A DNA stretch of 64,000 nucleotides from NCBI GenBank assembly GCA_947459205.1, contig CANHCR010000002.1, positions 8,498 through 72,497 of the forward strand, given 5' to 3'. How positions within the stretch are numbered: the stretch's first letter is position 1; each line of letters begins with the position of its first letter. The position numbers were made by a program, and so were the translations under genes. This stretch comes from Bacillales bacterium. GTDB lineage: Bacteria > Bacillota > Bacilli > Paenibacillales > CANHCR01. Below the pieces are notes generated by a model. It saw nothing but the letters and a program-made list of their open reading frames with translations. It was not told the DNA's origin and made no database searches. Positions 1-64,000 of the stretch are shown here, piece after piece.

Positions 1-46
1 AGCTTGCGAACGTGTCCAGTCGCGTTAAGGTGCTTTAACTGCTATA
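1..46. repeat. att-like repeat (core gtccagtc + arm ctttaactgctat), truncated by window edge
   Basis: Matches 44120-44163 and 47222-47265. Confidence 0.75.
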
Positions 47-56
47 AAAAAATAAA

Positions 57-2360
57 TTAGTCCGCTTTCAGTATATACGGTTCATTTGATGAGCCAGTTC
101 CTCTATTAACGTATATAGTAGAAGACAAGTTCAACTGCAATGCTGGTCGAACACCAATAAAGTCTCCATATGCATCATAAATATAAACTAGACTGTTATC
201 GTAAACATAATGTACAAATTCTGATGAATCCGTTTCAGGAGTGTTAACCCAATAACTCCAACCAAACCCGTATTCATAATCCTGCTTTCTATACTCTGTT
301 TTTTTGATAGCTGAGTTGGTTGGTTTCCCTACAATAAAATCATCACCTAAAACGGAGGAATTGTCCAATACATAATCTTTCAATTCTTTTACTGAAAGAA
401 TAAATACTTTATCAGTTATCAATTTATACCACGCCGTGTCATAATTTGACTGCATTTCTTGAACTGAATAGTATGCTGAATCGTGTGTATATTTAAATGG
501 TTCCAAACCGCCGTCAGCTTGACTTTGTTCATTTCGAGTCAATAATACTTTATGAGTACGTGGTTTAATCCACTCTCGTTCAGTTGTTGTGAAATTCCCG
601 TCAGCTAAAAATCCCTTTTCTTTTCCATACGCATTATTGCCATTTTCTAAATTTTCTTTATTAGGTGAGTTCTGATTCCAAGAAACTGCATTGTAAGAGT
701 TATTTAGCCATTGCCTCAAATTTGAATGTTCGTAATTGTTGCTACCAGATTTATATCTATCAGAATTAGAGTTGATATGATTTGGCCCAGCAGCATCAAA
801 AGCCTTAATGCTTATGATTTTATCACTAAAAAGTATCGGATCACCTTCATCATCCTTGTGAATCACCCGCCATAAAATCGGTTCATCATAGTATTTGCCG
901 AACTGGATATAGTCTCCGATTTTCAGTTCTCCTTGACTCACTTTTAGATTAACCGATGCATTTTTATCCATCGATTTGCCTACCGCAGGTTGCTGACTGA
1001 TGACTGTATCTTTAATTGCTTTATCCCATACATACTCAACTTTAATCCGCTGTTTTGTATAGCCTCTTCCTAACAAATCCTTTCTCGCATCTTCCAGCTT
1101 CTGATTTGTATAATCTTTGATTAGTACAGGTTTCGGGTTAACGATTTCCTTCGGAGAATTATTAACGACCAGTTCTTTATCATTCGAAAAATAGCTAAAC
1201 ATCCAGATTCCGCTTGTAACCAGTAAAGCAAGCAATGCAAACAAACCTAATAACCTTACATTCTTCTTACCAAAAGCATTTTTCTGTTCCTTTAATTGAC
1301 TTTTATCATTTTGAATTCCTATGTTCTTTTCCACTTGACGATCATCTTTAGTCTCATCATACATTTGGTCCGTTGATTCCATCTTACCAACCGCTAATCG
1401 AATACCTGTTAATGAAGCCTGAAATTCGGCCATCGTTTGCCAACGATTGTTGGTTTGAAGACTCAACCCCTTCATCACGGCGTTGTTGAATGGCTTAGGT
1501 ACATTTGCGAGTACAGGGATTGGCTCTAGATTATCTTCCTGAGTCCGAGCCATAGCATCATCCGGGACCACTCCAGTGACAGTGAGATAGATTGTTGCTG
1601 CTACAGCATAAACATCCGTCCACGGTCCTTGTTTCCCTTTTGTTGTGTACTGCTCGGCAGGTGCATACCCCGGTTTGAGAATAACTGACAGACTTTTGCT
1701 CATGTCACCTAGAGTTTGTCTTGCTGCTCCGAAATCAAGGAGCTTCACCTGTTTGTCACGATTTATATAAATGTTATCAGGACTGATGTCACGATGTAAC
1801 ATGCCAACCGAATGAACTTCTCGCAGCGCATCCATAACCGGCGTCATAATGTCCAACGCTTCTTGCCATGATATTCGACCACCCTTTTGTGCCAAAAATT
1901 GTTTCAGTGTAATCCCTTCCACGTACTCCATAACAATATATCCAGTATTGTTGGCATGAAAAAAATCTCGAATCGACACAATACCAGGATGATTGTTAAA
2001 CATCGCAAGCGTCCGTGCTTCATCGAGAAATTTATCCAACCCATCTTTGAATAATTCCGTCCGTTCTCCTGAATAAACAATAACATTTGTCTCTCGGTGA
2101 GCGCGTGTCGCAAAATCACGAGGAAGATACTCTTTGAGCGCGACTTTTTGACGCAACATAAGATCAATCGCTAAATAAGTATTGCCAAACCCACCTGACC
2201 CAAGTAGACGACCAACTAAATATTTGCCATTTAACAGTGTTCGCAACGGCAGTGCCTGCGGTTCAGCGGACATCTGTCGGTCATCAACATTGCAAAGTGG
2301 GCAAATGATATTTTCTTTTTTGACTTCCATGCAATGTAAGCATATTTGATTGATGTCCAT
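57..2360 (-). CDS. Hanks-type Ser/Thr kinase with TM helix, PASTA domain and C-terminal DUF6273-like domain
   Basis: GSGGFG, VALKE, HRDISPDN, DFG; hydrophobic TM; PASTA (VISQQPAVG..VNLKVSQG); GDYIQFGKY..ILWRVI..SNLRQWLN..GVRPAL; start taken at MDINQ after an RBS. Confidence 0.9.
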   Translation of the reverse strand: MDINQICLHCMEVKKENIICPLCNVDDRQMSAEPQALPLRTLLNGKYLVGRLLGSGGFGNTYLAIDLMLRQKVALKEYLPRDFATRAHRETNVIVYSGERTELFKDGLDKFLDEARTLAMFNNHPGIVSIRDFFHANNTGYIVMEYVEGITLKQFLAQKGGRISWQEALDIMTPVMDALREVHSVGMLHRDISPDNIYINRDKQVKLLDFGAARQTLGDMSKSLSVILKPGYAPAEQYTTKGKQGPWTDVYAVAATIYLTVTGVVPDDAMARTQEDNLEPIPVLANVPKPFNNAVMKGLSLQTNNRWQTMAEFQASLTGIRLAVGKMESTDQMYDETKDDRQVEKNIGIQNDKSQLKEQKNAFGKKNVRLLGLFALLALLVTSGIWMFSYFSNDKELVVNNSPKEIVNPKPVLIKDYTNQKLEDARKDLLGRGYTKQRIKVEYVWDKAIKDTVISQQPAVGKSMDKNASVNLKVSQGELKIGDYIQFGKYYDEPILWRVIHKDDEGDPILFSDKIISIKAFDAAGPNHINSNSDRYKSGSNNYEHSNLRQWLNNSYNAVSWNQNSPNKENLENGNNAYGKEKGFLADGNFTTTEREWIKPRTHKVLLTRNEQSQADGGLEPFKYTHDSAYYSVQEMQSNYDTAWYKLITDKVFILSVKELKDYVLDNSSVLGDDFIVGKPTNSAIKKTEYRKQDYEYGFGWSYWVNTPETDSSEFVHYVYDNSLVYIYDAYGDFIGVRPALQLNLSSTIYVNRGTGSSNEPYILKAD

Positions 2361-2489
2361 GGAATGCGCTACACCTTCTTGTGAGTGAAAAATGAAAACG
2401 ATAACATACAAAGTTTATCACAAAAATTGCTTGTAGCATATACAAAAACCCTTTATATACCATTGTATAAAAGTACACGACAATCCATT

Positions 2490-2670
2490 AATTCAAAGAA
2501 TCAACGGACCGCCAGGTGCCTTATTAAATACTAGATTTCATTCTATATTTTCTAATCTAGTTTTTGCAAAAAACTAGATTTACTAGACTGTCGTTTGAGC
2601 TACTGTACATAAAAATAATGTATACAGTTTGCGACGTGTCCAACCGAGTTAAACAACTTTATCTGCTATG
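2490..2670. repeat. ~180-bp direct repeat of 47087-47265 containing a tandem pair of att-like sites
   Basis: aatcaacggaccgcc..ccttattaaat.ctagattt..tgcaaaaaactagattt..gtttgagctactgtacataaaaa shared by both copies. Confidence 0.9.
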
Positions 2671-2995
2671 GAAATTCTGCACTTCTTACAGAGTGAGGTG
2701 AATCACACCATTCACCGGGAATTTCTTGTTTAGGTGCTTTACATTTGATGAGTGATTGCTCCTTTTTGTCCGATATCTAATTGATACCGTAACAGATAAA
2801 TTTTATCACAAATTTACTTGCAGCATACACAAAATTTCTTTATAACATTGTATAAAAATTACCCGACAATCCGTGAATTCACTGAATCAACGGACCGCCG
2901 GGCAACTAATTTAACTATATTTTTTTAAGATTTAGGGTATAATTTAAATGTGTTCTTTACGAAGCTACCTGATCGCCAAATCAAAGGTAGCTTTT

Positions 2996-3442
2996 TTAAT
3001 ACCCTTCTTCGTAATCTTGGTCGTAAATAGACGGTTGACGAGTCCGATAACCTTCTATATCGGCGTACATCTTACCATCTTTTCCCCTCTTGTGATAGAC
3101 TACGAACCATAAATGGATGCCGATAATATCCTGGATTTCTAAATCATCAGGAACATTCTTTTCAAACACTGCATTCAGAAACTGAACAAATGCACTATCA
3201 GGTCCCTCGCTCACAAAGAGACGTTTGTTAATGTTGTAATTTTTCACCGAGGTCCGGATCAAAAATTTCACATCAAGCGCATTCTTCGTGCCATAAGGCG
3301 TTTTCACACCTTCAACGATGTTCACATTGACAATCTCCGCATAATATCCGCCTTCTGCAAGCAAGTGCATAGTTTCAGGATTGGATTCTTTTGCTCCAAT
3401 CTGTATAATTTTCTTTGGATCTTTACCATCAAAAATTCTCAT
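2996..3442 (-). CDS. Hypothetical protein, probable phage/MGE-type OB-fold ssDNA-binding protein (DUF669-like)
   Basis: EGGYYAEIVNV..DLEIQDIIG..VYHKRGKDGKMYADI pattern and acidic tail DQDYEEGY. Confidence 0.5.
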   Translation of the reverse strand: MRIFDGKDPKKIIQIGAKESNPETMHLLAEGGYYAEIVNVNIVEGVKTPYGTKNALDVKFLIRTSVKNYNINKRLFVSEGPDSAFVQFLNAVFEKNVPDDLEIQDIIGIHLWFVVYHKRGKDGKMYADIEGYRTRQPSIYDQDYEEGY

Positions 3443-3568
3443 TTTTTAACCTCTTTTCCTTAATATTCGTGAAATGTCCTACTACACCGACAAAAAACAA
3501 TGTGCAACAATCCTAATAGCGCATAGCGCATCACCCCTCTCCAAATTTCCATATAATACGCCTCTCAA

Positions 3569-5269
3569 TCAATCCGGATTTTTCTCAACTTTTGATTCCG
3601 ACGTCAGAATCTTTTCGCCCATATTCATTAGAAAGCCATCATCAGATGAAACACCGGCGTTTGCAAAGAATCGATTCATCGACATTTTGAATTGAATCTC
3701 AACCCCGGACCTGTGCACCGTTACCCTCTCAACAAGTGAGCCGAGTAGCATTTTCTTTTTTTCAATTGGAGCATTTTCATACACTTCGCTCCATACAGGA
3801 ATGAATTGTTGTAGTGCGTCCAGCTCGAGAAATTCAACTTTTTTGCTTTCTAATTTCTCCGAAACAATGGCGATCTGTTCCATGATGTTCTTTTTCTCCG
3901 CTTCTTTGGTTAGAATCAACCTGTTCAACCGATCGCGGTCGAACGAGCTTACCCCTTGAATGACTCGAATGATTTCTCCCTCAAGCCCCAAGATTTCTTT
4001 TTCAAGCGTGTTCAGTTGTTTGTTAAGCTTTTTCAACTCAGTCACCTCAGAAGCTGTGTTCTTCTTTCGCAGTTCATCAATCTCTTTTCCAAGGTCCATT
4101 TTCTTAAGCTTGTCCAAGTAATTTTTGACTTCGTCTTCAACGAGACCTTCAACAATATTCTTGGAAAAAAGCTTTTGTCCGTCACACTGCGCCTTTTTCA
4201 ACGCCTTACCTGAACAACGGTACTTTGCATTTTTACTTACTTTCAAAGTGCCATCGACGGTGTGATATTTGCGCATGTTGTACATTGTGGTTAGAGGACT
4301 GCCACAGTGACCGCATCGGATCAAGCCGACCAAAAGTAATGGACCTTTTGTTGATCGAATGCATGGAACATCTACATTCGCTGTGTTGTGTGGATTCCGC
4401 GCCGCGCGGGTTTTCTGTACGCGATTCCACTTCGCTTCATCAATGATGATTAACTCAGGATTCGCCATTTTCGAGAAAACAGCATCATTTGTGCGACGAC
4501 CGTAAGTAAAGATACCTTTGTACATTGGGTTTTTTAGCAAATAATTTACAGTAGCTGCCGTCCATGTCGTACCCGTTTTTGAAAGAACCCCTTTTTCATT
4601 GAGTGCGCAAGCAATGCGTAATTGTCCGTAACCTAACGTGTCAACTAGATTGTAGATCCACTTCACAATCTCCGCCTCTTCCGGGTCGATGACCATCTTT
4701 AATACCGGCTTTCCTTTCTTGTTCAACTCACTAGCGATTTCTAAACGGTACCCAAAAGGTGCAGAACCACCTCTATACATGCCATCCTCAACTAGCGCCT
4801 TGTGCGCTGCAGTGACACGCGTGGCAGTTTTGCCACTCTCGCCTGAGGATTGCCATGACCGAATGAACGCCATGAGTTCGTCTATATGAGAGTTAAACGT
4901 CTGCTGACCTTCCTTCACTGTCCATACTTCTACTCCTGTCTTGACAAGCTCCTGAATGAAAAATGGAGTGTCGTCATGACGGCGACCGAAGCGATCGAAC
5001 ATGAATGCCAATATTACATCGAACTTTCCTTTCTTTGCATCTAGCAAGATTTGTTGCAAAACATCTCGCTCATTTGACTTTTTCTTGAACCCAGAGACGC
5101 CTAATTCTCTGTACTCGTCTACGAGTTCCCATTCCGGCTTGCTCGCGATAAATTGCTTACATTCACGTTGCTGAAGCGGGATATCGCCCACATTATTATT
5201 AAAAGTCACTTGATTTTTTGACGATACCCTATAAAGCGTTACTACTCGTTTTTTTTGTGTTTCGAACAT
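3569..5269 (-). CDS. Large serine recombinase (resolvase, recombinase, Zn-ribbon and coiled-coil domains)
   Basis: LYRVSS catalytic Ser, GVSG, FDRFGR, APFGY, LKNPMYKG, CGHCG..YRC..C. Confidence 0.95.
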   Translation of the reverse strand: MFETQKKRVVTLYRVSSKNQVTFNNNVGDIPLQQRECKQFIASKPEWELVDEYRELGVSGFKKKSNERDVLQQILLDAKKGKFDVILAFMFDRFGRRHDDTPFFIQELVKTGVEVWTVKEGQQTFNSHIDELMAFIRSWQSSGESGKTATRVTAAHKALVEDGMYRGGSAPFGYRLEIASELNKKGKPVLKMVIDPEEAEIVKWIYNLVDTLGYGQLRIACALNEKGVLSKTGTTWTAATVNYLLKNPMYKGIFTYGRRTNDAVFSKMANPELIIIDEAKWNRVQKTRAARNPHNTANVDVPCIRSTKGPLLLVGLIRCGHCGSPLTTMYNMRKYHTVDGTLKVSKNAKYRCSGKALKKAQCDGQKLFSKNIVEGLVEDEVKNYLDKLKKMDLGKEIDELRKKNTASEVTELKKLNKQLNTLEKEILGLEGEIIRVIQGVSSFDRDRLNRLILTKEAEKKNIMEQIAIVSEKLESKKVEFLELDALQQFIPVWSEVYENAPIEKKKMLLGSLVERVTVHRSGVEIQFKMSMNRFFANAGVSSDDGFLMNMGEKILTSESKVEKNPD

Positions 5270-5298
5270 TACACGAACCTCACTTCATTAATAAATTA

Positions 5299-5481
5299 TT
5301 AAGCGACTGACACCTCCTTGGTCGACCTGGACTCAATGAATTCGTCTTTCAGCATCTCGACGATTTCGTCTTCGTTCAACGAATCAACTTCTACAAATTT
5401 AATGGTTACCCATTGTCCATACTTCTTATTGAACTTCCTCACGCTAATACCATCCGACATCACTTCATACTCACTCTCCAT
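5299..5481 (-). CDS. Small protein directly upstream of the recombinase (possible directionality factor)
   Basis: Strong RBS AAGGAGG, 60 aa; function inferred from position only. Confidence 0.5.
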   Translation of the reverse strand: MESEYEVMSDGISVRKFNKKYGQWVTIKFVEVDSLNEDEIVEMLKDEFIESRSTKEVSVA

Positions 5482-5674
5482 TTCGCAACCCTCCTTACTC
5501 GTCACACTCCGCATAACCTACCGCGAACTGTACAATTACTAAAGGGCAACTAAGTTTTCAAATCCCTAATCAAAAAAAATATAAAGAAGCTACCCAATAA
5601 TCTATAAGACAACCCCACCACTCCCGGTGCTTTTAATAAGTGCAAACCGTCGTATATTTCACATCTCAAAAATA

Positions 5675-5703
5675 ATCTTAAAATTCAATTCACCTCTTAC
5701 GAA
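5675..5703 (-). promoter_or_regulatory. Putative promoter TTCGTA-N17-TAAGAT for the recombinase operon
   Basis: Same hexamers and spacing recur at 11545-11573. Confidence 0.45.
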
Positions 5704-5726
5704 AAATCATAAATATCTTAAAAATG

Positions 5727-5751
5727 AAAAACGGACCATTAAAGGTCCGTT
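5727..5751 (-). terminator. Intrinsic terminator after the resolvase pair
   Basis: aacggacc/ggtccgtt hairpin with T-run on the - strand. Confidence 0.6.
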
Positions 5752-6163
5752 AGCCCACGCGATCAATTCCTATGCGATATATCTTTATCAGAATTTTGAG
5801 TAACAATGAATTACTTGCCGTCAACGTGTTCAATCCTTCGTCAAGCGACACCAACCGAACTTCACCGTTAAGTATCTTATCATGAATTCCCGGAGCAAAT
5901 TGGTTGCCATCAAACAACTTTAACAAATCGGTTACTATAATTAATTTACAGTTATCGTTCCTGCATTCTTCAGCGACATTCTTGAGTCCTAATCTATTTT
6001 GGTCCCTAAGGCCAGCCAAGTCTTGGATCGAACTCACGACATAAAAACCCTGTTCGTCAGCAAACTTTTTTAACCGATCTGTTTGATCATTAAGCGAAAA
6101 AGGATTTGCCGCCAGTGCGTAAATTAATGCATGATTTTCAAAATCATCGTTTCCCCAATACAT
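5750..6163 (-). CDS. Degenerate serine resolvase-fold protein, probably catalytically dead
   Basis: ALIYALAA replaces YxRVS; SLNDQ..LKKFA..GFYVV..QD..G..NRLGL..LIIVTDLLKL keeps the fold pattern; start overlaps the upstream stop. Confidence 0.6.
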   Translation of the reverse strand: MYWGNDDFENHALIYALAANPFSLNDQTDRLKKFADEQGFYVVSSIQDLAGLRDQNRLGLKNVAEECRNDNCKLIIVTDLLKLFDGNQFAPGIHDKILNGEVRLVSLDEGLNTLTASNSLLLKILIKIYRIGIDRVG

Positions 6164-6738
6164 TAAGAAACCCCCTTTTGCTTCAACGCTCTATATAAGA
6201 CTGATTCTGAAACGCCTGTCATTTCTACAATTTCTCTAACGCTACAATTTCTTGAATTGTACAACTTCACAGCTCTCGCTACTTTTTGCTTATCCGTTCG
6301 TGGTCGACCGCCAATCCTACCGCGAGCTCTCGCTGACGCCAAACCCTCCGAAACACGATCACGTAAAACATCGCGTTCGAACTCAGATAACGCTGCCATT
6401 AGCGTCAACATTAATTTGCCAGTGGTTGAGGAAAAATCAAGTCGCTCTTTTAATGAGATGAACGTAATCCCCTTTGATTGCCACCCTTGAATAATCTGTA
6501 GGAGATCCTTCGTCGATCGGGATACCCTACTTAAGCTTTCGACGACTACAGTGTCGCCTGGTCGTAATACTTTTTGTAATTCTGTAAGCGCGGGTCTATC
6601 GATTTTTGAGCCGCTCATTTTGTCAGCATATACATCATTCTTAAATATTCCGTATTCTTTCAATACATCAAACTGCCGATCTAAGTTTTGATCTAATGTA
6701 GATATCCGAGCATAACCAAACACCTTTCCAGTCATCAT
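6163..6738 (-). CDS. Small serine resolvase/invertase (Pin/Hin/Tn3 family)
   Basis: GYARIST.DQNL.RQ, DRPAL, SLSRVSR, ARARGRIGGRP, C-terminal HTH. Confidence 0.95.
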   Translation of the reverse strand: MMTGKVFGYARISTLDQNLDRQFDVLKEYGIFKNDVYADKMSGSKIDRPALTELQKVLRPGDTVVVESLSRVSRSTKDLLQIIQGWQSKGITFISLKERLDFSSTTGKLMLTLMAALSEFERDVLRDRVSEGLASARARGRIGGRPRTDKQKVARAVKLYNSRNCSVREIVEMTGVSESVLYRALKQKGVS

Positions 6739-6879
6739 GAGTCACCTCATTCGTAAATTGTTGGTCCCCCAAAAACCTCGTTTAAGAAGGTTTGATATTG
6801 GAGATATTTTCGGAGGACATTTCACTGTCAAATCAGACACTTTTCGTTGCATCAATCAAATCCGCCAAATACTAAAGTT

Positions 6880-7758
6880 TTAGGAGTGCCTGAAAATTTC
6901 CTTAATGTCAACGATAGGAACAACTACCATCTCTCCCGGTGCTTCTAGATTCGGAAGTACGATTGAGAAACGATTCGCGAAATCCTCTTCCACCCTTATC
7001 TTCACTTCTAAGTCAACCCCATATAAATCATCGTTTGACCATTGATTGGTTAATGATTCGTTGTCTCGGGTTGTTATAATTGAATCGACATTTTTATCAA
7101 TTGAGTACGAAACATCAAAAACCCCGCCCAGTAGTTCGAAATACAAATAACTATATAGATTTTGCATTGCGTACCTCGTGGTAAATAATTTCACTTTCTT
7201 TAAGTCCACAACCGCCGGCTCAACCCGATCGTACTGCGGCCAGACACGCATTACCCCAAATACACTAGATTCAATTTCAGTTTTACTTGGTTGGACCATC
7301 CAATCGTCAACACCGAAATTTTTGAGTAACTCGTAACATTGTGACACAATCATTCCGATTGTTTCCTCTCCATCATAAAACTCCACATAGCATAACGCCG
7401 ATTGAAGCAAATACGAATAGAGCAGATTCTGTTTTAACTGTTCTGTTAATTCATCTTCAATAAAAATCCCGTTTTCTTTTATAAAATCTTTTTGAAAATT
7501 TATAAGTACCTCATCGAGCCTTACCCCGTTCACCGAAAATTCGCTGACATCCATCGTTCGGTAGAACAGAGGATTTTCTCGCCTGTTAAACGTGAACAGA
7601 AAACCCTCGTCGTAGCCGCGACCATACACAACTCCGTGAAACCCATTCATAATCGCTCCGTCCTCCGCGCTACCGGACTTCCCCTCATACCTAAGCGATT
7701 CCGTGCCGCCTACCAAATCAACATCAATCAAATACACCACTCCTCCAAATAATCTCAC
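6880..7758 (-). CDS. Hypothetical protein
   Basis: 292-aa ORF co-oriented with neighbours; no motif recognised. Confidence 0.65.
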   Translation of the reverse strand: MRLFGGVVYLIDVDLVGGTESLRYEGKSGSAEDGAIMNGFHGVVYGRGYDEGFLFTFNRRENPLFYRTMDVSEFSVNGVRLDEVLINFQKDFIKENGIFIEDELTEQLKQNLLYSYLLQSALCYVEFYDGEETIGMIVSQCYELLKNFGVDDWMVQPSKTEIESSVFGVMRVWPQYDRVEPAVVDLKKVKLFTTRYAMQNLYSYLYFELLGGVFDVSYSIDKNVDSIITTRDNESLTNQWSNDDLYGVDLEVKIRVEEDFANRFSIVLPNLEAPGEMVVVPIVDIKEIFRHS

Positions 7759-7936
7759 TCATATTTTACCGCGATAAAGCGTTAAAGATAACGTTTTGGA
7801 GGAGATGGTGAATTAGAATTAAAGTTAAAGTTATCTCTTGAATTTACTTTAGCTTTTTGTATTTTCGCTTCTTTAGCCTCATTTCCAAGCAACTATTGAG
7901 CCTTTTCGTAAAATAGTTAAAGTAAAACAGTAGTTG

Positions 7937-8620
7937 TTAGAATTCATCGAAGAAACTGATTTGCTTAGATTCTTTATAATGCCTGAGTGCTTCTTCGACT
8001 TCCACTTCTGACTCGAAGCAACGATATAGCAAATTCCGTTCAATGTTGTAATGCTGATTGCTTGAAGTAAAAATGTACATCAGATGATTCACCTTATCTT
8101 CGTCAACAAGCATCCGATCAGCTGAGTATTTTCGCTGAGACCAATTAGATAAAAATATTAATTCCTGCTCGCAATCTTCAAGCCGCAGGTTTTCTTTTTG
8201 TTTTGGTCTAAAATCTTCGCGAATCTCTGACGTAAAAACGTCGTCATACCGTAAACCAACATCTTGCTCGAATTTCGACTCGGCCAACCACACCTCACCG
8301 CGCAAGAGAAGATCGTAAGCACGACCAACTTTTGACTCAAGTACCTCGTCGGCATGCAGTAAAATACGATAGATAGTTTCCGCCTCAAATTTAAAATCAT
8401 CCGCTGCTTTACCATAATCAAAATCGTTATTACGCAAATAACAGAGGACCTCGCGCGCGAATCGATTCCTAAGCCAAACCAGACTATCAGCATAACCCAG
8501 AATGCGATTCATTAAAGCGATTTGCTGCGACAGCACAGGTTCTGCTATCTCGGTGTTACCACTCGACCGCATGTCGGTAAGACTTTTTTGACGTACGATT
8601 ACCTTCTTATACATCAACAT
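7937..8620 (-). CDS. Hypothetical protein, paralog of 8786-9436
   Basis: Shared MNRI..YADSL.W.R, FDYGK.A, LEDC..EL.FL..WS, HL.YI. Confidence 0.75.
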   Translation of the reverse strand: MLMYKKVIVRQKSLTDMRSSGNTEIAEPVLSQQIALMNRILGYADSLVWLRNRFAREVLCYLRNNDFDYGKAADDFKFEAETIYRILLHADEVLESKVGRAYDLLLRGEVWLAESKFEQDVGLRYDDVFTSEIREDFRPKQKENLRLEDCEQELIFLSNWSQRKYSADRMLVDEDKVNHLMYIFTSSNQHYNIERNLLYRCFESEVEVEEALRHYKESKQISFFDEF

Positions 8621-8785
8621 TTTGACCCCTCCACTTTTGAATTCTTTCAAAATACACTTCAAAAAATCGGTGTTAAGAATTCGCGAACCATTATTCACTT
8701 GTCCAGCAAATCCTTAACTTTCAATTTTTTAGTTGCTCACCATCTTGAAAATCTTATTATTTCCCCTAATCATCAATAACCACAT

Positions 8786-9436
8786 TTAATTTTGCTTTTT
8801 GAATTTTTTCAGCGCATCTTTTACTGGTAGCTTCTTTTTAATACATTTATCCATCAACGAACGCTCAGCAACATACCTTGATTCTTCATTCAAATAATAA
8901 ATGTAGAGCAAGTGCTGCAACTTTTCGACATCAATTTTTTTAAGACTTTTAGCAAACTTTTTAACGGACCAATCGCAAAGGAATTTTAGCTCGCGCCCGC
9001 AATCCTCCAGATTAACAAAATGCGATTCTTCAGGATCAAAGTTTTCGAAAATATCTTTCACGAAAACGTCTGCCATCATTGCCGTATCGGCCTCAAACAA
9101 ACGCTCTACATACGACGGGTCAACATACTTTAACAAACACCTAAACACTCGACCAACCCTTAACTCCAACGACTGCTCCGATTCGAAAACCAATTCCTCA
9201 ATAGTGTCTACATCCAAATTAAATTCAAGTGCCGTTTTACCATAATCGAAATTGTGGTAACGCAAATGGAGTAAGATTTCTCGAGTTTTCTGGTCCCGAC
9301 ACCACATCAGACTATCTGCGTACGCAACAATTCTATTCATTACTGCACTTCTCTGTTGAAGCATTTTATTCTCATTTAAATCTTTTTCACTTGCAAAATC
9401 CAATTGTGATTGTATAAGTCCTTCGTACAAATACAT
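8786..9436 (-). CDS. Hypothetical protein, paralog of 7937-8620
   Basis: Same shared motifs; RBS AGGGAGAG. Confidence 0.75.
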   Translation of the reverse strand: MYLYEGLIQSQLDFASEKDLNENKMLQQRSAVMNRIVAYADSLMWCRDQKTREILLHLRYHNFDYGKTALEFNLDVDTIEELVFESEQSLELRVGRVFRCLLKYVDPSYVERLFEADTAMMADVFVKDIFENFDPEESHFVNLEDCGRELKFLCDWSVKKFAKSLKKIDVEKLQHLLYIYYLNEESRYVAERSLMDKCIKKKLPVKDALKKFKKQN

Positions 9437-9580
9437 ATAATTCTCTCCCTTTATTTTTTATAATGAATCATGCTATACAACGTCCGCACACAAAAATCCG
9501 ACACTTCTATTCTCAAACCTCTTCATCATTTAACCCTCAGCAGATAAGTGTTTCAATTAGTCTGACACATACTTTTTTGA

Positions 9581-11473
9581 CTAATCTTCCGACCCCAACT
9601 CCTGCTTGTCCTCAGGTCCGTTCAAAATTCGATCGATAGCATGCTGATTAAGCAAATGGTATGACGATAGATATAATCCTGTACGCGAATTAAAAAAGTA
9701 CTCGTTTTCTGGCTTTTGCTTATATTCAAGAAAACTTTCCATTCCACCTTTGATACCATACTTACCAATAAAATTTTCCATCTTTCTATGGTCGCAATCG
9801 ATTAACAACATAAGATAAATAATTGCAGCTAATTCTTTTGCTCCTAGCGTGTGGTGGATATGATACGAGCCTCCACCCACTGCAAGAATTCCTGATTCAT
9901 CGATCGCCAAGGTAAAGCTGAGCGCGCTGAAATTTACTCTCGATTGTTTTAGATTCTTAAACCCCTTAGAAAATTTATGTGATGGTAAGGTAATTTGCTT
10001 GTAACCGGTGTTTTTTTTACCTAAATGAATATCAATATATTTACACTCTGCGATACATTTGTTGATTCCCGTTTGTGGTGAGAACAAAACAACCGGAGTT
10101 TCTTGATGATATGGGTGTAGCAGAATCTTGCGATTTATCTTATCCACCTCCAAATAGTGCTTTTTTGCACAAGCCTTTACCAATAACTCATTACCATTAA
10201 TTTTTGCAATGAGGTAAGTATCTCGAACCCGTGTGGCGTACATATCAAGAGGAACCACTTCAACATTGTTCAACTTTGCTTCTATCATTAACGCGTGCGT
10301 ATTCTTCAATTGTTGAATCGAGTTATTTCGCAACATTAAATCTTCTGAACTGCACTCCAACAAATCATCTTCGTACCTTTTAAACTCGATAGTACGCCCA
10401 CTTTGGTTTTTTGAACCTAATGAATCTAATATGATGTCTTCACTACGACCCTGATACTCTTCAACTCTCTCGAAAATATGTGTTTTTGGAGAATTGTTTA
10501 AAGAATTCAATTGATTTATCAGCGCGTCCACAAGGTGCCACGCGACTAAAGGTGGTATAGCATTGCCGATTTGCTTATATGCCTGGTGATTAGACACCGG
10601 AAATTCAAAGGAATCAGGGAAGCCTTGTACCCTCGCCGCCTCTCTAGGTGTCAACCGACGGAATATCTCATTCTCTCGATCTACCAGAACTACTGGATTG
10701 CGGTAGTTGAACTGCGCAGTTCCAACAGTACACTTGATTGTATTGCACGGTTTACTTATATTTGAACTCGTCCCCACCTTATGCGGTTTCGCAGTCCGCT
10801 TCATCGTTTCGACGGCTGTTTGAGAGAAATGATAACGAGTATTAAGGTGCTCTTTCTCATCAAGAACTTCACCGAGCGGAATCCATTCGCTCTTAGGAAT
10901 AACGCTTTTGGGAAATTCATAATTCATACCCAATTCTTCAAGAACCCCAAATATGAAAACGCGACGACGCGTTTGAGGAATCCCGAAATCAGCGCAATTG
11001 ATGATTCGATACGATACGCGGTATCCGAGTTTACTCAAATGATCACAAAGCTCCTTAAAAAACCTTCCACCCTTAAAATTCACGAAATTCGCTACATTCT
11101 CGAGCATGACAAACTTCGGCCGCTTTCCTTCAACAACCCTTAATACATCTCGGAAAATGTTGATCCGCTTGTCGTTCGCTTTCTTTTTGATGGTCATGGT
11201 TGAGAACGGTTGACAAGGAAAACCAGCGATCAACAAATCGTGCTCCGGCAAATCCTCCGCCTTAAGACTACAAATGTCGCCCACAATCGCATTACCCGTT
11301 TCACCGAAATTATGGCGATACGTCTTGATCGCGAACTTATCGATGTCGACCGCTGAAACAATTTCAATCGGATGTTGTGCATAATGCTTATCTAGGAATT
11401 CAAACCCCCCTTTGGCCCCTAGATCGGCCCCGCCGGCTCCGCAACATAGTGATACTACTTTCAAATTACTCAT
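9581..11473 (-). CDS. DNA (cytosine-5) methyltransferase with ~290-aa C-terminal extension
   Basis: CGAGG motif I, GFPCQPFS, ENV, QTRRR, RRLTPRE.ARVQGFPD, QIGNAIPP. Confidence 0.9.
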   Translation of the reverse strand: MSNLKVVSLCCGAGGADLGAKGGFEFLDKHYAQHPIEIVSAVDIDKFAIKTYRHNFGETGNAIVGDICSLKAEDLPEHDLLIAGFPCQPFSTMTIKKKANDKRINIFRDVLRVVEGKRPKFVMLENVANFVNFKGGRFFKELCDHLSKLGYRVSYRIINCADFGIPQTRRRVFIFGVLEELGMNYEFPKSVIPKSEWIPLGEVLDEKEHLNTRYHFSQTAVETMKRTAKPHKVGTSSNISKPCNTIKCTVGTAQFNYRNPVVLVDRENEIFRRLTPREAARVQGFPDSFEFPVSNHQAYKQIGNAIPPLVAWHLVDALINQLNSLNNSPKTHIFERVEEYQGRSEDIILDSLGSKNQSGRTIEFKRYEDDLLECSSEDLMLRNNSIQQLKNTHALMIEAKLNNVEVVPLDMYATRVRDTYLIAKINGNELLVKACAKKHYLEVDKINRKILLHPYHQETPVVLFSPQTGINKCIAECKYIDIHLGKKNTGYKQITLPSHKFSKGFKNLKQSRVNFSALSFTLAIDESGILAVGGGSYHIHHTLGAKELAAIIYLMLLIDCDHRKMENFIGKYGIKGGMESFLEYKQKPENEYFFNSRTGLYLSSYHLLNQHAIDRILNGPEDKQELGSED

Positions 11474-11544
11474 TAATACATTCCTCCATAAAAGATGATG
11501 GTTATTAAAAACCTCATCCTCTACAGCTGCACGTATTAAGAAAA

Positions 11545-11573
11545 ATCTTAAAATTAGCTCTACTCTATACGAA
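11545..11573 (-). promoter_or_regulatory. Putative promoter TTCGTA-N17-TAAGAT upstream of the C5 MTase
   Basis: Copy of 5675-5703. Confidence 0.45.
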
Positions 11574-11897
11574 AAAACAAATAATCGATCGAAATTTTAT
11601 AGATATGTCACTATGCTCCTCCAATATCTAAAGCCCAATTATTTAATAAGCCCCTCTTTCAATCTCACCTATCTAAAAAAAACCTAATAACCTAACTGAG
11701 ATGACCAAAGAAAAGCTCATCAACAAATCACATGATTTTATATTTTTTTATAAAAAAGCAATCTAATAGCATGAAATAAATCGCATGTATGTAATCCCCA
11801 ACCGACCATTTACCCCAATCAAAAATCTTAAGAATAAAAAATCAACGCCTTTATGGGACGTGGATGATTACCCCTTATACATGGACCGCGGAAAATA

Positions 11898-11931
11898 AAA
11901 AAACCGCTACGACGGTGGTGTCGTAACGGTA
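11898..11931 (-). terminator. Intrinsic terminator after the nuclease gene
   Basis: accgctacgac/gtcgtaacggt stem plus T-run on the - strand. Confidence 0.65.
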
Positions 11932-12040
11932 ATGTATGTTAATCAAATACGAACTCAATTTGAAATGCAATCAGTGAGGACTCTACAAGAAACACCCTCG
12001 CGTATAAAGGTGAATAATTGCGATCATTTAACCAAATCTT

Positions 12041-12940
12041 TTATACTGAATATTTCATTTTGAATTCTTCATAATGATTGCTCAACTTTGCATGTGATGT
12101 TGATTCGACTTCGCTCAAAATATTCGCGCATAAATCTTCCCAATGTAGAAGCACCATTCTTGATTTCCAATCTTCCTTCAATACTTTGTCTCTTACGAAA
12201 GTCGCCTGCTCTTTTAATGTCTCGTGCCCTTTCGGATAAATAAATACCACCATACTGTCCTCAGATAGATGAACGACATTCCGCATAAGTTGGTAGTGTT
12301 CAAGAAAAATCGTTTCATTAGCCTCATCATTAAGAGCCGGACATTTGTCTACCAATTGTCTGTACACTTGATTGTATTTATCGCTGTAAGTATCGGGTGA
12401 GTCTGATAATTTGGTAGTGCTCTTGATTTTTCCTGAAAATTCTTCTTCCGTATATTTGATCTCAAAGTAAATTTTGAAGCCGGTATCGAGTTTGATGAAA
12501 AAATCAAAATTCGTTTTCCTGTAGTTACCTTTTTCAATATCTGATACCTTTTCAAAACAAACGCTCAATGAGTTATATTCAATCGAACCAGTTACCCCTA
12601 ATTGTTTGATAACCAGCTCGAGAAGTCGCTCATGAATCAATGGGTAAAAGAAATTGATACACATCGCTTGCGATGAATTTAGATGATGGAAATAACTGTG
12701 CAGCTTATCAACATCGAAACCTGATTTATAGAAATCATCACGGTAGGTCTCAATTACATTTTTACGTGCTTTCGACTTCTCTAAAATATGATCATGGTAT
12801 GTAACTTTTTTGTTACCCTCTTTATCGGTGGACACAAATTCCCCCTTACCCGGTTCTTTTAATACGTTGTGTTTATACTCGACTAACTTCTTTATTATTT
12901 GCTCTTTATAAGCTTTGTACTTCATCGTAATCCACTCCAT
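12041..12940 (-). CDS. PD-(D/E)XK putative restriction endonuclease (PGN_0703-like)
   Basis: HHLNSSQAMCINFF, TNFDFFI, FEIKYTE, YQLMRN. Confidence 0.75.
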   Translation of the reverse strand: MEWITMKYKAYKEQIIKKLVEYKHNVLKEPGKGEFVSTDKEGNKKVTYHDHILEKSKARKNVIETYRDDFYKSGFDVDKLHSYFHHLNSSQAMCINFFYPLIHERLLELVIKQLGVTGSIEYNSLSVCFEKVSDIEKGNYRKTNFDFFIKLDTGFKIYFEIKYTEEEFSGKIKSTTKLSDSPDTYSDKYNQVYRQLVDKCPALNDEANETIFLEHYQLMRNVVHLSEDSMVVFIYPKGHETLKEQATFVRDKVLKEDWKSRMVLLHWEDLCANILSEVESTSHAKLSNHYEEFKMKYSV

Positions 12941-13254
12941 TTCAAACCGTTTTTCTAAAGCAAATCATTCCTTACAAGCTCTTAGTCGGCTATTACTTTT
13001 CACGAGCGGGTATGCGTTGTTGTGTGAAAACGACACCAGTACCCCTAATCGCGCGATGTCTACAAATTGAACGAAACATCCACTTCTTCGCTCAGAATAA
13101 ATCCATTACTTACATTACCCTTTCATATTAAAATGAATCAACTTCGCTCCTCAAATATCAATCGCTTCGCTCAACAACATACTCAAAGACCATCTCACTT
13201 ACCCAATGTCGTTGATTCACTTTTGTCTTACTTCAATCATTGTTCATTTTTCAA

Positions 13255-13314
13255 TCATGTCTTTCGTTTTAATCAATTGATATAATGTTATAATGTCCTC
13301 TATTTATATAAGCC
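13255..13314. repeat. TAATGT-iterated element, copy 1 (others at 17048-17185, 25405-25470, 26531-26589)
   Basis: tcatgtctttcgttttaat..taatgttataatgtcctct..ataagcc closely matches 26531-26589. Confidence 0.7.
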
Positions 13315-14275
13315 ACATCAATAAACAAGTCTTCACTAGTAAAATTACCATGTTAATTGCACGATCGATAAGTACTGATGTTTTTACCCAACTGCTCTAT
13401 AACTTACATAATACGCTCAGAATTGCTGAATCATCGGAATAAAAAACGTTTAACAAAATGAATCAACCCATAAAAATTACAATTAGTTACCCCTCATGTG
13501 ACGCCTATAATCAATCGGAGACGTAATCATTCAATCAATAACAGCTCCGCCGATTACCCCTCATACATCCAAAACGCCAAAAATCACAGTGCTCAACGAT
13601 CATCAATCACAATGATAGCGCCAGGTACCACACTTACAATAAAACAGTCGCTCAAAATCAACTTCCAATGAAGCAATGACCGGAACGGAACAACTTCTGT
13701 TGAGTAACCCTTATATCCTCCGACCATGTGCAGAATCAGCTATGTACCGTTACGAGCTCAATTTGGTTTGTACGCAATAAACAAAGTCGCCCACGCCAAT
13801 CACCCATATCGAAGCGTGAATATAACCGAACTCATCTCACGCTACTTGCAAGACTCAATGTGTACCCATTCCACACGTGAGAGAACCAATGCGCAATAGC
13901 TTACCAAACCTATCAATATTATACCGAAATGAAATCCAAACGAACGGCGTCATTCATTTACCCCATGATATTGAAACAAACATAAACAAGAAGATTCTCT
14001 AGATCGAATCGCTCACAATCACGAAACAACTTGTCGTAGTTCAACATTCAATTCGTGTTGACTGAACTGGTCCTACGCGCCAGTAATTCTGCTGACACTT
14101 CATCATTACCCACACTATATTTAGAAGAAAAGCAATACAATCGACGACCCACACCGTAGAAGAAACACAATTTCAAATAAAATATATAGTTCAGCTTCGA
14201 AGTAGGTTAATCAGATTAGAGATAACGCTCATATTAAATCAAAACATAAACTACTGAGTTTCAATAATGCTTGTA

Positions 14276-16423
14276 CTACTTCGTAACCGTGATTTGATAA
14301 CCCAACTCTTTTGCAATAAATCTAAGCGGAATCATAATTGTGCCTTTTACAACTGTCGGTGCAACTTGCATCGTTTTATTGACACCATTCACTAATACAA
14401 CGTTCTTACTTTGAGTGAATCGTAATGTCATTCCTGGTTTCGTTGCGGTGATTGTTTTCTTAGCAGAATCAAAACTTACCTTCAAACCCATTGCTTCGAG
14501 AACCGGTTTATAGGGAACCATCGTTTGACCTGCGAGTTGGGTTGGTGTAATTCCAGTGCCCAAATTGATTAACTTAAAATTAGCATAAAGTTGTTGTCCG
14601 ATTACCTTAATTGCTTGTTTCGTTTTGACCGAAGCGGATAACCCAGACTTGTTACCTGCAGCATCTAAAGCCCGAACTGTGAAGGTTTGTGCAGCATTCT
14701 CGTTCAATCCAGTTACTCTATAAATTGTGGACTTGGATGTTCCTATGAGTTTGCCGTTACGGTAAATCTCGTATCCTGTAACACCAACGTTGTCAGTAGA
14801 TGGTGACCAATTTAATGTTAGCCCTGATTCCATGATTGAATTATGAAAGATTTTAGTGGGCACGCTTGGTGCGGTTAAATCTGGAATATACAAGTACAAT
14901 GAACGACTGGACATTGACAGATTTCCAGTAGTATCTATAGTTTTTATGAAAAATGAAACTGTGGTGTTAACTTTGTTGGGTCTAAAATCAAAACTCGTTT
15001 CCGACACTGTAGTAATAAGTTTATCGTCAATAAATATTTGGTATCCATTAACTGCAACATTGTCAGAAGCTTTTGACCATGTAAGCTTAAAATTATTGTT
15101 ACCGATATAAGTAATTTTCAATCCTTCCGGGATAGTTGGATTGATACCATCACTGGTTTTCACTTCTACTAACTTGCTATACTCTGATGTATTACCCGCA
15201 TCATCTTGAGATTTAAGTCTAAACTTGTATGACGTGCTATCTTTTAAACCAGTTATTAAATAATTATTATCTGGAACTGTCGCAAGTAAATCATCGTTAA
15301 CAAAAATTTGATATCCAGTAACAGCTATATTATCAGTCGATTCTTTCCATGTAAGTTTTATATAATTATTAGATGAAGTACTTGATATCGAGTTTGGAGT
15401 ACTCGGTGGAATATTATCATCTATTATTAAATTTCTTGTACCTTGTACAATATATGGATTGCTTAATGCACCATTTCCTCCCGATTGGAAAATAGCAGAA
15501 GTTAACTTTAGTTTTAACGCAGGCCTTACACCACATAAACAATTACTTGCGCTTGCATAACTAGAAGTAGGATAACTAAATCTTCCTCCAGGAGGTGCAA
15601 CGTATCTGACTTGGTTGGATGAAGATGCTAGAGGTGTATTTAACCAATATCGATAGTTTTTACTGATATTGATATCAGAATCTTTATATGAATTATTTTT
15701 CACAGCCTCGTTTGTAGGTTTAGCTTGTAGAATATCACTTCCGGCAATATCTTTAATATGTTTAGTAGATAATAAAAAAACTCGATCCGTAACATTTTTA
15801 TAAAATGCGTTTGTATCATAATTTTGCATAATTTCATCAATAATCCATCTAAATTTATGATTTTCTTCCCCACCATCCGTCCTCATAGAGTCAACTCCAG
15901 ATACCATTATTTTATGTGTGTATGGTTTAATCAAACTGCGTTCCCACAACTCAAAATTTCCGTCCGCTAAAAATCCCTTTTCATTACTGTATGGGTTATA
16001 TCCATTCAAATTTAATGAATTAGGATCATTTTGTATCCAATCAATTACATCCGAACCACTGTTGGAACTGCTACTATTTAACCATTGTCTAATGTTTGAA
16101 TCTGGATAATAATTACTACCTTCTAATTTTCGACTTGATTCAGTATGATAACTACCCGCCGAATCAAAAGACTTGAAAGTTATAATCTTGTCAGTAATTA
16201 ACATCGGGTCACCGTTCTTATCAATGTTAATCACTCGCCATAAAATTGGGACATCATAATATTTTCCAAATTGAATATAATCACCGCCCTTAATCATTGG
16301 TGGTGTATTCGCGTGAACCTCATTCACTTTGATCTGACTAGGTACAAGAATAACAATTATCATTGTCAAAGCCATCAGATTAATTTGAACTTTTCTAATG
16401 TTTAATTTCCAACCTCTAAGCAT
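14276..16423 (-). CDS. Secreted/surface protein: DUF6273-like domain, 3 FN3 repeats, copper amine oxidase N-terminal (stalk) domain
   Basis: Signal-like N-terminus; GDYIQFGKYY..WRVI..RQWLN..GVRPAL; three LTW..STDN..VTGY.I repeats; TMVPY..EAMG..IPLRFIAKELG. Confidence 0.85.
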   Translation of the reverse strand: MLRGWKLNIRKVQINLMALTMIIVILVPSQIKVNEVHANTPPMIKGGDYIQFGKYYDVPILWRVINIDKNGDPMLITDKIITFKSFDSAGSYHTESSRKLEGSNYYPDSNIRQWLNSSSSNSGSDVIDWIQNDPNSLNLNGYNPYSNEKGFLADGNFELWERSLIKPYTHKIMVSGVDSMRTDGGEENHKFRWIIDEIMQNYDTNAFYKNVTDRVFLLSTKHIKDIAGSDILQAKPTNEAVKNNSYKDSDINISKNYRYWLNTPLASSSNQVRYVAPPGGRFSYPTSSYASASNCLCGVRPALKLKLTSAIFQSGGNGALSNPYIVQGTRNLIIDDNIPPSTPNSISSTSSNNYIKLTWKESTDNIAVTGYQIFVNDDLLATVPDNNYLITGLKDSTSYKFRLKSQDDAGNTSEYSKLVEVKTSDGINPTIPEGLKITYIGNNNFKLTWSKASDNVAVNGYQIFIDDKLITTVSETSFDFRPNKVNTTVSFFIKTIDTTGNLSMSSRSLYLYIPDLTAPSVPTKIFHNSIMESGLTLNWSPSTDNVGVTGYEIYRNGKLIGTSKSTIYRVTGLNENAAQTFTVRALDAAGNKSGLSASVKTKQAIKVIGQQLYANFKLINLGTGITPTQLAGQTMVPYKPVLEAMGLKVSFDSAKKTITATKPGMTLRFTQSKNVVLVNGVNKTMQVAPTVVKGTIMIPLRFIAKELGYQITVTK

Positions 16424-17047
16424 TATATTTTGTCTCCTTCCAATTTCAAACTGTCCATAATTGTGAAACCGCATTCTTACTTAGATAATAAATATGCAAC
16501 AACAAATTACACCAATGAACCTTCTTATAGCAGCTCAACAATCAATACACACCGACTCAATTTATCCTACGCGCCGGATGTTCAACATGTACTCATCATA
16601 AATCACAACTTAGATAAAAGAAATCCAATACGATCGACGACCCACGCCAGTGTTTATTATAGAAGGAATCGTTTTATACAAACGCGCTTCATCAACTGAC
16701 TGTGCAAACTAATCAATAATCTCTCAAAAGCTCAAACTATAATCTGCGTCGATACCGACCTTGTTCAAACCACTCAAGAACAATAAACCCCAGGTGCGTA
16801 GTAACCCTCATTCACACCGTTGAATCAGACGACCTTTGCGCGTTCACTGCGAATACGCACAATTCTGGTCTATACGCCGCCGATCCGTTATGTATGTAAT
16901 TGTGAGCGATTGATAGGTTGAATCAATTAGACCACGCGCGAAATCGTTGTACTAAACTTACCACGCAGCTTTAATCGTTTATCAGCGACAATCATTCTCC
17001 AAGAACCCCTTACCCCACTCACTGCTTCATCACAATCATCATCTAAC

Positions 17048-17185
17048 GTCTAATGTCTTCCATTGTTCAATTATCGTTTTTTTATAATGTCTAATATCTG
17101 ATGTCTAATGTCTTCACTTATTCAATGTTCGTTTTTTTATAATGTTGTAATGTACATCCGTAATAATCCCCTATTAATATATACC
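17048..17185. repeat. TAATGT-iterated element, copy 2, with internal ~43-bp tandem duplication
   Basis: gtctaatgtcttc..ttcaat..tcgtttttttataatgt at 17048-17090 and 17103-17145, then cccctattaatatatacc. Confidence 0.65.
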
Positions 17186-17492
17186 ATGTAAACTTTCAAT
17201 ACCTAAATTAAAAAAATAAGTCCTATGATGGCTTTGGTATAACTGGTCACTTTTTTTCACAACTCTAATTTAAACTACATAATTCCGGTGTTATGGAGGT
17301 CAGACCATCAAATAAGGGTATAATTAAATTTCATCACATCGTTAAAAAACACCCTCCCCTTGCTAAATGTACTTCGCCAGCTATGCAATTCAGCAATATG
17401 ACATATCAAAAGTTACTGTCTCTCTTACATTTGATATTCCAAATATTACCTTGTATAATATTGGAAGTCGCTATTTGAAGAAGGAGTTGTTG

Positions 17493-17684
17493 ATGATGAT
17501 ATTTAGAAAAGAGCAGTTAAAAACGATACTCTACGCACTCGAGATAGTCCACGGTGCGCAGACCCGGATGGCTGCGGATTCCTTGGAACGGAATGATGAG
17601 GTTTCGGCTCATGCGCAATCTAAACGATTGGATGAAATTAAACAGCTGATTACCCCTATTAAGAATCGTTTGGGTAAAAAATAA
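17493..17684 (+). CDS. Small hypothetical protein (63 aa)
   Basis: RBS AAGGAG before ATG; helical composition. Confidence 0.5.
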   Translation: MMIFRKEQLKTILYALEIVHGAQTRMAADSLERNDEVSAHAQSKRLDEIKQLITPIKNRLGKK

Positions 17685-17749
17685 AATTCCTGAATCACAG
17701 TCATTTGCGACAATTCATCATATATAACCACGCCATAATTAATTAGTGG

Positions 17750-18448
17750 TTACTCCATGAAATCAAGCACCTGTCCGTTAAGCTTGACCCTTATTTCCCG
17801 CCACATCGGCATGTACTGATCCAACAATAAAATGAACCTTTCATTATGTGTTCTTTCTACTAAGTGTAACATCTCGTGAAGGATAATGTACTCCAGACAC
17901 TCGATGCTTTTCTTCGCCAATTGAAGATTAAACCACAACTTCCCAGTATCTGTATTACACGTACCCCAGCGTGTTGTCATGTACTTTATCTGCCAACTTG
18001 TCGGTTTCAGACCAGTAAAATTCTCCCACTTAGGAAGCAAACGAGTGACCTCTTTTTTCAACAACTCTCGATACCATTCACGCAAAAAGTTCTCCCTTTG
18101 TTCGCTGTTACTTCCTTTGCGAACGGTGAATATCGCCTTATCACCCACCAATTCGATTGCGTATCTATTCGAGTACTCAATTTGAACGATGTATTGCTTT
18201 CCCCACACGTACAATGATTCACCGGATACATGTTCTCTTTCAGATTGACGCAGTTGATTGTCAAAATTAGCAACTTGCGTTTTTATCCACCTTATTTTCG
18301 TTCGAACAAATCGCTCAATCGCATCATCACTCATTGATACCGGTGCAGACACGCTCACTTTGCCATCAGGTGGTTTCACGTAAAGGTGCATGTTCTTTAT
18401 TTCTTTTTTGTGAACCTCAATTGATATTCCAGATATGTTAAGTGTCAC
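17750..18448 (-). CDS. M48/YgjP (DUF45) zinc metalloprotease-like protein associated with type I RM
   Basis: MTTRWGTCN, YIILHEMLHL..HNERF; abuts hsdR. Confidence 0.9.
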   Translation of the reverse strand: MTLNISGISIEVHKKEIKNMHLYVKPPDGKVSVSAPVSMSDDAIERFVRTKIRWIKTQVANFDNQLRQSEREHVSGESLYVWGKQYIVQIEYSNRYAIELVGDKAIFTVRKGSNSEQRENFLREWYRELLKKEVTRLLPKWENFTGLKPTSWQIKYMTTRWGTCNTDTGKLWFNLQLAKKSIECLEYIILHEMLHLVERTHNERFILLLDQYMPMWREIRVKLNGQVLDFME

Positions 18449-21400
18449 TTAATATTCTCCTTGTTGTACGACAATGCTATATACATGTTCGACTGTATCT
18501 TTGTTGCCAAGCACCCGAAATAGCGCACTCTTGATCCGACGCTCCTTAAACTCATTGTGACGAAAGTCTACTTGTTTGTTTCCACGAATCGCCTTGTCTA
18601 ATGCAATTGCGAGATTCACATCACTTCCAAAGTTATCATAAAACGCGCGTAATGCAGCGCTCTGTCTGACTTCATCCGGATACTCCGGATTGTTCTCAGG
18701 AGATTCCGCTTGCTTGACCAATTCGACGTACTTTTCAAGAAGTTTTTCGTAAGCGATAACCCCTTCACGTCGCGCTTTAATCAATTCATCGAGTATTGCC
18801 GACATCTTCTCGTAGTATTTTGGATTGAGCAGTATTTTTTCGACAATCTTTTTACGTATATTGTTTTCAATCGTCTCTGCAGCTGCTGACTTACTGTTTC
18901 CTGACAGTTTTTCACCCTGCGAGGTGACAAAATCTAGTAGCGTGAAATCGTCAAACTCACCAATTTCCCGACTATCATCAGCTTTAATATACGTATCAAT
19001 TAGACGACGCATATCTGCTTCATATGATTTTAAATCGATGAAGTCACCGCTCGCGTTACCAATTGTCTCTTTCAACGCTGTGTAGAATATGACTAATTCA
19101 CCTATTTTTTGTTCTTCCGCAACGGAATATCCCGCATCTAACATTTCACCTTTGATCTCCGAGTACGCGCGAATCAATCGATTCACAAGTTTATACAGTT
19201 TTTCACGGCTCCGTGAATAGGACTCGTCGTCCAGACCGCCAACACCGTCTTCGCCACAGAAATAGTGAATGTACTGTAATTCCAATCGCGGAGCGGGAAC
19301 TCCACCACATAAATCGTCGAGCTCATCAAGCGTCTCATCCAGATATTTCTTCGCTTCAGTAAGTCGGTCTTTGATAATACCCTTAATATCGTCATCATCA
19401 TACCCATCAAACGCACCTGATGTATACTTGTTCAGCGCATCCGTCAAATTGCCAAACAACTGCTTATAATCAACGATGTAACCAAACTCCTTCTGTTCAC
19501 CATCCAATCGGTTTACACGACACACCGCCTGAAATAAACCGTGATCACGCATTGACTTATCAATGTATAAATACGTGCATGGTGGAGCATCAAAGCCTGT
19601 CAGCAACTTATCGACGACAATCAGCAACTTCATTTGTGCAGGTTCATCGACAAATTTTCGTTTTACCTCAGCTTCAAAATCATCTGGGGTTTGACCATTT
19701 AGCATTTTCGTGTAAACTTCATATTTTTCATACTCTTCTGAATCGTCTGTTTCAGTCCGGAGATTTCCACTGTTCGGTTCAAATGAAGTGACAATTGCAC
19801 ACTGTTTAAACGCACGTGTTTGGAAAATCTCATAATACTTGCACGCTGAATAGATGGAGTCCGCAACCAACATCGCGTTCCCATTACCATCTGCAAGTCG
19901 ATTTTTTAGGTCAAAGTCTGCTATGATATCCTCTGCGATGACTTCCAAACGCTTCCTTGAACTGTATACGGTTTGCATGGTTGCCCATTTTTCTTTCAAC
20001 TTCGCCTTCGCTGCGTCGTTCAATCCACGAGTCTTAGACTCAAAATATTCATCAATTCTTTCCTGTGCCGTGATGACCTGCTCCACATCTCGCGCCTGAT
20101 ACCGCAGATCAAGAACAACACCATCAGCAACTGCTTCATCATACTTGTAGGTGTGAATGTACCCTGGAGCAAACACTTCGATACTTTTCTTCTTGTCTTT
20201 CACTAAAAGTGGTGTACCCGTGAATCCAATAAAAATAGCACCTGGAATTATCTCTTTCATTGCTTCATGAAGTAACCCACTTTGTGTCCGGTGACATTCG
20301 TCAACAAATACGACGAATTGACCTTTTGCTTGGAAACCTTGTGGTAAAGCAGCCTTTAGTTCTTGAATGAACTGCTCCATCGAACGCTTTGATTCACTGC
20401 TTTCCGATGTGTTACGTACTCCGAATTTATGAATCAACGTACAAATCAAACGTTTCTCTGTTTTATCTAATTTTTCAACCAAATCAGCGCACGAACTTGT
20501 CCGATAGACTTGTTCATCAACACCACGATATACCTTCTCCATCTGATCGTCCAGCTCATCACGGTCCGTGACCAACAGAACCCTTGCATTCGGATTATTG
20601 CCTAGAATCCACTTCGATAGCCATACCATCGTCAGTGTTTTACCGCTTCCCTGCGTGTGCCAGATGATACCGCCTTGATTATTACGCAGTTTCAATTGTG
20701 ACTTCTTAATACCAAAAAACTGGTTGTATCGACATATTTTCTTGACGCCTTTATCGAACACAACAAAGTTATGAATCAAATCAAGCAAGCGACGTTTTTC
20801 AAACATACTAAACAGTTGCCAATCCAATTTATCTACTAGCTGCGTACATTTATTAAGGATTTCGATCGATACTTCGTCGAGTGGTTGCGCAGGAGTATTA
20901 ACTTTATCGTTTTTCCACTCCAGATAATATTTCTCCGGTGTTTCAATCGTACCGTAGCGTAAACCTTCTCCGCTGTTACCCGCCATCGTGAACTGGATCG
21001 TTGTAAAGAATGGTTTATTGAAATGCTCTGATTGATTGGATATGTTCTGACGAATCCCCTGCGAAACTGAAACCGTAGATTTCTTCAGTTCAATCACAGC
21101 GATAGCAATACCGTTTATATAGACAACCAAGTCAGGACGTCTCTCACTGTTCGATTTAATTGTGACTTCCTCTGCGATTGCGAACTCGTTATTTGCAGGG
21201 TTGTCCCAATCAATAAAATAGACGGTCTTATCAGGTTCACCCTGCTGTTCCTTTACTTTCGCACCATACTTCAGCATTGAGTAAACATCTTGATTCGCTT
21301 TATATAACCCTGGCTGGAGATTACCTGTTGCTCGTTCAAATGTTTCAACCGCTTTATCAGCCAAGGTACTACTGTATTGCATGCTGTGAATCAGAAAAGA

Positions 21401-21541
21401 TTTCAACTTCTCTGTTATGAGATTTGAATTGATTTGCTGACGCAGATCACCGTAATACTCATAACCCAGAACCTCAACATTTTGAAACAGCTCCACTACT
21501 CGATTCTGCGTTGCACGCTCAGCCTCATTAATTTTGGCCAT
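18449..21541 (-). CDS. hsdR: Type I restriction endonuclease subunit R
   Basis: RPDLV.YINGIA..IELK, WHTQGSGKT, DECHR, FTGTP, LLTGFD. Confidence 0.95.
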   Translation of the reverse strand: MAKINEAERATQNRVVELFQNVEVLGYEYYGDLRQQINSNLITEKLKSFLIHSMQYSSTLADKAVETFERATGNLQPGLYKANQDVYSMLKYGAKVKEQQGEPDKTVYFIDWDNPANNEFAIAEEVTIKSNSERRPDLVVYINGIAIAVIELKKSTVSVSQGIRQNISNQSEHFNKPFFTTIQFTMAGNSGEGLRYGTIETPEKYYLEWKNDKVNTPAQPLDEVSIEILNKCTQLVDKLDWQLFSMFEKRRLLDLIHNFVVFDKGVKKICRYNQFFGIKKSQLKLRNNQGGIIWHTQGSGKTLTMVWLSKWILGNNPNARVLLVTDRDELDDQMEKVYRGVDEQVYRTSSCADLVEKLDKTEKRLICTLIHKFGVRNTSESSESKRSMEQFIQELKAALPQGFQAKGQFVVFVDECHRTQSGLLHEAMKEIIPGAIFIGFTGTPLLVKDKKKSIEVFAPGYIHTYKYDEAVADGVVLDLRYQARDVEQVITAQERIDEYFESKTRGLNDAAKAKLKEKWATMQTVYSSRKRLEVIAEDIIADFDLKNRLADGNGNAMLVADSIYSACKYYEIFQTRAFKQCAIVTSFEPNSGNLRTETDDSEEYEKYEVYTKMLNGQTPDDFEAEVKRKFVDEPAQMKLLIVVDKLLTGFDAPPCTYLYIDKSMRDHGLFQAVCRVNRLDGEQKEFGYIVDYKQLFGNLTDALNKYTSGAFDGYDDDDIKGIIKDRLTEAKKYLDETLDELDDLCGGVPAPRLELQYIHYFCGEDGVGGLDDESYSRSREKLYKLVNRLIRAYSEIKGEMLDAGYSVAEEQKIGELVIFYTALKETIGNASGDFIDLKSYEADMRRLIDTYIKADDSREIGEFDDFTLLDFVTSQGEKLSGNSKSAAAETIENNIRKKIVEKILLNPKYYEKMSAILDELIKARREGVIAYEKLLEKYVELVKQAESPENNPEYPDEVRQSAALRAFYDNFGSDVNLAIALDKAIRGNKQVDFRHNEFKERRIKSALFRVLGNKDTVEHVYSIVVQQGEY

Positions 21542-22757
21542 TACCCGCACTCTCCTCAATCAACCGTATTCTTCCGGTCAGAAGTTCGCTCATCATACCC
21601 TGTTTAATTTGACGTGCTTTACTGAGTTTCTCAATTAACGAATCAATTTCTTTGTCCATATCAGAAAGTATATTAGCAATTGCTGTCTGTTCATCAAGTA
21701 TTTTCGGAATTATAAATGTTAAATTTTTAACAATGGATTGACTTATGTTTGGTTGACCAGCACCACTCCCCTGTTCAATAATTTTGCTCCTATTTATAAG
21801 CAATAGATAATACATGAACTTCTCATCGATATTCTTCTCGAAAAACATCGCACAGCAAGCCTGATTAGTTGCGGCCTCAATATTTAATATTCCCAATCTA
21901 CCAATAGTTGCTCCATACATAGCCATTAAAACAGTACCTTTTGGAAACAACTTTGCTGATGAATTATTAAGAGCTTCAGAACTGATTTTTTCAATTGTTG
22001 AGTTAATATAATTGTCATTTAATTCGCTTGTTGTAACCCAAGGTATGCTACCCATATAGTAAGCTGGAACACTTCTCGAAGGGGTGCCTCCTGAACTTGT
22101 ATGGCCAATTTCGAAGATTTTTTTCTCCACCCATTCCCCTTCAAACCCCGGCAACCTACGTTTCCCCGTCAACAGTTCCTGCATCGCACCTTGCTTGATC
22201 GCTCGTTTCTTTTTAATCAAATTTTCTAATGACGCAATGTACTCATCTGCGTCGGATAGTGCTGATGCGATGGCGCGTTGTTCTATAATGTTCTCAGGAG
22301 CTTCAAATTCAAATTTGATAAAATCTTTTTGATATAAATGATTTATAGTTGAACCTGCAGCAAGTTTAGATAAGAAGTTTTCAAATACATGCGAGTTTAA
22401 TATGTGATACATAAAAGTTCTATCATATAATTCGTTTTTAGGACGAACCACAAATATACCGCTATTTAAAGTGGCTTTTTTATCTAGAGACTTTACTAAA
22501 GCGACCTTTCCAATCGTACCGTCTTTTGTGATTAATATATCACCATTAACTAACTGGATATTAGAATCTTGATAGTATCGATTTTTATTGACGTAGTGAC
22601 ACTTCTCCCAATAAATTTTTCCATTCAAGAAATCGGTGCCCGTAACTAAATAAGCATACCCTTCTTTAAGATACTCTGCCGTTGTAAGTCCCTGCCAACC
22701 GATTCTAGCTTTAATTGTTGAGTTCATAGAAAATTCCAAGACACTCCAACCTACCAA
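21528..22757 (-). CDS. hsdS: Type I RM specificity subunit S
   Basis: Two TRDs each followed by EQ.AIA..LS/GxMxELLTG conserved helices. Confidence 0.95.
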   Translation of the reverse strand: MVGWSVLEFSMNSTIKARIGWQGLTTAEYLKEGYAYLVTGTDFLNGKIYWEKCHYVNKNRYYQDSNIQLVNGDILITKDGTIGKVALVKSLDKKATLNSGIFVVRPKNELYDRTFMYHILNSHVFENFLSKLAAGSTINHLYQKDFIKFEFEAPENIIEQRAIASALSDADEYIASLENLIKKKRAIKQGAMQELLTGKRRLPGFEGEWVEKKIFEIGHTSSGGTPSRSVPAYYMGSIPWVTTSELNDNYINSTIEKISSEALNNSSAKLFPKGTVLMAMYGATIGRLGILNIEAATNQACCAMFFEKNIDEKFMYYLLLINRSKIIEQGSGAGQPNISQSIVKNLTFIIPKILDEQTAIANILSDMDKEIDSLIEKLSKARQIKQGMMSELLTGRIRLIEESAGNGQN

Positions 22758-25186
22758 TGAAATCCCATCCTTTCCAGATGAGATTTTACCTTACACTCCA
22801 ACTCAGCGACTTCAACTTCGAGTTCCGGTAAAGTACGCTCATAACGATCCGCCAGTTCAGATACCCTTTCCGTGATACGCTGACTAACCAATCTGTATAG
22901 TGAGAAAATACCACCTACAATCGACCGATACCACTTACGCTCAAGAAGAAGTTCCAAACACTGCGCTTCCGTTAGATGTTCATAATGTGCTCTTACCTTT
23001 TTGTCGAGTGTAACTTTCAAATCTTTCAGCGTTTTTGTTCCTTCGTCCACTCTTGTTATTAAATCAGAAAGATTCTGCAATTGTACGCGATCCTCTGAAT
23101 CAACACTTTTGTCCTTCAGTTTTTTCTTTAGTCCTGCTTTATCTACGTTTCCAGTATCTTTAATGACCTCATTGATGATAGAATCTTCCTCAAGATTTTC
23201 AAGTAGTTCGTCCAGCTCCGCTTGCGCCGATGCGATGATTGTTTCTGTATCATCAATCAGCTTTTGTTCATCACTAAAAAACATTTCAATAACAAGCGTC
23301 TTCGGAATTAGTTTACCTTCCCAACCTGACTCTGTTGTTTTCTTATCCTCGGTACCGTCCTTTTTCTTTTTAGTAGTGGTTTTCATGAACACATCAATTT
23401 CGCGAGCCGCCTGATACCCATCTTGAACAATCAAGTACACGTCATCTGACATGATGTCATTCCAATATGACAATAAGACTTCATATGCATCGTATTTGTC
23501 CACTAAGGTGACAGACTCAAAGTTCTGCAGTATACTCTCCGCTAATTTTGCTATCAACGCTTTGGGTTTGGTGTAATTGCTTATGGTGCGAAGTTGACCG
23601 TCAACCTCACCTTTCCACAACTCAAAAGCATTTTCTACTTTGTCGGCATAAGCACTGAATTCTGCATCCGCATAAATCGTTTCTCGAATCACATCTTTCT
23701 CAACCGCCAGTGAATAAAAACCTTCACGCAAAGACTGAAATAATGAGTCCTTCAAATTCGGAAATGTGTCCCAATAGAGTGAAAGACTATCAACATCAAT
23801 GCTTGGAATACCGCCACGCAAATGACCCTCGATATTTTGCAAATCGTCAACGACGCCACCATCGATGTAGCGCGGAATATTAAGATTGTACGCATTTTTT
23901 TTCTTGATTTCTTCATTAGGGACAAAACGTGAGTACTTCGACAATTCAATGCCCTGATTAAACACCTTAGTAATCTTATACACATCACGTTCTCGAAGCC
24001 GATTTTTGTTGCCGTCTTTGATGAAATCACGACTTGCATCAATCATGAAAATCCCTTCACGATTTTCCGCATTTTCTTTATCAATCACGACAATACATGC
24101 CGGAATACCCGTTCCATAGAACAGGTTAGCCGGTAAACCAATAATCCCTTTGATGTACCCTTTGTCGATCAATGATTGTCGGATTGTCGCCTCAGCGTTA
24201 CCTCGGAACAGTACCCCATGAGGAAGAATGACTGCCGCTTTACCGTTCCATTTTAATGACTTGATGATGTGAAGTAACCATGCAAAATCTCCGTTCTTCT
24301 GAGGTGGTCGGTCACCGTACCCATCAAAACGATTATACTCTTTCAATCCGTGTGTCCAGTTCTTATCGGAGAACGGTGGATTGACGACTGCATAATCAAA
24401 TTGACGCAACTCATCATCGTTGTTTTCCTTTAGAAACTGTGGTGCGGAAAACGCACTGTATCCGCCTTTAATCTCGGCTGTCGCTTTGTTGTGAAGCACA
24501 AGGTTCATCCGTGCGAGCCCTGCAGTTACCCCTTCTTTCTCTTGACCATAAATCGCTACTTCTACAGGTGCAGCTTCAGCTGCACGAATCAGTAGAGACC
24601 CGGAACCACATGCAGGATCGTACAATGTGGTCTCTCCTGCTTTAGCGTTCTCGATACCGACAACCTTCGCCAGTATTCGCGATACCTCAGCAGGTGTATA
24701 GAATTGACCCTTGCTCTTTCCACTCTCGGTTGCAAAGTTACGCATCAAATATTCGTAAGCGTCGCCGATAATATCGTCTCCATCTGCACGATTACGACTG
24801 AAGTCCGGCATTTGGTCGCGGAAGATACAAATCAAATCACTCAACTTGTCGACCATCTCTTTACCCTTACCGAGCTTGTCCTCATTGTTAAAGTGAGCGT
24901 TATTGATTACCCCGCGAAGATTGTTTGCCTCAGCGAGTTTAGCAATAATTTTGTCCATTTCTTCGCCGATGTTCTTGTTCCCGACCAATGCAACCATATC
25001 ATCAAAGCTCCCGCCTTCAGGAACCTCAATGTCTCCGTATGCCACACCCTTATACTTATCTGAAACGTACTTCACAAACAACAATGTAAGGATATAATCT
25101 TTATATTGCGAGGCGTCCATACCGCCTCGCAAAGCATCACAACTCGCCCACAACGAACTGTATAAAGCACTCTTTTTGACTGCCAT
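22751..25186 (-). CDS. hsdM: Type I RM methyltransferase subunit M
   Basis: GQFYTP, YDPACGSG, NPPFS, LPHGVLFRG. Confidence 0.95.
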   Translation of the reverse strand: MAVKKSALYSSLWASCDALRGGMDASQYKDYILTLLFVKYVSDKYKGVAYGDIEVPEGGSFDDMVALVGNKNIGEEMDKIIAKLAEANNLRGVINNAHFNNEDKLGKGKEMVDKLSDLICIFRDQMPDFSRNRADGDDIIGDAYEYLMRNFATESGKSKGQFYTPAEVSRILAKVVGIENAKAGETTLYDPACGSGSLLIRAAEAAPVEVAIYGQEKEGVTAGLARMNLVLHNKATAEIKGGYSAFSAPQFLKENNDDELRQFDYAVVNPPFSDKNWTHGLKEYNRFDGYGDRPPQKNGDFAWLLHIIKSLKWNGKAAVILPHGVLFRGNAEATIRQSLIDKGYIKGIIGLPANLFYGTGIPACIVVIDKENAENREGIFMIDASRDFIKDGNKNRLRERDVYKITKVFNQGIELSKYSRFVPNEEIKKKNAYNLNIPRYIDGGVVDDLQNIEGHLRGGIPSIDVDSLSLYWDTFPNLKDSLFQSLREGFYSLAVEKDVIRETIYADAEFSAYADKVENAFELWKGEVDGQLRTISNYTKPKALIAKLAESILQNFESVTLVDKYDAYEVLLSYWNDIMSDDVYLIVQDGYQAAREIDVFMKTTTKKKKDGTEDKKTTESGWEGKLIPKTLVIEMFFSDEQKLIDDTETIIASAQAELDELLENLEEDSIINEVIKDTGNVDKAGLKKKLKDKSVDSEDRVQLQNLSDLITRVDEGTKTLKDLKVTLDKKVRAHYEHLTEAQCLELLLERKWYRSIVGGIFSLYRLVSQRITERVSELADRYERTLPELEVEVAELECKVKSHLERMGFHW

Positions 25187-25404
25187 AAATTCTCCTCGCT
25201 TATCCATTTGTTTATTATGTAAATAGTGTTAAAACCATCATGTGTATAGTATACCCGATTCACATCGAAGGAGCGTAGCATTTAACCAAAACATTCAAAA
25301 TAAAAAAGTCCTCCTTACAACTCAATCCGCTCATCGTCACAACTCCTCCTTCACACTCCCTCTCATTTTTCACACAAGTCCTCCTAAATTCATTCAATCA
25401 ATCG

Positions 25405-25470
25405 ATAATGTATATAATGTATATAATGTATATAATGTACTTTGCCCGCTAGTCCCCTATTTATATAACC
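25405..25470. repeat. 9-bp tandem repeat (ATAATGTAT)x4 plus cccctatttatataacc; TAATGT element copy 3
   Basis: Read directly from the sequence. Confidence 0.8.
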
Positions 25471-25673
25471 AGCATCTACCGTATGATCCATAATGTAAAA
25501 ATCAAGTTACTCATTACAAAGCCAATGTCATCATGAAATTTTAATTATTTAAAAAACTTTTTATACAAGGTAAATCGTCATGTTTGATTTGCTCCATCAA
25601 ATGAATGTAAAGGTCCGCACATATACACATATGCAGACACTTTTAGCGACCCCATAGCTGCACTCGAATAAAC

Positions 25674-25703
25674 AAAAAGACAACGACAGTGATGTCGTTG
25701 TCT
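25674..25703 (-). terminator. Intrinsic terminator just downstream of the decayed tRNA
   Basis: AGACAACGACA-TCAC-TGTCGTTGTCT-TTTT. Confidence 0.75.
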
Positions 25704-25711
25704 CGAGGATA

Positions 25712-25784
25712 TGGAAGGTAAGGAATCGAACCCATAAAGCTACTTCATGCCATTCTGGTACCCGCAAAACCAGACCAATTCCCC
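25712..25784 (-). pseudogene. Decayed tRNA-Ala(GGC)
   Basis: 73 nt: GGGG start, TGGCATG anticodon loop, GGTTCGATTCC T-loop, TTCCA end with G3-U70 retained; D and anticodon stems broken. Confidence 0.6.
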
Positions 25785-25786
25785 TC

Positions 25787-25835
25787 ATGTGCAGTAGCCA
25801 GCTCGTCCTGCCGTGTTAACTACTTTAACTGCTAT
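25787..25835. repeat. att-like site (core gtcctgcc, arm gtgttaactactttaactgctat)
   Basis: Arm identical to that at 46024-46051. Confidence 0.8.
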
Positions 25836-25851
25836 TGACCTTCGCGAATGT

Positions 25852-26136
25852 TCATGCTATTTGGTCTTGCGGCACAATTGGACATCTTTCAAAAATGGTA
25901 TCAGGACAAATATCAACACACTCTTCAGGATCTCGTTGGCCGGTCAAATCCCATGCTAATGTTCCATTCATTACTGTACATCTTTCAAAAAAAATAATAT
26001 CATCGTCTAATTGCTGAAAAATTCCACCACGTTGGATTAACATGTTCGCATCATAAACCCGTACATAACCGTCATCAAAAAACACATGTACCAAACGATT
26101 TTCTTTCGGTTGAACACCATATATTTTAGGTCTCAT
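25852..26136 (-). CDS. DUF2442 family antitoxin
   Basis: LVHVFFDDG..RVYD..TLAWD..VDICPDTIFE. Confidence 0.8.
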   Translation of the reverse strand: MRPKIYGVQPKENRLVHVFFDDGYVRVYDANMLIQRGGIFQQLDDDIIFFERCTVMNGTLAWDLTGQRDPEECVDICPDTIFERCPIVPQDQIA

Positions 26137-26147
26137 CTTTTTCCCCT

Positions 26148-26327
26148 CTACGCAAGCGGTACAATTTTTTTCATTACTTTACCTTGTAAGCCATTGTTCC
26201 AATTCTCCAACAGCTCTTCCTTGTGTAACTCAGCCCAAGCTAAAACAAGTCTCGCCTGCTTGTTCGGCAACATATTCTTGATAAACGCACCTTGCTGAAT
26301 ATCAAATACGGACTCAATCCCATTGTG
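26148..26327 (-). pseudogene. 5'-truncated DUF4160 toxin
   Basis: Own translation ESVFDIQQGAFIKNMLPNKQARLVLAWAELHKEELLENWN..IVPLA*; in-frame stop just upstream, N-terminal HxPPH part missing. Confidence 0.75.
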
Positions 26328-26530
26328 TTACCACCAATCAGAGCGGTACGACGCTCTTGAACAATATCATCATCATAGTAACCTTTATTCTAACCGTGGG
26401 AGCGGGAGCAAATAAACCTACGTCAATCGTTATCCTTACCACACTTTACTCTCTTAAGAAAACCCTGCGCTTAAATCGCCCATCTCAAACTTCCTCATCA
26501 CACCCGACTTTATACCTTCATTCAATTCCA

Positions 26531-26589
26531 TCATGTCTTTCGTTTTAATAATGTATGTAATGTTATAATGTCCTCTTTATTAATAAGCC
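26531..26589. repeat. TAATGT-iterated element, copy 4
   Basis: Close match to 13255-13314. Confidence 0.7.
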
Positions 26590-26653
26590 GCCTAAAAAAT
26601 AAGCTTTGAAATATCCTTTTTGTAATTACGCAAAGTTCTTTATTTCATCAATT

Positions 26654-27037
26654 TCACTTTTTTCTCCACCACTCACGACCAAAAATTCTAGTCCCAACTT
26701 TGATAATATTAATCTCATCATGTGAGGGGAATTGCTCCATCATCATTAACTGGTATCGAGCGCATGGGGTGAATCGCTTGAACACTTCAGATAGAGTTTC
26801 CATTTTCACAGACGACGTGTATAAGACGTCAAATTCTACGTTCAGAAAATGATTGTCATTTATCTCATCCAAAACGGTGTTCTTCATGGCATCAAGTTGA
26901 TTCGCAATAAGTAAATTACCACGCTGAACTGCCACTTCTAATTCTCCATTGATGGTTCGAATACTCATCCGATCTGGCAACTCAACATATAATCTTGCTC
27001 GAGAATCATCAATTAAAATAAGATAGCGAACTGTCAT
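26654..27037 (-). CDS. Hypothetical protein, last gene of the Sir2/Hsp70/HerA cluster
   Basis: RBS GGGAGG; 26 bp from the upstream gene. Confidence 0.75.
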   Translation of the reverse strand: MTVRYLILIDDSRARLYVELPDRMSIRTINGELEVAVQRGNLLIANQLDAMKNTVLDEINDNHFLNVEFDVLYTSSVKMETLSEVFKRFTPCARYQLMMMEQFPSHDEINIIKVGTRIFGREWWRKK

Positions 27038-27063
27038 TTGTCATCCTCCCTTGAAGGTATCCA

Positions 27064-27735
27064 CTATTCAGACGGCACTCGAAGTGAACGCATGATATCT
27101 GAAATTTTATCCTCTGAAACCTGCGGATTAATCGCTTTTTCAACAGCGCGAACCATTCCTTCGATATCCTTCTTATCAGTTAGCAGAATGCTTTTCTGAG
27201 CCATGTAATCCTGTAAAGGTTTAACTGGTACATCATTATTCTTGAGATAATCAATATAACTTGGAATTCGCTCCGTACCGGCAACCCATAAGTCCGGTCT
27301 TTTGGAAAACTCGACAAGTAATTCGCCAATTCCGGAGCCGAATTTTTCCATTGTAAGTCCCAAAGCCACTTGGGCACCTCTTTCGAGTTTATCGTACTCT
27401 TTGATTTCTTTGGATTTTTCAGGATCCACTTCAAAATTACGAATGGCCTCCACATACTCCTCATAAGTTTTGTAGTTTTCAGGCTTGATACCTTTATCTG
27501 CTGCCTGAATCGCTTTGTCACCTAAATCTTCAACTTTTTCTGCAGCATCAAATAAACCGAGTTTTTTGGCAATGCTTAATACCGTACTTGCAATGTCAAT
27601 GACCGTTAACACAGTTCCTATAACCGGATTCAATCGGCCCAACACGCCAACCATCAATTTAGTAGCTGTATTTGATATACCCAATGCTCCACCCAAACTG
27701 CTCAATGCCGAACCTAATGAACTGAAAAACCCCAT
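27064..27735 (-). CDS. Hypothetical protein with N-terminal Gly-rich amphipathic helices; HerA partner
   Basis: MGFFSSLGSALSSLGGALG..; 16 bp after the ATPase stop. Confidence 0.75.
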   Translation of the reverse strand: MGFFSSLGSALSSLGGALGISNTATKLMVGVLGRLNPVIGTVLTVIDIASTVLSIAKKLGLFDAAEKVEDLGDKAIQAADKGIKPENYKTYEEYVEAIRNFEVDPEKSKEIKEYDKLERGAQVALGLTMEKFGSGIGELLVEFSKRPDLWVAGTERIPSYIDYLKNNDVPVKPLQDYMAQKSILLTDKKDIEGMVRAVEKAINPQVSEDKISDIMRSLRVPSE

Positions 27736-27751
27736 AAAAAACACCCCTTAA

Positions 27752-30700
27752 TTATTGAATAATGTCAACAAGTTTATCTGCAACTAATATTTGTTCCGCT
27801 TCGTCATTTGTCTTTTGCAACTCAAGTAAATGATTATAAAAATCCCCTTGATTAACTTGAATGAAGCCAAGTACCTCCCTATATTTTTGAAACCGATTTA
27901 GTGATTCATCAATCAATTCCCTCGCGTTAATACCGAGCTCGTCACTGACCCGGATCGTCGCAGCAAATAATTCAAGAAAGTCTGGTAATTTGGTTTTCCC
28001 CCTCCAAGCCTTATCACTACTACGCTTTACTAAGCATCTGCGAGCAACTGATAAATATCGTGTCAGTTTCCCCGTGGATTCAATTTCCTTTTCAACATCG
28101 TTCATTGATCTGACCAGAGTTGCGAAACGCTTACCAACAATCCCATCTAAATGTTCTCGGAAACTCGGCCAATTCATATGTTTGATTTCTTTATCCTCAA
28201 GTTCAGCGCTCGATGTGTCAGCATTTCTGACAACCTTTATATTGACAGGTTTCGTCCAACCTTCGGTGAACATAATAGCTTGTCCCGGTTCCAATGAAGA
28301 TAAGAACTGTTTTTGTTTGTCATTCATCATCATCGTATCGCCAATCGCTTCCTTATCATCTTTGGCAAGTAACTTATGAATTATTTTTGTATTCGTATTC
28401 TTCAGAACCTCTGGCGCTAATTTGTTCGGGATTTGATCGACAATAATCAGTCCCTCGCCGTATTTTCGCACCTCTGCAAGCAGATCAGCGAACATCTCCA
28501 CCGCATTCCGCTTCGCGCCTGAATCATGTCCATCTGACTTGGAAAGTAAACGATGTGCTTCCTCGACGAGCGTCAAATGGCGAAAATGATGATCCTTACG
28601 ATGACGACGCTTAATCGCATCAGTCATACGCACCAAAATCAAGCCAATTAAAAACGCCTTGTCCTCAGGTGCCTTCAATTCTTCCAATTCTAAAATCGTT
28701 CGACTATCCAGCAACTTTTCAAAATCAATCGATTTTCGACAATTTAACATCTGTCCTTTGCTACCGACAGTCAGATTGTTGAATCGACTCACAAGCGAAC
28801 CGACATAGTTCTGTTTCAATTCAGGAGCGAAATTTTTCGACTCAACGACCTTATCGAGCGTATTGATAAAATCAGACAATGTAGGGAAAAATATGCCTTC
28901 ATCATCCTCCCAAGGATCCTCCGTCTTTCGATTCTCATTGATGTCAATGTCCCAACCAAAATCCTCATACGTCTTGTACAACGCTTCTTCCAAAAGTTGC
29001 GGCATTGCTGCTTCCATATGAAAAGCGGCGGTGAACGAAGCCTTTAGTAAATCAATGTGTGAACTGATTATAGTATCCCGCAATAATTCGAACGGATTGA
29101 AGCGAAATGGAGCTAATTGCTCCTTTCCGAGTGTCCAGATTGTGATACCAAGTTCTCGGAACTGATTGAGCAACACACGATATTCTGTTTTTGCCGGCTC
29201 TATCACCAGAAAAGGAAGTTGCGATTCAATCAATAAGCGCTGACATGTCGTCGTTTTACCAGACCCTGTCACACCTGCTACAAAGACGTGCTTCATCAAA
29301 TTATCGCGAGAAATCAAAACTTGATTACGCGGCAATTCTTCACCTCGTTGCATTACATGCCCAAGCAACACCGTTCGCTCACTACCAACTTCGATTGTCG
29401 GAATATTTATCCCGAATTCCACTCCTTCTTGAAGCGGGATTCCAGACACCTCCTTCAAAGGAATTCCCGCCATGATGCTAATTTCATGTGGCGTGAGATA
29501 TGTGGATAATCCCACAGAACGATTTTTCTCATCAATGGGTAAGCCTCGCAAATGAGCAACCTCAGCAGACAAATTCTCCGGTGCCAAGGAATTAAATGTT
29601 TGATAATGAGTAATTAGACTCGTTTCATTTTCACTTGTCTTGCCATCAGTAGATGGATTCCCAAAAGGAACCATCGCAAGCGGCATGACACTCACCGTAT
29701 CTCCCTGATATGTGGACATCAAGCATGTGCGGAGTTGCTCATAAGTCAATAAATCTTGAGCCAACGCGTACAAACTTGTTTTGAAAAGTCCCTTACTCAT
29801 GCCCAGACGCAATCGTTTCAATAACTCTTCGTCCAAATATTTCATCGTATCATTCGCACGCTTGTCGAGAATCTCCTGTGAAATCGATCCTCCTCGATTT
29901 GTACCGACTTGATTGCTGACACCTACGCCTCTGTTCTTAGTAACTGTGTCAGTCTCGCTCATACCTTTGGTATCGGTTACTGATACACCTTTGCTTGTTC
30001 CACGCTGTGTACCTACAGTGGTGGATTGACTCGTTGTGCGACTGGTTGATGATGAATTTTTACCATCTTCATCTGAACTGGAAGTAGAATGTGTAGTACT
30101 GAATCCATCTGTTTTTGAGCGGCTACTCCCTTCATTTTCTCCGAGGTTGATACCTAACGCTCGACTATCACTGGTTCCTCTAGCATAGGAATCACTATCT
30201 CCTACGTTAATCGACGTGGAAGAACCATCACTCTCACCCGCCGTCAATTGAAAACTGACTTTCGAAACTCGCTGAATCTCATCATACATATCGGAGAGAA
30301 TTTCAATCTCTCGGTCCACGACTGCTCGTTCAACAGGCTCGCAGACAATGACGATCTGCCATTCTTTCCCTCGCATAGCGTTAATCACGCGGTCAATGCC
30401 CTGAACATCAATCTGTTGTTGCGTACTCTGTTGCTTTTCTGTTTCACTGATATTCGGTACGCCAAACAACAAACCTGCACGTTGCATCTTCGCTGCTGAA
30501 CCAAGTAACTTTTCTTCGATTTCTTGGCGCGATAAGTGATGCAACTTGCTCCCCTGAAAGTGTGCAGCGATTCCCCTGCTCAGAATGTTATTAATATCTT
30601 TTGCTTTATACCGAATTTGTTGTTCTGTCAGTCCCTGCTGATTGATACGGTTATTGACAATACCTAGATAAATATCAACCTGATGACCGTTGCCAGATAA

Positions 30701-30982
30701 AATATAGACAAAATTAAACAAAGGGTTATCAAGCATCGAGACGATACTCTCCATCGCCTCGCGACGGGGGATTTCTTGATCGTGACTGATTGACTTCAGT
30801 TGCCAAAATGAACACTCCGGCCAGTCTAGCCGATCGTTAAACAATGATTTTTCCAAAATATCATCGGCACTCAATTGAGTAATCGGTTGCTGACGCAACA
30901 TCTGCAACCAATTTTTTTCCGTATCCAAATGTTGAATCGCAGTAACATTCGTTGGAAATGGGATTAACTCATTTTCATTCAT
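27752..30982 (-). CDS. HerA/FtsK-family (DUF87) ATPase with Ser/Thr/Gly-rich insert
   Basis: HVFVAGVTGSGKT, LVIEPAKTEY, LVEEAHR, EVRKYGEGLIIVDQIP, KNTNTKIIHKL. Confidence 0.9.
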   Translation of the reverse strand: MNENELIPFPTNVTAIQHLDTEKNWLQMLRQQPITQLSADDILEKSLFNDRLDWPECSFWQLKSISHDQEIPRREAMESIVSMLDNPLFNFVYILSGNGHQVDIYLGIVNNRINQQGLTEQQIRYKAKDINNILSRGIAAHFQGSKLHHLSRQEIEEKLLGSAAKMQRAGLLFGVPNISETEKQQSTQQQIDVQGIDRVINAMRGKEWQIVIVCEPVERAVVDREIEILSDMYDEIQRVSKVSFQLTAGESDGSSTSINVGDSDSYARGTSDSRALGINLGENEGSSRSKTDGFSTTHSTSSSDEDGKNSSSTSRTTSQSTTVGTQRGTSKGVSVTDTKGMSETDTVTKNRGVGVSNQVGTNRGGSISQEILDKRANDTMKYLDEELLKRLRLGMSKGLFKTSLYALAQDLLTYEQLRTCLMSTYQGDTVSVMPLAMVPFGNPSTDGKTSENETSLITHYQTFNSLAPENLSAEVAHLRGLPIDEKNRSVGLSTYLTPHEISIMAGIPLKEVSGIPLQEGVEFGINIPTIEVGSERTVLLGHVMQRGEELPRNQVLISRDNLMKHVFVAGVTGSGKTTTCQRLLIESQLPFLVIEPAKTEYRVLLNQFRELGITIWTLGKEQLAPFRFNPFELLRDTIISSHIDLLKASFTAAFHMEAAMPQLLEEALYKTYEDFGWDIDINENRKTEDPWEDDEGIFFPTLSDFINTLDKVVESKNFAPELKQNYVGSLVSRFNNLTVGSKGQMLNCRKSIDFEKLLDSRTILELEELKAPEDKAFLIGLILVRMTDAIKRRHRKDHHFRHLTLVEEAHRLLSKSDGHDSGAKRNAVEMFADLLAEVRKYGEGLIIVDQIPNKLAPEVLKNTNTKIIHKLLAKDDKEAIGDTMMMNDKQKQFLSSLEPGQAIMFTEGWTKPVNIKVVRNADTSSAELEDKEIKHMNWPSFREHLDGIVGKRFATLVRSMNDVEKEIESTGKLTRYLSVARRCLVKRSSDKAWRGKTKLPDFLELFAATIRVSDELGINARELIDESLNRFQKYREVLGFIQVNQGDFYNHLLELQKTNDEAEQILVADKLVDIIQ

Positions 30983-30999
30983 TGTTTCACCTCGATTTT

Positions 31000-33900
31000 T
31001 TATTTCAACCCGTCGAAAAAGTCCTCATCTTTTTCGAAAGGAATGTGAATAGGAGCCCGAAACAACAATCGGTTATCTTCTTTGTATACTGCAAGAAAAG
31101 AAACTCCCCAGTATAATTCGTTCCATGCCACAAAAATGTGTGCCGCACTCCGTGTCTCTTCAACCACAGCTTTCAAATCCGGCACATACGGAAAGTGATA
31201 AGTCGACAATTGATTGGCAAATTCACTATCTTTCAAAATTTCTAAGACAGGTCGTTCGGCAAACGATATGTCAAACGGTGTGGTTTTATTTCCAAAAGAA
31301 TCTACAATCATGTACTCGATACTTTGTGAAAGAACAGTGTCTATCCGTACACGGTGTGTATGGAGGCCGTATATTCCTTTTTTCAACTCTTCAACTAGAA
31401 TTGCCCGACCTGGGTGGAGTGCGATTTTCCCCTTAGAGATAATGGAAACAAAGTTGTCGCTTACTACATCTTTCGTGTGTAACTCAAATGGCACCGCAAT
31501 TGGCGACGGCTTAATCTGCAAGCCCCAAGACTGCCCATATTTTAATTTATAGAAATTCAGCACTCCAACCAAACACGCTAATTTCAAATAATCTGAGGTG
31601 TCGCGATCAGACTTGTTTTCGCGATTAAAAATAACTGACTTGCCAGGTACAAACTCTTTTAACGTTTCACTGAACAGACCAATTTTGGTAGACTGGCCAG
31701 TTAAACGAATCGATGAAAAATCTTGCAACGTTCGGTCTTGGTACATATCATTGAGAAATAAATTCATCCGCTTATATATTGCCGGTCGGTACAACCACTC
31801 GATTTCACGAATCGTAAAATCAATATCCTTCGTTTCAGGTTGAAATGGAATTTCTGTCAGTTCGGAATGGGGTGATGTGCGAATCAATAAAGGAAAAACT
31901 TCAATCACGTCTTGCGTGATGACCGCATGAGTTCGATCAAACAAGCCAAGATTGGTAAGGTTACTTTGATGGAAAAACTGCTTTTTCACATCCTCTGACA
32001 TTGCCCAGAGAAAAGCAAAATTTGCTTTCACTCGCTCAAAATCAGCCGATTGACGATACTGATCATATCGTGTGGGAATGATGGATTCTGCTTTTTCATA
32101 CCAAGCAACTAGTTCATGATACAAATCATGACCTTGATCGACATCTTTGTACATACTGGACTTCGGACTAATCAATTTTTCAAACAATTGAGCATTTTGT
32201 AACTGTTCATAGCCGAGTGATTGATTCATCGCTTCGCGATACCCCTTGTCGTACGTGCGAGCGAGTTTGATTTTTGCCAATTGCATCAACAAATAGGTCA
32301 GGTTATTACCACCGAAATTGCTGTCTCCATTCATAAAATCGGTTTTGACGTGAAGTTCAAAACCTAATACGCGATCAACGTCAAAATGGTAGGTACACGC
32401 CGCTACATCTGTCGTCCCACCGCCACAGTCGATAATCATCGCTTTTTTTTCAGGAGAAATGTAATTGTCACGAGAAACGTCTGTCTGCAGTTGTTTGCGA
32501 ACTTCGTTACTATATTCAAGGATATCATTGAACAAAACTGCGACACCTTCATCTAGTGAATCTTTCATCTCAAGCTGGTAGTTGGTACCTGCAAACATCT
32601 TTTGGAATTCGTCGAGAAAATATTGTTTCAGCTTCACTGGACTTGTAAGATGCAACTTGCGAAAACGGCACTTAAACTGTTGCTCCGCCTCGCGAATCAT
32701 GAACATCACATATTCACGTAACAACTCACGTCTCGACATTTTTCGCACATATCCATTGATATCTTTTAAATCTTCATAAACATCCAGTTTATGAATCCAT
32801 CGTTTGATTCCACGAAAAATGGTTGCCTTCGAGCGAAACTCATGGTGATTCGCGAAACGCTCCGCTTCATAGCCAAATAGCAACTTCGGTTGCTCTAAAC
32901 GACAATCAACAACCGCAATCATCGTCGGTGCCATTACATCCATGTTTTCCCGAAAAAAAGAACGTGACTTAGATGAGAACTTGACGATATTGTTTTCCTT
33001 AGGAATAACTTGGATTTGAGCGTATTTATTTGGATAAACCGCATGAAGTGGTGACGATTTTGTGTTCTCCACTTCTTCAAAAACAAACATACCGCACGTC
33101 GAATAACTTGTTCCAAAATCCATGCAGAGTGTTGTTTTTTCCAATAATCGGGCTGTTCGCAAGCGCACATCACGAACAGGCACTCGCCACCACTTATTTG
33201 ATCCATAGACGAGCAAGAAAAATTCATGTCGTGTTCCGCTATCACGTAAATGTTCTGTGAACATTGAACTCGTCTCAGCACTTAGAAACAATCGTTGTTT
33301 GTTATCATCTTCATAAACACCCTGAAATACAGCAAGTAGTCCGGCCTCGTCAATTCCTTCCTGATTCGATTTCGGGAAAACTAAGGCAACCGGACGCTCA
33401 ACATCAATGTCGATATTGGGAGTATCCATATAAACAAGATCTTCGAGTCGAATATCAAAACCTTCATACAGTTGCAATTCGTACATCGGTCGGATTCGCT
33501 CTTCAGCGATGTCTTGACTCAAATTCCACCACTCCTGTAATTCCTCTTGAATCTGATGGAGTTTGTAAGAGTGACGTGAATAATCGCTCCACAACTGAGT
33601 CTCGCTGATTGTAGTTTGTGACGACACTCTGCTTCCAGAGAAAACGATATGCGGCAAATGATTTTGAAGATATGACTTTTCTTTAAATAGCGTTTTTCCG
33701 TTAACGACAATTTCAAGTGGGATTCCGCTTATTTTAACCTGGTGGACCATTGCAAAGGCGCAGTAATCGATGTATTCTGCAACGATTACTCCTTTTTCGA
33801 TGGAGAGCACATTTCCGTCCAAATCTTGTAATGTAATTAAATCATTTAACTCATGAAACCAACCAGAAAAATCATGGATTACTTTGTTGCGAGATTCATT

Positions 33901-35526
33901 TTCAGCCATCCATTTCTGAGCCTGGGAACCGAATAGAACTCTCATTTGATCTTGAATTAAGCAACCAATTACATTTTTAGTATCGTTTGAACCAATCGAA
34001 ACGACTGCAAAAATGACGGAATCTTCAATCTCATAATCAGAACTAGCTATGTGTAAATGAGGTACAATTGAATTTAAAATCGTGTAATCTGGTTGTGCCG
34101 AATTGGGTGCTACGGCATACTGGCGTTTTTGCGGACGATTTTGATATTGCTCCGTTGTCAAATGAACCGAAAGTGAGCATTGCCCATTATTCACAGCCAA
34201 CTTCGCAGATGACTTTGAAGCAGAAATGACTGGAAATATATTGACATCGATTCCGTCAATCCGACAAAATCCTTTGAAAGTCATAAATACAAGCGTGAAT
34301 TTTCGGTTATCTAGTTGTTGGAACGAAGTTGAATCGATTTTCTCATTTTCATTGCAAAAAAGATGGTATAAATAAACTCTTTCTAATGAGTGATTGACCA
34401 GAATTGCGCAAAAAGTCGCAATCAATTCGCCTTTCTTATTCAATAATAAAACTTTCCCCTCTTTTGAATCATAGCCTGAGACAAGAGGTGATTCGCTGTA
34501 AAGTTGCAAACAATCATCAATATAAACAGGGAGTGTATCGAAAAACACGAGATCACTAGATCGAGCATTATTTTCTACGAAATCTAGATTGTTCAAAATC
34601 TCATCGTTGTTATTAGGTTGTTGCCATTCTCCGGTCAGCAGTAGAGATTCAGCCGTTTTAAAGGGCAAATTTGCAAACGTAGATAACAATACTGATTCCT
34701 CATCAAATTCGAGCAAATTGAATAGTTGCTGAAACGCAGATTTATTTAGTTGTTTCAATTTATTGATTATCAAATCCCCGGTTTCTTTACTAACATCTGA
34801 AAGTTGATAAATATATTCACGAACTCGCGGGTCAATTCCTTCAGCAAAATAGTCGATAAATTGTTGGATCTCATTCGAATAAAAATGTAAGATTGCATTC
34901 GATATATCAAAGTTCAATTTCGTCCAAATATCAAGGACTTGAACGATTTGTTCGTGCGACCATTTACCGAACAGTTCATTGATTTGATCAATATTTTTCG
35001 GTTCAATAAGTTGCGCTGGAAGTGAGTAATATTCAAATGTATAAGCAGGACATGAATCAATTTCTTTATCGTATTTATCTATTTTCCAATAAAAACATCT
35101 ATTGTCAATTATTAAATCAAGTAGATTAGTTTCAATTTCACCAAAATCAATACCTTTTGTTGTTTCAAAATGAATCCCATACTGACCTGGTGGAAGTGCT
35201 ATATTACAATCACACTCATATTTGCTATCCTCAATAGATTTCGGAGAATTAACTTGCCAAATAAGATTATTTTCTTCAATCGGCGATTTTACACTAGCAT
35301 TGTATTTAAAAATAGAAACAGACTTAAGATATGATAAATAAGTGCGATTTGATGCTACTCCAGTTTGTACAAATGTCATAGTTTTGGTTGAAGTTAAAAC
35401 TTTTCGTAGAAAAATCACATTAATTGTTTGAAATGTAGAGTAAACATTAGTTCTGTTCGATAAACGATTACGATCATAGATATTTTCAAGTATTCTTGTC
35501 CCTTTTAACAAATCATCAAGAAACAT
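31000..35526 (-). CDS. Giant Hsp70/actin-fold (ASKHA) ATPase-domain protein, paralog 2
   Basis: LCMDFGTS, LDEGVAVL, IIDCGGGTTD, FGGNNLT, LTGQS in the C-terminal ~700 aa. Confidence 0.8.
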   Translation of the reverse strand: MFLDDLLKGTRILENIYDRNRLSNRTNVYSTFQTINVIFLRKVLTSTKTMTFVQTGVASNRTYLSYLKSVSIFKYNASVKSPIEENNLIWQVNSPKSIEDSKYECDCNIALPPGQYGIHFETTKGIDFGEIETNLLDLIIDNRCFYWKIDKYDKEIDSCPAYTFEYYSLPAQLIEPKNIDQINELFGKWSHEQIVQVLDIWTKLNFDISNAILHFYSNEIQQFIDYFAEGIDPRVREYIYQLSDVSKETGDLIINKLKQLNKSAFQQLFNLLEFDEESVLLSTFANLPFKTAESLLLTGEWQQPNNNDEILNNLDFVENNARSSDLVFFDTLPVYIDDCLQLYSESPLVSGYDSKEGKVLLLNKKGELIATFCAILVNHSLERVYLYHLFCNENEKIDSTSFQQLDNRKFTLVFMTFKGFCRIDGIDVNIFPVISASKSSAKLAVNNGQCSLSVHLTTEQYQNRPQKRQYAVAPNSAQPDYTILNSIVPHLHIASSDYEIEDSVIFAVVSIGSNDTKNVIGCLIQDQMRVLFGSQAQKWMAENESRNKVIHDFSGWFHELNDLITLQDLDGNVLSIEKGVIVAEYIDYCAFAMVHQVKISGIPLEIVVNGKTLFKEKSYLQNHLPHIVFSGSRVSSQTTISETQLWSDYSRHSYKLHQIQEELQEWWNLSQDIAEERIRPMYELQLYEGFDIRLEDLVYMDTPNIDIDVERPVALVFPKSNQEGIDEAGLLAVFQGVYEDDNKQRLFLSAETSSMFTEHLRDSGTRHEFFLLVYGSNKWWRVPVRDVRLRTARLLEKTTLCMDFGTSYSTCGMFVFEEVENTKSSPLHAVYPNKYAQIQVIPKENNIVKFSSKSRSFFRENMDVMAPTMIAVVDCRLEQPKLLFGYEAERFANHHEFRSKATIFRGIKRWIHKLDVYEDLKDINGYVRKMSRRELLREYVMFMIREAEQQFKCRFRKLHLTSPVKLKQYFLDEFQKMFAGTNYQLEMKDSLDEGVAVLFNDILEYSNEVRKQLQTDVSRDNYISPEKKAMIIDCGGGTTDVAACTYHFDVDRVLGFELHVKTDFMNGDSNFGGNNLTYLLMQLAKIKLARTYDKGYREAMNQSLGYEQLQNAQLFEKLISPKSSMYKDVDQGHDLYHELVAWYEKAESIIPTRYDQYRQSADFERVKANFAFLWAMSEDVKKQFFHQSNLTNLGLFDRTHAVITQDVIEVFPLLIRTSPHSELTEIPFQPETKDIDFTIREIEWLYRPAIYKRMNLFLNDMYQDRTLQDFSSIRLTGQSTKIGLFSETLKEFVPGKSVIFNRENKSDRDTSDYLKLACLVGVLNFYKLKYGQSWGLQIKPSPIAVPFELHTKDVVSDNFVSIISKGKIALHPGRAILVEELKKGIYGLHTHRVRIDTVLSQSIEYMIVDSFGNKTTPFDISFAERPVLEILKDSEFANQLSTYHFPYVPDLKAVVEETRSAAHIFVAWNELYWGVSFLAVYKEDNRLLFRAPIHIPFEKDEDFFDGLK

Positions 35527-35546
35527 CGTCTTGCTCCTCTCATAAA

Positions 35547-38500
35547 CTATTTTAGACCATCAAAGAAATCTTGATCATTTTCGAACCTTTCAATTATTGG
35601 TCGATAAAAAACGATTCGACCAGCCTCCCTGTACAGTACCAAAAACGAAACGCCCCAATACAACTCGTTCCAAGCAATAAAGATATGTGCGACATCCTCA
35701 CGAGCCATACTCTCTACGATTTGATATTCGGGAACAAATGGAAAATGACATTCAGACATTATCCTTACGAATTCGTCATGTGATACAACTTCTCCTGTTG
35801 GCTGATTCTTAAAATCAACGATAAATTCGCGCTCATTTCCAAACGAGTCTTCCAATCGATACTCCAACACCATTTTTTGCACTGTTTCAATCCGCGCGCG
35901 GTGATAATAGAAACCATGAACATCTGGTTTCAGTTCACGTTGCGATTTCAATGCCTCAGATTTAAGCGCCAATCGCTCCTTTGGTATGACCACTTCATAT
36001 AGGTCCGAAGTCGGTGGTTTACGTTTTAAATGATATGGAACAACAATCGGTTTCGATTCAATATGCAATTTCCAAGAAGAAGCTCCTGATTTCAGTTGTT
36101 GATAATCCAACACACCAACCAAACATGCTAATTTCAAATATTCCGACATATCACGGTACGACTCATTACTACGATTGAATACAATCTTTTTGCCCGGCAA
36201 AAATTCCTTCAAGCTTTCATCAAACAATCCAATTTTAGTCGACTGACCGGTCAAACGAATGCTAGCAAACTCTTTCAGTCTGTCAGTCTCATAAAGGTCA
36301 TTTAGAAACACATTCATTCGATCGTAGATTGCACCTCGATACAACCACTCCAACTCGCGAATACTGAAACTGAGGTCATCGCCTCCCGACTCTTCCACAT
36401 CCCAAACTTCGGAAATCGCCACCAAGTTCGTTTTTCCTTCCAAACGAATGCGTAGCGGGATATGTTCCGTCAAATCCTGAACGATTACGTTTGGTCGGGT
36501 CTCGAAGAATCCAAGATTCGTGATGTTGCCCTGTCGAAAAAACTCTTTTTTGATGCTTTCTGACATTGCCCAGAGAAAAGAGAAATTACTTCGAACGATG
36601 TCATAATCTGCAGAGTCGTGATAGTTCCCGTAACGTGTCGGAATGATGTTCTCTGCGACTTCATACCACCGATTAATTGCAGTATACAAATCGCGCTTTT
36701 CATCGACATCACGATACAGATTTTTCTTGGCAACGATCAATGTTTCGCACAATTGTAGATTCGAAAGTTTGTCGACACCCAACTCACGATTCATGTTTTC
36801 AGCAAACGTCGGTATGCAAGCGCGAGCAAGTTTGATTTTCGCCAATTGCATCAGCAGATACGTTAAATTGTTCCCACCAAAGTTGCTATCTCCGTTCATG
36901 AATTCGGTCTCCACATGCAAATCGAAGCCAATGTCTGGGTCGGCATCGAAACGGTAACTGCATGCCGCCACATCCGTTGTGCCTCCACCGCTATCAATGA
37001 TCATCGCTTTACGTGTTGACGAGCTGACAATATCACTTCCTTTTAACGATTTCTTGAATGTATCTCCATACGCTATTATGTCGTTGAATAACACCGAAAC
37101 TCCCTCGTCCAGCGCATTCTCTTTTTCCAGAGTGAACGTACGCCCTTCCTCAGTCGGTTTATTCAACATCGAAGAAAAAGCATCAAGAAAATATTGTTTT
37201 AACTTAACCGGACTGGTCAAATGGATGTGGCTGAAGCGACATTTGAATTGTTGTTCGGCCTCGCCGATTATGTAAAGCAAATAAGCACGCAATAAATCAA
37301 AGCGCGTCATTTGTAATACCCGTCCTTGAATATCTTTCAGTCGCAACTGATCTGGTGAGTCGATTTTGTGAATCCATCTCTTGATGCCACGGAAAATCGT
37401 TACATTTGTTCGGAATTCATACGTAGCTGCCCAGCGTTCCGCATCGTAACCGAATAGCAAAACAGGAGTCTCACCACTGCAATCCTTAACAGCAATCACG
37501 GTCGGTGCCATCACACTTGTCTCATTACGCAGAAATGATCGCGGTTGCTCGGCGAACTTCAAAATGTTATGGCTCCGGTCTTTTACTTCAATATGTGCAT
37601 AGCGATGTGGGTTCGCTTCATGGAGTGCTGAAACTTTGGAGTTCGGTGCTCCATCAAGTTCGAGTGAAAACATTCCGCATGTCGAGTAGCTTGTACCGAA
37701 ATCCATACAAAGCGTAGTCGCTTTCATAATTCGCGGCTGATATACCTTGACGTCACCAACTTTTGCTCGCCACCATTTGCCATTGGCATGTGCAAGTAGA
37801 TAAAAATCATGTCGAGTCTCGCGGTTCAGAAGCACATCCGTCAACATATGTTCACGCTTCGCTTTCAGGAACACGCGATGATATGCCTCATCGTCAGGGA
37901 TCGACTGGAAGACTGCAATCAAACCCGCTGCGTCCTCATCATGACCGGGATTGTCTTTGCGGTGTACTAGTACAACCGGCATCCTCACATCCAAATCGAT
38001 TCCTGGAGTATCCAGATGAACTAAATCTTCTGGTCGAATATCGAGTCCTTCGTAAAACACGAGATTGTGCATAGCACGCAATTTATCGGTGTTGGCGTCG
38101 ATTGCAGTGTTCCACCAAGATTGCAGTTCAGATTCAATTTGAGATATGCTCATTCCTTCTTCTTCGCTGACTTGCTCCAACGATGAGCTAGAAGAACCGC
38201 CTTTGCCAAACGTGATGTGTGGCAAATAAGCTTGTAACAAATTACGCACTGATGAATACCGCTTGCCGTTGACTATCAAATCAAGCACCAGGTTACGCAG
38301 TTTCAGTTGGTTTTGCACATTTTCGAGAAGACTATCAATATAAAAAGCGACGATTTTGCCTTTTTCGACGACGGCTACATTTCCGTTCGGGTCTCTGAGT
38401 TCAATCGTTTCCGTCAGGTCGATAAACCAGGTTGACATGTCTTGCCAAACCTTGTCGCGGCTCTTTTCGTCTTGTTTTATCCATTCCATAGCTTCGTTTC

Positions 38501-40253
38501 CAAAAAGCAGTTCGGTACCGGAAGGAAGTAAATCTATTACTCTGCTATCAGATAGACTTTCACTCTTCTTAAAACGTTCAAGTCTACTTTTTTCAGTGCT
38601 CGGCGTATTGTTGCTGGCAATTGACCGCACAGCGACAATGGCAGAATCTTTGATTAAACCGCTTGAAAAGCGGAGTACTATACTTTCAGTATTAATTAAG
38701 GAGTAATCGGCTTCTCCATTTTTAAGTGGCCATGCGTAATGCCTGGACTGTGGGCGATTTTCAAAATGTTCGGGTTTAAACTGTGAAGACATTTTCCAAG
38801 CGTTATCATTCAATTGCAGTGAAAATTTCGTTTTTTTCGTATCATGAGTCGAGAAAAACTTCACTTTAACATCTTCTAATCTGATGACACCATTTGTTGT
38901 TATGACGACAAGACTGAACTTAACATTTGTTAATCGAAGGAAATCTTCGATAGAAATCATGTCGCTAGGTTCACATGTCAATGCATAGCGATAATTATCT
39001 TTTGAACTGTCTAGAGTATTTTTGTTGCGGACATAATCAAATCCAGTAGTCGTAGTATGTGATAGAAGATGGACATCACATTTTGCGATTTTCTGTCCGT
39101 CCGCATTTACAAGCAATGCATCGAAAAGTCTTCCGCTAGAGTCACACAGAATTGGACTAAGCAATTCCAGTTGAAAATGATCCTCGGATCGTACAGGGAA
39201 TCCACTAAAGAAAATCAATTCGCTCATTTTGGCTGATGAGTCGATTTTAGATTCAGAAAGTAACGCAGATAGGACTTCAATCTGCTCGGTCCATTGTGAA
39301 TTCGTGTTAAAAAACCATATTTTTTTAATTGGCTGATCTTCTAACAACTGAACCAGATGCTCGCCGTCTGCTCTACTCAGTAGTTTGAGTAAATAAGATT
39401 GTTGTTCGATATTATCGAGTGAAATCAATCGATTCAATGCACCGGAGAATGCTTTCGAATCTGACGAAAATGCTCGAGCAACATTACTACAAATATGAAA
39501 ATCCATCTCAGTCAAAAATCTATGTATAAAAGAAATAAAAACTTCTTTTGCTACGATTTTTAATGTGCTGAAAAGTTTCGTGGAGAAGGATTCTCCTAAT
39601 GATTTCAATGTACTAAGATATGATTTCAATTGTTCAGGAGATATGTTTAATAGAACATCTGATAAATCAATTTCGATTTCATTCCAAATCTTAAACAAGA
39701 AAGTCGCTTCATCGTCTGATAATTTTGTAATCAATTCGTTAATTTTAGTTACATTCGATTTAATTATTAAATTTTCGGAAATACTATAATATCCAAATCC
39801 ATAAATGACAGAACCGTTATTAATGTGACCCCATCCAAATCTCCAGAGAGGATACTCTGTTCGAGGATAATAATTATCGTATTTAGGGCAAATGGGAGTC
39901 GTCGATAACATCTCAATTTCTTGATTATTAATTAATCCTTCAGTGAAGGATACTTCTTTATACCCACACAAATCAAAACCTAAAGTATAATGATTCGGGA
40001 ATAGGATTTTATTTACTTCAACCCAATTTCCATCATTTACGCCTTGATAATTCGCAAACTGTTCTTCTTTCAGTTGAAATTCATTCGAATATCTCATTGA
40101 AATTTTTGCAGACCATGCCCCAGGTAATTCGCAGTAAAATTTCCTTAAAAATAATAGTTTCTTCACTTTAAAACTAGGGTATACGTAAGAATATACTTCA
40201 AAACGAGTATCTCTATGAATCCCTTTCATCTTGCCTCCTCTTACAATTTCCAC
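35547..40253 (-). CDS. Giant Hsp70/actin-fold (ASKHA) ATPase-domain protein, paralog 1 (alternative start 40229)
   Basis: LCMDFGTS, LDEGVSVL, IIDSGGGTTD, FGGNNLT, LTGQS; C-terminus DFFDGLK as in paralog 2. Confidence 0.8.
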   Translation of the reverse strand: MEIVRGGKMKGIHRDTRFEVYSYVYPSFKVKKLLFLRKFYCELPGAWSAKISMRYSNEFQLKEEQFANYQGVNDGNWVEVNKILFPNHYTLGFDLCGYKEVSFTEGLINNQEIEMLSTTPICPKYDNYYPRTEYPLWRFGWGHINNGSVIYGFGYYSISENLIIKSNVTKINELITKLSDDEATFLFKIWNEIEIDLSDVLLNISPEQLKSYLSTLKSLGESFSTKLFSTLKIVAKEVFISFIHRFLTEMDFHICSNVARAFSSDSKAFSGALNRLISLDNIEQQSYLLKLLSRADGEHLVQLLEDQPIKKIWFFNTNSQWTEQIEVLSALLSESKIDSSAKMSELIFFSGFPVRSEDHFQLELLSPILCDSSGRLFDALLVNADGQKIAKCDVHLLSHTTTTGFDYVRNKNTLDSSKDNYRYALTCEPSDMISIEDFLRLTNVKFSLVVITTNGVIRLEDVKVKFFSTHDTKKTKFSLQLNDNAWKMSSQFKPEHFENRPQSRHYAWPLKNGEADYSLINTESIVLRFSSGLIKDSAIVAVRSIASNNTPSTEKSRLERFKKSESLSDSRVIDLLPSGTELLFGNEAMEWIKQDEKSRDKVWQDMSTWFIDLTETIELRDPNGNVAVVEKGKIVAFYIDSLLENVQNQLKLRNLVLDLIVNGKRYSSVRNLLQAYLPHITFGKGGSSSSSLEQVSEEEGMSISQIESELQSWWNTAIDANTDKLRAMHNLVFYEGLDIRPEDLVHLDTPGIDLDVRMPVVLVHRKDNPGHDEDAAGLIAVFQSIPDDEAYHRVFLKAKREHMLTDVLLNRETRHDFYLLAHANGKWWRAKVGDVKVYQPRIMKATTLCMDFGTSYSTCGMFSLELDGAPNSKVSALHEANPHRYAHIEVKDRSHNILKFAEQPRSFLRNETSVMAPTVIAVKDCSGETPVLLFGYDAERWAATYEFRTNVTIFRGIKRWIHKIDSPDQLRLKDIQGRVLQMTRFDLLRAYLLYIIGEAEQQFKCRFSHIHLTSPVKLKQYFLDAFSSMLNKPTEEGRTFTLEKENALDEGVSVLFNDIIAYGDTFKKSLKGSDIVSSSTRKAMIIDSGGGTTDVAACSYRFDADPDIGFDLHVETEFMNGDSNFGGNNLTYLLMQLAKIKLARACIPTFAENMNRELGVDKLSNLQLCETLIVAKKNLYRDVDEKRDLYTAINRWYEVAENIIPTRYGNYHDSADYDIVRSNFSFLWAMSESIKKEFFRQGNITNLGFFETRPNVIVQDLTEHIPLRIRLEGKTNLVAISEVWDVEESGGDDLSFSIRELEWLYRGAIYDRMNVFLNDLYETDRLKEFASIRLTGQSTKIGLFDESLKEFLPGKKIVFNRSNESYRDMSEYLKLACLVGVLDYQQLKSGASSWKLHIESKPIVVPYHLKRKPPTSDLYEVVIPKERLALKSEALKSQRELKPDVHGFYYHRARIETVQKMVLEYRLEDSFGNEREFIVDFKNQPTGEVVSHDEFVRIMSECHFPFVPEYQIVESMAREDVAHIFIAWNELYWGVSFLVLYREAGRIVFYRPIIERFENDQDFFDGLK

Positions 40254-40279
40254 ACTTACACCTCCATCAACTCATTTTA

Positions 40280-40375
40280 TCATTTTATTCCATCAAAGAA
40301 ATCTTTATCCTTCTCAAAAGGCAATGTCACCGGCTTATAAAATAACAACTTGTCCTCTTTCTTGAATACCGACAT
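40280..40375 (-). pseudogene. 3' stub of a third Hsp70-like paralog
   Basis: Translates MSVFKKEDKLLFYKPVTLPFEKDKDFFDGIK*, matching AVYKEDNRLLFRAPIHIPFEKDEDFFDGLK*. Confidence 0.85.
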
Positions 40376-40516
40376 TTTAAAGTACATTTCTTTTATAAAT
40401 ATAATTCAAGTTACCTCAAAATCAGTTTGTGAAAATCTAAAAATTTAATTATGTGTCTTGCCACCTGTTTTTATCTCAATCAAACTAAATTCCTCCCGCA
40501 AAGTGAAACTAATTGT

Positions 40517-42190
40517 TTAATTTACTTTATAATTCAATAACTGTCTGACCTTCTCTTCATCCACAATTCCAGCCTCATTCAAAAACACACCTGGCACACC
40601 GCCACTATAAACCCGCACGTTATCCTCACCAAAAATATCGATTGCAGCATCTATCGTTTTGCGTAAGTCAGTTTCGACTCCAAGTCGGCTCTGCAACGAT
40701 GTAAGTTTCCCCTCACACACCCAGTCCCCAGTCAGATTTTCCGCATCATAACCGACGATTGAACATTTACAGTGACTTCCCGTTTCACTATGCCTCCCCT
40801 TACGTGCCGCAAGCAAACTTCGATAGATTACATCATCCTCTGGTAGTGAGTAGCCCATAAGTACGATATGTTCGGCTCCTTCAAGCGACACCCTCATATC
40901 ACGTTGGATTTCTTCGATAAAAGAAGGATGCTTGCCTTTAACATTACTCTGCATAACAATCGGTGTATCTTTGACCCCCATTAGTGTTCCACAGTAGGCA
41001 CACTGATAAGCATCAAACAGACCTTTAGTTTGAGCTAATTGTTCCTCTTTCGATCGAGTCTTAAATCCTTTTGACAAAGTGGGTAACAAATGAGGAGGAA
41101 ATAAACTTTTGCTGAACATGTCCCATTCATTTCCCAAGTACATCGTCAACTTTCCGCAATTTGGGCACTCGCGCCAACCCGTGCAACCATGAGGGAAATA
41201 AAATTTACCAATGCGAACGCGTTTATCGGATACATGCTCATCATCATTGACGCGTTGTACGACCGTTTCATTAAACGGATACCACACATCCGGTGTATCA
41301 CCGTCGACTTTTCTAACACCCATAAAGTGTCCCAAGTCATGGAACATTTTTAATGGTGCTGGATGTTTATCGCCAAAATGAGGGCGTAAACCATGATCGT
41401 TATAATCCTTATTCGAACAAAACATGAGCCAAAGCAACAGCGGATCCCAATTCATTGAGATCACCGAGAAACTATGCAAGTAAAAACTGCGCTCCGTTAT
41501 CTTTTTACCCGACTCGTTGTATTTCTCGTGTGCCTCTTCCACCATCAAATCGCGCAACTTATCGACAAGCCCGCGATACTGATCAAAAATATGTCGTTTT
41601 TCACAAAGACTCTTTTGATAATCCAACGTTTGAAACAACAAAACCAGCATTTTCAGTGCATTTCTCGCACTGTCAAGCTGGTAAACATCAACAAAGTAAG
41701 GTGGACTGCCGTTTTTAGCATTGACGTAAAATCCTTGTCTTTGTGAAATGTGCAAATCGATTAAATTAAACAAATCGATGAGTTTGAAGTTGTTCCTACT
41801 CGCCCCTGGACACATCATCAGCAAATCACCTAGTAAACGAATATCATAGGTTTGCCGTAGTTCCCTTATCCGCCAATTTGCTTCTGAATGACTTAACATT
41901 GGTGCGCATTTCATAAAAAGCGATACACTACGTTCATCTGCATCATCATGTTCCAGAATATAAAATAAGTCGACAAGCCCTTTGTGAACGGATTCATCAT
42001 TCGCTCCAAAAACTTCTCTGACTCTTTCATATAAATCATCTTTATAATCAAGACTAAATAATTTATGTAGCGATTCACTAAGGCAAGTTGTGGTTCGCAT
42101 ACCTAGATTTCTTGTTGCACCAGCACCCCAAAAGATAACTGTTTTCGGCCAAGTCGGATTGTAACTAGTAAACTCTGTCATCTCATTCAA
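40517..42190 (-). CDS. Sir2-like protein with Zn-finger insert (putative NADase effector)
   Basis: VIFWGAGAT, ISMNWD, PHG..CPNC..CAYC, LMGYSLP.DD. Confidence 0.75.
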   Translation of the reverse strand: MNEMTEFTSYNPTWPKTVIFWGAGATRNLGMRTTTCLSESLHKLFSLDYKDDLYERVREVFGANDESVHKGLVDLFYILEHDDADERSVSLFMKCAPMLSHSEANWRIRELRQTYDIRLLGDLLMMCPGASRNNFKLIDLFNLIDLHISQRQGFYVNAKNGSPPYFVDVYQLDSARNALKMLVLLFQTLDYQKSLCEKRHIFDQYRGLVDKLRDLMVEEAHEKYNESGKKITERSFYLHSFSVISMNWDPLLLWLMFCSNKDYNDHGLRPHFGDKHPAPLKMFHDLGHFMGVRKVDGDTPDVWYPFNETVVQRVNDDEHVSDKRVRIGKFYFPHGCTGWRECPNCGKLTMYLGNEWDMFSKSLFPPHLLPTLSKGFKTRSKEEQLAQTKGLFDAYQCAYCGTLMGVKDTPIVMQSNVKGKHPSFIEEIQRDMRVSLEGAEHIVLMGYSLPEDDVIYRSLLAARKGRHSETGSHCKCSIVGYDAENLTGDWVCEGKLTSLQSRLGVETDLRKTIDAAIDIFGEDNVRVYSGGVPGVFLNEAGIVDEEKVRQLLNYKVN

Positions 42191-42618
42191 GCCTTCATTT
42201 GAATTTTAGCAATTCGAATCGAGTGCACTCTGGAATTATGTAGGATTGAAAAGATCGTCCCAATCTCCACTACAAAGCAAGCTTTTAGCTTTCTGAAAAA
42301 GATTTCTTGCATAATCCCTACAAACTGCTGCGGAATTTGAATCTTCGTCTCTTTATTCACCAGTCTACCAAGGTATGAATCTTGCATACTTACATTTTGA
42401 CTAAATTGATTCTGATCACACCATTTTACAAACAAATTATAATTATCTTTTACATTGCAAAAAGGACTAGATGTGAATCCAGCTACTCCGACAATCGTGC
42501 ACTCCATCGGGTAATTGTTAGTGTCATTGTAGATTAGTTCTTTCACCGTAGCCTCTATGAAATATTTTCTCGTTCTTATTCTATCTTTGACTCGGGTAAT
42601 TCGTTTTTTCGTTGACAT
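42187..42618 (-). CDS. Hypothetical protein overlapping the Sir2-like gene start
   Basis: RBS GAGGAG; stop/start overlap. Confidence 0.7.
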   Translation of the reverse strand: MSTKKRITRVKDRIRTRKYFIEATVKELIYNDTNNYPMECTIVGVAGFTSSPFCNVKDNYNLFVKWCDQNQFSQNVSMQDSYLGRLVNKETKIQIPQQFVGIMQEIFFRKLKACFVVEIGTIFSILHNSRVHSIRIAKIQMKA

Positions 42619-43119
42619 TAATTTATCTCCTCAAGCAAAAATTCCAATCACTAATTCGCCAACAATAACATTCTAAACTACTAGGATATACAAATAATGT
42701 CCATATAGTAAAGAAATCTAAGAAGAATTCTTTAGTTGTTGATTATAGTAACGTGTCGACAATAAGATGTATTTCCAGCAGTGTTTTACTGGTTCAAATT
42801 ACCTGTGAACAGTTTCTTAACTCCATGTTATGAAGAGTATCATATGTGTTTGAAATCCATTCCAGAAAAGATTCCATTGTTTTTCCCTTCACACAAAGCA
42901 TCCAACCAACCTTCAATGTCAGTTGTCGTTTTCTCCAGTTGATTTGCATAAAATCACGAGATAATTACTATTTAAGTTCCGAAAATTATAATTCTCCATA
43001 ATTGAGGATAAATCCTGCTAATTGCCGATAATATGTAAAATAATTAGCATCACCCATAAAACTCAATCACCAACGCCTCAAATTTTCGAGTCTTCTGTTC
43101 ACTGATCTCGAAGTCCATA

Positions 43120-43422
43120 CTAAAAATCGAGCATCACCTTCGCAAGTTCGTAAGTCTCCGGACTCTTCTTACCGGCTCTCTCTAAGCAGATGGTCCACAT
43201 CTTTTTGACTACACGCTCGACTTTCACTTCGTCATACTCTTCAAGCACCGCCAGCAAATAATTGTATAACGCATAAAACGGCAAATTCGGCGAAACCTCA
43301 AATAAACTTCTCATGTTGTATCGGGCTAAATATTTGACGATTAATATTTTCATGTCTTCTTCACAACCATCGAGCACCTCGATCATCACGCGGAATGAAA
43401 GATGAAGTCCATTGACGCTCAA
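43120..43422 (-). CDS. Hypothetical protein or gene fragment
   Basis: 100-aa ORF with protein-like composition in a decayed region. Confidence 0.35.
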   Translation of the reverse strand: MSVNGLHLSFRVMIEVLDGCEEDMKILIVKYLARYNMRSLFEVSPNLPFYALYNYLLAVLEEYDEVKVERVVKKMWTICLERAGKKSPETYELAKVMLDF

Positions 43423-43949
43423 TTTTCATAGCACAATGAAACTAAAACATCGACTAACTCATCGAACCTACCAGGAAGTCTTTTCTGTTTTGAGTTGTCG
43501 ATTTACTGCAGTAATATCGACAAATTCTTTGATTTTATTTTTCATTTCACGATTACTTGAATAGAGTTGACCTTGTCCCAAATTGTAAGAGAGAGAACAC
43601 AGTCTTGGTGCCAAATGTGCCAACGACACATTGCGCCTGTCGAATGAAATCATGGGTTCACTGCTTCATTTAATAATCCAACAAAATCCGCTCAAACTTA
43701 CGAGTCTTTTCAACATCCAATTCAGTATTCATGTAAAAATCTCGCATCACAACGGCCATTTCATACGTGGCCCGGCCCTTCGCACCGACTTGCTCGAGGC
43801 AAAATTCCTAGTACTTAAGTGCAAAACGCTCAACTATGACCAGATTAAAATATTACTACTGTTTATTAGGAAAATCTGTAGAGACGAAAAACATCTCGCA
43901 CACGTCATACTCGACTAAATAATAGACAATTAATATTGAACATCCTCAC

Positions 43950-44008
43950 AAGGCGAATCAAACGCCTCTAGCATGATTTGTTGCTCTCCCAAACTGAGCC
44001 AATCCCCC
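43950..44008 (-). pseudogene. Decayed tRNA-Ala remnant (acceptor 5' strand, D-arm and T-arm)
   Basis: GGGGGATTGGCTCAGTTTGGGAGAGC..AGGCG-TTTGATT-CGCCT; flank resembles 50838-50862. Confidence 0.6.
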
Positions 44009-44056
44009 TTGGTTATTGCCAATATTCACTTTTTCGTGCATTCCTGAGACGATTCT

Positions 44057-44163
44057 ATAGCAGTTAAAGTAGTTAGTTCGTCCTGCCAGCTGAGTTACTG
44101 TACATAAAAACTGGAGACAACTTGCGAACGTGTCCAGACGCGATAAACGACTTTAACTGCTAT
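44057..44163. repeat. Tandem pair of att-like sites bounded by a 14-bp inverted repeat
   Basis: atagcagttaaagt (44057-44070) / actttaactgctat (44150-44163); cores gtcctgcc and gtccagac. Confidence 0.85.
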
Positions 44164-44208
44164 GGAGTAAGATGTCGATGCTTGCGGATCGACCTCAAAA
44201 ATGAATAA

Positions 44209-44637
44209 TCATCCAAGTGCAGTGATAAACTTATTCGAAGATAGCGACTTTTTCCATCCGGCTTTCAAGATGAAGCTCAATAGATACCCGCGCAATCCTT
44301 CAAAGCCTGTATGTTCTAGTGTTAAAGTCGTTCCACCATCTTCAGCACTCAACTTCCAAGTTACGGTTGTAGGTTGCTTCATCCAGTTCCCTGCAAAAGA
44401 ATACACAAGAAGTTCCTGCTTACTTACTTGCAAAAGTTCACAATGCATACGTCCATCCCAAGAACCTTGAGGTTTCGATACAAACGAGAACTTGAAACCA
44501 ATCGGCATTTCATCCAAATTTCCTGGAAGGTCATTTTCCGTGAACCAAGTCGCCAAAGCATGTTTATTTGTCAATGCAAACCAAACTTTATCAATGGTAT
44601 GGGGATAAAATCGAGTGATAGAAATCTTTTTTGCCAT
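44209..44637 (-). CDS. SRPBCC/AHSA1 domain protein
   Basis: DKVWFALT..LATWF, TTVTWKL..GGTTLTLEHTGF, AGW. Confidence 0.9.
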   Translation of the reverse strand: MAKKISITRFYPHTIDKVWFALTNKHALATWFTENDLPGNLDEMPIGFKFSFVSKPQGSWDGRMHCELLQVSKQELLVYSFAGNWMKQPTTVTWKLSAEDGGTTLTLEHTGFEGLRGYLLSFILKAGWKKSLSSNKFITALG

Positions 44638-44640
44638 TTA

Positions 44641-44979
44641 TTATTCATCCTCTGAAAATTTGTCTAAGAATCGACCCAGTTCATCTAACTTGTCTGTCCA
44701 CAACGGCTCAAACATTTGAATCCACTGATTGACGCCCTGCAAAGCATGTCCTTGTAATTTGCAACGTGTTTCTCTACCTAACTTACTCATCGAAATTAAA
44801 CCGGCATCTTTCAAAACTTGTAAATGCTTCACAACTGCATTTCGACTTAGGGGAAAATGGTTGCAAAGTGATGCAATCGAATGTTCCCCAATCATTAACA
44901 CTTCCAGTAGTTTTCTTCTTGTACGATCACCGATTGCAAAAAACACATCCGTCTCACTCTCTATCTGCATGGTTGTCAC
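44641..44979 (-). CDS. ArsR/SmtB family regulator
   Basis: DVFFAIGDRTRRKLL, SRNAVVKHLQVLKDAGLI. Confidence 0.9.
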   Translation of the reverse strand: MTTMQIESETDVFFAIGDRTRRKLLEVLMIGEHSIASLCNHFPLSRNAVVKHLQVLKDAGLISMSKLGRETRCKLQGHALQGVNQWIQMFEPLWTDKLDELGRFLDKFSEDE

Positions 44980-44988
44980 ACCTCAATT

Positions 44989-45046
44989 ATAACACCATTA
45001 AGTGTTAATTTTTATCATAATATAACACTCATGATGGTTATGTCAA
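44989..45046 (-). promoter_or_regulatory. Promoter (TTGACA at 45041-45046) with two imperfect palindromes, likely ArsR operators
   Basis: AACAC-cattaa-GTGTT and ATAAC..GTTAT. Confidence 0.5.
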
Positions 45047-45055
45047 TGAAAGCAC

Positions 45056-45086
45056 AAAAAAAACGTGACCGCGTTCGTCACGTTTA
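45056..45086 (-). terminator. Intrinsic terminator after fic
   Basis: aaacgtgac/gtcacgttt stem plus T-run. Confidence 0.7.
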
Positions 45087-45119
45087 TAAATCAACTCATA
45101 TTATTAAGAGTATCTACAA

Positions 45120-45857
45120 TTACTTTATCATACATAGATATCGAACGAGTTGCTCATCCTCAAGAACAGCAATCATATCGGTAAACAAATGAAGATCTTG
45201 ATGAACAGCATATTCTTCCAGTGCATTAAAATACTCAAGCCTTGATTCTTTTTTGATTGAAATTGGCAAAAAACCATTTACCATCAACTGATAATTCATA
45301 ATCAACCGAGATGTTCTACCGTTCCCGTCCGCAAACGGATGAATTCGCACAAATTCAGCATGTGTCCAAGCAGCAAGTTCAATGACATTTTCAAACGTTT
45401 TTTGTTCTAAATCAAAATAAAAACCTTTGATTTGACGGTACATTTCATTTGGTGAAGGCGGAGTATGTGCAGCTCCAGATATGTATACATCAACATTCCG
45501 GTAAACTCCACCGATCATTATGTTTTCCATTAAAATAGCATGAATATCTTTGATAATATCTTCATTTAAAGGACGTTGTTCATTGATACACTTTTTCACA
45601 TATTGAAAAGCTTTATTATGGTTCACAACCTCATACAGCTCACGTAATTGTTTTCCACCAACGGAAATCCCTTCTTCAAGAACAACTTTTGTCTCAAGTA
45701 GCGTAAGAGTATTGCCCTCAATTGCCGTAGAATGATGGGTGTATTCGACATCAAAAGCCTGAGAATAACTATTGACTGTATAATCCGAAAGCAAATATTT
45801 CATCTTATCATATTTACGTTTTTTGCTTAATAACTCTTGATAATTCAACGATTTCAC
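45120..45857 (-). CDS. Fic domain protein (class II, N-terminal auto-inhibitory motif)
   Basis: HPFADGNGRTSR; STAIEGN. Confidence 0.95.
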   Translation of the reverse strand: MKSLNYQELLSKKRKYDKMKYLLSDYTVNSYSQAFDVEYTHHSTAIEGNTLTLLETKVVLEEGISVGGKQLRELYEVVNHNKAFQYVKKCINEQRPLNEDIIKDIHAILMENIMIGGVYRNVDVYISGAAHTPPSPNEMYRQIKGFYFDLEQKTFENVIELAAWTHAEFVRIHPFADGNGRTSRLIMNYQLMVNGFLPISIKKESRLEYFNALEEYAVHQDLHLFTDMIAVLEDEQLVRYLCMIK

Positions 45858-45919
45858 CTCGGAATCATTTAACTATTTTTAAATTCATTCACATTATAGA
45901 CCATTTGGAGTCAAATGTG

Positions 45920-46051
45920 CACAAAAAAGACGCCCAGACTGCAATATGTAGACCGAACGCCGATTTCACAATTCCAATTATGCAACCACTGTGGTTTGCA
46001 CTAATGCTATAAAGCAATACGCTCTGCCGTGTTAACTACTTTAACTGCTAT
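45920..46051. repeat. Terminator plus att-like site; direct repeat of 49124-49243
   Basis: gacgcccag.ctgc..agac.gaacgcc.attt..aattccaatta..gcaatacg..ctgcc. Confidence 0.8.
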
Positions 46052-46061
46052 AAAATTAGTA

Positions 46062-46433
46062 TTATACCCGTGACAAACAATTTTCAGACGAAAAAACATT
46101 CCGCATTTTAAACTCCGCCGGACTTTCCGCAAGATACACTAATCTCAATAAATCCGGTGGATTCCCCACAAAATACGGATCCTTCAAATAGTATTTCGAG
46201 TCGAACACCCATACAGGAATTTGCAAACCTGACTCACGCGCGAGTTTGTGGACTGCTGATGCAATAAGAGCAAGAGTACAATCATCTAAAGAAAGTCGGT
46301 CTGCCGACTCATTTATCATCTCAATTTTTTCCACTTTTTCCGCAACATAAAAAGCGTCTAAAAACATCGACCACGCGAATGTAAAATCTCTTCCAACGCT
46401 CAGATACTGATTGATAATCGATACCATATTCAT
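46062..46433 (-). CDS. Hypothetical partner of the nucleotidyltransferase (putative TA component)
   Basis: FLDAFY..ALIASAVHKLA..IPVWV..P.F..ESPAEFKMRNVF; overlaps the upstream gene. Confidence 0.7.
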   Translation of the reverse strand: MNMVSIINQYLSVGRDFTFAWSMFLDAFYVAEKVEKIEMINESADRLSLDDCTLALIASAVHKLARESGLQIPVWVFDSKYYLKDPYFVGNPPDLLRLVYLAESPAEFKMRNVFSSENCLSRV

Positions 46434-46966
46434 GCAAACAATCCCTCCGCAAACGCGACTGTCCTCACACTGAGAAACTTTCGCGGAACATACTTTTCAA
46501 CAATATCCAGTACGTCAATGTAAGAATTAAGTTTCAGATGATTTTTAAGAAAAATCGCATCCTCGCGGTCCTTGCTTCCCTCTCTTGCAGCATAGCATTT
46601 CATCGCCAAAATATATTCTGCAGTCGCTGACTGAATTTTTAGATTCGAGTATATTTTCACTTCAACATGTGGTGGATTTGTGTAAATAAACCCCTTGACC
46701 CCATCGTTCAACCAATCCTCTTGTATATTCATTTCCTTGGCAACTTCTTTGGCCATTTGATACAAATCTGTTTTCGGTTGAAAAATCGCATCAACATCGC
46801 GCGTGTATCCTCGACTTCCGAACACTAGACACATGGATGCGCCACCGAAAATGATAATTTCACCGTGCTCGTCGGCTTGAGCTAATCTTTGATTTAATTT
46901 TTCGAAACAAGCCAGCATCAGTTGTTTATCTAAATTCACATCTTTGTTCATCATATCCCCAACCAC
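46430..46966 (-). CDS. DUF6036-like nucleotidyltransferase
   Basis: IIFGGASM..RGYTRDVDA, WLND, YILAMK..A.R..D.ED. Confidence 0.8.
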   Translation of the reverse strand: MVGDMMNKDVNLDKQLMLACFEKLNQRLAQADEHGEIIIFGGASMCLVFGSRGYTRDVDAIFQPKTDLYQMAKEVAKEMNIQEDWLNDGVKGFIYTNPPHVEVKIYSNLKIQSATAEYILAMKCYAAREGSKDREDAIFLKNHLKLNSYIDVLDIVEKYVPRKFLSVRTVAFAEGLFA

Positions 46967-47086
46967 TCGAAATTTATATTCCTAGTTCAATTATACCCTA
47001 AATTGAAAAAGAGGTCGACGCATTCGCATCAACCTCTGAATTACGATACTGAAACAATCCCATAAATAGTTACCCAACGGTCTTTT

Positions 47087-47265
47087 AATTCACTAAATCA
47101 ACGGACCGCCATTCACCTTATTAAATCCTAGATTTAATTCTATATATTCTAATCTAGTCATTGCAAAAAACTAGATTTTCTAGTCTGCCGTTTGAGCTAC
47201 TGTACATAAAAACTGGAGACAACTTGCGAACGTATACAGCTGCGTTAAACGACTTTAACTGCCAT
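47087..47265. repeat. ~180-bp direct repeat of 2490-2670 with a tandem att-like pair
   Basis: Direct comparison of the two copies. Confidence 0.9.
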
Positions 47266-47354
47266 GAAATATTTTCAATAGATGAAATGGACAAAGTTAT
47301 CGACAGAAAAACAGATCCAAAACAGGGGGAGCGTATCGACAGTCCCCATACCTT

Positions 47355-47810
47355 CTAATTACATAATTTGACTGCTTCCCTAAATGCTTGGGCCAGATTC
47401 CCATTGCGTATGGATTTACCGATACAAATCGCGTCTTCTTCGGGATGTTCAAATCCATTTTTCACATTTTTTGACGGCTCAATTTTGTACCCTTCATCAG
47501 AATACCATTCTACGCTTATGAACCTCATGTTCTGAATTGCTTTTGCATATCCTCTAATCTTAAGAAGTTTCTCAATAACTGATGGCCTTAATTTCCCATT
47601 AGGTTCTATGACATTCCACTCATCCAATGCGCGAAGTAAATATGATTCTATTTTTTCATCGGAGTACCCTCGATCCAAAACATGATGCATGTCAAGGTCG
47701 CAAGTTACTCCTCCCCATTTTTTTGAAATCCCTCTTGGAATAATAATGATATCTTCATTTGATGTAATGTAAACACTAACCAATTTATATTTATAACCCA
47801 CAACAAACAC
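47355..47810 (-). CDS. Orphan CdiI/DUF1436-like immunity protein
   Basis: VSVY..IIIIP, L..AL, LKIRGY..A..M.FISV, YKIEPS, LAQAF.EA..LC pattern; no toxin gene adjacent. Confidence 0.5.
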   Translation of the reverse strand: MFVVGYKYKLVSVYITSNEDIIIIPRGISKKWGGVTCDLDMHHVLDRGYSDEKIESYLLRALDEWNVIEPNGKLRPSVIEKLLKIRGYAKAIQNMRFISVEWYSDEGYKIEPSKNVKNGFEHPEEDAICIGKSIRNGNLAQAFREAVKLCN

Positions 47811-47846
47811 CCTTTCCGCAAGCTTAACTTTAATGAGGATTAAGTC

Positions 47847-49061
47847 CTAAATCAACCACACGGGGACCATCAGATTTTGTCGGTCAATAGGTAACAACTC
47901 GCGAGAGACACATATCAAATTGCCTGTACCCATTCGTTTCCCTGTCTTCTCAAGTGCCTTGAAATGTCGAATCGCATCTGCTTTTGGCGTCCCAGACTTC
48001 TTCACCTCTATCGGATATAACACATCGTTCTTCTCGATCATTAAATCGATTTCCTTGCCATCTGTATCACGGTAGTAAAACAACGGAGGCCGCTTGCCAG
48101 CATTCAAAAAACTTTTGTAAATCTCGCTAACGACATACGTCTCAAAAAACGCTCCCGACATCGCCGAAACCTCAAGTGACTCAGGATTCGTCCACCTTGT
48201 CAACCACGCACAAAGTCCAGTGTCCATAAAATATAGCCGTGGCGATTTCACGATCCGTTTCAACGCATTATTGAAATACGGTTCAATCAAAATCACAATT
48301 CCAGACGACAATAGCATCGATAGCCATTGTTTCGCGGTCGGTGAACTGATGCCCACATCTTTTGCTAGTTCCGAGTAGTTTAATAGTTGTCCCGTTCGTG
48401 CAGCACAGGCAGTCATAAACCGCAAAAATGCCAATTCATCTCCAACCTGCGTCAATTCGCGAATATCACGCTGTAAATACGTATTGACGTACGAAGAGTA
48501 GAAAAGTTCGATGTCCTGTTCCGTTTCATAAAGTGCCGGCATCGAACCTTTGTGGATTCGTTTGAAAATCTCTTGAACATTCATTTCTTTGGCGGTTTTT
48601 AATTTATCTGATAATGAATCAAAATCAGGCTGATATGCGCCTGTGCTACCTTCTGAAATTTCTGCTTGAGACAGCCCTTGTATGGGAATCACCGCGACTC
48701 GACCAGCTAAACTCTCGCTTACATTTTTCATCAAATGAAACATCTGCGAACCAGTCAGCCAAAAATCACCTTTTCGCCTATGTTCATCTACATACATTTT
48801 TATATATGGCAGTAACTGCGGTGCATATTGAATTTCATCGATAATAAGTGGTGGTTGATATCGTTGCAAAAAAAGTTCGGGATCGGTCACTGCCAACTCA
48901 CGAATCACAGGGTTATCTAAAGTAACATAGGTTCGATCAGATTCAGCCATCGTTCGTAAAAGCGTAGTCTTACCCACTTGTCGCGGTCCAGTTAGTAATA
49001 ACACTGCATAAGCATGATTTGCATTTTGAATCACTTGTTCTAAATGGCGATTGATGAACAT
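47847..49061 (-). CDS. AAA_14 + DUF4143 ATP-binding protein
   Basis: GPRQVGKTT, IDEIQ, LTGS, KSPRLYFMDTG, FETYV, EIDL..IEVK. Confidence 0.9.
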   Translation of the reverse strand: MFINRHLEQVIQNANHAYAVLLLTGPRQVGKTTLLRTMAESDRTYVTLDNPVIRELAVTDPELFLQRYQPPLIIDEIQYAPQLLPYIKMYVDEHRRKGDFWLTGSQMFHLMKNVSESLAGRVAVIPIQGLSQAEISEGSTGAYQPDFDSLSDKLKTAKEMNVQEIFKRIHKGSMPALYETEQDIELFYSSYVNTYLQRDIRELTQVGDELAFLRFMTACAARTGQLLNYSELAKDVGISSPTAKQWLSMLLSSGIVILIEPYFNNALKRIVKSPRLYFMDTGLCAWLTRWTNPESLEVSAMSGAFFETYVVSEIYKSFLNAGKRPPLFYYRDTDGKEIDLMIEKNDVLYPIEVKKSGTPKADAIRHFKALEKTGKRMGTGNLICVSRELLPIDRQNLMVPVWLI

Positions 49062-49123
49062 AGCACACCTCGGTTATTTTAAAGTGCAGATTTATTATAA
49101 ACGATTTTCTGAAGTTATTCCAC

Positions 49124-49249
49124 AACAAAAAAACGACGCCCAGTCTGCTTTACTGCAGACGGAACGCCAATTTCCAAAATTCCAATTAATAAGATTTGCA
49201 TTAGTGTTTCATGGCAATACGTCCTGCCAGCTGAGTTACTGTAACTCAG
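49124..49249. repeat. Terminator plus att-like site (core gtcctgcc) ending in palindrome ctgagttac-t-gtaactcag
   Basis: Repeat of 45920-46028; arm matches 44080-44102. Confidence 0.8.
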
Positions 49250-49382
49250 ATTAATACTTTATTGATTTCTATATCGATAAATCATCAACAAAAATTATTT
49301 TCATACTTTAAAGTAAAAAAGTTTATTATTCTTTAAAAATTGTGTATAATAAAACTAAAAGTTTATTGTGGGAGGAACTCAA

Positions 49383-50621
49383 ATGTCCGAACTCATCGCA
49401 AGATCAGAGTACATGCGCCAACTTATCGATCACAAAGACATCGATTTGGTCAAAATCGTAACCGGCATTCGTAGATGTGGAAAGTCTTCATTACTCGAAT
49501 TATTCCACACACATCTCATTTCTTCCGGCATACCCGAGAACTGCATTATTCATATGAACTTAGAGTCGCTGAAGTACAGAGATCTGACCGACTACCTCAT
49601 ATTTTATGATTTTGTCAGCACGCGAATTTCTCAAAGCGGAAAAACGTATTTGATTTTCGACGAGTTGCAGTCAGTACAAGGTTGGGAAAAAGCAATCGAG
49701 TCATTTCGGCTCGATTTTGATGTCGATATTTACATCACCGGCTCGAACGCATACTTGCTGTCCACTGAGTTTTCAACCTTACTCTCAGGTCGCTACATCG
49801 AAATTCGCGTGCTTCCCCTGTCATTTAAGGAATTTTTAACTTTCTATGATTTTGGCTCCGAGGTCACCGTGGAGGATCAATTTCAAAAGTACTTACAGTT
49901 TGGTGGTATGCCCGTGCTCCGCCAATATATGTTCAATGAAATTCGAAGCAATGAGGCTTTGGAGGCTATCTATGCAACGGTGGTTTTACGTGACATATTG
50001 CAAAGAAACAATACTTCCGATCAACACATTTTGAACAAAGTCGTTCGATTTCTCTGTTCAAATATCGGCAGTATCACATCCCCGAACAATATCGGCAACA
50101 TCCTTTCCAGAGAAGGAGATATTGAATCAGCAAAAAGTGGTAAAAGCCAAAATGTCGCTGGCAAGACGGTCAGCAAGTATATCTCGATGCTACACAACGC
50201 CTTCGTGTTCTATGCAATTGGTCGCTACGACGTTAAAGGTAAGCAATTGCTAAAAACATTAGAAAAAAACTACATTATCGATTTAGGGTTCCGCAACATG
50301 TTGCTCGGTTACCGCGATGCAGACCGCGGACACATTCTGGAAAACGTGGTGTTTCTTGAACTGCTTCGTCGCGATTTCAGAGTATACATCGGAAAAGTGG
50401 GCGAAACGGAAGTCGATTTTGTTTGTGAGAAACCGAATGACAAAATGTATATCCAAGTAACTGAGAGCATGTCAAACGAAGATGTACGACAACGTGAACT
50501 TCGCCCATTGCAACGAATTCAGGATAACTATGAGAAAATCATTTTGACGATGGACAAAAGCTACATTCGTTCTTATGACGGAATTAAAGTAATGAATATT
50601 ATGGAATGGTTACTTTCGTAA
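49383..50621 (+). CDS. AAA_14 + DUF4143 ATP-binding protein
   Basis: TGIRRCGKS, FDELQ, ITGSNA, LENVV, EVDF, YIQV. Confidence 0.9.
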   Translation: MSELIARSEYMRQLIDHKDIDLVKIVTGIRRCGKSSLLELFHTHLISSGIPENCIIHMNLESLKYRDLTDYLIFYDFVSTRISQSGKTYLIFDELQSVQGWEKAIESFRLDFDVDIYITGSNAYLLSTEFSTLLSGRYIEIRVLPLSFKEFLTFYDFGSEVTVEDQFQKYLQFGGMPVLRQYMFNEIRSNEALEAIYATVVLRDILQRNNTSDQHILNKVVRFLCSNIGSITSPNNIGNILSREGDIESAKSGKSQNVAGKTVSKYISMLHNAFVFYAIGRYDVKGKQLLKTLEKNYIIDLGFRNMLLGYRDADRGHILENVVFLELLRRDFRVYIGKVGETEVDFVCEKPNDKMYIQVTESMSNEDVRQRELRPLQRIQDNYEKIILTMDKSYIRSYDGIKVMNIMEWLLS

Positions 50622-50643
50622 AGAATCAAATACTTTTCAAAAT

Positions 50644-50680
50644 AAAAAAGCAACACATCATTGAATGTTGCTGCTTTTTA
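50644..50680. terminator. Probable bidirectional terminator between the ATPase and tRNA
   Basis: agcaaca/tgttgct stem flanked by A- and T-runs. Confidence 0.55.
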
Positions 50681-50683
50681 CTA

Positions 50684-50754
50684 TGGAGCCATGCGGAATC
50701 GAACCGCAGACTGGTCGCTGCCAGCGACCTGTTTTCCCCCTAAACTATGGCCCC
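50684..50754 (-). tRNA. tRNA-Ala(GGC), intact, with atypical short D-arm
   Basis: GGGGCCA/TGGCTCC-A acceptor with G3-U70; GGTCG-CTGGCAG-CGACC; TGCGG-TTCGATT-CCGCA. Confidence 0.9.
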
Positions 50755-50780
50755 TTGAACTATTCTGTTGCGAATTTACA

Positions 50781-51000
50781 CTCATTTTCGGGTAGTGCAA
50801 CCGACTTAGTCGTCCTCCCAAACTGAGCTAATCCCCCTCGGTATTTCCATTATGCACTTTTCAATCTTTTTGGGGCAGTGAAACCGACTTGCTCGCCTTC
50901 CCCTAAACTATGGCCCCTTGTATCTATTTTGTTACGCCTTGCAGCTCATTTCAGGGTAGTGCAACCGACTTAGTCGTCCTCCCAACTGAGCTATGGCCCC
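50781..51000 (-). repeat. Three tandem hybrids of a tRNA-Ala 5' fragment and a common foreign arm (attL-like scars)
   Basis: GGGGCCATAGCTCAGTTGGGAG, GGGGCCATAGTTTAGGGGAA and GGGGGATTAGCTCAGTTTGGGAG each joined to GACGACTAAGTCGGTTGCACTACCC or GGCGAGCAAGTCGGTTTCACTGCCC. Confidence 0.85.
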
Positions 51001-51021
51001 GTTTTTATGAACACGAAACGT

Positions 51022-51050
51022 ATTATACAATCTTCGAACGCTATTTACAA
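51022..51050 (-). promoter_or_regulatory. sigmaA-type promoter of the original tRNA-Ala gene
   Basis: TTGTAA-N17-TATAAT ending 21 bp before the first tRNA fragment. Confidence 0.75.
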
Positions 51051-51068
51051 GCCAATCACCAACAAAAC

Positions 51069-51551
51069 TCAGTCGTTTTTTCCGCGGGGCATGCCCGGCG
51101 TTTTGCGCAAAAGTCCGTTCAGTTCATCAATGAATACGTTGATGTCTTTGAATTGGCGATAAACCGATGCGAAGCGCACGTAGCTGACTTCATCTACTTC
51201 GAATAGTTGTTTCATCACAAGTTCGCCGATTTTGGTGCTCTCGACTTCGGAGCGAGCCTCGGAGCGCAAGTCGTTTTCGACGCGTGTGACGACGGCCTCT
51301 AATTGCTCGGCTGTGACTTGGCGTTTTTCGCATGCTCGAAGCAAGCCACGCAGCACTTTGTCGCGGCTGAATTCTTCGCGGCTGCCATCTTTTTTGATGA
51401 CCATGAGCGGAATTTCTTCGACCATTTCGAATGTGGTGAAACGACGTCCGCAGTTTTCGCATTCACGGCGCCGGCGGATGGAACGGTTTTCGTTGGCTGA
51501 GCGGGAGTCGAGTACTTTCGTATGGATATGATTGCAGTATGGACACATCAT
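51069..51551 (-). CDS. nrdR: Transcriptional repressor NrdR
   Basis: CPYC..KVLDSR..IRRRREC..C..RFTTFE, ATP cone, YVRFASVY. Confidence 0.97.
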
Positions 51552-51654
51552 GATTGATCACGACCTTTAGTCAATATCATCCTACATTTACCATAAATAT
51601 TTTGTGAAACGCTTTCGCATACTACTGTCACCAAAGTCAAAGGAGGTGAATCAG

Positions 51655-51882
51655 ATGGCACAAGGAAGTTCCCGTTCCAGCAACACTCCGATCGTCCCTC
51701 AAGCAATGGCGGCATTGGATCAGTTGAAGTACGAGGTCGCTCAAGAGTTGGGCATTCAATTGCCTCACGACGGCTACTATGGTCATATGGCAACTCGCGA
51801 CACAGGTACGATTGGTGGTAACATCACTCGCAAACTGGTACAAATCGCTGAGCAACAATTGGCTGGTCAATTCAGACACTAA
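51655..51882 (+). CDS. Alpha/beta-type small acid-soluble spore protein
   Basis: VPQA..ALDQLKYEVAQELG..G.IGG.IT.KLVQIAEQQL; RBS AGGAGG. Confidence 0.95.
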   Translation: MAQGSSRSSNTPIVPQAMAALDQLKYEVAQELGIQLPHDGYYGHMATRDTGTIGGNITRKLVQIAEQQLAGQFRH

Positions 51883-51902
51883 TTGTCTCGACAGATGCGT
51901 AG

Positions 51903-51940
51903 GTCCGGATTGCCCGCCGATGCGGGTAGTCCGGATTTTT
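51903..51940 (+). terminator. Intrinsic terminator after the SASP gene
   Basis: tccggattgcccgc/gcgggtagtccgga plus T-run. Confidence 0.8.
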
Positions 51941-52524
51941 TAATCGCTCAAACTTAGCCCCGTACCATAAAGCGTTTCGTATTTCGTATAAAATTTTTGC
52001 ACACGATTCATGTAATGTCTCGTTTCACCAAACGGAATGTCAAGGCTCGTATCGAACCGACCGTCCCACACACCTTCGTTTTGCCATTTGCGCACATTGG
52101 TTGGACCCGCGTTATAAGCGGCAATCATCATCGCGTCATTGCCAGCGAATTGCTTGTGCAATGAATCGATATACCATGTTCCGATGGCAATGTTCGTTTC
52201 GACATCATGCAATTGCGCGGCTGTTGGCGGAACAATACCCATCTTATCAGCTGCCCAATTTGCCGTTTCTGGCATCAACTGCATCAGCCCAATCGCTCCT
52301 TTATCTGACACCAAGTGCGGTTTGTAATTGCTTTCGGAACGAATGATGGCTGCCACTAATAAAGGGTTTAAGTCGTATTTCGATGCGTAACGTTCAATTT
52401 CCTGCTTATATTGGATTGGATATATCCAGCGTTCGATGGCCGTCAAGTTTATGAAAATAACGGCACCAACCACGAGGATTAGCAAGAGCAGAAAAAACAG
52501 TCCTCTTTTAGTTTTTCGTTTCAT
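51940..52524 (-). CDS. Lytic transglycosylase (SLT domain)
   Basis: IRSES, GAIGLMQLMP, AAYNAG, ETRHY. Confidence 0.92.
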   Translation of the reverse strand: MKRKTKRGLFFLLLLILVVGAVIFINLTAIERWIYPIQYKQEIERYASKYDLNPLLVAAIIRSESNYKPHLVSDKGAIGLMQLMPETANWAADKMGIVPPTAAQLHDVETNIAIGTWYIDSLHKQFAGNDAMMIAAYNAGPTNVRKWQNEGVWDGRFDTSLDIPFGETRHYMNRVQKFYTKYETLYGTGLSLSD

Positions 52525-53128
52525 GGAGACCTCTGCTCCTCCAATATCGGTCAATTTGAGACTCTGTGTCAGCAAGTTCGCCACTGTTATCAATAATGAA
52601 AGATGCCAGTGCACGTTTTTCTTCGATGGGCATTTGAGCTGCGAGTCGACGTTCGGCCAATTCTAAGGTAATGCCATCTCGTTCCATCAATCGCTGCAAT
52701 TGCAACTCACGTGATACATAAACAAGCAGTATCTCGTCAAACATATAATCATATTTTGATTCAAAAAGCAACGGAATATCGGCAACGACGAGTTTTTGCG
52801 GATTAGACTCAGATAGTAAACGAATCTGCTCAATGATGCGAGCCCGAATCGGCGGATGAATCATGGCATCAAGCGTTTGTTTCGCATTCGGGTTGGCGAA
52901 TACGAGTTCGCCTAATGATTTCCGGGCTAATGTACCATCGGGATTCAAAACGTTCAATCCATAAGCCTGCATAAAGTGTTCGGCGATTTGCTTAAGCACC
53001 TCACTGCCCGACTGCACCACATCGCGCGCGATGAGATCAGCGTCCACAAGCAATGCACCGCGCTCGACCAACATCGCTGCAACCGTCGATTTACCTGTTG
53101 CAATGCCGCCGGTTAACCCGATAATCAT
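52508..53128 (-). CDS. coaE: Dephospho-CoA kinase
   Basis: IGLTGGIATGKS, DAD, IHP, DIPLLFE. Confidence 0.95.
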   Translation of the reverse strand: MIIGLTGGIATGKSTVAAMLVERGALLVDADLIARDVVQSGSEVLKQIAEHFMQAYGLNVLNPDGTLARKSLGELVFANPNAKQTLDAMIHPPIRARIIEQIRLLSESNPQKLVVADIPLLFESKYDYMFDEILLVYVSRELQLQRLMERDGITLELAERRLAAQMPIEEKRALASFIIDNSGELADTESQIDRYWRSRGLHETKN

Positions 53129-53970
53129 TATTTGCCACCTGCCTTCTTTTTTTGGCACTTCGGGCAAAAGTGAGTGCCTCGACCGCCAAGCACCATTTTG
53201 CGAATCGGTGTCGCACAGCGTTCGCACGGTTGATTTTGTCGCCCGTATGCACGCAGTTGTTGCTGAAACATCCCCATCTCACCTTGTCCATTCACGTACG
53301 ATTTCACTGATGATCCGCCAGCATCTACAGCAGCTTGCAATGTCGTAACAACTGCTTCGTGCAGACGTTTCCATTCTGTATTTTTTAACGATTGCGGCGA
53401 CCGCTCAGGGTGAATGACTGCGGAGTGCAACGCTTCATCCACGTAAATATTGCCGAGTCCAACGACATACTTTTGGTTCAACAACAACGGTTTGATCGGC
53501 GCGGAACGATGTTCTAGGGCGCTTTTTAGGAACTTCACAGTAAATTCGTCTGAAAGTGGTTCCACACCAAGTCCAGCAAGCGGTGCAACATGAAACTCTT
53601 GCCCAAGCGGAAACACATGCATCGTTCCGAACTGGCGGACGTCTTTATAGCGAAGTTCCGTGCCATCATCGAAATGAAACACCACATGCGTATGCTTTTC
53701 TAAAGGTTCGGACGCATCGAACTTGCCATAACGCCCTTCCATCCGAAGATGAGATATGAGCGCCACATCATCTAGCACGAACCGCAAAAATTTGGCGCGC
53801 CGTGTCACTTCACGAATCGTTTGACCAGAAAGTTCAACAGCAAACCGATCAATATCGGAAGGATGCTGAATAATGCGCGGCAAATGAACAGACACGCGTT
53901 GGATCCGCTTGCCCGCCACCAATTCATTCAGTGTCTGTTTGACCGTCTCAACTTCCGGCAACTCCGGCAT
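53128..53970 (-). CDS. mutM: Formamidopyrimidine-DNA glycosylase
   Basis: MPELPEVE, HLRMEG, GLGNIYVDE, C-terminal Zn finger. Confidence 0.97.
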   Translation of the reverse strand: MPELPEVETVKQTLNELVAGKRIQRVSVHLPRIIQHPSDIDRFAVELSGQTIREVTRRAKFLRFVLDDVALISHLRMEGRYGKFDASEPLEKHTHVVFHFDDGTELRYKDVRQFGTMHVFPLGQEFHVAPLAGLGVEPLSDEFTVKFLKSALEHRSAPIKPLLLNQKYVVGLGNIYVDEALHSAVIHPERSPQSLKNTEWKRLHEAVVTTLQAAVDAGGSSVKSYVNGQGEMGMFQQQLRAYGRQNQPCERCATPIRKMVLGGRGTHFCPKCQKKKAGGK

Positions 53971-53985
53971 ATCTTTCACTCCGCT

Positions 53986-56652
53986 TCATTTTGCTTCGTA
54001 CCAGTTTGCGCCCACATTTAAATCTGCTTTCAGCGGCACAGATAAGGCAACCGCATGTTCCATTACCTGAGGGACAAGCACGCTCATCATTTCGATTTCA
54101 TCTGCGGGCACTTCGAATACCAACTCGTCATGAACTTGTAACAACATCCTGCTCCGCAGTCCTTGTTGCGCCATCCGTTGCGCGAGTTGAATCATCGCCA
54201 ATTTAATAATATCTGCCGCCGTTCCTTGAATCGGTGTATTCATCGCTGTCCGTTCGGCGAAAGAGCGCGTGTTAAAATTCGAGGAGCGTATATCAGGCAG
54301 GTAGCGCCGACGTTGCAACAATGTCGTCACATAACCATCCTGCTTCGCTTGTTTCACAATCTCTTCCATATACCGTTTCACACCAGCAAACACCGCAAAG
54401 TATTGCTCGATAAAATGGGCTGCTTCCTTGCGAGTAATGCCTAGATTTTGCGACAATCCGTAGTCGCTGATGCCATACACGATTCCGAAGTTGACGGCTT
54501 TCGCTTGACGGCGCATGTTAGCATCGACTTGGTCGGCTGCAACTCCAAATACGTCCATCGCTGTTTTTGTGTGAATGTCCATATTGTTTTGAAACGCTTC
54601 AATCAGTCGTTCGTCTGCGGAAATATGGGCAAGCACACGCAACTCAATTTGCGAATAGTCTGCCGCTAAAATCGACCAACCCGTTTCTGAAGGCACAAAC
54701 ACTTTGCGAATCAAACGTCCCTCTTCGAGACGAATCGGGATATTTTGCAAATTCGGATATTGGCTGCTCAAACGACCCGTAGCTGTTGTCGTCTGATTGA
54801 AATACGTATGCACTTTGCTCGTTTTAGGATGGACTTCTTTCAAAAGTCCCTCTACGTAAGTCGAATTCAATTTCGTTAGTTGTCGGTAATGCAAAATATC
54901 TCGCACGATTTGCGAATGAAAAGCAAGTCGTTCCAACTCTTCAGCATCCGTTGAATATCCGCTTTTCGTCTTCTTACCAGGCGGCAACGCCATTTTTTCG
55001 AACAAAACGTCAGCCAATTGTTTCGTGGAGTTGATATTAAATTCCATCTCTGCCTGTTCATAAATACGTTGAACGAGTTGCTCGATTTGTACGGTCAAAT
55101 GCTGACCGTACGTTCGCAGTTGTTCAGCATCAAGCGCAACCCCGCGCAGTTCAAGTTCTGCAAGCAAAGAAGCAAGCGGCAGTTCCATATCGTTCATCAA
55201 CCGAGTCATGTCGGCCTCTGCTAAAGCATCCTCAAGTAATCGGCGAAGTTGCGCAATCGCATGCGCTTTTCGCACTGCGTGTTCTGCCAACAGTTCCATA
55301 GCAGGAACCGAAAATTTGACGCCTTTGCCGTACACTTCTTCATCTGTTTGAAGTTTGTCAGTCCGATATTGCACCGCTAGTTCATCCAAGGATTGTCTGG
55401 ATTCACTTGGATTCAGCAAATACGCAGCCAGCGAAATATCAAAAACAACGCCTTCCAGCGAAATACCAAGCCAACCGAGCACAACTGCTGTCCGGTTTAA
55501 ATCAAATAAAACTTTTGGTTTCGCACAATCTCGAAGCCACGCATGCAGTAATTGCGCTAACTCCAAGTGCTCGATACGATTCATTGATTCAAACGGTACG
55601 AAAAACAATTGGTCGCTTGCTGCAAACGCAAAACCTAAACATTCGGCTTGGTGCGGATGGTCGCCAACACTTTCTATATGTATTGCTTCGGTTGACGGAA
55701 GCGCATCAAATAGCAACTGCCAATTACCGGCGGAGTCGACCAACGTCCACTGCAAAGGAACAAGTTCGTCTGATGAACCAAGCGAAACAGAATCGATGTT
55801 AGCAACTTTATCAATTAACGATTTGAACTCCAAACGCTTGAACATTTCAACGGTCGTCTCTTGATGCAAACCGTCAAAACGCAAGTCATCTAACGTCAAT
55901 TCGAGCGGCATGGCGCGCTCAATCGTCGCAAGCTGTTTGCTGATCCGCGCATCTTCCGCATGCTGTTCGATTTTTTCTTTCATCTTTCCTTTTAGCTGAT
56001 CAGTAGCAGACAACACACCTTCCACTGTCGCGAAATCATGCAACAATTTGAGTGCCGTTTTCTCACCAACTCCAGGAACGCCCGGAATATTATCGGAAGC
56101 ATCGCCCATCAAACCTTTCAGATCAGGGATTTGAGCAGGCGTCAAACCGTACACTTCTTGCAGACGCGCAGGATTATATAAATCAACCTCGCTGATTCCT
56201 TTGCGAGTCAGCGCCATCGTCACTCGCTGCGAAACGATTTGCAGCAAATCTTTATCGCCACTAACAACAACCGATTCAATCCCTTGTTCTTCTGCAAGTT
56301 TGCTGAAACTGCCGATAATGTCGTCCGCCTCATATTGCAAGGACTCCAATCGACAAATCCCGAACGCATCGATCATCTCTTTCAATAACGGAAACTGTTC
56401 GGATAATTCAGGCGGTGTTTTGCTTCGCCCTCCTTTATAATCCGCGTACCGCTGATGACGAAACGTCTGCTTGCCCGCATCAAACGCAATCAACAAATGC
56501 GTCGGCCGATGCTCTTCTAGCATGCGCAGTAGCATCGTCGTAAAGCCAAAAACCGCATTCGTATGTATCCCTTGCTTGTTGCTTAAAAGCGGCAACGCAT
56601 AGAATGCTCGAAAGGCGATGCTGTTTCCATCAATCAGGAGTAGTTTCTCCAT
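53986..56652 (-). CDS. polA: DNA polymerase I
   Basis: LIDGNS..RAFYALP, EADD, TGRLSS..PNLQNIP, DYSQIELR, QVHDE. Confidence 0.98.
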   Translation of the reverse strand: MEKLLLIDGNSIAFRAFYALPLLSNKQGIHTNAVFGFTTMLLRMLEEHRPTHLLIAFDAGKQTFRHQRYADYKGGRSKTPPELSEQFPLLKEMIDAFGICRLESLQYEADDIIGSFSKLAEEQGIESVVVSGDKDLLQIVSQRVTMALTRKGISEVDLYNPARLQEVYGLTPAQIPDLKGLMGDASDNIPGVPGVGEKTALKLLHDFATVEGVLSATDQLKGKMKEKIEQHAEDARISKQLATIERAMPLELTLDDLRFDGLHQETTVEMFKRLEFKSLIDKVANIDSVSLGSSDELVPLQWTLVDSAGNWQLLFDALPSTEAIHIESVGDHPHQAECLGFAFAASDQLFFVPFESMNRIEHLELAQLLHAWLRDCAKPKVLFDLNRTAVVLGWLGISLEGVVFDISLAAYLLNPSESRQSLDELAVQYRTDKLQTDEEVYGKGVKFSVPAMELLAEHAVRKAHAIAQLRRLLEDALAEADMTRLMNDMELPLASLLAELELRGVALDAEQLRTYGQHLTVQIEQLVQRIYEQAEMEFNINSTKQLADVLFEKMALPPGKKTKSGYSTDAEELERLAFHSQIVRDILHYRQLTKLNSTYVEGLLKEVHPKTSKVHTYFNQTTTATGRLSSQYPNLQNIPIRLEEGRLIRKVFVPSETGWSILAADYSQIELRVLAHISADERLIEAFQNNMDIHTKTAMDVFGVAADQVDANMRRQAKAVNFGIVYGISDYGLSQNLGITRKEAAHFIEQYFAVFAGVKRYMEEIVKQAKQDGYVTTLLQRRRYLPDIRSSNFNTRSFAERTAMNTPIQGTAADIIKLAMIQLAQRMAQQGLRSRMLLQVHDELVFEVPADEIEMMSVLVPQVMEHAVALSVPLKADLNVGANWYEAK

Positions 56653-56660
56653 GAGGCACC

Positions 56661-57611
56661 TCATTTGTCTTTGTTCATTTTTGCCATAAAGGTTTGAACC
56701 GTCGCCATATTGATCGAATATGCCCACTGATCGCCTTTTTCCAAAATCCACACTTCATCAGCGCCGATCATTCCGATATACTCGCGCTCGATTTGGCGCC
56801 CCTCCAATGATTCGGTCAGCGTCAAACGAAAATCAGGAACGCTCGTATCCATCTCACTGACTGACTTCGTCGCCACCGTCGTCGTCCATGACAACAATTC
56901 AGTCAACACTGCTTTCGCTTCACTATACTTATAATCCTTCTTGCCATGCAACTTCCACTTTTTTTCTTCTTCCGTCGCTCCGTCAGCCGTCATTTGCAGG
57001 TCAAACGACAACTCTTGCCACGAGGCTTGAATCCGGCGCGTACCATCATAATTGACGACAATCGGATTTTTTTCAATGAAATCAACCTCGCCTTTATTGA
57101 GCGCGTCGATATCGGCAGCACTGACTTTGTAAACTGCCTTCGAATCATTGACTTTTACATAATTCGAACCGCCCGTCGGCAATTCGTCACCGACTTCGAC
57201 GACAATCGTATCCTTGCCTTTGCGCTTCACTTCAAAACGTTCAGCCGGATTATCCAATCCAAAATCACCAAGATTCGCTGGTTTTTCGTCAATGACCTCG
57301 CTATAAACCATCAGCATCAACGAGTTGATCCAACCATCAATGTTACTGCTGTTTATACGCAAGTCAGGTTTAGCTTGCAAATTCCATTTACCGTCAGCGT
57401 ACGACAATTTAACATCATTTTCGGCGGATTGAATCGAAATACTCTCGATATTTTCATTGGTCAAAGCCACCAACTCATTGACACCTTTTTCTTCCTCTTC
57501 CGATTCAACAAAAAAATCATTCGCGGCCGCATACCATATGCCACCTGCACAAACCAGCACTAGCAACAACGTCGGTAGCCATTGCTTCACGCTTTTCTCC
57601 TCCTCCACCAA
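56661..57611 (-). CDS. DUF4340 domain protein
   Basis: N-terminal TM, L.DFGLDNP, VG.ELP.G..YV; follows the GldG-like gene. Confidence 0.75.
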   Translation of the reverse strand: MVEEEKSVKQWLPTLLLVLVCAGGIWYAAANDFFVESEEEEKGVNELVALTNENIESISIQSAENDVKLSYADGKWNLQAKPDLRINSSNIDGWINSLMLMVYSEVIDEKPANLGDFGLDNPAERFEVKRKGKDTIVVEVGDELPTGGSNYVKVNDSKAVYKVSAADIDALNKGEVDFIEKNPIVVNYDGTRRIQASWQELSFDLQMTADGATEEEKKWKLHGKKDYKYSEAKAVLTELLSWTTTVATKSVSEMDTSVPDFRLTLTESLEGRQIEREYIGMIGADEVWILEKGDQWAYSINMATVQTFMAKMNKDK

Positions 57612-58978
57612 ATCAGTGCTGCAGTCATCAATAATAGTAGTGGGATGCCAATCACCGTGCCATAGAAAATGAGTTGCGCTTGACCAGGTGTAATCACTGC
57701 CTGCTGTACAGACTCCAAGCGTGGTCGAATCGTCAATGCATTTTCATTTTCGGCGATCCAGCCAATGCTGTTCAAGGCAAAATCACGATTCCCTTGCTGA
57801 CCAAAGAAATCATCACTCAAGAAAAGCGAGTTGCCGACAACAATTGCTTTCGGTTTTCCGTCCTTCGATTCGACGGCATACGCGACTTCGAGCGGACCTT
57901 TAATATCAGCATCGGAGCGTTCAATATCCGTCATGGTAATATTCGAGCGTTGAAAAATCGTCAAATCCGTCTTCCCGTATGCGGAATCACTCGTTTTTAA
58001 TATCGGTCGAGCGACCGGGTCTTGCGTCGTTTCATCGGTAGCGAGCGCCAAAACACCAGGCATGACGGTCGCAAAGTCACTCTCCAGTAACTTATCAGTA
58101 ATCGGGTGCTCCACATAATAAGGTAATATCGCAAGAGGATCATTCGTCATACTTTGCTGCAATTCCATAACTACTGCTTTTTGTTTGCGCACGCCGAGCG
58201 ATTTCAAGAGCTTATCCCAGTTTTTCCAAGTATCGAGTTGGTCGGAAAACCCGAGCCCCACAAACAATTTGCCATCAGCCTTTGCATAATCGCTAACTGC
58301 TTTCAGCTCAGCATCGGTCAAATCCGTTATCGGACCAACAAATAACAAAGCATCTGCATCTGTTGGAACTTTACCCTCACGAACCAAATTGATGTCCTTC
58401 AAAGAATAACCTTCGTTACTCAATTCATCGCGGAACTGTTTCATCGCATCCGCCGGCATTTCTTGGTGACCAGCCACAAAATAAAGCGTGCTTTTGTTAT
58501 CATTCGTCAAATTAATAATTGCTTGAGTAAACTTCTGCTCACCGCGAAACTCATAGGACATTTGATCAGGACCTGGCGCAATAATTTCATCGCTCTCCAC
58601 ACGTTCCTGCTTTTCACCCACCTCAAAAATTACCGTACCATTACGACTCACTTGATAGCGGGAAGCAACCGTCGGTTTTTTGTCCGGATTAATGATTTCG
58701 AGTTCGACGAAATCCGAGCGCCGATCATACTCTTGCAGTACACCTTTCACTTCCGCAGTAATGTTATCACTGCCAGAAGCAAATAGCGTAATCTTTATCT
58801 CGGTTTTCAAATTTTTCAACGTATCCGTTGTCTGCTTCGCTAAGGTGAACTGTTTATTCTTCGTCCAATCGAACTTCAAGTGATCGACAGAACCGAGGAA
58901 CAATGTCAGGACAATAAAGATCCCAATGACCGCAAGCGACAATATTATTGTATTCGTACCTTGCCAACCTTTTTTCAC
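57587..58978 (-). CDS. GldG-family ABC transporter auxiliary component
   Basis: D.TKNKQFTL..QT, GEQKFTQAI, YF.AGHQE, GNRDF.LNSI.W. Confidence 0.85.
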   Translation of the reverse strand: MKKGWQGTNTIILSLAVIGIFIVLTLFLGSVDHLKFDWTKNKQFTLAKQTTDTLKNLKTEIKITLFASGSDNITAEVKGVLQEYDRRSDFVELEIINPDKKPTVASRYQVSRNGTVIFEVGEKQERVESDEIIAPGPDQMSYEFRGEQKFTQAIINLTNDNKSTLYFVAGHQEMPADAMKQFRDELSNEGYSLKDINLVREGKVPTDADALLFVGPITDLTDAELKAVSDYAKADGKLFVGLGFSDQLDTWKNWDKLLKSLGVRKQKAVVMELQQSMTNDPLAILPYYVEHPITDKLLESDFATVMPGVLALATDETTQDPVARPILKTSDSAYGKTDLTIFQRSNITMTDIERSDADIKGPLEVAYAVESKDGKPKAIVVGNSLFLSDDFFGQQGNRDFALNSIGWIAENENALTIRPRLESVQQAVITPGQAQLIFYGTVIGIPLLLLMTAALIWWRRRKA

Positions 58979-58989
58979 TTGACAGCCTC

Positions 58990-59718
58990 CTATTTCCAGC
59001 GTTTACGCGTCAGCACTTGTACCGTCAAAAAGATGAACAGCGCGCTGAGCGAGATGTAGAATATCAAATCAGACAGATCAAACAATCCTCGTTGCAAATC
59101 ACTAAGTCTTCCGATCAGTGAAAACTGCTCAATCAGCGGTTGTGCGTCGACATAGACGCTCGTACCGATCCATTCAATAATCCATAGCAACAGTAATATG
59201 CCAAGGGCCGCAATCCCCGAAACCATCTGATTACTCGACAATGAGGATGCGAATAAACCGACCGACATCATCGTCGCTCCCATCACGAAGTAACCGAGGT
59301 AGGATAGCCACATCACTGGCAATTCTAAAGTGCCGTACTGAGCCAAAATGAGCGGATAAGCAAAGCTGAGAGTGACAATTAGCAACAGCACCGTCAACGA
59401 TGCCAAATACTTGCCAAGCACGATTTCCGTCAAATTCGCCGGTGAGGTAAAGAGCAATTCGTCCGTTCCTTGACGCAACTCTTCGGATAATAAACGCATC
59501 GTCAAAAATGGAATGACGAACACCGAGATGATCGACATCGAGTCGAAAATGAGGCGCACATCAACGAGTTGCGAACCGATGAAATTCGCAGAGAAAAAGT
59601 AACTTACGATCACAAAAAAGAACGCGAACGCAGCATAAGATACCGGCGACACGAAATACATATGTAGCTCTTTACGAGTAATCGCAATCAGTCTACTCAA
59701 GTGATTCGCCCTCCTCAC
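58990..59718 (-). CDS. ABC-2 type permease (GldF-like)
   Basis: RKEL..YF.SP, TMRLLSEE.RQGT.ELL.TSP, GKYLA. Confidence 0.9.
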   Translation of the reverse strand: MRRANHLSRLIAITRKELHMYFVSPVSYAAFAFFFVIVSYFFSANFIGSQLVDVRLIFDSMSIISVFVIPFLTMRLLSEELRQGTDELLFTSPANLTEIVLGKYLASLTVLLLIVTLSFAYPLILAQYGTLELPVMWLSYLGYFVMGATMMSVGLFASSLSSNQMVSGIAALGILLLLWIIEWIGTSVYVDAQPLIEQFSLIGRLSDLQRGLFDLSDLIFYISLSALFIFLTVQVLTRKRWK

Positions 59719-60655
59719 TGCTCGACCCTGTCAATTTCATAAACACATCTTCCAAACTGACGGATGAACGCGACATCTCCAAAATCGGATAACCCGCTTC
59801 GGCTAACGCATAAAACAGCTGCTCACGCACGTCACGAAAGGCCTTTACTTTGATGCGCGCTAACGATGCTTCATCGCTTGCTTGACGTCCGGCCATTTGC
59901 ACCGATTTCACAGATTCGATTGCGTTGACCGTTCTCAGCACCTCAGATTCAGGACCTTTCACCGCGAGCGTCACCTCAAATCCCTCGCTGTTCGAATGCA
60001 TCAGTTCGTCAGTCTTGCCGTCCATCACCAACTTACCATCGTTAATGATGAGCACGCGATTACAAATTGAACTTACTTCTTGCAAGATGTGCGTACTCAG
60101 CAGAATCGTACGCTCTTTGCTCAGTTCACTGATTAACGAGCGCACTTCAATTATCTGTTTCGGATCGAGACCGCTCGTCGGCTCATCGAGAATAAGCAAT
60201 TCAGGATCGTGCACAATCGCTTGCGCTAATCCTAATCGTTGCCTGAATCCCTGGGACAATCCGCGAATCACTTGCTGTTCCCGCCCTTCAAAACCAAGGC
60301 GCGTCAACACTTGCTCGATTCGTTCTTTTTGCTGTTTACGTGGAATTTCACGCAAATCTGCGATGAATTTCATATATCCCCAAACGGACAATTCCGGATA
60401 CACGGGCGGCGTTTGCGGCAAGTAACCGATTTTGCGGCGAGCAGCACGCGGTAAATTCGTCATCGAAATGCCATCGACTAAAATTTCACCCTTCGTCGGA
60501 TACAAATAACCAGTAATCAAGCGCATCGTCGTCGTTTTCCCTGCCCCGTTCGGACCTAAGAAACCAACAATTTCACCGCGATTCATCGAGAAGTCAATCT
60601 GGTTCACGCCGCGCATGTTGTCATACGTCTTACTTAACTGCTTTACTTCAAGCAC
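59693..60655 (-). CDS. ABC transporter ATP-binding protein (GldA-like)
   Basis: GPNGAGKTT, LSQG, ILDEP, STH. Confidence 0.93.
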   Translation of the reverse strand: MLEVKQLSKTYDNMRGVNQIDFSMNRGEIVGFLGPNGAGKTTTMRLITGYLYPTKGEILVDGISMTNLPRAARRKIGYLPQTPPVYPELSVWGYMKFIADLREIPRKQQKERIEQVLTRLGFEGREQQVIRGLSQGFRQRLGLAQAIVHDPELLILDEPTSGLDPKQIIEVRSLISELSKERTILLSTHILQEVSSICNRVLIINDGKLVMDGKTDELMHSNSEGFEVTLAVKGPESEVLRTVNAIESVKSVQMAGRQASDEASLARIKVKAFRDVREQLFYALAEAGYPILEMSRSSVSLEDVFMKLTGSSSEEGESLE

Positions 60656-60807
60656 AAATCGTCCCTCCCTATTTTCAGAGTTCTATTTTCAGAGTACCTC
60701 ATCTAGTTTACTTGATATTGCGTTTGCCAAACTTAAATAAAGATTAAACTTTGGACAAAGATTGTTCACATTATAAAGTGTTCACAATTCCGTCACATTT
60801 CAACGAT

Positions 60808-61767
60808 TTATGTCCGTCTACTGAACCACTTTTTTAACAGCCAATGATTGAGCGTCGCCATTGGCTGCTGAATCAAAATCGACAGCACCACCGGGACGGC
60901 TGCGAGCGGTCCAAAATATTGCAAACCAACAACAATCCCAAGCGAAATGTTGCGCATCCCCGCCAAATACGGCAATGTCGTGATTTGCGAACTTCTCCCT
61001 GGCAATAAGCAAGCGAGGAAGCCGAGCCCGTAACAAAGCACGACAACGAGCAACGTGACCGGAACGAGTTTCAACAAATCGCCTCGCAGTTCGCTCATAA
61101 AAGGTGTGATCGCGGCCACATTAATCATCACAACGAGCATAAACGCGATTTTCGTTGACGGAGTCGCATAAGGATGTATCTTTTCGCGAAACGACCCCTT
61201 CGTCCAATGATTGACGAGTACACCAATTGTCGTCGGCAAGACAATCATCAGCGACAAATCACGAAACAGTTCCCAATATTCAAAATCTAAGCGCGTTCCA
61301 AAAAATTGCGCCAACACAGCCGGCAAGATGAGCGGGCTGAGCAACGTGTCAATGACGACGAGCGCGAGTGTAAGTGCAACGTTGCCATTCGACAAACCAA
61401 CCCAAATAATCGATGAAACGCCGAGCGGGATGGCAGCAAATAAAACCATACCAATGATGTACGGCGAACCTGCGCCGAACCAAAACACGCCGAGTTCATA
61501 GACAACCCACGGCGCCACCAAGTGCGCCAACAACAAAACGATCAACATCAACGCGGGTCTGCGAAACGTGGCCCGTAAATCTTCGACCTTACAACTAAGC
61601 GCCATGACAAACGTAATCCAGGCAAACAACCAAGCAATCCAACCGGTCAACGATGCCAAACGGTCAGCGAAAAAGAAGCCCGCCACCATCGATGACGGGA
61701 TGATGACGAACATATATTTTTCGAAAAAACCATTAAACTTCAGGCCATAGTGACCGATCCGCGTCAC
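60808..61767 (-). CDS. Bile acid:sodium symporter family protein
   Basis: Multi-TM protein; P.GVSS..W..GNVAL, GMRN. Confidence 0.85.
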   Translation of the reverse strand: MTRIGHYGLKFNGFFEKYMFVIIPSSMVAGFFFADRLASLTGWIAWLFAWITFVMALSCKVEDLRATFRRPALMLIVLLLAHLVAPWVVYELGVFWFGAGSPYIIGMVLFAAIPLGVSSIIWVGLSNGNVALTLALVVIDTLLSPLILPAVLAQFFGTRLDFEYWELFRDLSLMIVLPTTIGVLVNHWTKGSFREKIHPYATPSTKIAFMLVVMINVAAITPFMSELRGDLLKLVPVTLLVVVLCYGLGFLACLLPGRSSQITTLPYLAGMRNISLGIVVGLQYFGPLAAVPVVLSILIQQPMATLNHWLLKKWFSRRT

Positions 61768-63323
61768 TTGAACACCGGCTCTTTAAACGACGCCAGCTTG
61801 TCCAGTGAATGTTGCTCAACGTCGGCATGCAAACTGTTGCCGTGCGAGTCCATCGTCACGACAGCCGCAAAACCGCGCGTCTCCAAGTGCCACATCGCTT
61901 CAGGAATACCGAATTCCATAAAATCAACGCCATTCACCTTTGGCAAACATTGCGCATAGTACTGCGCGGCGCCTCCTATCGCGTTCAAGTAGACGGCGCC
62001 ATGTTCCTGCAATGCCTGCAACGTCTTCTTGCCCATTCCGCCCTTACCAATCACCGCACGAATTCCGAATTTCTTGATGATGTCACCTTGGTACGGTTCT
62101 TCGCGAATGCTAGTCGTCGGGCCCGCCGCCTTCACCTGCCACTCATCGTCATTTTTCAGCATCACCGGACCACAGTGATAGATCACCGCTCCGTTCAAAT
62201 CGACAGGTGAATCGTGATCCATCAAATATTTATGGAGTGCATCACGACCGGTGTGCATCTCGCCGTTAATGATGACCACATCACCCACGCGCAGTTCGCG
62301 AATTTGCTCCTCGCCAATGGGCGTCTGTAACACAATCTCACGTGGACGCGCCCCATCAGACTGCGCCGCATTCTCTGTTGCCGAACCACCACTGCGAACC
62401 GCTGCTAGCGCCTCGTCCGCCGCTTCCGAACCTTTATAAATCCAATCGTTAATTTGTCCGTTCGTCACATCAATCAAAACACCCTGCCTGCGATATGCCC
62501 AGCAATTATAGGCCACTGAGACAAAGAAACTCGCCGGCAAACGATTTGCAACGCCGACTTTACAGCCAAGCAGCGTCACTTGACCGCCAAAACCCATCGT
62601 ACCAATCCCCAATTTATTCGCATGTTCCATCACATACTCTTCTAACTTCTGCAAATCAGCATGCGGATTGACATCGTCTACCGCGCGGAACAGTTGCTGT
62701 TTCGCAAGCTCGTAACCACTCGTGCGATCACCGCCAATGCCGACTCCGATAAATCCTGCCGAACAACCCTGCCCTTGAGCCTGATAGACCGCATGCATAA
62801 TGCACTTGCGAATACCGTCCAAATCGCGACCCGCTTTGCCTAGGCCCTCAAGTTCCATCGGCAAACTGTACTGGATATTCTTATTTTCGCAACCGCCGCC
62901 CTTCAAAATCAGGCGCACGTCAATTTCTTCCTGCTCCCATTGTTCGAAATGCATGACCGGCATCCCTGGTCCCAAATTGTCGCCACTGTTGGCACCGCTC
63001 AGTGAATCGACCGAGTTCGGACGCAGTTTGCCATCCTTCGTCGCACGTTGCACCGCCGCCCGAATCGCTTTCTTGATTTCAATCTGATTCACGCCGACTG
63101 GCGTATGAACAATAAACGTCGGCATCCCTGTATCCTGGCAAATCGGCGATACGTTCGTCTCAGCCATGGCTATGTTATCGGCAATCGTCGTCAGCGACAT
63201 CGCCGCCCTTGTCCCTTGATCCTCAAGCTGCGCAGCACGTGCGACTGCACCGCGCACATCGCCTGGTAAATTGGTCGATGTTTCGACAATCAAGCGATAC
63301 ATACTTTCCTCAAAATGTTGCAT
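61764..63323 (-). CDS. Class I (Fe-S) fumarate hydratase
   Basis: PICQDTG, KGGGCEN, GRDA.H, HCGPV, AGPTTS.R. Confidence 0.93.
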   Translation of the reverse strand: MQHFEESMYRLIVETSTNLPGDVRGAVARAAQLEDQGTRAAMSLTTIADNIAMAETNVSPICQDTGMPTFIVHTPVGVNQIEIKKAIRAAVQRATKDGKLRPNSVDSLSGANSGDNLGPGMPVMHFEQWEQEEIDVRLILKGGGCENKNIQYSLPMELEGLGKAGRDLDGIRKCIMHAVYQAQGQGCSAGFIGVGIGGDRTSGYELAKQQLFRAVDDVNPHADLQKLEEYVMEHANKLGIGTMGFGGQVTLLGCKVGVANRLPASFFVSVAYNCWAYRRQGVLIDVTNGQINDWIYKGSEAADEALAAVRSGGSATENAAQSDGARPREIVLQTPIGEEQIRELRVGDVVIINGEMHTGRDALHKYLMDHDSPVDLNGAVIYHCGPVMLKNDDEWQVKAAGPTTSIREEPYQGDIIKKFGIRAVIGKGGMGKKTLQALQEHGAVYLNAIGGAAQYYAQCLPKVNGVDFMEFGIPEAMWHLETRGFAAVVTMDSHGNSLHADVEQHSLDKLASFKEPVFK

Positions 63324-63381
63324 CTCCGATTCTCCTTTTGTGACTATTTCCATTGCTAATTATAGCATAAATAAGAACCAA

Positions 63382-64000
63382 TCAAAGTCCGTTCTGACGG
63401 AGCACATTTTGAATGACAGACGCTGATACGAACAGTTTTTCACGCTCATCCGCTGACAAATTCAACTCAATCAACTCACGCACGCCGTCGCGGTTGATAA
63501 CCGCCGGTAAGCCAATGCAAATGTCGCACAGTCCGTACGCTCCCCCAGGATTCACAGACGCCGTCAAGATCGCTTTCTCATCATGCATGATTGCTTCGCT
63601 CACTCGCAGCAAGCCCATTCCAATCGCGTAATACGTCGCTCGCTTACGCTGAATAATCTGATAGGCAGCCGTTACGACATCTTTAAATATCGCATCCATC
63701 GTCGCACGATCCTGCTCATCATTCGCATCTAAAATCTCAAGCACCTGCTTTGCGCCTACATAAGCGTGACTCCACACCGGCAACTCGCTATCTCCGTGTT
63801 CACCAATGATGTAAGCATGGACATTGTGCGGATCGACGTGAAAATGATGTCCTAGCAAATATCGGAACCGCGCTGTATCGAGCACTGTCCCTGAACCAAT
63901 CACACGTCCTTCAGGCAACCCGCTAAACTTCGCAACAGCTGCTGTCAATACATCGACCGGGTTGCTGGCCACCAAAAAGATGCCGTTAAAGCCAGCATTC
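63382..64000 (-). CDS. ldh: L-lactate dehydrogenase (5' part outside the window)
   Basis: NPVD, GSGTVLDTAR, GEHGDS, ATYYAIG. Confidence 0.9.
   Translation of the reverse strand, partial: NAGFNGIFLVASNPVDVLTAAVAKFSGLPEGRVIGSGTVLDTARFRYLLGHHFHVDPHNVHAYIIGEHGDSELPVWSHAYVGAKQVLEILDANDEQDRATMDAIFKDVVTAAYQIIQRKRATYYAIGMGLLRVSEAIMHDEKAILTASVNPGGAYGLCDICIGLPAVINRDGVRELIELNLSADEREKLFVSASVIQNVLRQNGL

Follow-up and report, generated by a model that had tools for sequence, protein, structure and literature searches.

Serine-integrase attachment-site halves probably partition a genomic island at a Bacillales tRNA-Ala gene

Background

Large serine integrases of the phiC31, Bxb1, A118/LI and TP901-1 type have the same domain set and catalytic serine as the large serine recombinase (LSR) analysed here. 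Enzymes of the phiC31/Bxb1 type likewise use short att sites with inverted arms around a small centre, leave attL and attR hybrids with almost no common sequence and resemble the homologues of our LSR in having the integrase gene at the extreme end of the element. LSRs normally recombine attP with attB only, or attL with attR together with an RDF, and none is known to recombine like with like. Unlike in these systems, insertion at the locus described here splits a tRNA gene in its D-loop, the target, and an element-borne replacement tRNA, not the att site, would rescue the function of that gene. According to the 2014 Islander paper, no integrase of the serine family was known to use a tRNA gene as its target (PMC4383910). 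Our search of the main texts of the open literature found no description of a tRNA-Ala D-loop-targeting LSR clade.

Among the systems with Ccr large serine recombinases, SCC and SCCmec are known for serial insertion at one chromosomal site, for units separated by repeated att sequences, some of them without recombinase genes, and for variable, adaptive cargo. The same is described for the Enterococcus cassette chromosome (ECC) in PMC6222049, and all of it recurs at our locus. In contrast to SCC/ECC, we find one LSR instead of the ccrAB pair, a tRNA target instead of the rlmH 3' end, distinct attL/attR hybrids instead of one direct repeat, and a landing site that would be renewed by an element-borne tRNA or pad. 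In streptococcal accretion, as described in PMC5704250, tandem units with att sites but no integrase (CIMEs, cis-mobilizable elements) adjoin an integrase-bearing element; like the tandem units here they are integrase-less, but they are mostly tyrosine-integrase driven and come from ICE/IME decay, whereas the short cassettes here carry no trace of a lost recombinase and have a common dedicated promoter/arm module, as if built non-autonomous. Integrons likewise insert beside a fixed promoter-proximal site and form arrays of short cargo units with the recombination site just beyond the stop codon; here, however, there is no IntI tyrosine recombinase, attI or folded single-strand attC, the cassettes bring their own promoter-like module and the sites are of several kinds.

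Results and discussion

Distribution of the repeats

The window, a stretch of 64,000 nucleotides of contig C2, had been described in a sequence-only reading as an array of one co-oriented motif. All listed copies were confirmed at their positions, every one is intergenic, and five sit 10-89 nt beyond a minus-strand stop codon.

Motif cores: 14, 2586/2638, 25805, 44080/44133, 46021, 47183/47232, 49221, 50812, 50895, 50976
Stop codon and motif copy beyond it, minus strand: 46062 and 46051, 25852 and 25835, 57 and 45, 44209 and 44163, 47355 and 47265

The copy number is far above chance and the copies are restricted to this locus, with all genome matches of the exact 14-mer of arm A (6/6) and of arm B (4/4) in this contig; the 8-nt "core" by itself is uninformative (37 matches genome-wide). 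A P-type arm profile, partly circular in that its source regex set also contained five chance copies, gave 10 matches with E<0.01 in the 2.52-Mb assembly, nine in the island and one on contig C41, the probable far end, which agrees with the proposed confinement. The array extends left of the window (copies at window -31, -1465 and -3334, i.e. C2 8466, 7032 and 5163) and has a further copy at C41:21343-21370; C41 probably adjoins this island, its right end next to the left end of C2. The P1 arms are identical at 28/28 positions in three copies and 27/28 in two, with unrelated flanks. The 28-nt arm was found in 0/400 other genomes of the order at up to 3 mismatches and the P1 arm in no JGI metagenome contig, so that these cassettes have no known independent counterpart, a point against the reading given below.

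Arms and junction classes

The repeats are neither a single family nor attC-like, as at least four arm types combine into attL-like, attR-like, unoccupied attB-like pad and X junctions; a common orientation was found for all arms but one, which is inverted at 44057-44079. The resemblance to a tRNA D-arm noted earlier was correct and gave the key to interpreting the sites. Read on the minus strand, each junction consists of a left and a right arm. The B arm matches the tRNA, or is a tRNA-like copy, from the 5' end as far as GGGAG/GGCAG in the D-loop, and the B' arm is the tRNA 3' part or its remains; the P arm carries ATAGCAGTTAAAGTAGTTAAC or reads ATAGCAGTTAAAGTAGTTAACAC, and the P' arm is a P-type arm in inverted position. 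The crossover would lie at or beside GGGAG/GGCAG, at about tRNA positions 18-22, and the reconstructed attP would measure 23 + 8 + 23 bp (P1, GGCAGGAC, inverted P1). The candidate attL class (B+P') comprises the three stacked scars at 50790-51000 and 44057-44103; the candidate attR class (P+B') 25808-25835, 46024-46051, window -1465, window -3334 and C41:21343; the free-site class (B+B') contains today's tRNA and the 49221 pad.

Together the B and B' arms reconstitute the order's tRNA-Ala(GGC). At window -1465 and -3334, P1 is joined to a 3' part ending ..GGTTCGxTCC..TGGCTCCA, which matches tRNA-Ala profile positions 39-75 and 40-74, respectively, the C41 junction joins P1 to GGCGCATCGCTG, and the attL scars of tRNA type and the attR junctions of tRNA-Ala type, three of each, lie in nested order. 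In line with the earlier suggestions of att half-sites of a serine recombinase that come from a tRNA or target one, and of an island enlarged by repeated site-specific insertion as SCC composite islands are, we consider it likely that the repeats are attachment-site halves left by a serine integrase inserting into the tRNA-Ala D-loop and that the island consists of stacked insertions, some of them small cassettes without an integrase of their own. Against this, the acceptor strand of scar 3 (GGGGGAT) pairs with no attR remnant 3' end, the right arm of the attR of an 18-kb element fits no known pad, and the P' arm type of the stacked scars (GGGTAGTG..) differs from the P1 of all attR junctions and has no forward copy in the genome; this mismatch would reflect either an asymmetric attP or lost partner sites.

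The tRNA-Ala locus

51022..51050, minus strand: promoter-like site TTGTAA-17-TATAAT (10/12 matches), upstream of the first attL scar
50954..51000, minus strand: attL scar 1, tRNA-Ala 5' part (GGGGCCATAGCTCAGTTGGGAG) and P' arm (..GGTTGCACTACCC)
50872..50917, minus strand: attL scar 2, 5' part of the present-type tRNA (GGGGCCATAGTTTAGGGG..) and P' arm
50790..50837, minus strand: attL scar 3, 5' part of a GGGGGATT-type tRNA-like gene and P' arm
50684..50754, minus strand: present tRNA-Ala(GGC), 71 nt, atypical D-arm (ARAGORN; Rfam 57.8 bits)

The site at 51022..51050 probably is the native tRNA-Ala promoter and would read through three scars into the present tRNA; relatives have a promoter at the same place upstream of tRNA-Ala. 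The B arm of scar 1 is collinear with the tRNA-Ala of relatives as far as GGGAG, its P' arm has GGGTAGTG in register with Paenibacillus arms, and an 88-nt unit (repeat family D2) is repeated through the scar region at 83/81-nt spacing. The present tRNA-Ala, the sole one among the 45 tRNAs of the assembly, scores just 26 bits against the profile of its relatives; it is probably element-borne and would be the current attB. The three stacked scars would record successive insertions, each probably bringing a new tRNA or landing pad. Elements would have entered, one by one, the tRNA beside nrdR, each bringing, roughly 40 nt in from its P' arm, a tRNA or tRNA-like pad as a replacement, so that the target would be renewed 83 bp further on and older material displaced outward. 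Further insertions may have used pads within the island, namely that of the 18-kb HerA-containing element and of at least one, probably three, short cassettes, laid out as promoter module, cargo and P arm without a recombinase.

The recombinase and its homologues

3569..5269, minus strand: intact large serine recombinase, 566 aa (Resolvase, Recombinase and Zn_ribbon_recom domains)
5750..6738, minus strand: two ORFs for small serine recombinases, a complete one of 191 aa and a partial one of 137 aa

The LSR keeps all invariant residues, including S16 of YRVS. The genome encodes no other large serine recombinase (single match), and no LSR remnants were found elsewhere in it. The island contains no tyrosine recombinase; the three of the genome, two of them Xer-sized, are on other contigs. 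Among 80 loci with homologues of the LSR (35-52% identity), homologues in Geobacillus, Paenibacillus and Clostridia directly adjoin tRNA-Ala hybrids like those described here, in which the arm motif keeps its register. At 20 of the 80 loci, a tRNA-Ala match lacking the first 3-22 profile positions lies on the LSR strand, starting at most about 0.8 kb past the LSR stop in 19 and 2.8 kb past it in L022, and none of these matches has a tRNA-like left arm. The closest homologues, Geobacillus L019 and L020 (52%) and L031, adjoin a tRNA 5' part with P', and in Paenibacillus sp. QZ-Y1 attL and attR are 70 kb apart, with P and P' arms that form an inverted repeat. When 18 arms are aligned without gaps, those of the window fall in register with those of the homologues (G9 invariant, outer motif rGyAGT); the type-1 arm of the window and the closest, Geobacillus arm have GCAGT in common. 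The half-sites probably belong to an LSR clade integrating into the D-loop of tRNA-Ala(GGC). A point against this reading is that, unlike its homologues, the LSR gene of the window has no P or P' arm beside either end, contrary to the LSR unit drawn in the earlier list, and the nearest site is an X_a arm at 2669, 900 bp off; this LSR may have made the sites and may still be able to move them.

The position of the island, 3' of a tRNA gene and with tRNA 3' fragments distal to it, is the usual signature of tRNA-targeted islands (PMC4383910) and would also suit a tandem array built by tyrosine integrases with the repeats as duplicated tRNA segments. We regard this as highly improbable, as the island has no such recombinase, its junctions have just about 5 nt (GGCAG) and no long tRNA segment in common, no attL scar restores the tRNA, the arms make an inverted-repeat attP and LSR homologues occupy the same hybrids elsewhere. 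The restriction of the repeats to one island likewise speaks against a genome-wide REP/MITE-like repeat or a small tRNA-like RNA family unrelated to recombination; such a family would account for junctions that are tRNA-like, trailed by terminators and all on the transcribed strand, but an Rfam search matched nothing except the tRNA itself and the arms occur in different pairings, as att hybrids do, which makes it hardly credible.

The 18-kb insertion

44057..44163, minus strand: X_a (44104-44163), then attL of the 18-kb insertion (B-like arm 44088-44103, centre 44080-44087, inverted P1 arm, P', 44057-44079)
43945..44008, minus strand: degenerate tRNA-like gene (GGGGGATTGGCTCAGTTTGGGAG..), 48 nt inside this attL
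25712..25835, minus strand: attR of the 18-kb insertion (P1 arm 25813-25835, GGCAG 25808-25812)

The earlier division of the window into units was only partly right: among other things, 25.8-44.1 kb forms one 18-kb insertion. Its inverted arm is 95-96% complementary to the P1 arms. ARAGORN called no tRNA at 43945..44008; the layout repeats the scar-spacer-tRNA order of 50684-50837, which suggests a landing pad brought by the inserted element. At the other end, GGCAG is followed by a tRNA-like remnant ending GGGTTCGATTCC..CCTTCCA and then by a terminator hairpin.

A recombinase-free cassette and its empty site

49127..49249, minus strand: unoccupied tRNA-like landing pad (pseudo-attB) with B-like arm (CAGTAACTCAGCTGGCAG), right arm R2 and terminator hairpin
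46024..47184, minus strand: recombinase-free cassette, 1,161 bp, with R3 module, two ORFs and P1 arm
46430-46966 and 46062-46433, minus strand: cassette NTase pair, the former a DUF6036/DUF2204 nucleotidyltransferase
46029-46051, minus strand: cassette P1 arm
45915..46028, minus strand: right half of the occupied pad (attR-like; GGCAG, then R2 and terminator), paralog of 49127-49223

The uninterrupted, paralogous pad at 49221 serves as empty-site reference for this cassette. The cassette flanks rejoin collinearly on it, with 139 identical columns across B-like arm, R2 and terminator, and GGCAG is present at both borders; this comparison shows that the 1,161-bp segment was inserted exactly at GGCAG. 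Recombinase-free units thus exist, as had been supposed, and one is delimited to the base. Its R3 module holds a P'-position arm, CTAG palindromes, a promoter-like TTGCAA-18-TAGAAT and a GGCGGTCCGTTGATT leader.

X junctions and the kinase cassette

47185..47265, minus strand: X junction; X_a 47206-47265 (P-variant arm, hairpin, T-run), X_b 47185-47205
2588..2669, minus strand: X junction upstream of the kinase cassette; X_a 2609-2669, X_b 2588-2608
46..2587, minus strand: kinase cassette with R3 module (2474-2587), leader and Ser/Thr kinase (57-2411)
1..45, minus strand: X_a of the next X junction (P-variant arm and hairpin), its X_b at C2 8462-8482, left of the window

The kinase matches the PD-T4-6 defence family, and its cassette terminates at the P-variant arm that belongs to the following X junction (R3 repeat D3 85%). 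Three cassettes have one promoter/arm module in common (repeat families D3, D6 and D7). X_b at 47185-47205, a B-like arm ending GGCAG, is the left, attL-like border of the 46024-47184 cassette. Two further points weigh against our main reading: the X junction (P-variant arm, hairpin and B-like arm, four copies) gives no clean fit to simple attP x attB events, and the R3 start matches the inverted P1 arm at only 9/18 positions as counted by eye. X junctions with R3 (about 190 nt; three full copies and one partial) might be no LSR products at all: homologous recombination could have spread a duplicated regulatory unit made up of terminator, operator/promoter and leader, or the small recombinases at 5750-6738 could use the junctions as res-like sites. 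The copies are 70-86% alike across 87-190 nt, with the T-run hairpin, CTAG palindromes, promoter-like site and a common leader that also occurs alone at 2855-2914, and two small resolvase-type ORFs do exist in the window. We nevertheless judge this origin quite improbable: both the 5' half of the tRNA and the pad arm are collinear with X_b, which is also the exact left border of a demonstrated insertion, and X_a starts with a P-type arm.

The sequence-only reading had gone further and proposed an integron-like platform, in which the single LSR, perhaps with a 60-aa ORF as directionality factor, now excises and captures recombinase-free cassettes and shuffles their order from site to site. The site-specific insertion of one or more cassettes that lack a recombinase, the promoter/arm module common to three cassettes, P1 arms kept identical, one intact LSR in the genome and free pads (the tRNA and the pad at 49221) all suit such a platform. 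We found, however, no excision or reordering joint at any core in the contigs of four runs, which would drop rare forms, the 60-aa ORF has no family match, another order of the cassettes is seen in no second genome, and the sites, being of attL, attR and attB type, do not make up a single recombining class; by the attP x attB (or attL x attR with RDF) rule, reordering between the present sites does not follow. We therefore think such present-day activity unlikely and prefer attachment-site halves of stacked tRNA-Ala insertions. A hint of activity comes from run X2, in which two contigs break at the outer edge of a P1 arm (46053 and 46063) and continue into letters absent from the assembly.

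Setting of the island and confinement of its repeats

The island gives way at ~51000 to core chromosome: to the left G+C content is 35–43% and nearly all genes lie on the minus strand, and to the right it is 45–51%, with nrdR (51069–51551) followed by an SLT-domain gene, coaE, mutM and polA. The sole tRNA gene between the two is tRNA-Ala(GGC) (50684–50754, minus strand); tRNA-Ala(GGC) follows nrdR also in relatives of the same order, where the arrangement is conserved. An Rfam scan of the window matched tRNA alone, the att-like junctions being without any known RNA family.

Every repeat copy listed by the sequence-only reading was present, and the copies were recovered as direct families D2, D3, D5, D6, D7 and D12 and as inverted pairs I6, I7, I10 and I24. 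Their confinement to this locus was borne out: all six genome matches of a 14-mer of one arm, and all four for the other arm, fell on this contig. In a profile scan of the genome (2.52 Mb) the P-type arm gave ten matches with E<0.01, nine in the island and one at C41:21342–21372 (C41 is another contig of the same assembly), the best further match having E=0.11, although the E-values are rough since the regex set underlying the profile included chance copies. The 8-nt “core” by itself, with 37 matches across the genome, cannot serve as evidence. The claim that all copies share one orientation has to be corrected, as the arm at 44057–44079 is inverted and nine of the ten significant copies lie on one strand. 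REP or MITE elements would be expected as many dispersed genome copies in both orientations, whereas here all significant copies sit in one island and at the C41 end, predominantly on one strand. Furthermore, the array extends past the left edge of the window, with copies at window −31, −1465 and −3334 (negative positions lie left of the window start). With up to three mismatches allowed, the 28-nt arm was absent from all 400 further genomes of the order that were searched, and the type-1 P arm (P1) had no match in JGI metagenome contigs, which tells us that the exact arms are rare and nothing more.

Anatomy of the att sites

The arms are tRNA-derived on one side. B arms correspond to the tRNA 5' part up to the D-loop: in an ungapped to near-ungapped alignment the three tRNA hybrids, the present tRNA, a degenerate tRNA-like gene at 44008 and five B-like arms are collinear with the relatives' tRNA-Ala and have the motif TAGCTCAG.TGG(G/C)AG in common, so the resemblance to a tRNA D-arm had been correctly noticed. 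B' arms are the remainder of the tRNA; at window −1465 and −3334 they continue to ..GGTTCGxTCC..TGGCTCCA and match tRNA-Ala profile positions 39–75 and 40–74, and the C41 junction retains GGCGCATCGCTG, the anticodon stem of the order's tRNA-Ala. P arms consist of ATAGCAGTTAAAGTAGTTAACAC followed by GGCAG, and P' arms are P-type arms, inverted. The arms are paired as follows.

Arm pairings at the att-like junctions, read on the minus strand
50790–51000, minus strand: B+P' (attL), three stacked scars
44057–44103, minus strand: B+P' (attL)
25808–25835, minus strand: P+B' (attR)
46024–46051, minus strand: P+B' (attR)
window −1465, minus strand: P+B' (attR)
window −3334, minus strand: P+B' (attR)
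C41 junction: P+B' (attR)
50684–50754, minus strand: B+B', present tRNA
49221, minus strand: B+B', tRNA-like “pad” (unoccupied attB)

Judged from the arms, this is the attL, attR and attB pattern predicted for a serine integrase. The proposal of serine-recombinase att sites therefore stands as regards their halves, but the copies are not one family and fall into several kinds (attL, attR and pad). The inverted arm at 44057–44079 is 95–96% complementary to the 23-nt P1 arm over 22–24 nt (I6, I10), and an attP rebuilt from P1 and its inverted copy measures 23 + 8 + 23 bp (54 bp; P1 – GGCAGGAC – inverted P1). Imperfectly inverted arms round a short centre, ~50 bp in all, are the build of attP sites of large serine recombinases, and the same build is seen in Paenibacillus sp. 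QZ-Y1. Hybrid attL and attR sites of such enzymes share few crossover bases, and the cassette borders here share GGCAG only.

The resident recombinase and its homologues

The large serine recombinase (LSR, 3569–5269, minus strand) is an intact protein of 566 aa combining the resolvase catalytic (PF00239), recombinase (PF07508) and zinc-ribbon (PF13408) domains that define LSRs of ~450–700 aa, and it has all invariant columns of 17 homologues, including Y13 R14 V15 S16. No second LSR and no LSR remnant was found elsewhere in the genome, and the island has no tyrosine recombinase (PF00589), the three genome matches lying on contigs C1, C5 and C52. Homologues were found by alignment query and none by single-protein query; the best 80 of 558 confirmed homologue stretches (35–52% identity) were compared.

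At 20 of these 80 loci, a tRNA-Ala match without its first 3–22 profile positions lies on the LSR strand, as an attR-type hybrid at the LSR stop, and in 19 of the 20 it starts at most ~0.8 kb past that stop. The left arms of these hybrids are not tRNA-like (e.g. AATGGTAGTG..ACGCGGGAG / AGCGCATCGC..). The attL type, tRNA 5' part and P' arm, adjoins the LSR stop in three of the 80, namely the closest homologues (Geobacillus, 52%) and L031, and at ten Paenibacillus loci among the best 80 of 558 there is also a complete tRNA-Ala(GGC) under a promoter of its own, oriented divergently to the LSR. In Paenibacillus sp. QZ-Y1, attL (tRNA 5' part / ACC..CACTACCAAAG) lies 70 kb from attR and the arms are inverted repeats. 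In an 18-arm ungapped alignment, moreover, the window arms are in register with the LSR-adjacent arms, with the outer motif rGyAGT in common and G9 invariant; GCAGT is common to the window P1 arm and the Geobacillus arm. Because the homologues adjoin tRNA-Ala hybrids and the arms are in the same register, the clade appears to target the tRNA-Ala D-loop and the sites of the window appear to belong to it. The resident LSR is a putative recombinase of these sites, linked to them by association, and neither a P nor a P' arm lies beside the LSR of the window.

Subclades of the same LSR family (homologue loci L019–L098) adjoin tRNA-Val(CAC or GAC) or complete tRNA-Ala(CGC) and not tRNA-Ala(GGC); target switching between tRNAs with similar D-arms is suggested. 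A search of five Paenibacillus genomes for an attL pattern with the exact outer motif gave no match, because P' arms differ from P arms, and attL was found instead through the tRNA 5' part. A second P-core match in genome G405 (L101) was discarded as a chance match, lying in coding sequence without a tRNA part. In seven Paenibacillus elements (L023, L028, L030, L036, L038, L044 and L046), a second P-like half-site (..CACTACCAT.., opposite strand) is located 40–70 nt upstream of the LSR start and overlaps the ribosome-binding region; it may be a putative autoregulatory binding site. No such half-site was found upstream of the LSR of the window.

Cassettes and the 18-kb element

One insertion is delimited to the base by comparison with the free pad at 49221, which is laid out as B-like arm – GGCAG – R2 (the right arm of the pad) – terminator. 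The same B-like arm occurs at 47185–47205, and past the P1 arm at 46024–46051 come the R2 and terminator known from the pad. When the flanks are rejoined (to 47185 and from 46023 downward), they are collinear with the pad over 139 identical columns, and 46024–47184 (1,161 bp) is therefore an insertion at GGCAG. It holds no recombinase. This and further units are listed below.

Insertions and units of the island
46024–47184, minus strand: cassette with R3, a DUF6036/DUF2204 nucleotidyltransferase with partner ORF, and a P1 arm 10 nt past the stop
R3 module: P'-position arm, CTAG palindromes, promoter-like site and GGCGGTCCGTTGATT leader
46–2587: unit of the same build (B-like arm, then R3 .. 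cargo .. P-type arm), Ser/Thr kinase matching the PD-T4-6 defence family
window −36 to −1475: unit of the same build, DUF3221 protein
25808–44082: fourth insertion (18.3 kb), inverted P1 arm at attL, degenerate tRNA-like pad 48 nt inside, HerA-like ATPase

Earlier labels of Sir2, Hsp70 and HerA for the large element survive in part: a HerA-like ATPase was matched at 27752–30982, and Sir2 and Hsp70 find no support from Pfam and PADLOC. The element also carries two paralogous giant ORFs (31000–35526 and 35547–40253; 1508 and 1568 aa) of ~72–74% nucleotide identity in several blocks at 4.55-kb spacing (D1, D8, D9, D10). Pfam and PADLOC assigned no family to them or to 40517–42618. As the pair adjoins the HerA-like ATPase inside the 18-kb insertion, it may be an undescribed defence system.

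Several smaller features accompany these units. A lone copy of the GGCGGTCCGTTGATT.. leader without an X junction (2700–2790 and 2855–2914) is followed by a possible 27-codon ORF; judged by eye, its stop would be a TAG within CCATAGCAG, part of the P-variant arm that comes next. A DUF6273 domain is common to the kinase at 57–2411 and an fn3/DUF6273 surface protein at 14276–16474, with 72–79% nucleotide identity (D4, D15) in blocks 776–918 versus 16144–16286 and 592–644 versus 15954–16006. Two divergently placed AAA_14/DUF4143 ATPases (47847–49061 and 49368–50621) flank the free pad, one of them matching the PADLOC candidate system PDC-S01 (E=2e-112).

Proposed insertion history at the tRNA gene

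Three attL scars at 83- and 81-nt spacing (D2) precede the present tRNA, each composed of a tRNA 5' part, a P' arm and a ~38-nt spacer.

5' parts of the stacked scars (50790–51000, minus strand)
Scar 1: ancestral type
Scar 2: like the present tRNA
Scar 3: like the tRNA-like pad at 44008

The simplest reading of the stack would be three successive insertions, each element having brought a tRNA or pad immediately inward of its P' arm, so that the target would have been renewed each time and the native promoter (51022–51050, promoter-like) would still drive a tRNA-Ala. A nested order is seen for three attR junctions whose right arms are of the tRNA-Ala type, at window −1465, window −3334 and on C41. 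At the left end of the contig (C2) a secreted protein is represented by its N-terminal part, and at the right end of C41 lies an fn3-rich C-terminal sequence on the same strand; hence the two ends are probably adjoining, and the C41 junction is probably the distal end of an island of at least 61 kb.

Pairing each attL with one attR met with partial success only. The P' arms of the scars (GGGTAGTG type) differ from the P1 arms of all attR junctions; they are like a Paenibacillus P arm in 16 of 22 positions (counted by eye), and no forward copy of this type was found in the genome. The acceptor strand of scar 3 pairs with no attR remnant, and the attR right arm of the 18-kb element matches no pad. 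In addition, an attR-like piece (X_a: P-variant arm, hairpin and T-run) stands always directly before a B-like arm (X_b) in the four copies of the X junction. The X junction is not derivable from simple attP × attB events and may reflect older events or duplication by homologous recombination. The X_a hairpin was tried as a P' arm and rejected, since its motif does not fit.

Comparison with known systems

From its sequence, the island is best described as an accretion of predicted LSR-type insertions at a renewable tRNA-Ala target, recombinase-free defence-gene cassettes included, and the SCC-like growth proposed earlier is upheld in this form. The mode of growth is like that of the SCC/ECC composite islands and of CIME accretion (PMC6222049, PMC5704250). 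Cassette chromosomes of the SCC/ECC type have Ccr-type LSRs that insert at a conserved chromosomal site, with repeated att sequences bounding the units, some of them devoid of ccr. The island may be akin to these: it contains an LSR, repeated halves of att at a fixed site and units that lack the LSR, but its target and site structure are different. As in CIMEs, 46024–47184 lies between attL-like and attR-like sites without a recombinase, and the island has a single LSR, whose match to the sites we infer. An integron-like platform, the other comparison drawn earlier, shows none of its defining features here: integrons have the tyrosine recombinase IntI with attI and Pc, and the island is devoid of PF00589; integron cassettes are promoterless with one attC family, whereas here the sites are of several kinds and the cassettes start with a shared promoter-like module. 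Likewise, the tyrosine integrase, tRNA-restoring attP and long direct repeat of Islander-type tRNA islands are not seen here.

The targets usually given for serine integrases are protein-coding genes or intergenic sites. Insertion into tRNA genes has been ascribed to tyrosine integrases, and the Islander paper of 2014 says explicitly that no tRNA-targeting members of the serine family were known (PMC4383910). In the main texts of openly accessible papers we found no description of a tRNA-targeting LSR clade, and supplementary tables of Islander/TIGER and of LSR-discovery studies may list some. By comparison of loci, a whole LSR clade with members throughout Bacillota (Geobacillus, Paenibacillus, Clostridia) appears to insert into the D-loop of tRNA-Ala(GGC), a replacement tRNA making good the damage. 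If this is true, island finders that pair tRNA fragments with tyrosine integrases only would miss these elements. The window would add the indefinite reuse of such a site, the stacked attL scars keeping a legible record of the insertions, and would indicate that very short recombinase-free defence-gene cassettes can ride the same system. The site pairs (54-bp attP with tRNA or pad attB) are short and well defined, lend themselves to direct tests and could form an orthogonal integrase/att set.

Present mobility

Logan contigs of four sequencing runs, one of them a possible source of this DNA, were compared with 31600–51599; such contigs break at repeats and cannot show rare circles. No joint at any core was found in them; in run X4, contigs cover only parts of 44.3–51.6 kb and none bridges the uncovered part. 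Most loose ends and joints are paralogous junctions; others trace to unknown strains or to a further tRNA-Ala gene, the latter being the high-depth joint 50711>50979 with 23 intervening letters. In run X2, two contigs cease to follow the reference exactly where the P1 arm has its outer edge (46053, 46063) and go on with letters absent from the assembly, a hint at other P1 junctions in the X2 community; one of these continuations is tRNA T-arm-like. It is possible that the resident LSR shuffles cassettes. A further-reaching model, which we regard as rather unlikely, would make the island a self-renewing landing pad and the serine-recombinase counterpart of an integron: an LSR specific for the tRNA-Ala D-loop would capture elements with a fresh tRNA or tRNA-like attB each, and would also act in trans on a family of purpose-built mini-cassettes that have a promoter and no recombinase (P' arm – operator/promoter – leader – defence gene – P arm), mobilising them into pads across the island, so that anti-phage genes would be collected and exchanged cassette by cassette.

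In runs X1–X3, the contigs of the 50711/50979 joint, at 2–3 times the local depth, connect the 3' end of the present tRNA (50711) to the 5' part of scar 1 (50979) through 23 letters like a UGC anticodon arm. The joint is probably the organism's tRNA-Ala(UGC) gene, absent from the assembly, and this candidate has both ends in common with sequences of the nrdR–tRNA-Ala locus.

What the first reader, a model, noticed from the sequence alone, without database searches (positions are those of the whole stretch)
50684..51050. tRNA-Ala split three times in the D-loop and replaced each time: self-renewing integration target
Seen: after a sigmaA promoter come three different tRNA-Ala 5' fragments (20-23 nt). 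All break at the same D-loop position, and each is fused to the same ~25-bp arm. An intact but atypical tRNA-Ala(GGC) follows. The first fragment matches canonical Bacillales tRNA-Ala. Known: most tRNA-targeting elements use tyrosine integrases at the anticodon loop or 3' half and restore the gene with a duplicated fragment. Inference: here the element breaks the gene and supplies a whole new tRNA just inside its end, transcribed from the host promoter. That copy becomes the next target, giving nested accretion and possibly host dependence on an element-borne tRNA.
Basis: partly seen in the sequence, partly recalled or inferred. Interest (0 to 1): 0.85.

Follow-up and report, generated by a model that had tools for sequence, protein, structure and literature searches.

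The report
Stacked scars of tRNA-replacing mobile elements
Mobile elements that use a serine recombinase have cut the host's alanine tRNA gene near its start three times, each bringing its own replacement copy, which left a stack of broken gene starts in front of a 54-kb defence island.

Summary
On the minus strand, nrdR is followed by one promoter-like site and three units of about 82 nt. Each unit is a tRNA-Ala 5' part, an arm and a spacer. An intact tRNA-Ala(GGC) and one terminator follow.

- Two tRNA-Ala 3' remnants lie left of the window on the same strand, each behind a conserved element arm. They bound a 54-kb low-GC defence island.
- Relatives without an insertion carry one canonical nrdR-linked tRNA-Ala(GGC) and no fragments.
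- The island holds the genome's only large serine recombinase (LSR). 22 of 29 homologue loci carry a full tRNA-Ala(GGC) or tRNA-Val(GAC) beside the gene. Eight have a 3' part starting at tRNA position 17-18 right after the LSR stop codon.
- Six other genomes of 400 show the same scar-then-tRNA layout. In four of them the intact tRNA has a different acceptor stem from the first fragment.
- The att sites share one geometry: motif, 12 nt, 2-nt core, 12 nt, inverted motif.

Still open: the attR partners of units 2 and 3, transcription of the array, and which element the LSR serves. This is a new variant of tRNA-targeted island accretion.

The parts
51069..51551 (-). nrdR, the host gene upstream of the tRNA-Ala locus
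   Evidence: Pfam ATP-cone and Zn_ribbon_NrdR. Linkage of nrdR to tRNA-Ala(GGC) is seen in many order-level relatives.
51022..51050 (-). Host promoter-like site, TTGTAA-17-TATAAT
   Evidence: It is the only promoter-like site on this strand in 50550-51150 and matches 10 of 12 consensus positions. Function is inferred.
50918..51000 (-). Unit 1 (attL scar 1). Host-type tRNA-Ala 5' part at 51000..50979 ending in core AG, then arm at 50978..50954, then spacer.
   Evidence: The fragment matches the relatives' canonical tRNA at 21 of 22 positions. The arm carries the family half-site motif 12 nt from the core.
50838..50917 (-). Unit 2 (attL scar 2). 5' part of a GTTT-D-stem tRNA-Ala at 50917..50898 with core AA, then a diverged arm at 50897..50872, then spacer.
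   Evidence: The first 18 nt are identical to the intact tRNA.
50755..50837 (-). Unit 3 (attL scar 3). 5' part of a third tRNA type (GGGGGAT...) at 50837..50815 with core AG, then an arm identical to that of unit 1 at 50814..50790, then spacer.
   Evidence: The same tRNA type survives as a pseudo-tRNA at 44007..43940.
50684..50754 (-). Intact element-borne tRNA-Ala(GGC). It is the only tRNA-Ala in the draft assembly.
   Evidence: ARAGORN and Rfam at 57.8 bits. It is 1 of 44 tRNAs in the assembly. The same tRNA type occurs as an ordinary tRNA gene, preceded by promoter-like sequences rather than by an arm, in 10 metagenome contigs.
50639..50672 (-). Intrinsic terminator after the tRNA
46024..46053 (-). 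attR-like junction. The element's left arm (TTATAGCAGTTAAAGT-12 nt-AG) is joined to a decayed tRNA-like 3' part that begins AGCG.
43940..44166 (-). Relic module: a long arm repeat, then a D-arm mimic joined at AG to a right arm that is the exact inverted repeat of the left-arm motif, then a spacer like that of unit 2, then a pseudo-tRNA of the unit 3 type.
25712..25837 (-). Relic of an unrecombined attP (left arm-AG-right arm) directly followed by a 73-nt pseudo-tRNA-Ala
   Evidence: It is not called by ARAGORN or Rfam.
3569..5269 (-). Large serine recombinase, 566 aa. It is the only one in the genome.
   Evidence: Pfam Resolvase, Recombinase and Zn_ribbon_recom. N-terminal YRVSSKNQ. It is the only PF07508 match in G000.
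1..50683 (-). Low-GC island (GC 0.35-0.44, against 0.45-0.51 in the host flank). It continues 3.4 kb left of the window to G000:C2 5073. Cargo is mostly defence genes.
   Evidence: Composition. Type I R-M, Dcm plus restriction enzyme, Fic, nucleotidyltransferase modules, PDC-S01 twice, PD-T4-6 kinase and a HerA-like protein. The arm motif occurs 8 times on the minus strand and once inverted, all inside the island.

Best explanation
The array is a chronological stack of attL scars. It was left by three successive integrations of LSR-type mobile elements into the nrdR-linked tRNA-Ala(GGC) gene.

Recombination takes place at a 2-nt core at tRNA positions 21-22, the boundary between D loop and D stem. 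The core is AG, or AA in unit 2. Integration separates the first ~22 nt and the host promoter from the rest of the gene.

The element does not restore the gene by carrying a matching half. It carries a complete tRNA-Ala(GGC) without a promoter, about 35 nt inside its right arm and in the same orientation. That tRNA is read from the host promoter and ends at its own terminator. It is also a fresh attB, so the next element inserts into it.

As a result the scars pile up between promoter and tRNA, oldest first. Cargo and attR junctions are pushed outward, which built a 54-kb defence island.

Shown: the anatomy, the reciprocal junctions at the far end, the shared att geometry, the association of the LSR family with this tRNA site, and the same layout in other genomes.

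Inferred: catalysis by the LSR, transcription and RNase P processing of the long leader, and the order and number of events.
For: 1. Three units break in one column.

2. Spacer type goes with the type of the tRNA that follows. Units 1 and 3 share arm and spacer (94% over 50 nt), and each is followed by a GTTT-type tRNA start. The spacer of unit 2 resembles that of the 44-kb relic, and both are followed by the GGGGGAT type.

3. The core of unit 2 is AA. This matches GGGGGAAAAC in the GTTT-type tRNA it split. Units 1 and 3 have AG, which matches the GGGAG targets.

4. The intact tRNA pairs GTTT with AAAC across the break. It is therefore not a hybrid with the host 3' part. The same type is an ordinary tRNA gene, preceded by promoter-like sequences and not by an arm, in 10 metagenome contigs.

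5. Two host-like 3' remnants lie about 52-54 kb away on the same strand. Each reads left arm-AG|AG(T/C)GCATC..., which is reciprocal to GGGAG|arm.

6. Geometry of motif-12 nt-core-12 nt-inverted motif is seen in G000, G206, G228 and G337.

7. LSR homologues were found in 31 of 400 other genomes. Of 29 loci, 13 have a full tRNA-Ala(GGC) and 9 a full tRNA-Val(GAC) within 1.5 kb. Eight have a 3' part from position 17-18 directly after the LSR stop codon.

8. The scar-then-tRNA layout occurs in G014, G064, G075 (two diverged units), G150, G228 (two units) and G296, which is 6 of 400. In closed genome G228 the attR with the host 3' part and the host tRNA-Lys lies 16.6 kb away, with the LSR in between.

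9. There is no tyrosine recombinase on this contig, and the genome's only LSR is in this island.
Against: No 3' remnant of the GTTT type or the GGGGGAT type was found anywhere in the assembly. The attR partners of units 2 and 3 are therefore missing or decayed.

Both far-end remnants are host-like, yet only one host-type fragment exists in the stack.

The left arms found (ATAGCAGTTAAAGT) are only weak inverted repeats of the arms of units 1-3 (GGGTAGTGCAACC), so pairing rests on the relic at 25837.

The LSR is 47 kb from the array and about 900 nt from the nearest arm, and it does not overlap an att site as in many relatives. Its tree position among Ala-associated LSRs is unresolved.

No closer relative of the LSR was found in the species collection, and the arm motif gave only chance hits.

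There is no RNA evidence for this locus. The one RNA contig that holds the tRNA has other flanks.

The genome is a 73-contig draft. The k-mer contigs break at the repeat shared by units 1 and 3.
Confidence: 0.78

Rival explanations
1. The scars come from serial integration, but today's island and LSR are not the product of those three events. On this view the three elements were largely lost. The 54 kb is a patchwork of other insertions and rearrangements, and the LSR serves a different att site, such as the long arm repeats.
For: Partner attR sites for units 2 and 3 were not found. The island holds four long arm repeats and two attP-like relics that the simple nested model does not predict. 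The LSR does not abut an att junction. A 1-kb nucleotidyltransferase module is duplicated at two element ends.
Against: The arm motif is confined to this island and lies in one orientation. The LSR is the only one in the genome. In G228 and G075, which have the same layout, the LSR is also kilobases from the junctions.
Confidence: 0.15
2. A single integration took place, and local tandem duplication of the attL unit by slippage or unequal crossing-over followed. There was no serial targeting.
For: The units are head to tail with a period of about 82 nt. In G228 the two units are identical, which duplication explains as well as integration does.
Against: The three fragments come from three different tRNA types. 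Units 1 and 3 are closer to each other than to unit 2, which lies between them. The core dinucleotide differs and fits each target. G075 has two diverged units, and the fragment type switches from host to element.
Confidence: 0.04
3. The units are parts of a functional leader or small RNA that happens to look like tRNA, not recombination scars.
For: They lie inside one predicted transcription unit. Each unit can form a hairpin.
Against: Rfam gave no match even at E up to 10. The folding z-score is only -1.5, and 12 of 200 shuffles fold as well. The arms carry the same half-site motif, at the same distance from the core, as att sites in other genomes.
Confidence: 0.02
4. The array is an assembly artefact of a metagenome-derived draft, with repeat units collapsed or chained wrongly.
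For: The assembly has 73 contigs. The k-mer contigs break at the 30-nt repeat shared by units 1 and 3, so a shorter path cannot be excluded from them alone.
Against: Three runs from two studies give the same three pieces with no differences and similar depth. Independent genomes show the same layout.
Confidence: 0.03

Closest known systems
tRNA-targeted genomic islands with tandem accretion, for example tycheposons of Prochlorococcus (bioRxiv 10.1101/2020.12.28.424599; passages read)
   Same: Site-specific elements integrate at one tRNA gene, new arrivals push older ones outward, partial tRNAs mark old events, and the result is an island of cargo and defence genes next to the tRNA.
   Different: In that paper 910 of 937 elements use tyrosine recombinases, and the integrated elements are flanked by partial tRNA copies that make up the att site. 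Here the break is at position 21-22, no matching half is supplied, a complete new tRNA replaces the gene, and the scars stack upstream of it.
ssrA-specific genomic islands of Dehalococcoides with a serine recombinase (PMC3146451; search listing and start of abstract only)
   Same: [quoted passage not shown]
   Different: From recall, not read here: the crossover is at the 3' end, with a short direct repeat that keeps the gene intact. No replacement gene is carried.
LSR prophages and elements that split protein-coding genes, such as SPbeta in spsM and A118 in comK (recalled, not from a call)
   Same: The same enzyme family, with short attP and attB sites, inverted half-sites around a 2-nt core, and a target gene that is truly broken by integration.
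   Different: Those targets are protein genes restored only by excision. Here the target is a tRNA, and function is kept by a substitute gene that renews the target.
Integrons (recalled, not from a call)
   Same: A fixed host-side promoter, promoter-less incoming units inserted at one renewing site, and an array that records the order of arrival.
   Different: Integrons use a tyrosine recombinase (IntI) and attC/attI sites, and cassettes are expressed genes. Here the array consists of dead scars and only the last tRNA is functional. No IntI lies on this contig.

Membership tests
Large serine recombinase (protein family) | N-terminal resolvase catalytic domain, then a recombinase domain, then a zinc-ribbon domain, in a protein of about 450-700 aa | tested here: met
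   PF00239 at residues 10-164, PF07508 at 196-290 and PF13408 at 312-382 in a 566-aa protein.
Large serine recombinase (protein family) | Catalytic serine in the conserved N-terminal motif | tested here: met
   YRVSSKNQ at residues 13-20. That this motif holds the catalytic serine is recalled knowledge.
LSR-type attachment sites | attP with imperfect inverted half-sites placed symmetrically around a 2-nt core that is identical in attP and attB | tested here: met
   Motif-12 nt-AG-12 nt-inverted motif in G000 (relics at 44 kb and 25.8 kb), G206, G228 and G337. The core of unit 2 is AA, which matches its target.
LSR-type attachment sites | Reciprocal attL and attR junctions bounding the element | tested here: inconclusive
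   The outermost pair fits: fragment 1 pairs with host-like 3' remnants behind a left arm. Partners of units 2 and 3 were not found.
LSR-type attachment sites | Recombination by the cognate enzyme | not testable with these tools
   This needs an integration assay.
Classical tRNA-integrating island (tyrosine integrase) | Tyrosine integrase gene at one end of the island | tested here: not met
   PF00589 matches lie only on contigs C1, C5 and C52, with none on C2. No Phage_integrase hit was found among the island ORFs scanned.
Classical tRNA-integrating island (tyrosine integrase) | The element carries the 3' portion of the tRNA, so the gene is regenerated as a host/element hybrid | tested here: not met
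   attL is a 5' fragment joined to a non-tRNA arm. The intact tRNA is entirely of another type.
Integron | IntI tyrosine recombinase with attI/attC sites | tested here: not met
   No tyrosine recombinase lies on the contig. The sites have LSR geometry.

The most novel reading that the evidence does not exclude
A clade of large serine recombinases in this bacterial order has specialised on the D arm of tRNA-Ala(GGC), with a sister clade on tRNA-Val(GAC). One branch of its elements works as a promoter-anchored, self-renewing landing pad. Each element destroys the resident tRNA, installs its own promoter-less tRNA as both the substitute and the next attB, and can shift the 2-nt core (AG to AA) to follow or escape competitors. 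The attL stack would then be a readable ledger of invasions, and the host would become dependent on whichever element arrived last. Small segments without an LSR, such as the 4.7-kb segment next to the tRNA, would be mobilised in trans like cassettes.
Probability: 0.35. Interest if true: 0.8.

Novelty: new variant of a known kind. Interest (0 to 1): 0.62.

Why it matters
Integration at tRNA genes is textbook for tyrosine integrases, which cut in the anticodon loop, T loop or 3' end and repair the gene with a duplicated piece. This case differs in three ways: the enzyme family, the sublocation (D arm) and the repair logic (replacing the whole gene under the host promoter).

It explains how a 54-kb defence island was built next to nrdR. 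It also gives a scar stack that orders the events. The same logic recurs in at least six other genomes of the order, so it is a lineage trait and not a curiosity of one genome.

In practice, an LSR whose natural attB is a highly conserved tRNA segment would be a ready-made landing site in many Bacillota for integrase-based engineering.

My seven literature searches found no description of this. The library lacks most subscription journals, and supplements were closed, so earlier mention in large LSR or island catalogues cannot be excluded.

Tried and rejected
- The search for related loci with the LSR in genome contigs found 13 pattern hits, none a relative.
- The exact left-arm pattern in genome contigs gave 29 hits. 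All were single and in unrelated taxa, which is about the number expected by chance.
- Viral contigs gave 0 hits for the tRNA 5' pattern, 1 chance hit for the arms of units 1-3 and 6 chance hits for the left arm.
- Rfam at E up to 10 found no tRNA remnant inside the window. A T-arm pattern scan found none on C2. nhmmer with a tRNA-Ala profile was needed to find the two remnants.
- tblastn with the three genes beyond the far end found no match in the relatives' loci. The host identity of that flank therefore rests on GC content only.
- The LSR tree did not place the G000 enzyme with support. It sits in an open polytomy with G075, G228 and G313. Row L061 (a 239-aa fragment) was left out.
- Sequencing runs: only DNA contigs of 3 runs hold the locus. 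RNA run X8 holds the tRNA sequence with other flanks, so it says nothing about transcription here. The 267-nt 'joint' is a different gene, a tRNA-Ile/tRNA-Ala(UGC) spacer contig at 2-3 times the depth, and not a deletion form.
- The search of earlier findings returned nothing.
- I considered and dropped the idea that the left-arm motif is itself a decayed tRNA fragment, because the register does not fit.
- Paper PMC100330 (Williams 2002) is not held. What I say about classical sublocations is recalled.

Full report
**What is there**

The window is G000:C2:8498-72497. The following features lie in order on the minus strand.
- nrdR at 51551..51069.
- One sigma-70-like site, TTGTAA-17-TATAAT, at 51050..51022.
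- Three head-to-tail units at 51000..50918, 50917..50838 and 50837..50755.
- An intact tRNA-Ala(GGC) at 50754..50684, called by ARAGORN and by Rfam at 57.8 bits.
- The only terminator on that strand, at 50672..50649.

Each unit has three parts: the first 20-23 nt of a tRNA-Ala, which is the acceptor 5' strand, the D-stem 5' strand and the D loop; a 25-26-nt arm; and a spacer of about 35 nt. All three fragments end in the same alignment column. The arms of units 1 and 3 are identical, and the arm of unit 2 is a diverged version.

The three fragments are of three kinds.
- Fragment 1 is the canonical type of order-level relatives and matches at 21 of 22 positions.
- Fragment 2 has the unusual GTTT D stem of the intact tRNA downstream, with 18 of 18 nt identical.
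- Fragment 3 (GGGGGAT...) is a third type. It survives as a pseudo-tRNA at 44007..43940.

**The island and its far end**

DNA to the left of the tRNA has GC 0.35-0.44, against 0.45-0.51 on the nrdR side. I laid the whole genome and searched it with a profile built from 19 tRNA-Ala genes. This gave two partial matches to profile positions 38-73, left of the window and on the same strand: C2 6952..6917 (27 bits, E 9.5e-06) and C2 5107..5073 (14.7 bits, E 0.067).

Each remnant is preceded by CCATAGCAGTTAAAGT, then 12 nt, then AG. After that the sequence reads AGTGCATCA or TCCGCATCA. This is the tRNA from position 23 onward and is reciprocal to the GGGAG|arm junctions in the stack. GC rises again beyond C2 5000. 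The island is therefore about 54 kb long.

The 16-nt arm motif, allowing up to 3 mismatches, occurs eight times on the minus strand and once inverted, all inside the island. Matches elsewhere in the genome all have three mismatches, apart from one hit with two.

Four copies are short left arms joined to other sequence:
- at 46053 to a decayed tRNA-like 3' part;
- at the two far-end remnants to tRNA-Ala 3' parts;
- at 25837 to a right arm followed directly by a 73-nt pseudo-tRNA-Ala, which looks like an unrecombined attP next to its tRNA.

Four copies are long versions of about 185-220 nt.

**Cargo**

Cargo is mostly defence-related:
- type I R-M;
- Dcm plus a restriction enzyme;
- Fic;
- two nucleotidyltransferase modules;
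- two PDC-S01 ATPases;
- a PD-T4-6-like kinase;
- a HerA-like protein next to two giant ORFs with no family match.

**Recombinase**

The island holds a 566-aa large serine recombinase at 3569..5269. It has Resolvase, Recombinase and Zn_ribbon_recom domains and an N-terminal YRVSSKNQ motif. It is the only PF07508 match in the genome. The three PF00589 matches lie on other contigs.

**Relatives**

No genome of the same family is held. All relatives are 'same order'.

In the 29 nrdR loci fetched from relatives, 16 showed intact tRNA-Ala genes with no fragment, one (G014) showed a scar plus a tRNA, and 12 showed nothing within 1.5 kb.

LSR homologues at E <= 1e-60 occur in 31 of 400 other genomes, at 34-50% identity. 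In the 29 loci fetched (1.5 kb on each side):
- 13 have a full tRNA-Ala(GGC) and 9 a full tRNA-Val(GAC) next to the gene;
- 7 have neither, although one of those has a strong 3' part;
- 8 have a tRNA-Ala 3' part starting at profile position 17-18 directly after the LSR stop codon.

In a maximum-likelihood tree the Val-associated enzymes form one clade (100/100) and most Ala-associated ones form another (97/95). The G000 enzyme sits in an unresolved base with G075, G228 and G313.

**Two layouts**

In layout I (G104, G206, G337 and others) the new tRNA has its own promoter and lies divergent from the LSR at the attR end. In G206 and G337 the attL scar lies downstream of nrdR, about 0.3 kb and 2.4 kb beyond it.

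Layout II is the layout of the window: promoter, then one or more units of fragment, arm and spacer, then an intact tRNA. A pattern search for two D arms 62-92 nt apart hit 7 of 401 genomes, and the reversed control hit 1. One hit (G153) is two ordinary tRNAs. The other six (G014, G064, G075, G150, G228, G296) are scars.

G075 has two diverged units. Its first fragment is the host type of its family (GGGGCCT). Its second fragment and the intact tRNA are GGGGAAT, with the matching 3' strand ATTCTCC. G296, G150 and G064 show the same switch of acceptor type.

In the closed genome G228 the stack is followed by tRNA-Ala, tRNA-Lys, cargo and the LSR. At 16.6 kb there is a left arm joined to a tRNA-Ala 3' part (profile position 17 onward), followed by a second tRNA-Lys.

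These cases show that the intact tRNA belongs to the incoming DNA.

**Site geometry**

I aligned the left arms with the reverse complements of the right arms on the junction. G206, G228, G337 and G000 all show an outer motif (consensus GG[T/C]AGTG..., or ATAGCAG... in the G000 left arms), then 12 nt, then a 2-nt core, then 12 nt, then the inverted motif. This is the layout expected of serine-integrase attP sites. That expectation is recalled knowledge, in line with the paper listed as PMC3783163, of which I saw only the listing.

The core is AG at tRNA positions 21-22. In unit 2 the aligned core is AA. That is what the GTTT-type tRNA has at this place (GGGGGAAAAC). The element that made unit 2 was therefore adapted to the tRNA brought by the previous element.

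**Origin of the intact tRNA**

Its D stem pairs GTTT with AAAC across the crossover, so it cannot be a hybrid with the host 3' part. The same tRNA type occurs in 10 metagenome contigs, where it is preceded by promoter-like sequences rather than by an arm and has an encoded CCA end. There it is an ordinary gene of some other lineage.

It is the only tRNA-Ala in this draft assembly of 44 tRNAs. A contig at 2-3 times the depth in the same samples carries tRNA-Ile and tRNA-Ala(UGC), probably from the unassembled rRNA operons. The host therefore probably keeps a second alanine tRNA, and dependence on the element-borne tRNA is likely partial. This last point is an inference.

**Independent assembly**

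Contigs of three DNA runs from two studies reproduce 50300-50819, 50792-50983 and 50956-51400 without any difference and at similar depth. They break at the 30-nt repeat shared by units 1 and 3.

**What does not fit**

- No 3' remnant of the GTTT type or the GGGGGAT type exists in the assembly.
- Both far-end remnants are host-like. Both have 33-60 nt in place of the anticodon loop.
- The left arms are poor inverted repeats of the arms of units 1-3.
- The LSR abuts no junction.

The island is therefore a decayed patchwork. Only the outermost pair of junctions can be matched.

**Rivals**

Tandem duplication, a structured leader RNA (folding z-score -1.5; no Rfam match) and misassembly are each unlikely, for the reasons given in the Rival explanations section.

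**Comparison with the literature**

Tandem accretion at tRNA genes is known. For tycheposons I read passages of 10.1101/2020.12.28.424599. A paper on Dehalococcoides islands integrated at the tmRNA gene mentions serine recombinase (PMC3146451, listing only). Seven searches found no report of a serine recombinase that cuts a tRNA D arm, nor of whole-tRNA replacement under the host promoter.

**Verdict**

It is a new variant of a known kind.

Noticed in passing
window 47269-47085, 44166-44083, 2673-2488, 49-1 (running on to G000:C2 8330): There are four copies of a long repeat at 77-88% identity. Each has an attP-like left arm plus a right-arm-like stretch with TG at the core, then 11 nt, then a D-arm mimic (GTACAGTAGCTCAAACGRCAG). 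In three copies a conserved ~100-nt stretch with CTAG hairpins and a promoter-like TTATACAATG..TATAAAG follows. In the 44-kb copy the mimic is joined at AG to another element's right arm, as if the mimic had served as an attB.
   Followed up: partly
G000:C2 7030-6953 and 5160-5108 (left of the window): In both far-end tRNA-Ala 3' remnants the anticodon loop is replaced by unrelated inserts of about 60 and 33 nt, while the flanking stem halves and the T arm remain. The reason is unknown.
   Followed up: no
window 46024-47064 and G000:C2 5149-6187: A 1-kb module, made of a DUF2204/DUF6036 nucleotidyltransferase and a small ORF, is duplicated at 82% identity. Each copy ends at a short left arm. 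It may be a toxin-antitoxin-like stabiliser at element ends.
   Followed up: no
window 27752-40253: Two paralogous giant ORFs of 1568 and 1508 aa (65-70% DNA identity over several stretches) have no Pfam or PADLOC match. They sit next to a 1076-aa HerA/mad8-like ATPase. This is a candidate uncharacterised defence system.
   Followed up: partly
G000:C1 10041-10009 and 11602-11528: A tRNA-Val(GAC)-like 3' remnant lies 1.5 kb downstream of the intact tRNA-Val(GAC), with a dip in GC. This is possibly a second small insertion at a tRNA. Relatives have an LSR clade tied to tRNA-Val(GAC).
   Followed up: no
G000:C54 11922-11938 and 13311-13327: The sequence AGGGGTTCAAATCCCCTCGCCTCCA occurs twice, 1.4 kb apart. 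It looks like a duplicated tmRNA or tRNA 3' end that marks another integration site.
   Followed up: no
L092 966-1140 and L109 1497-1635 (G228); L101, L102: In G228, G296 and G150 the element-side tRNA-Ala is followed by a tRNA-Lys(CTT) like the host's own. These elements seem to carry a captured Ala-Lys pair.
   Followed up: partly
window 5750-6738: Two small resolvase-type ORFs of 137 and 191 aa lie just upstream of the LSR. Their role is unknown; it could be inversion, resolution or a remnant.
   Followed up: no
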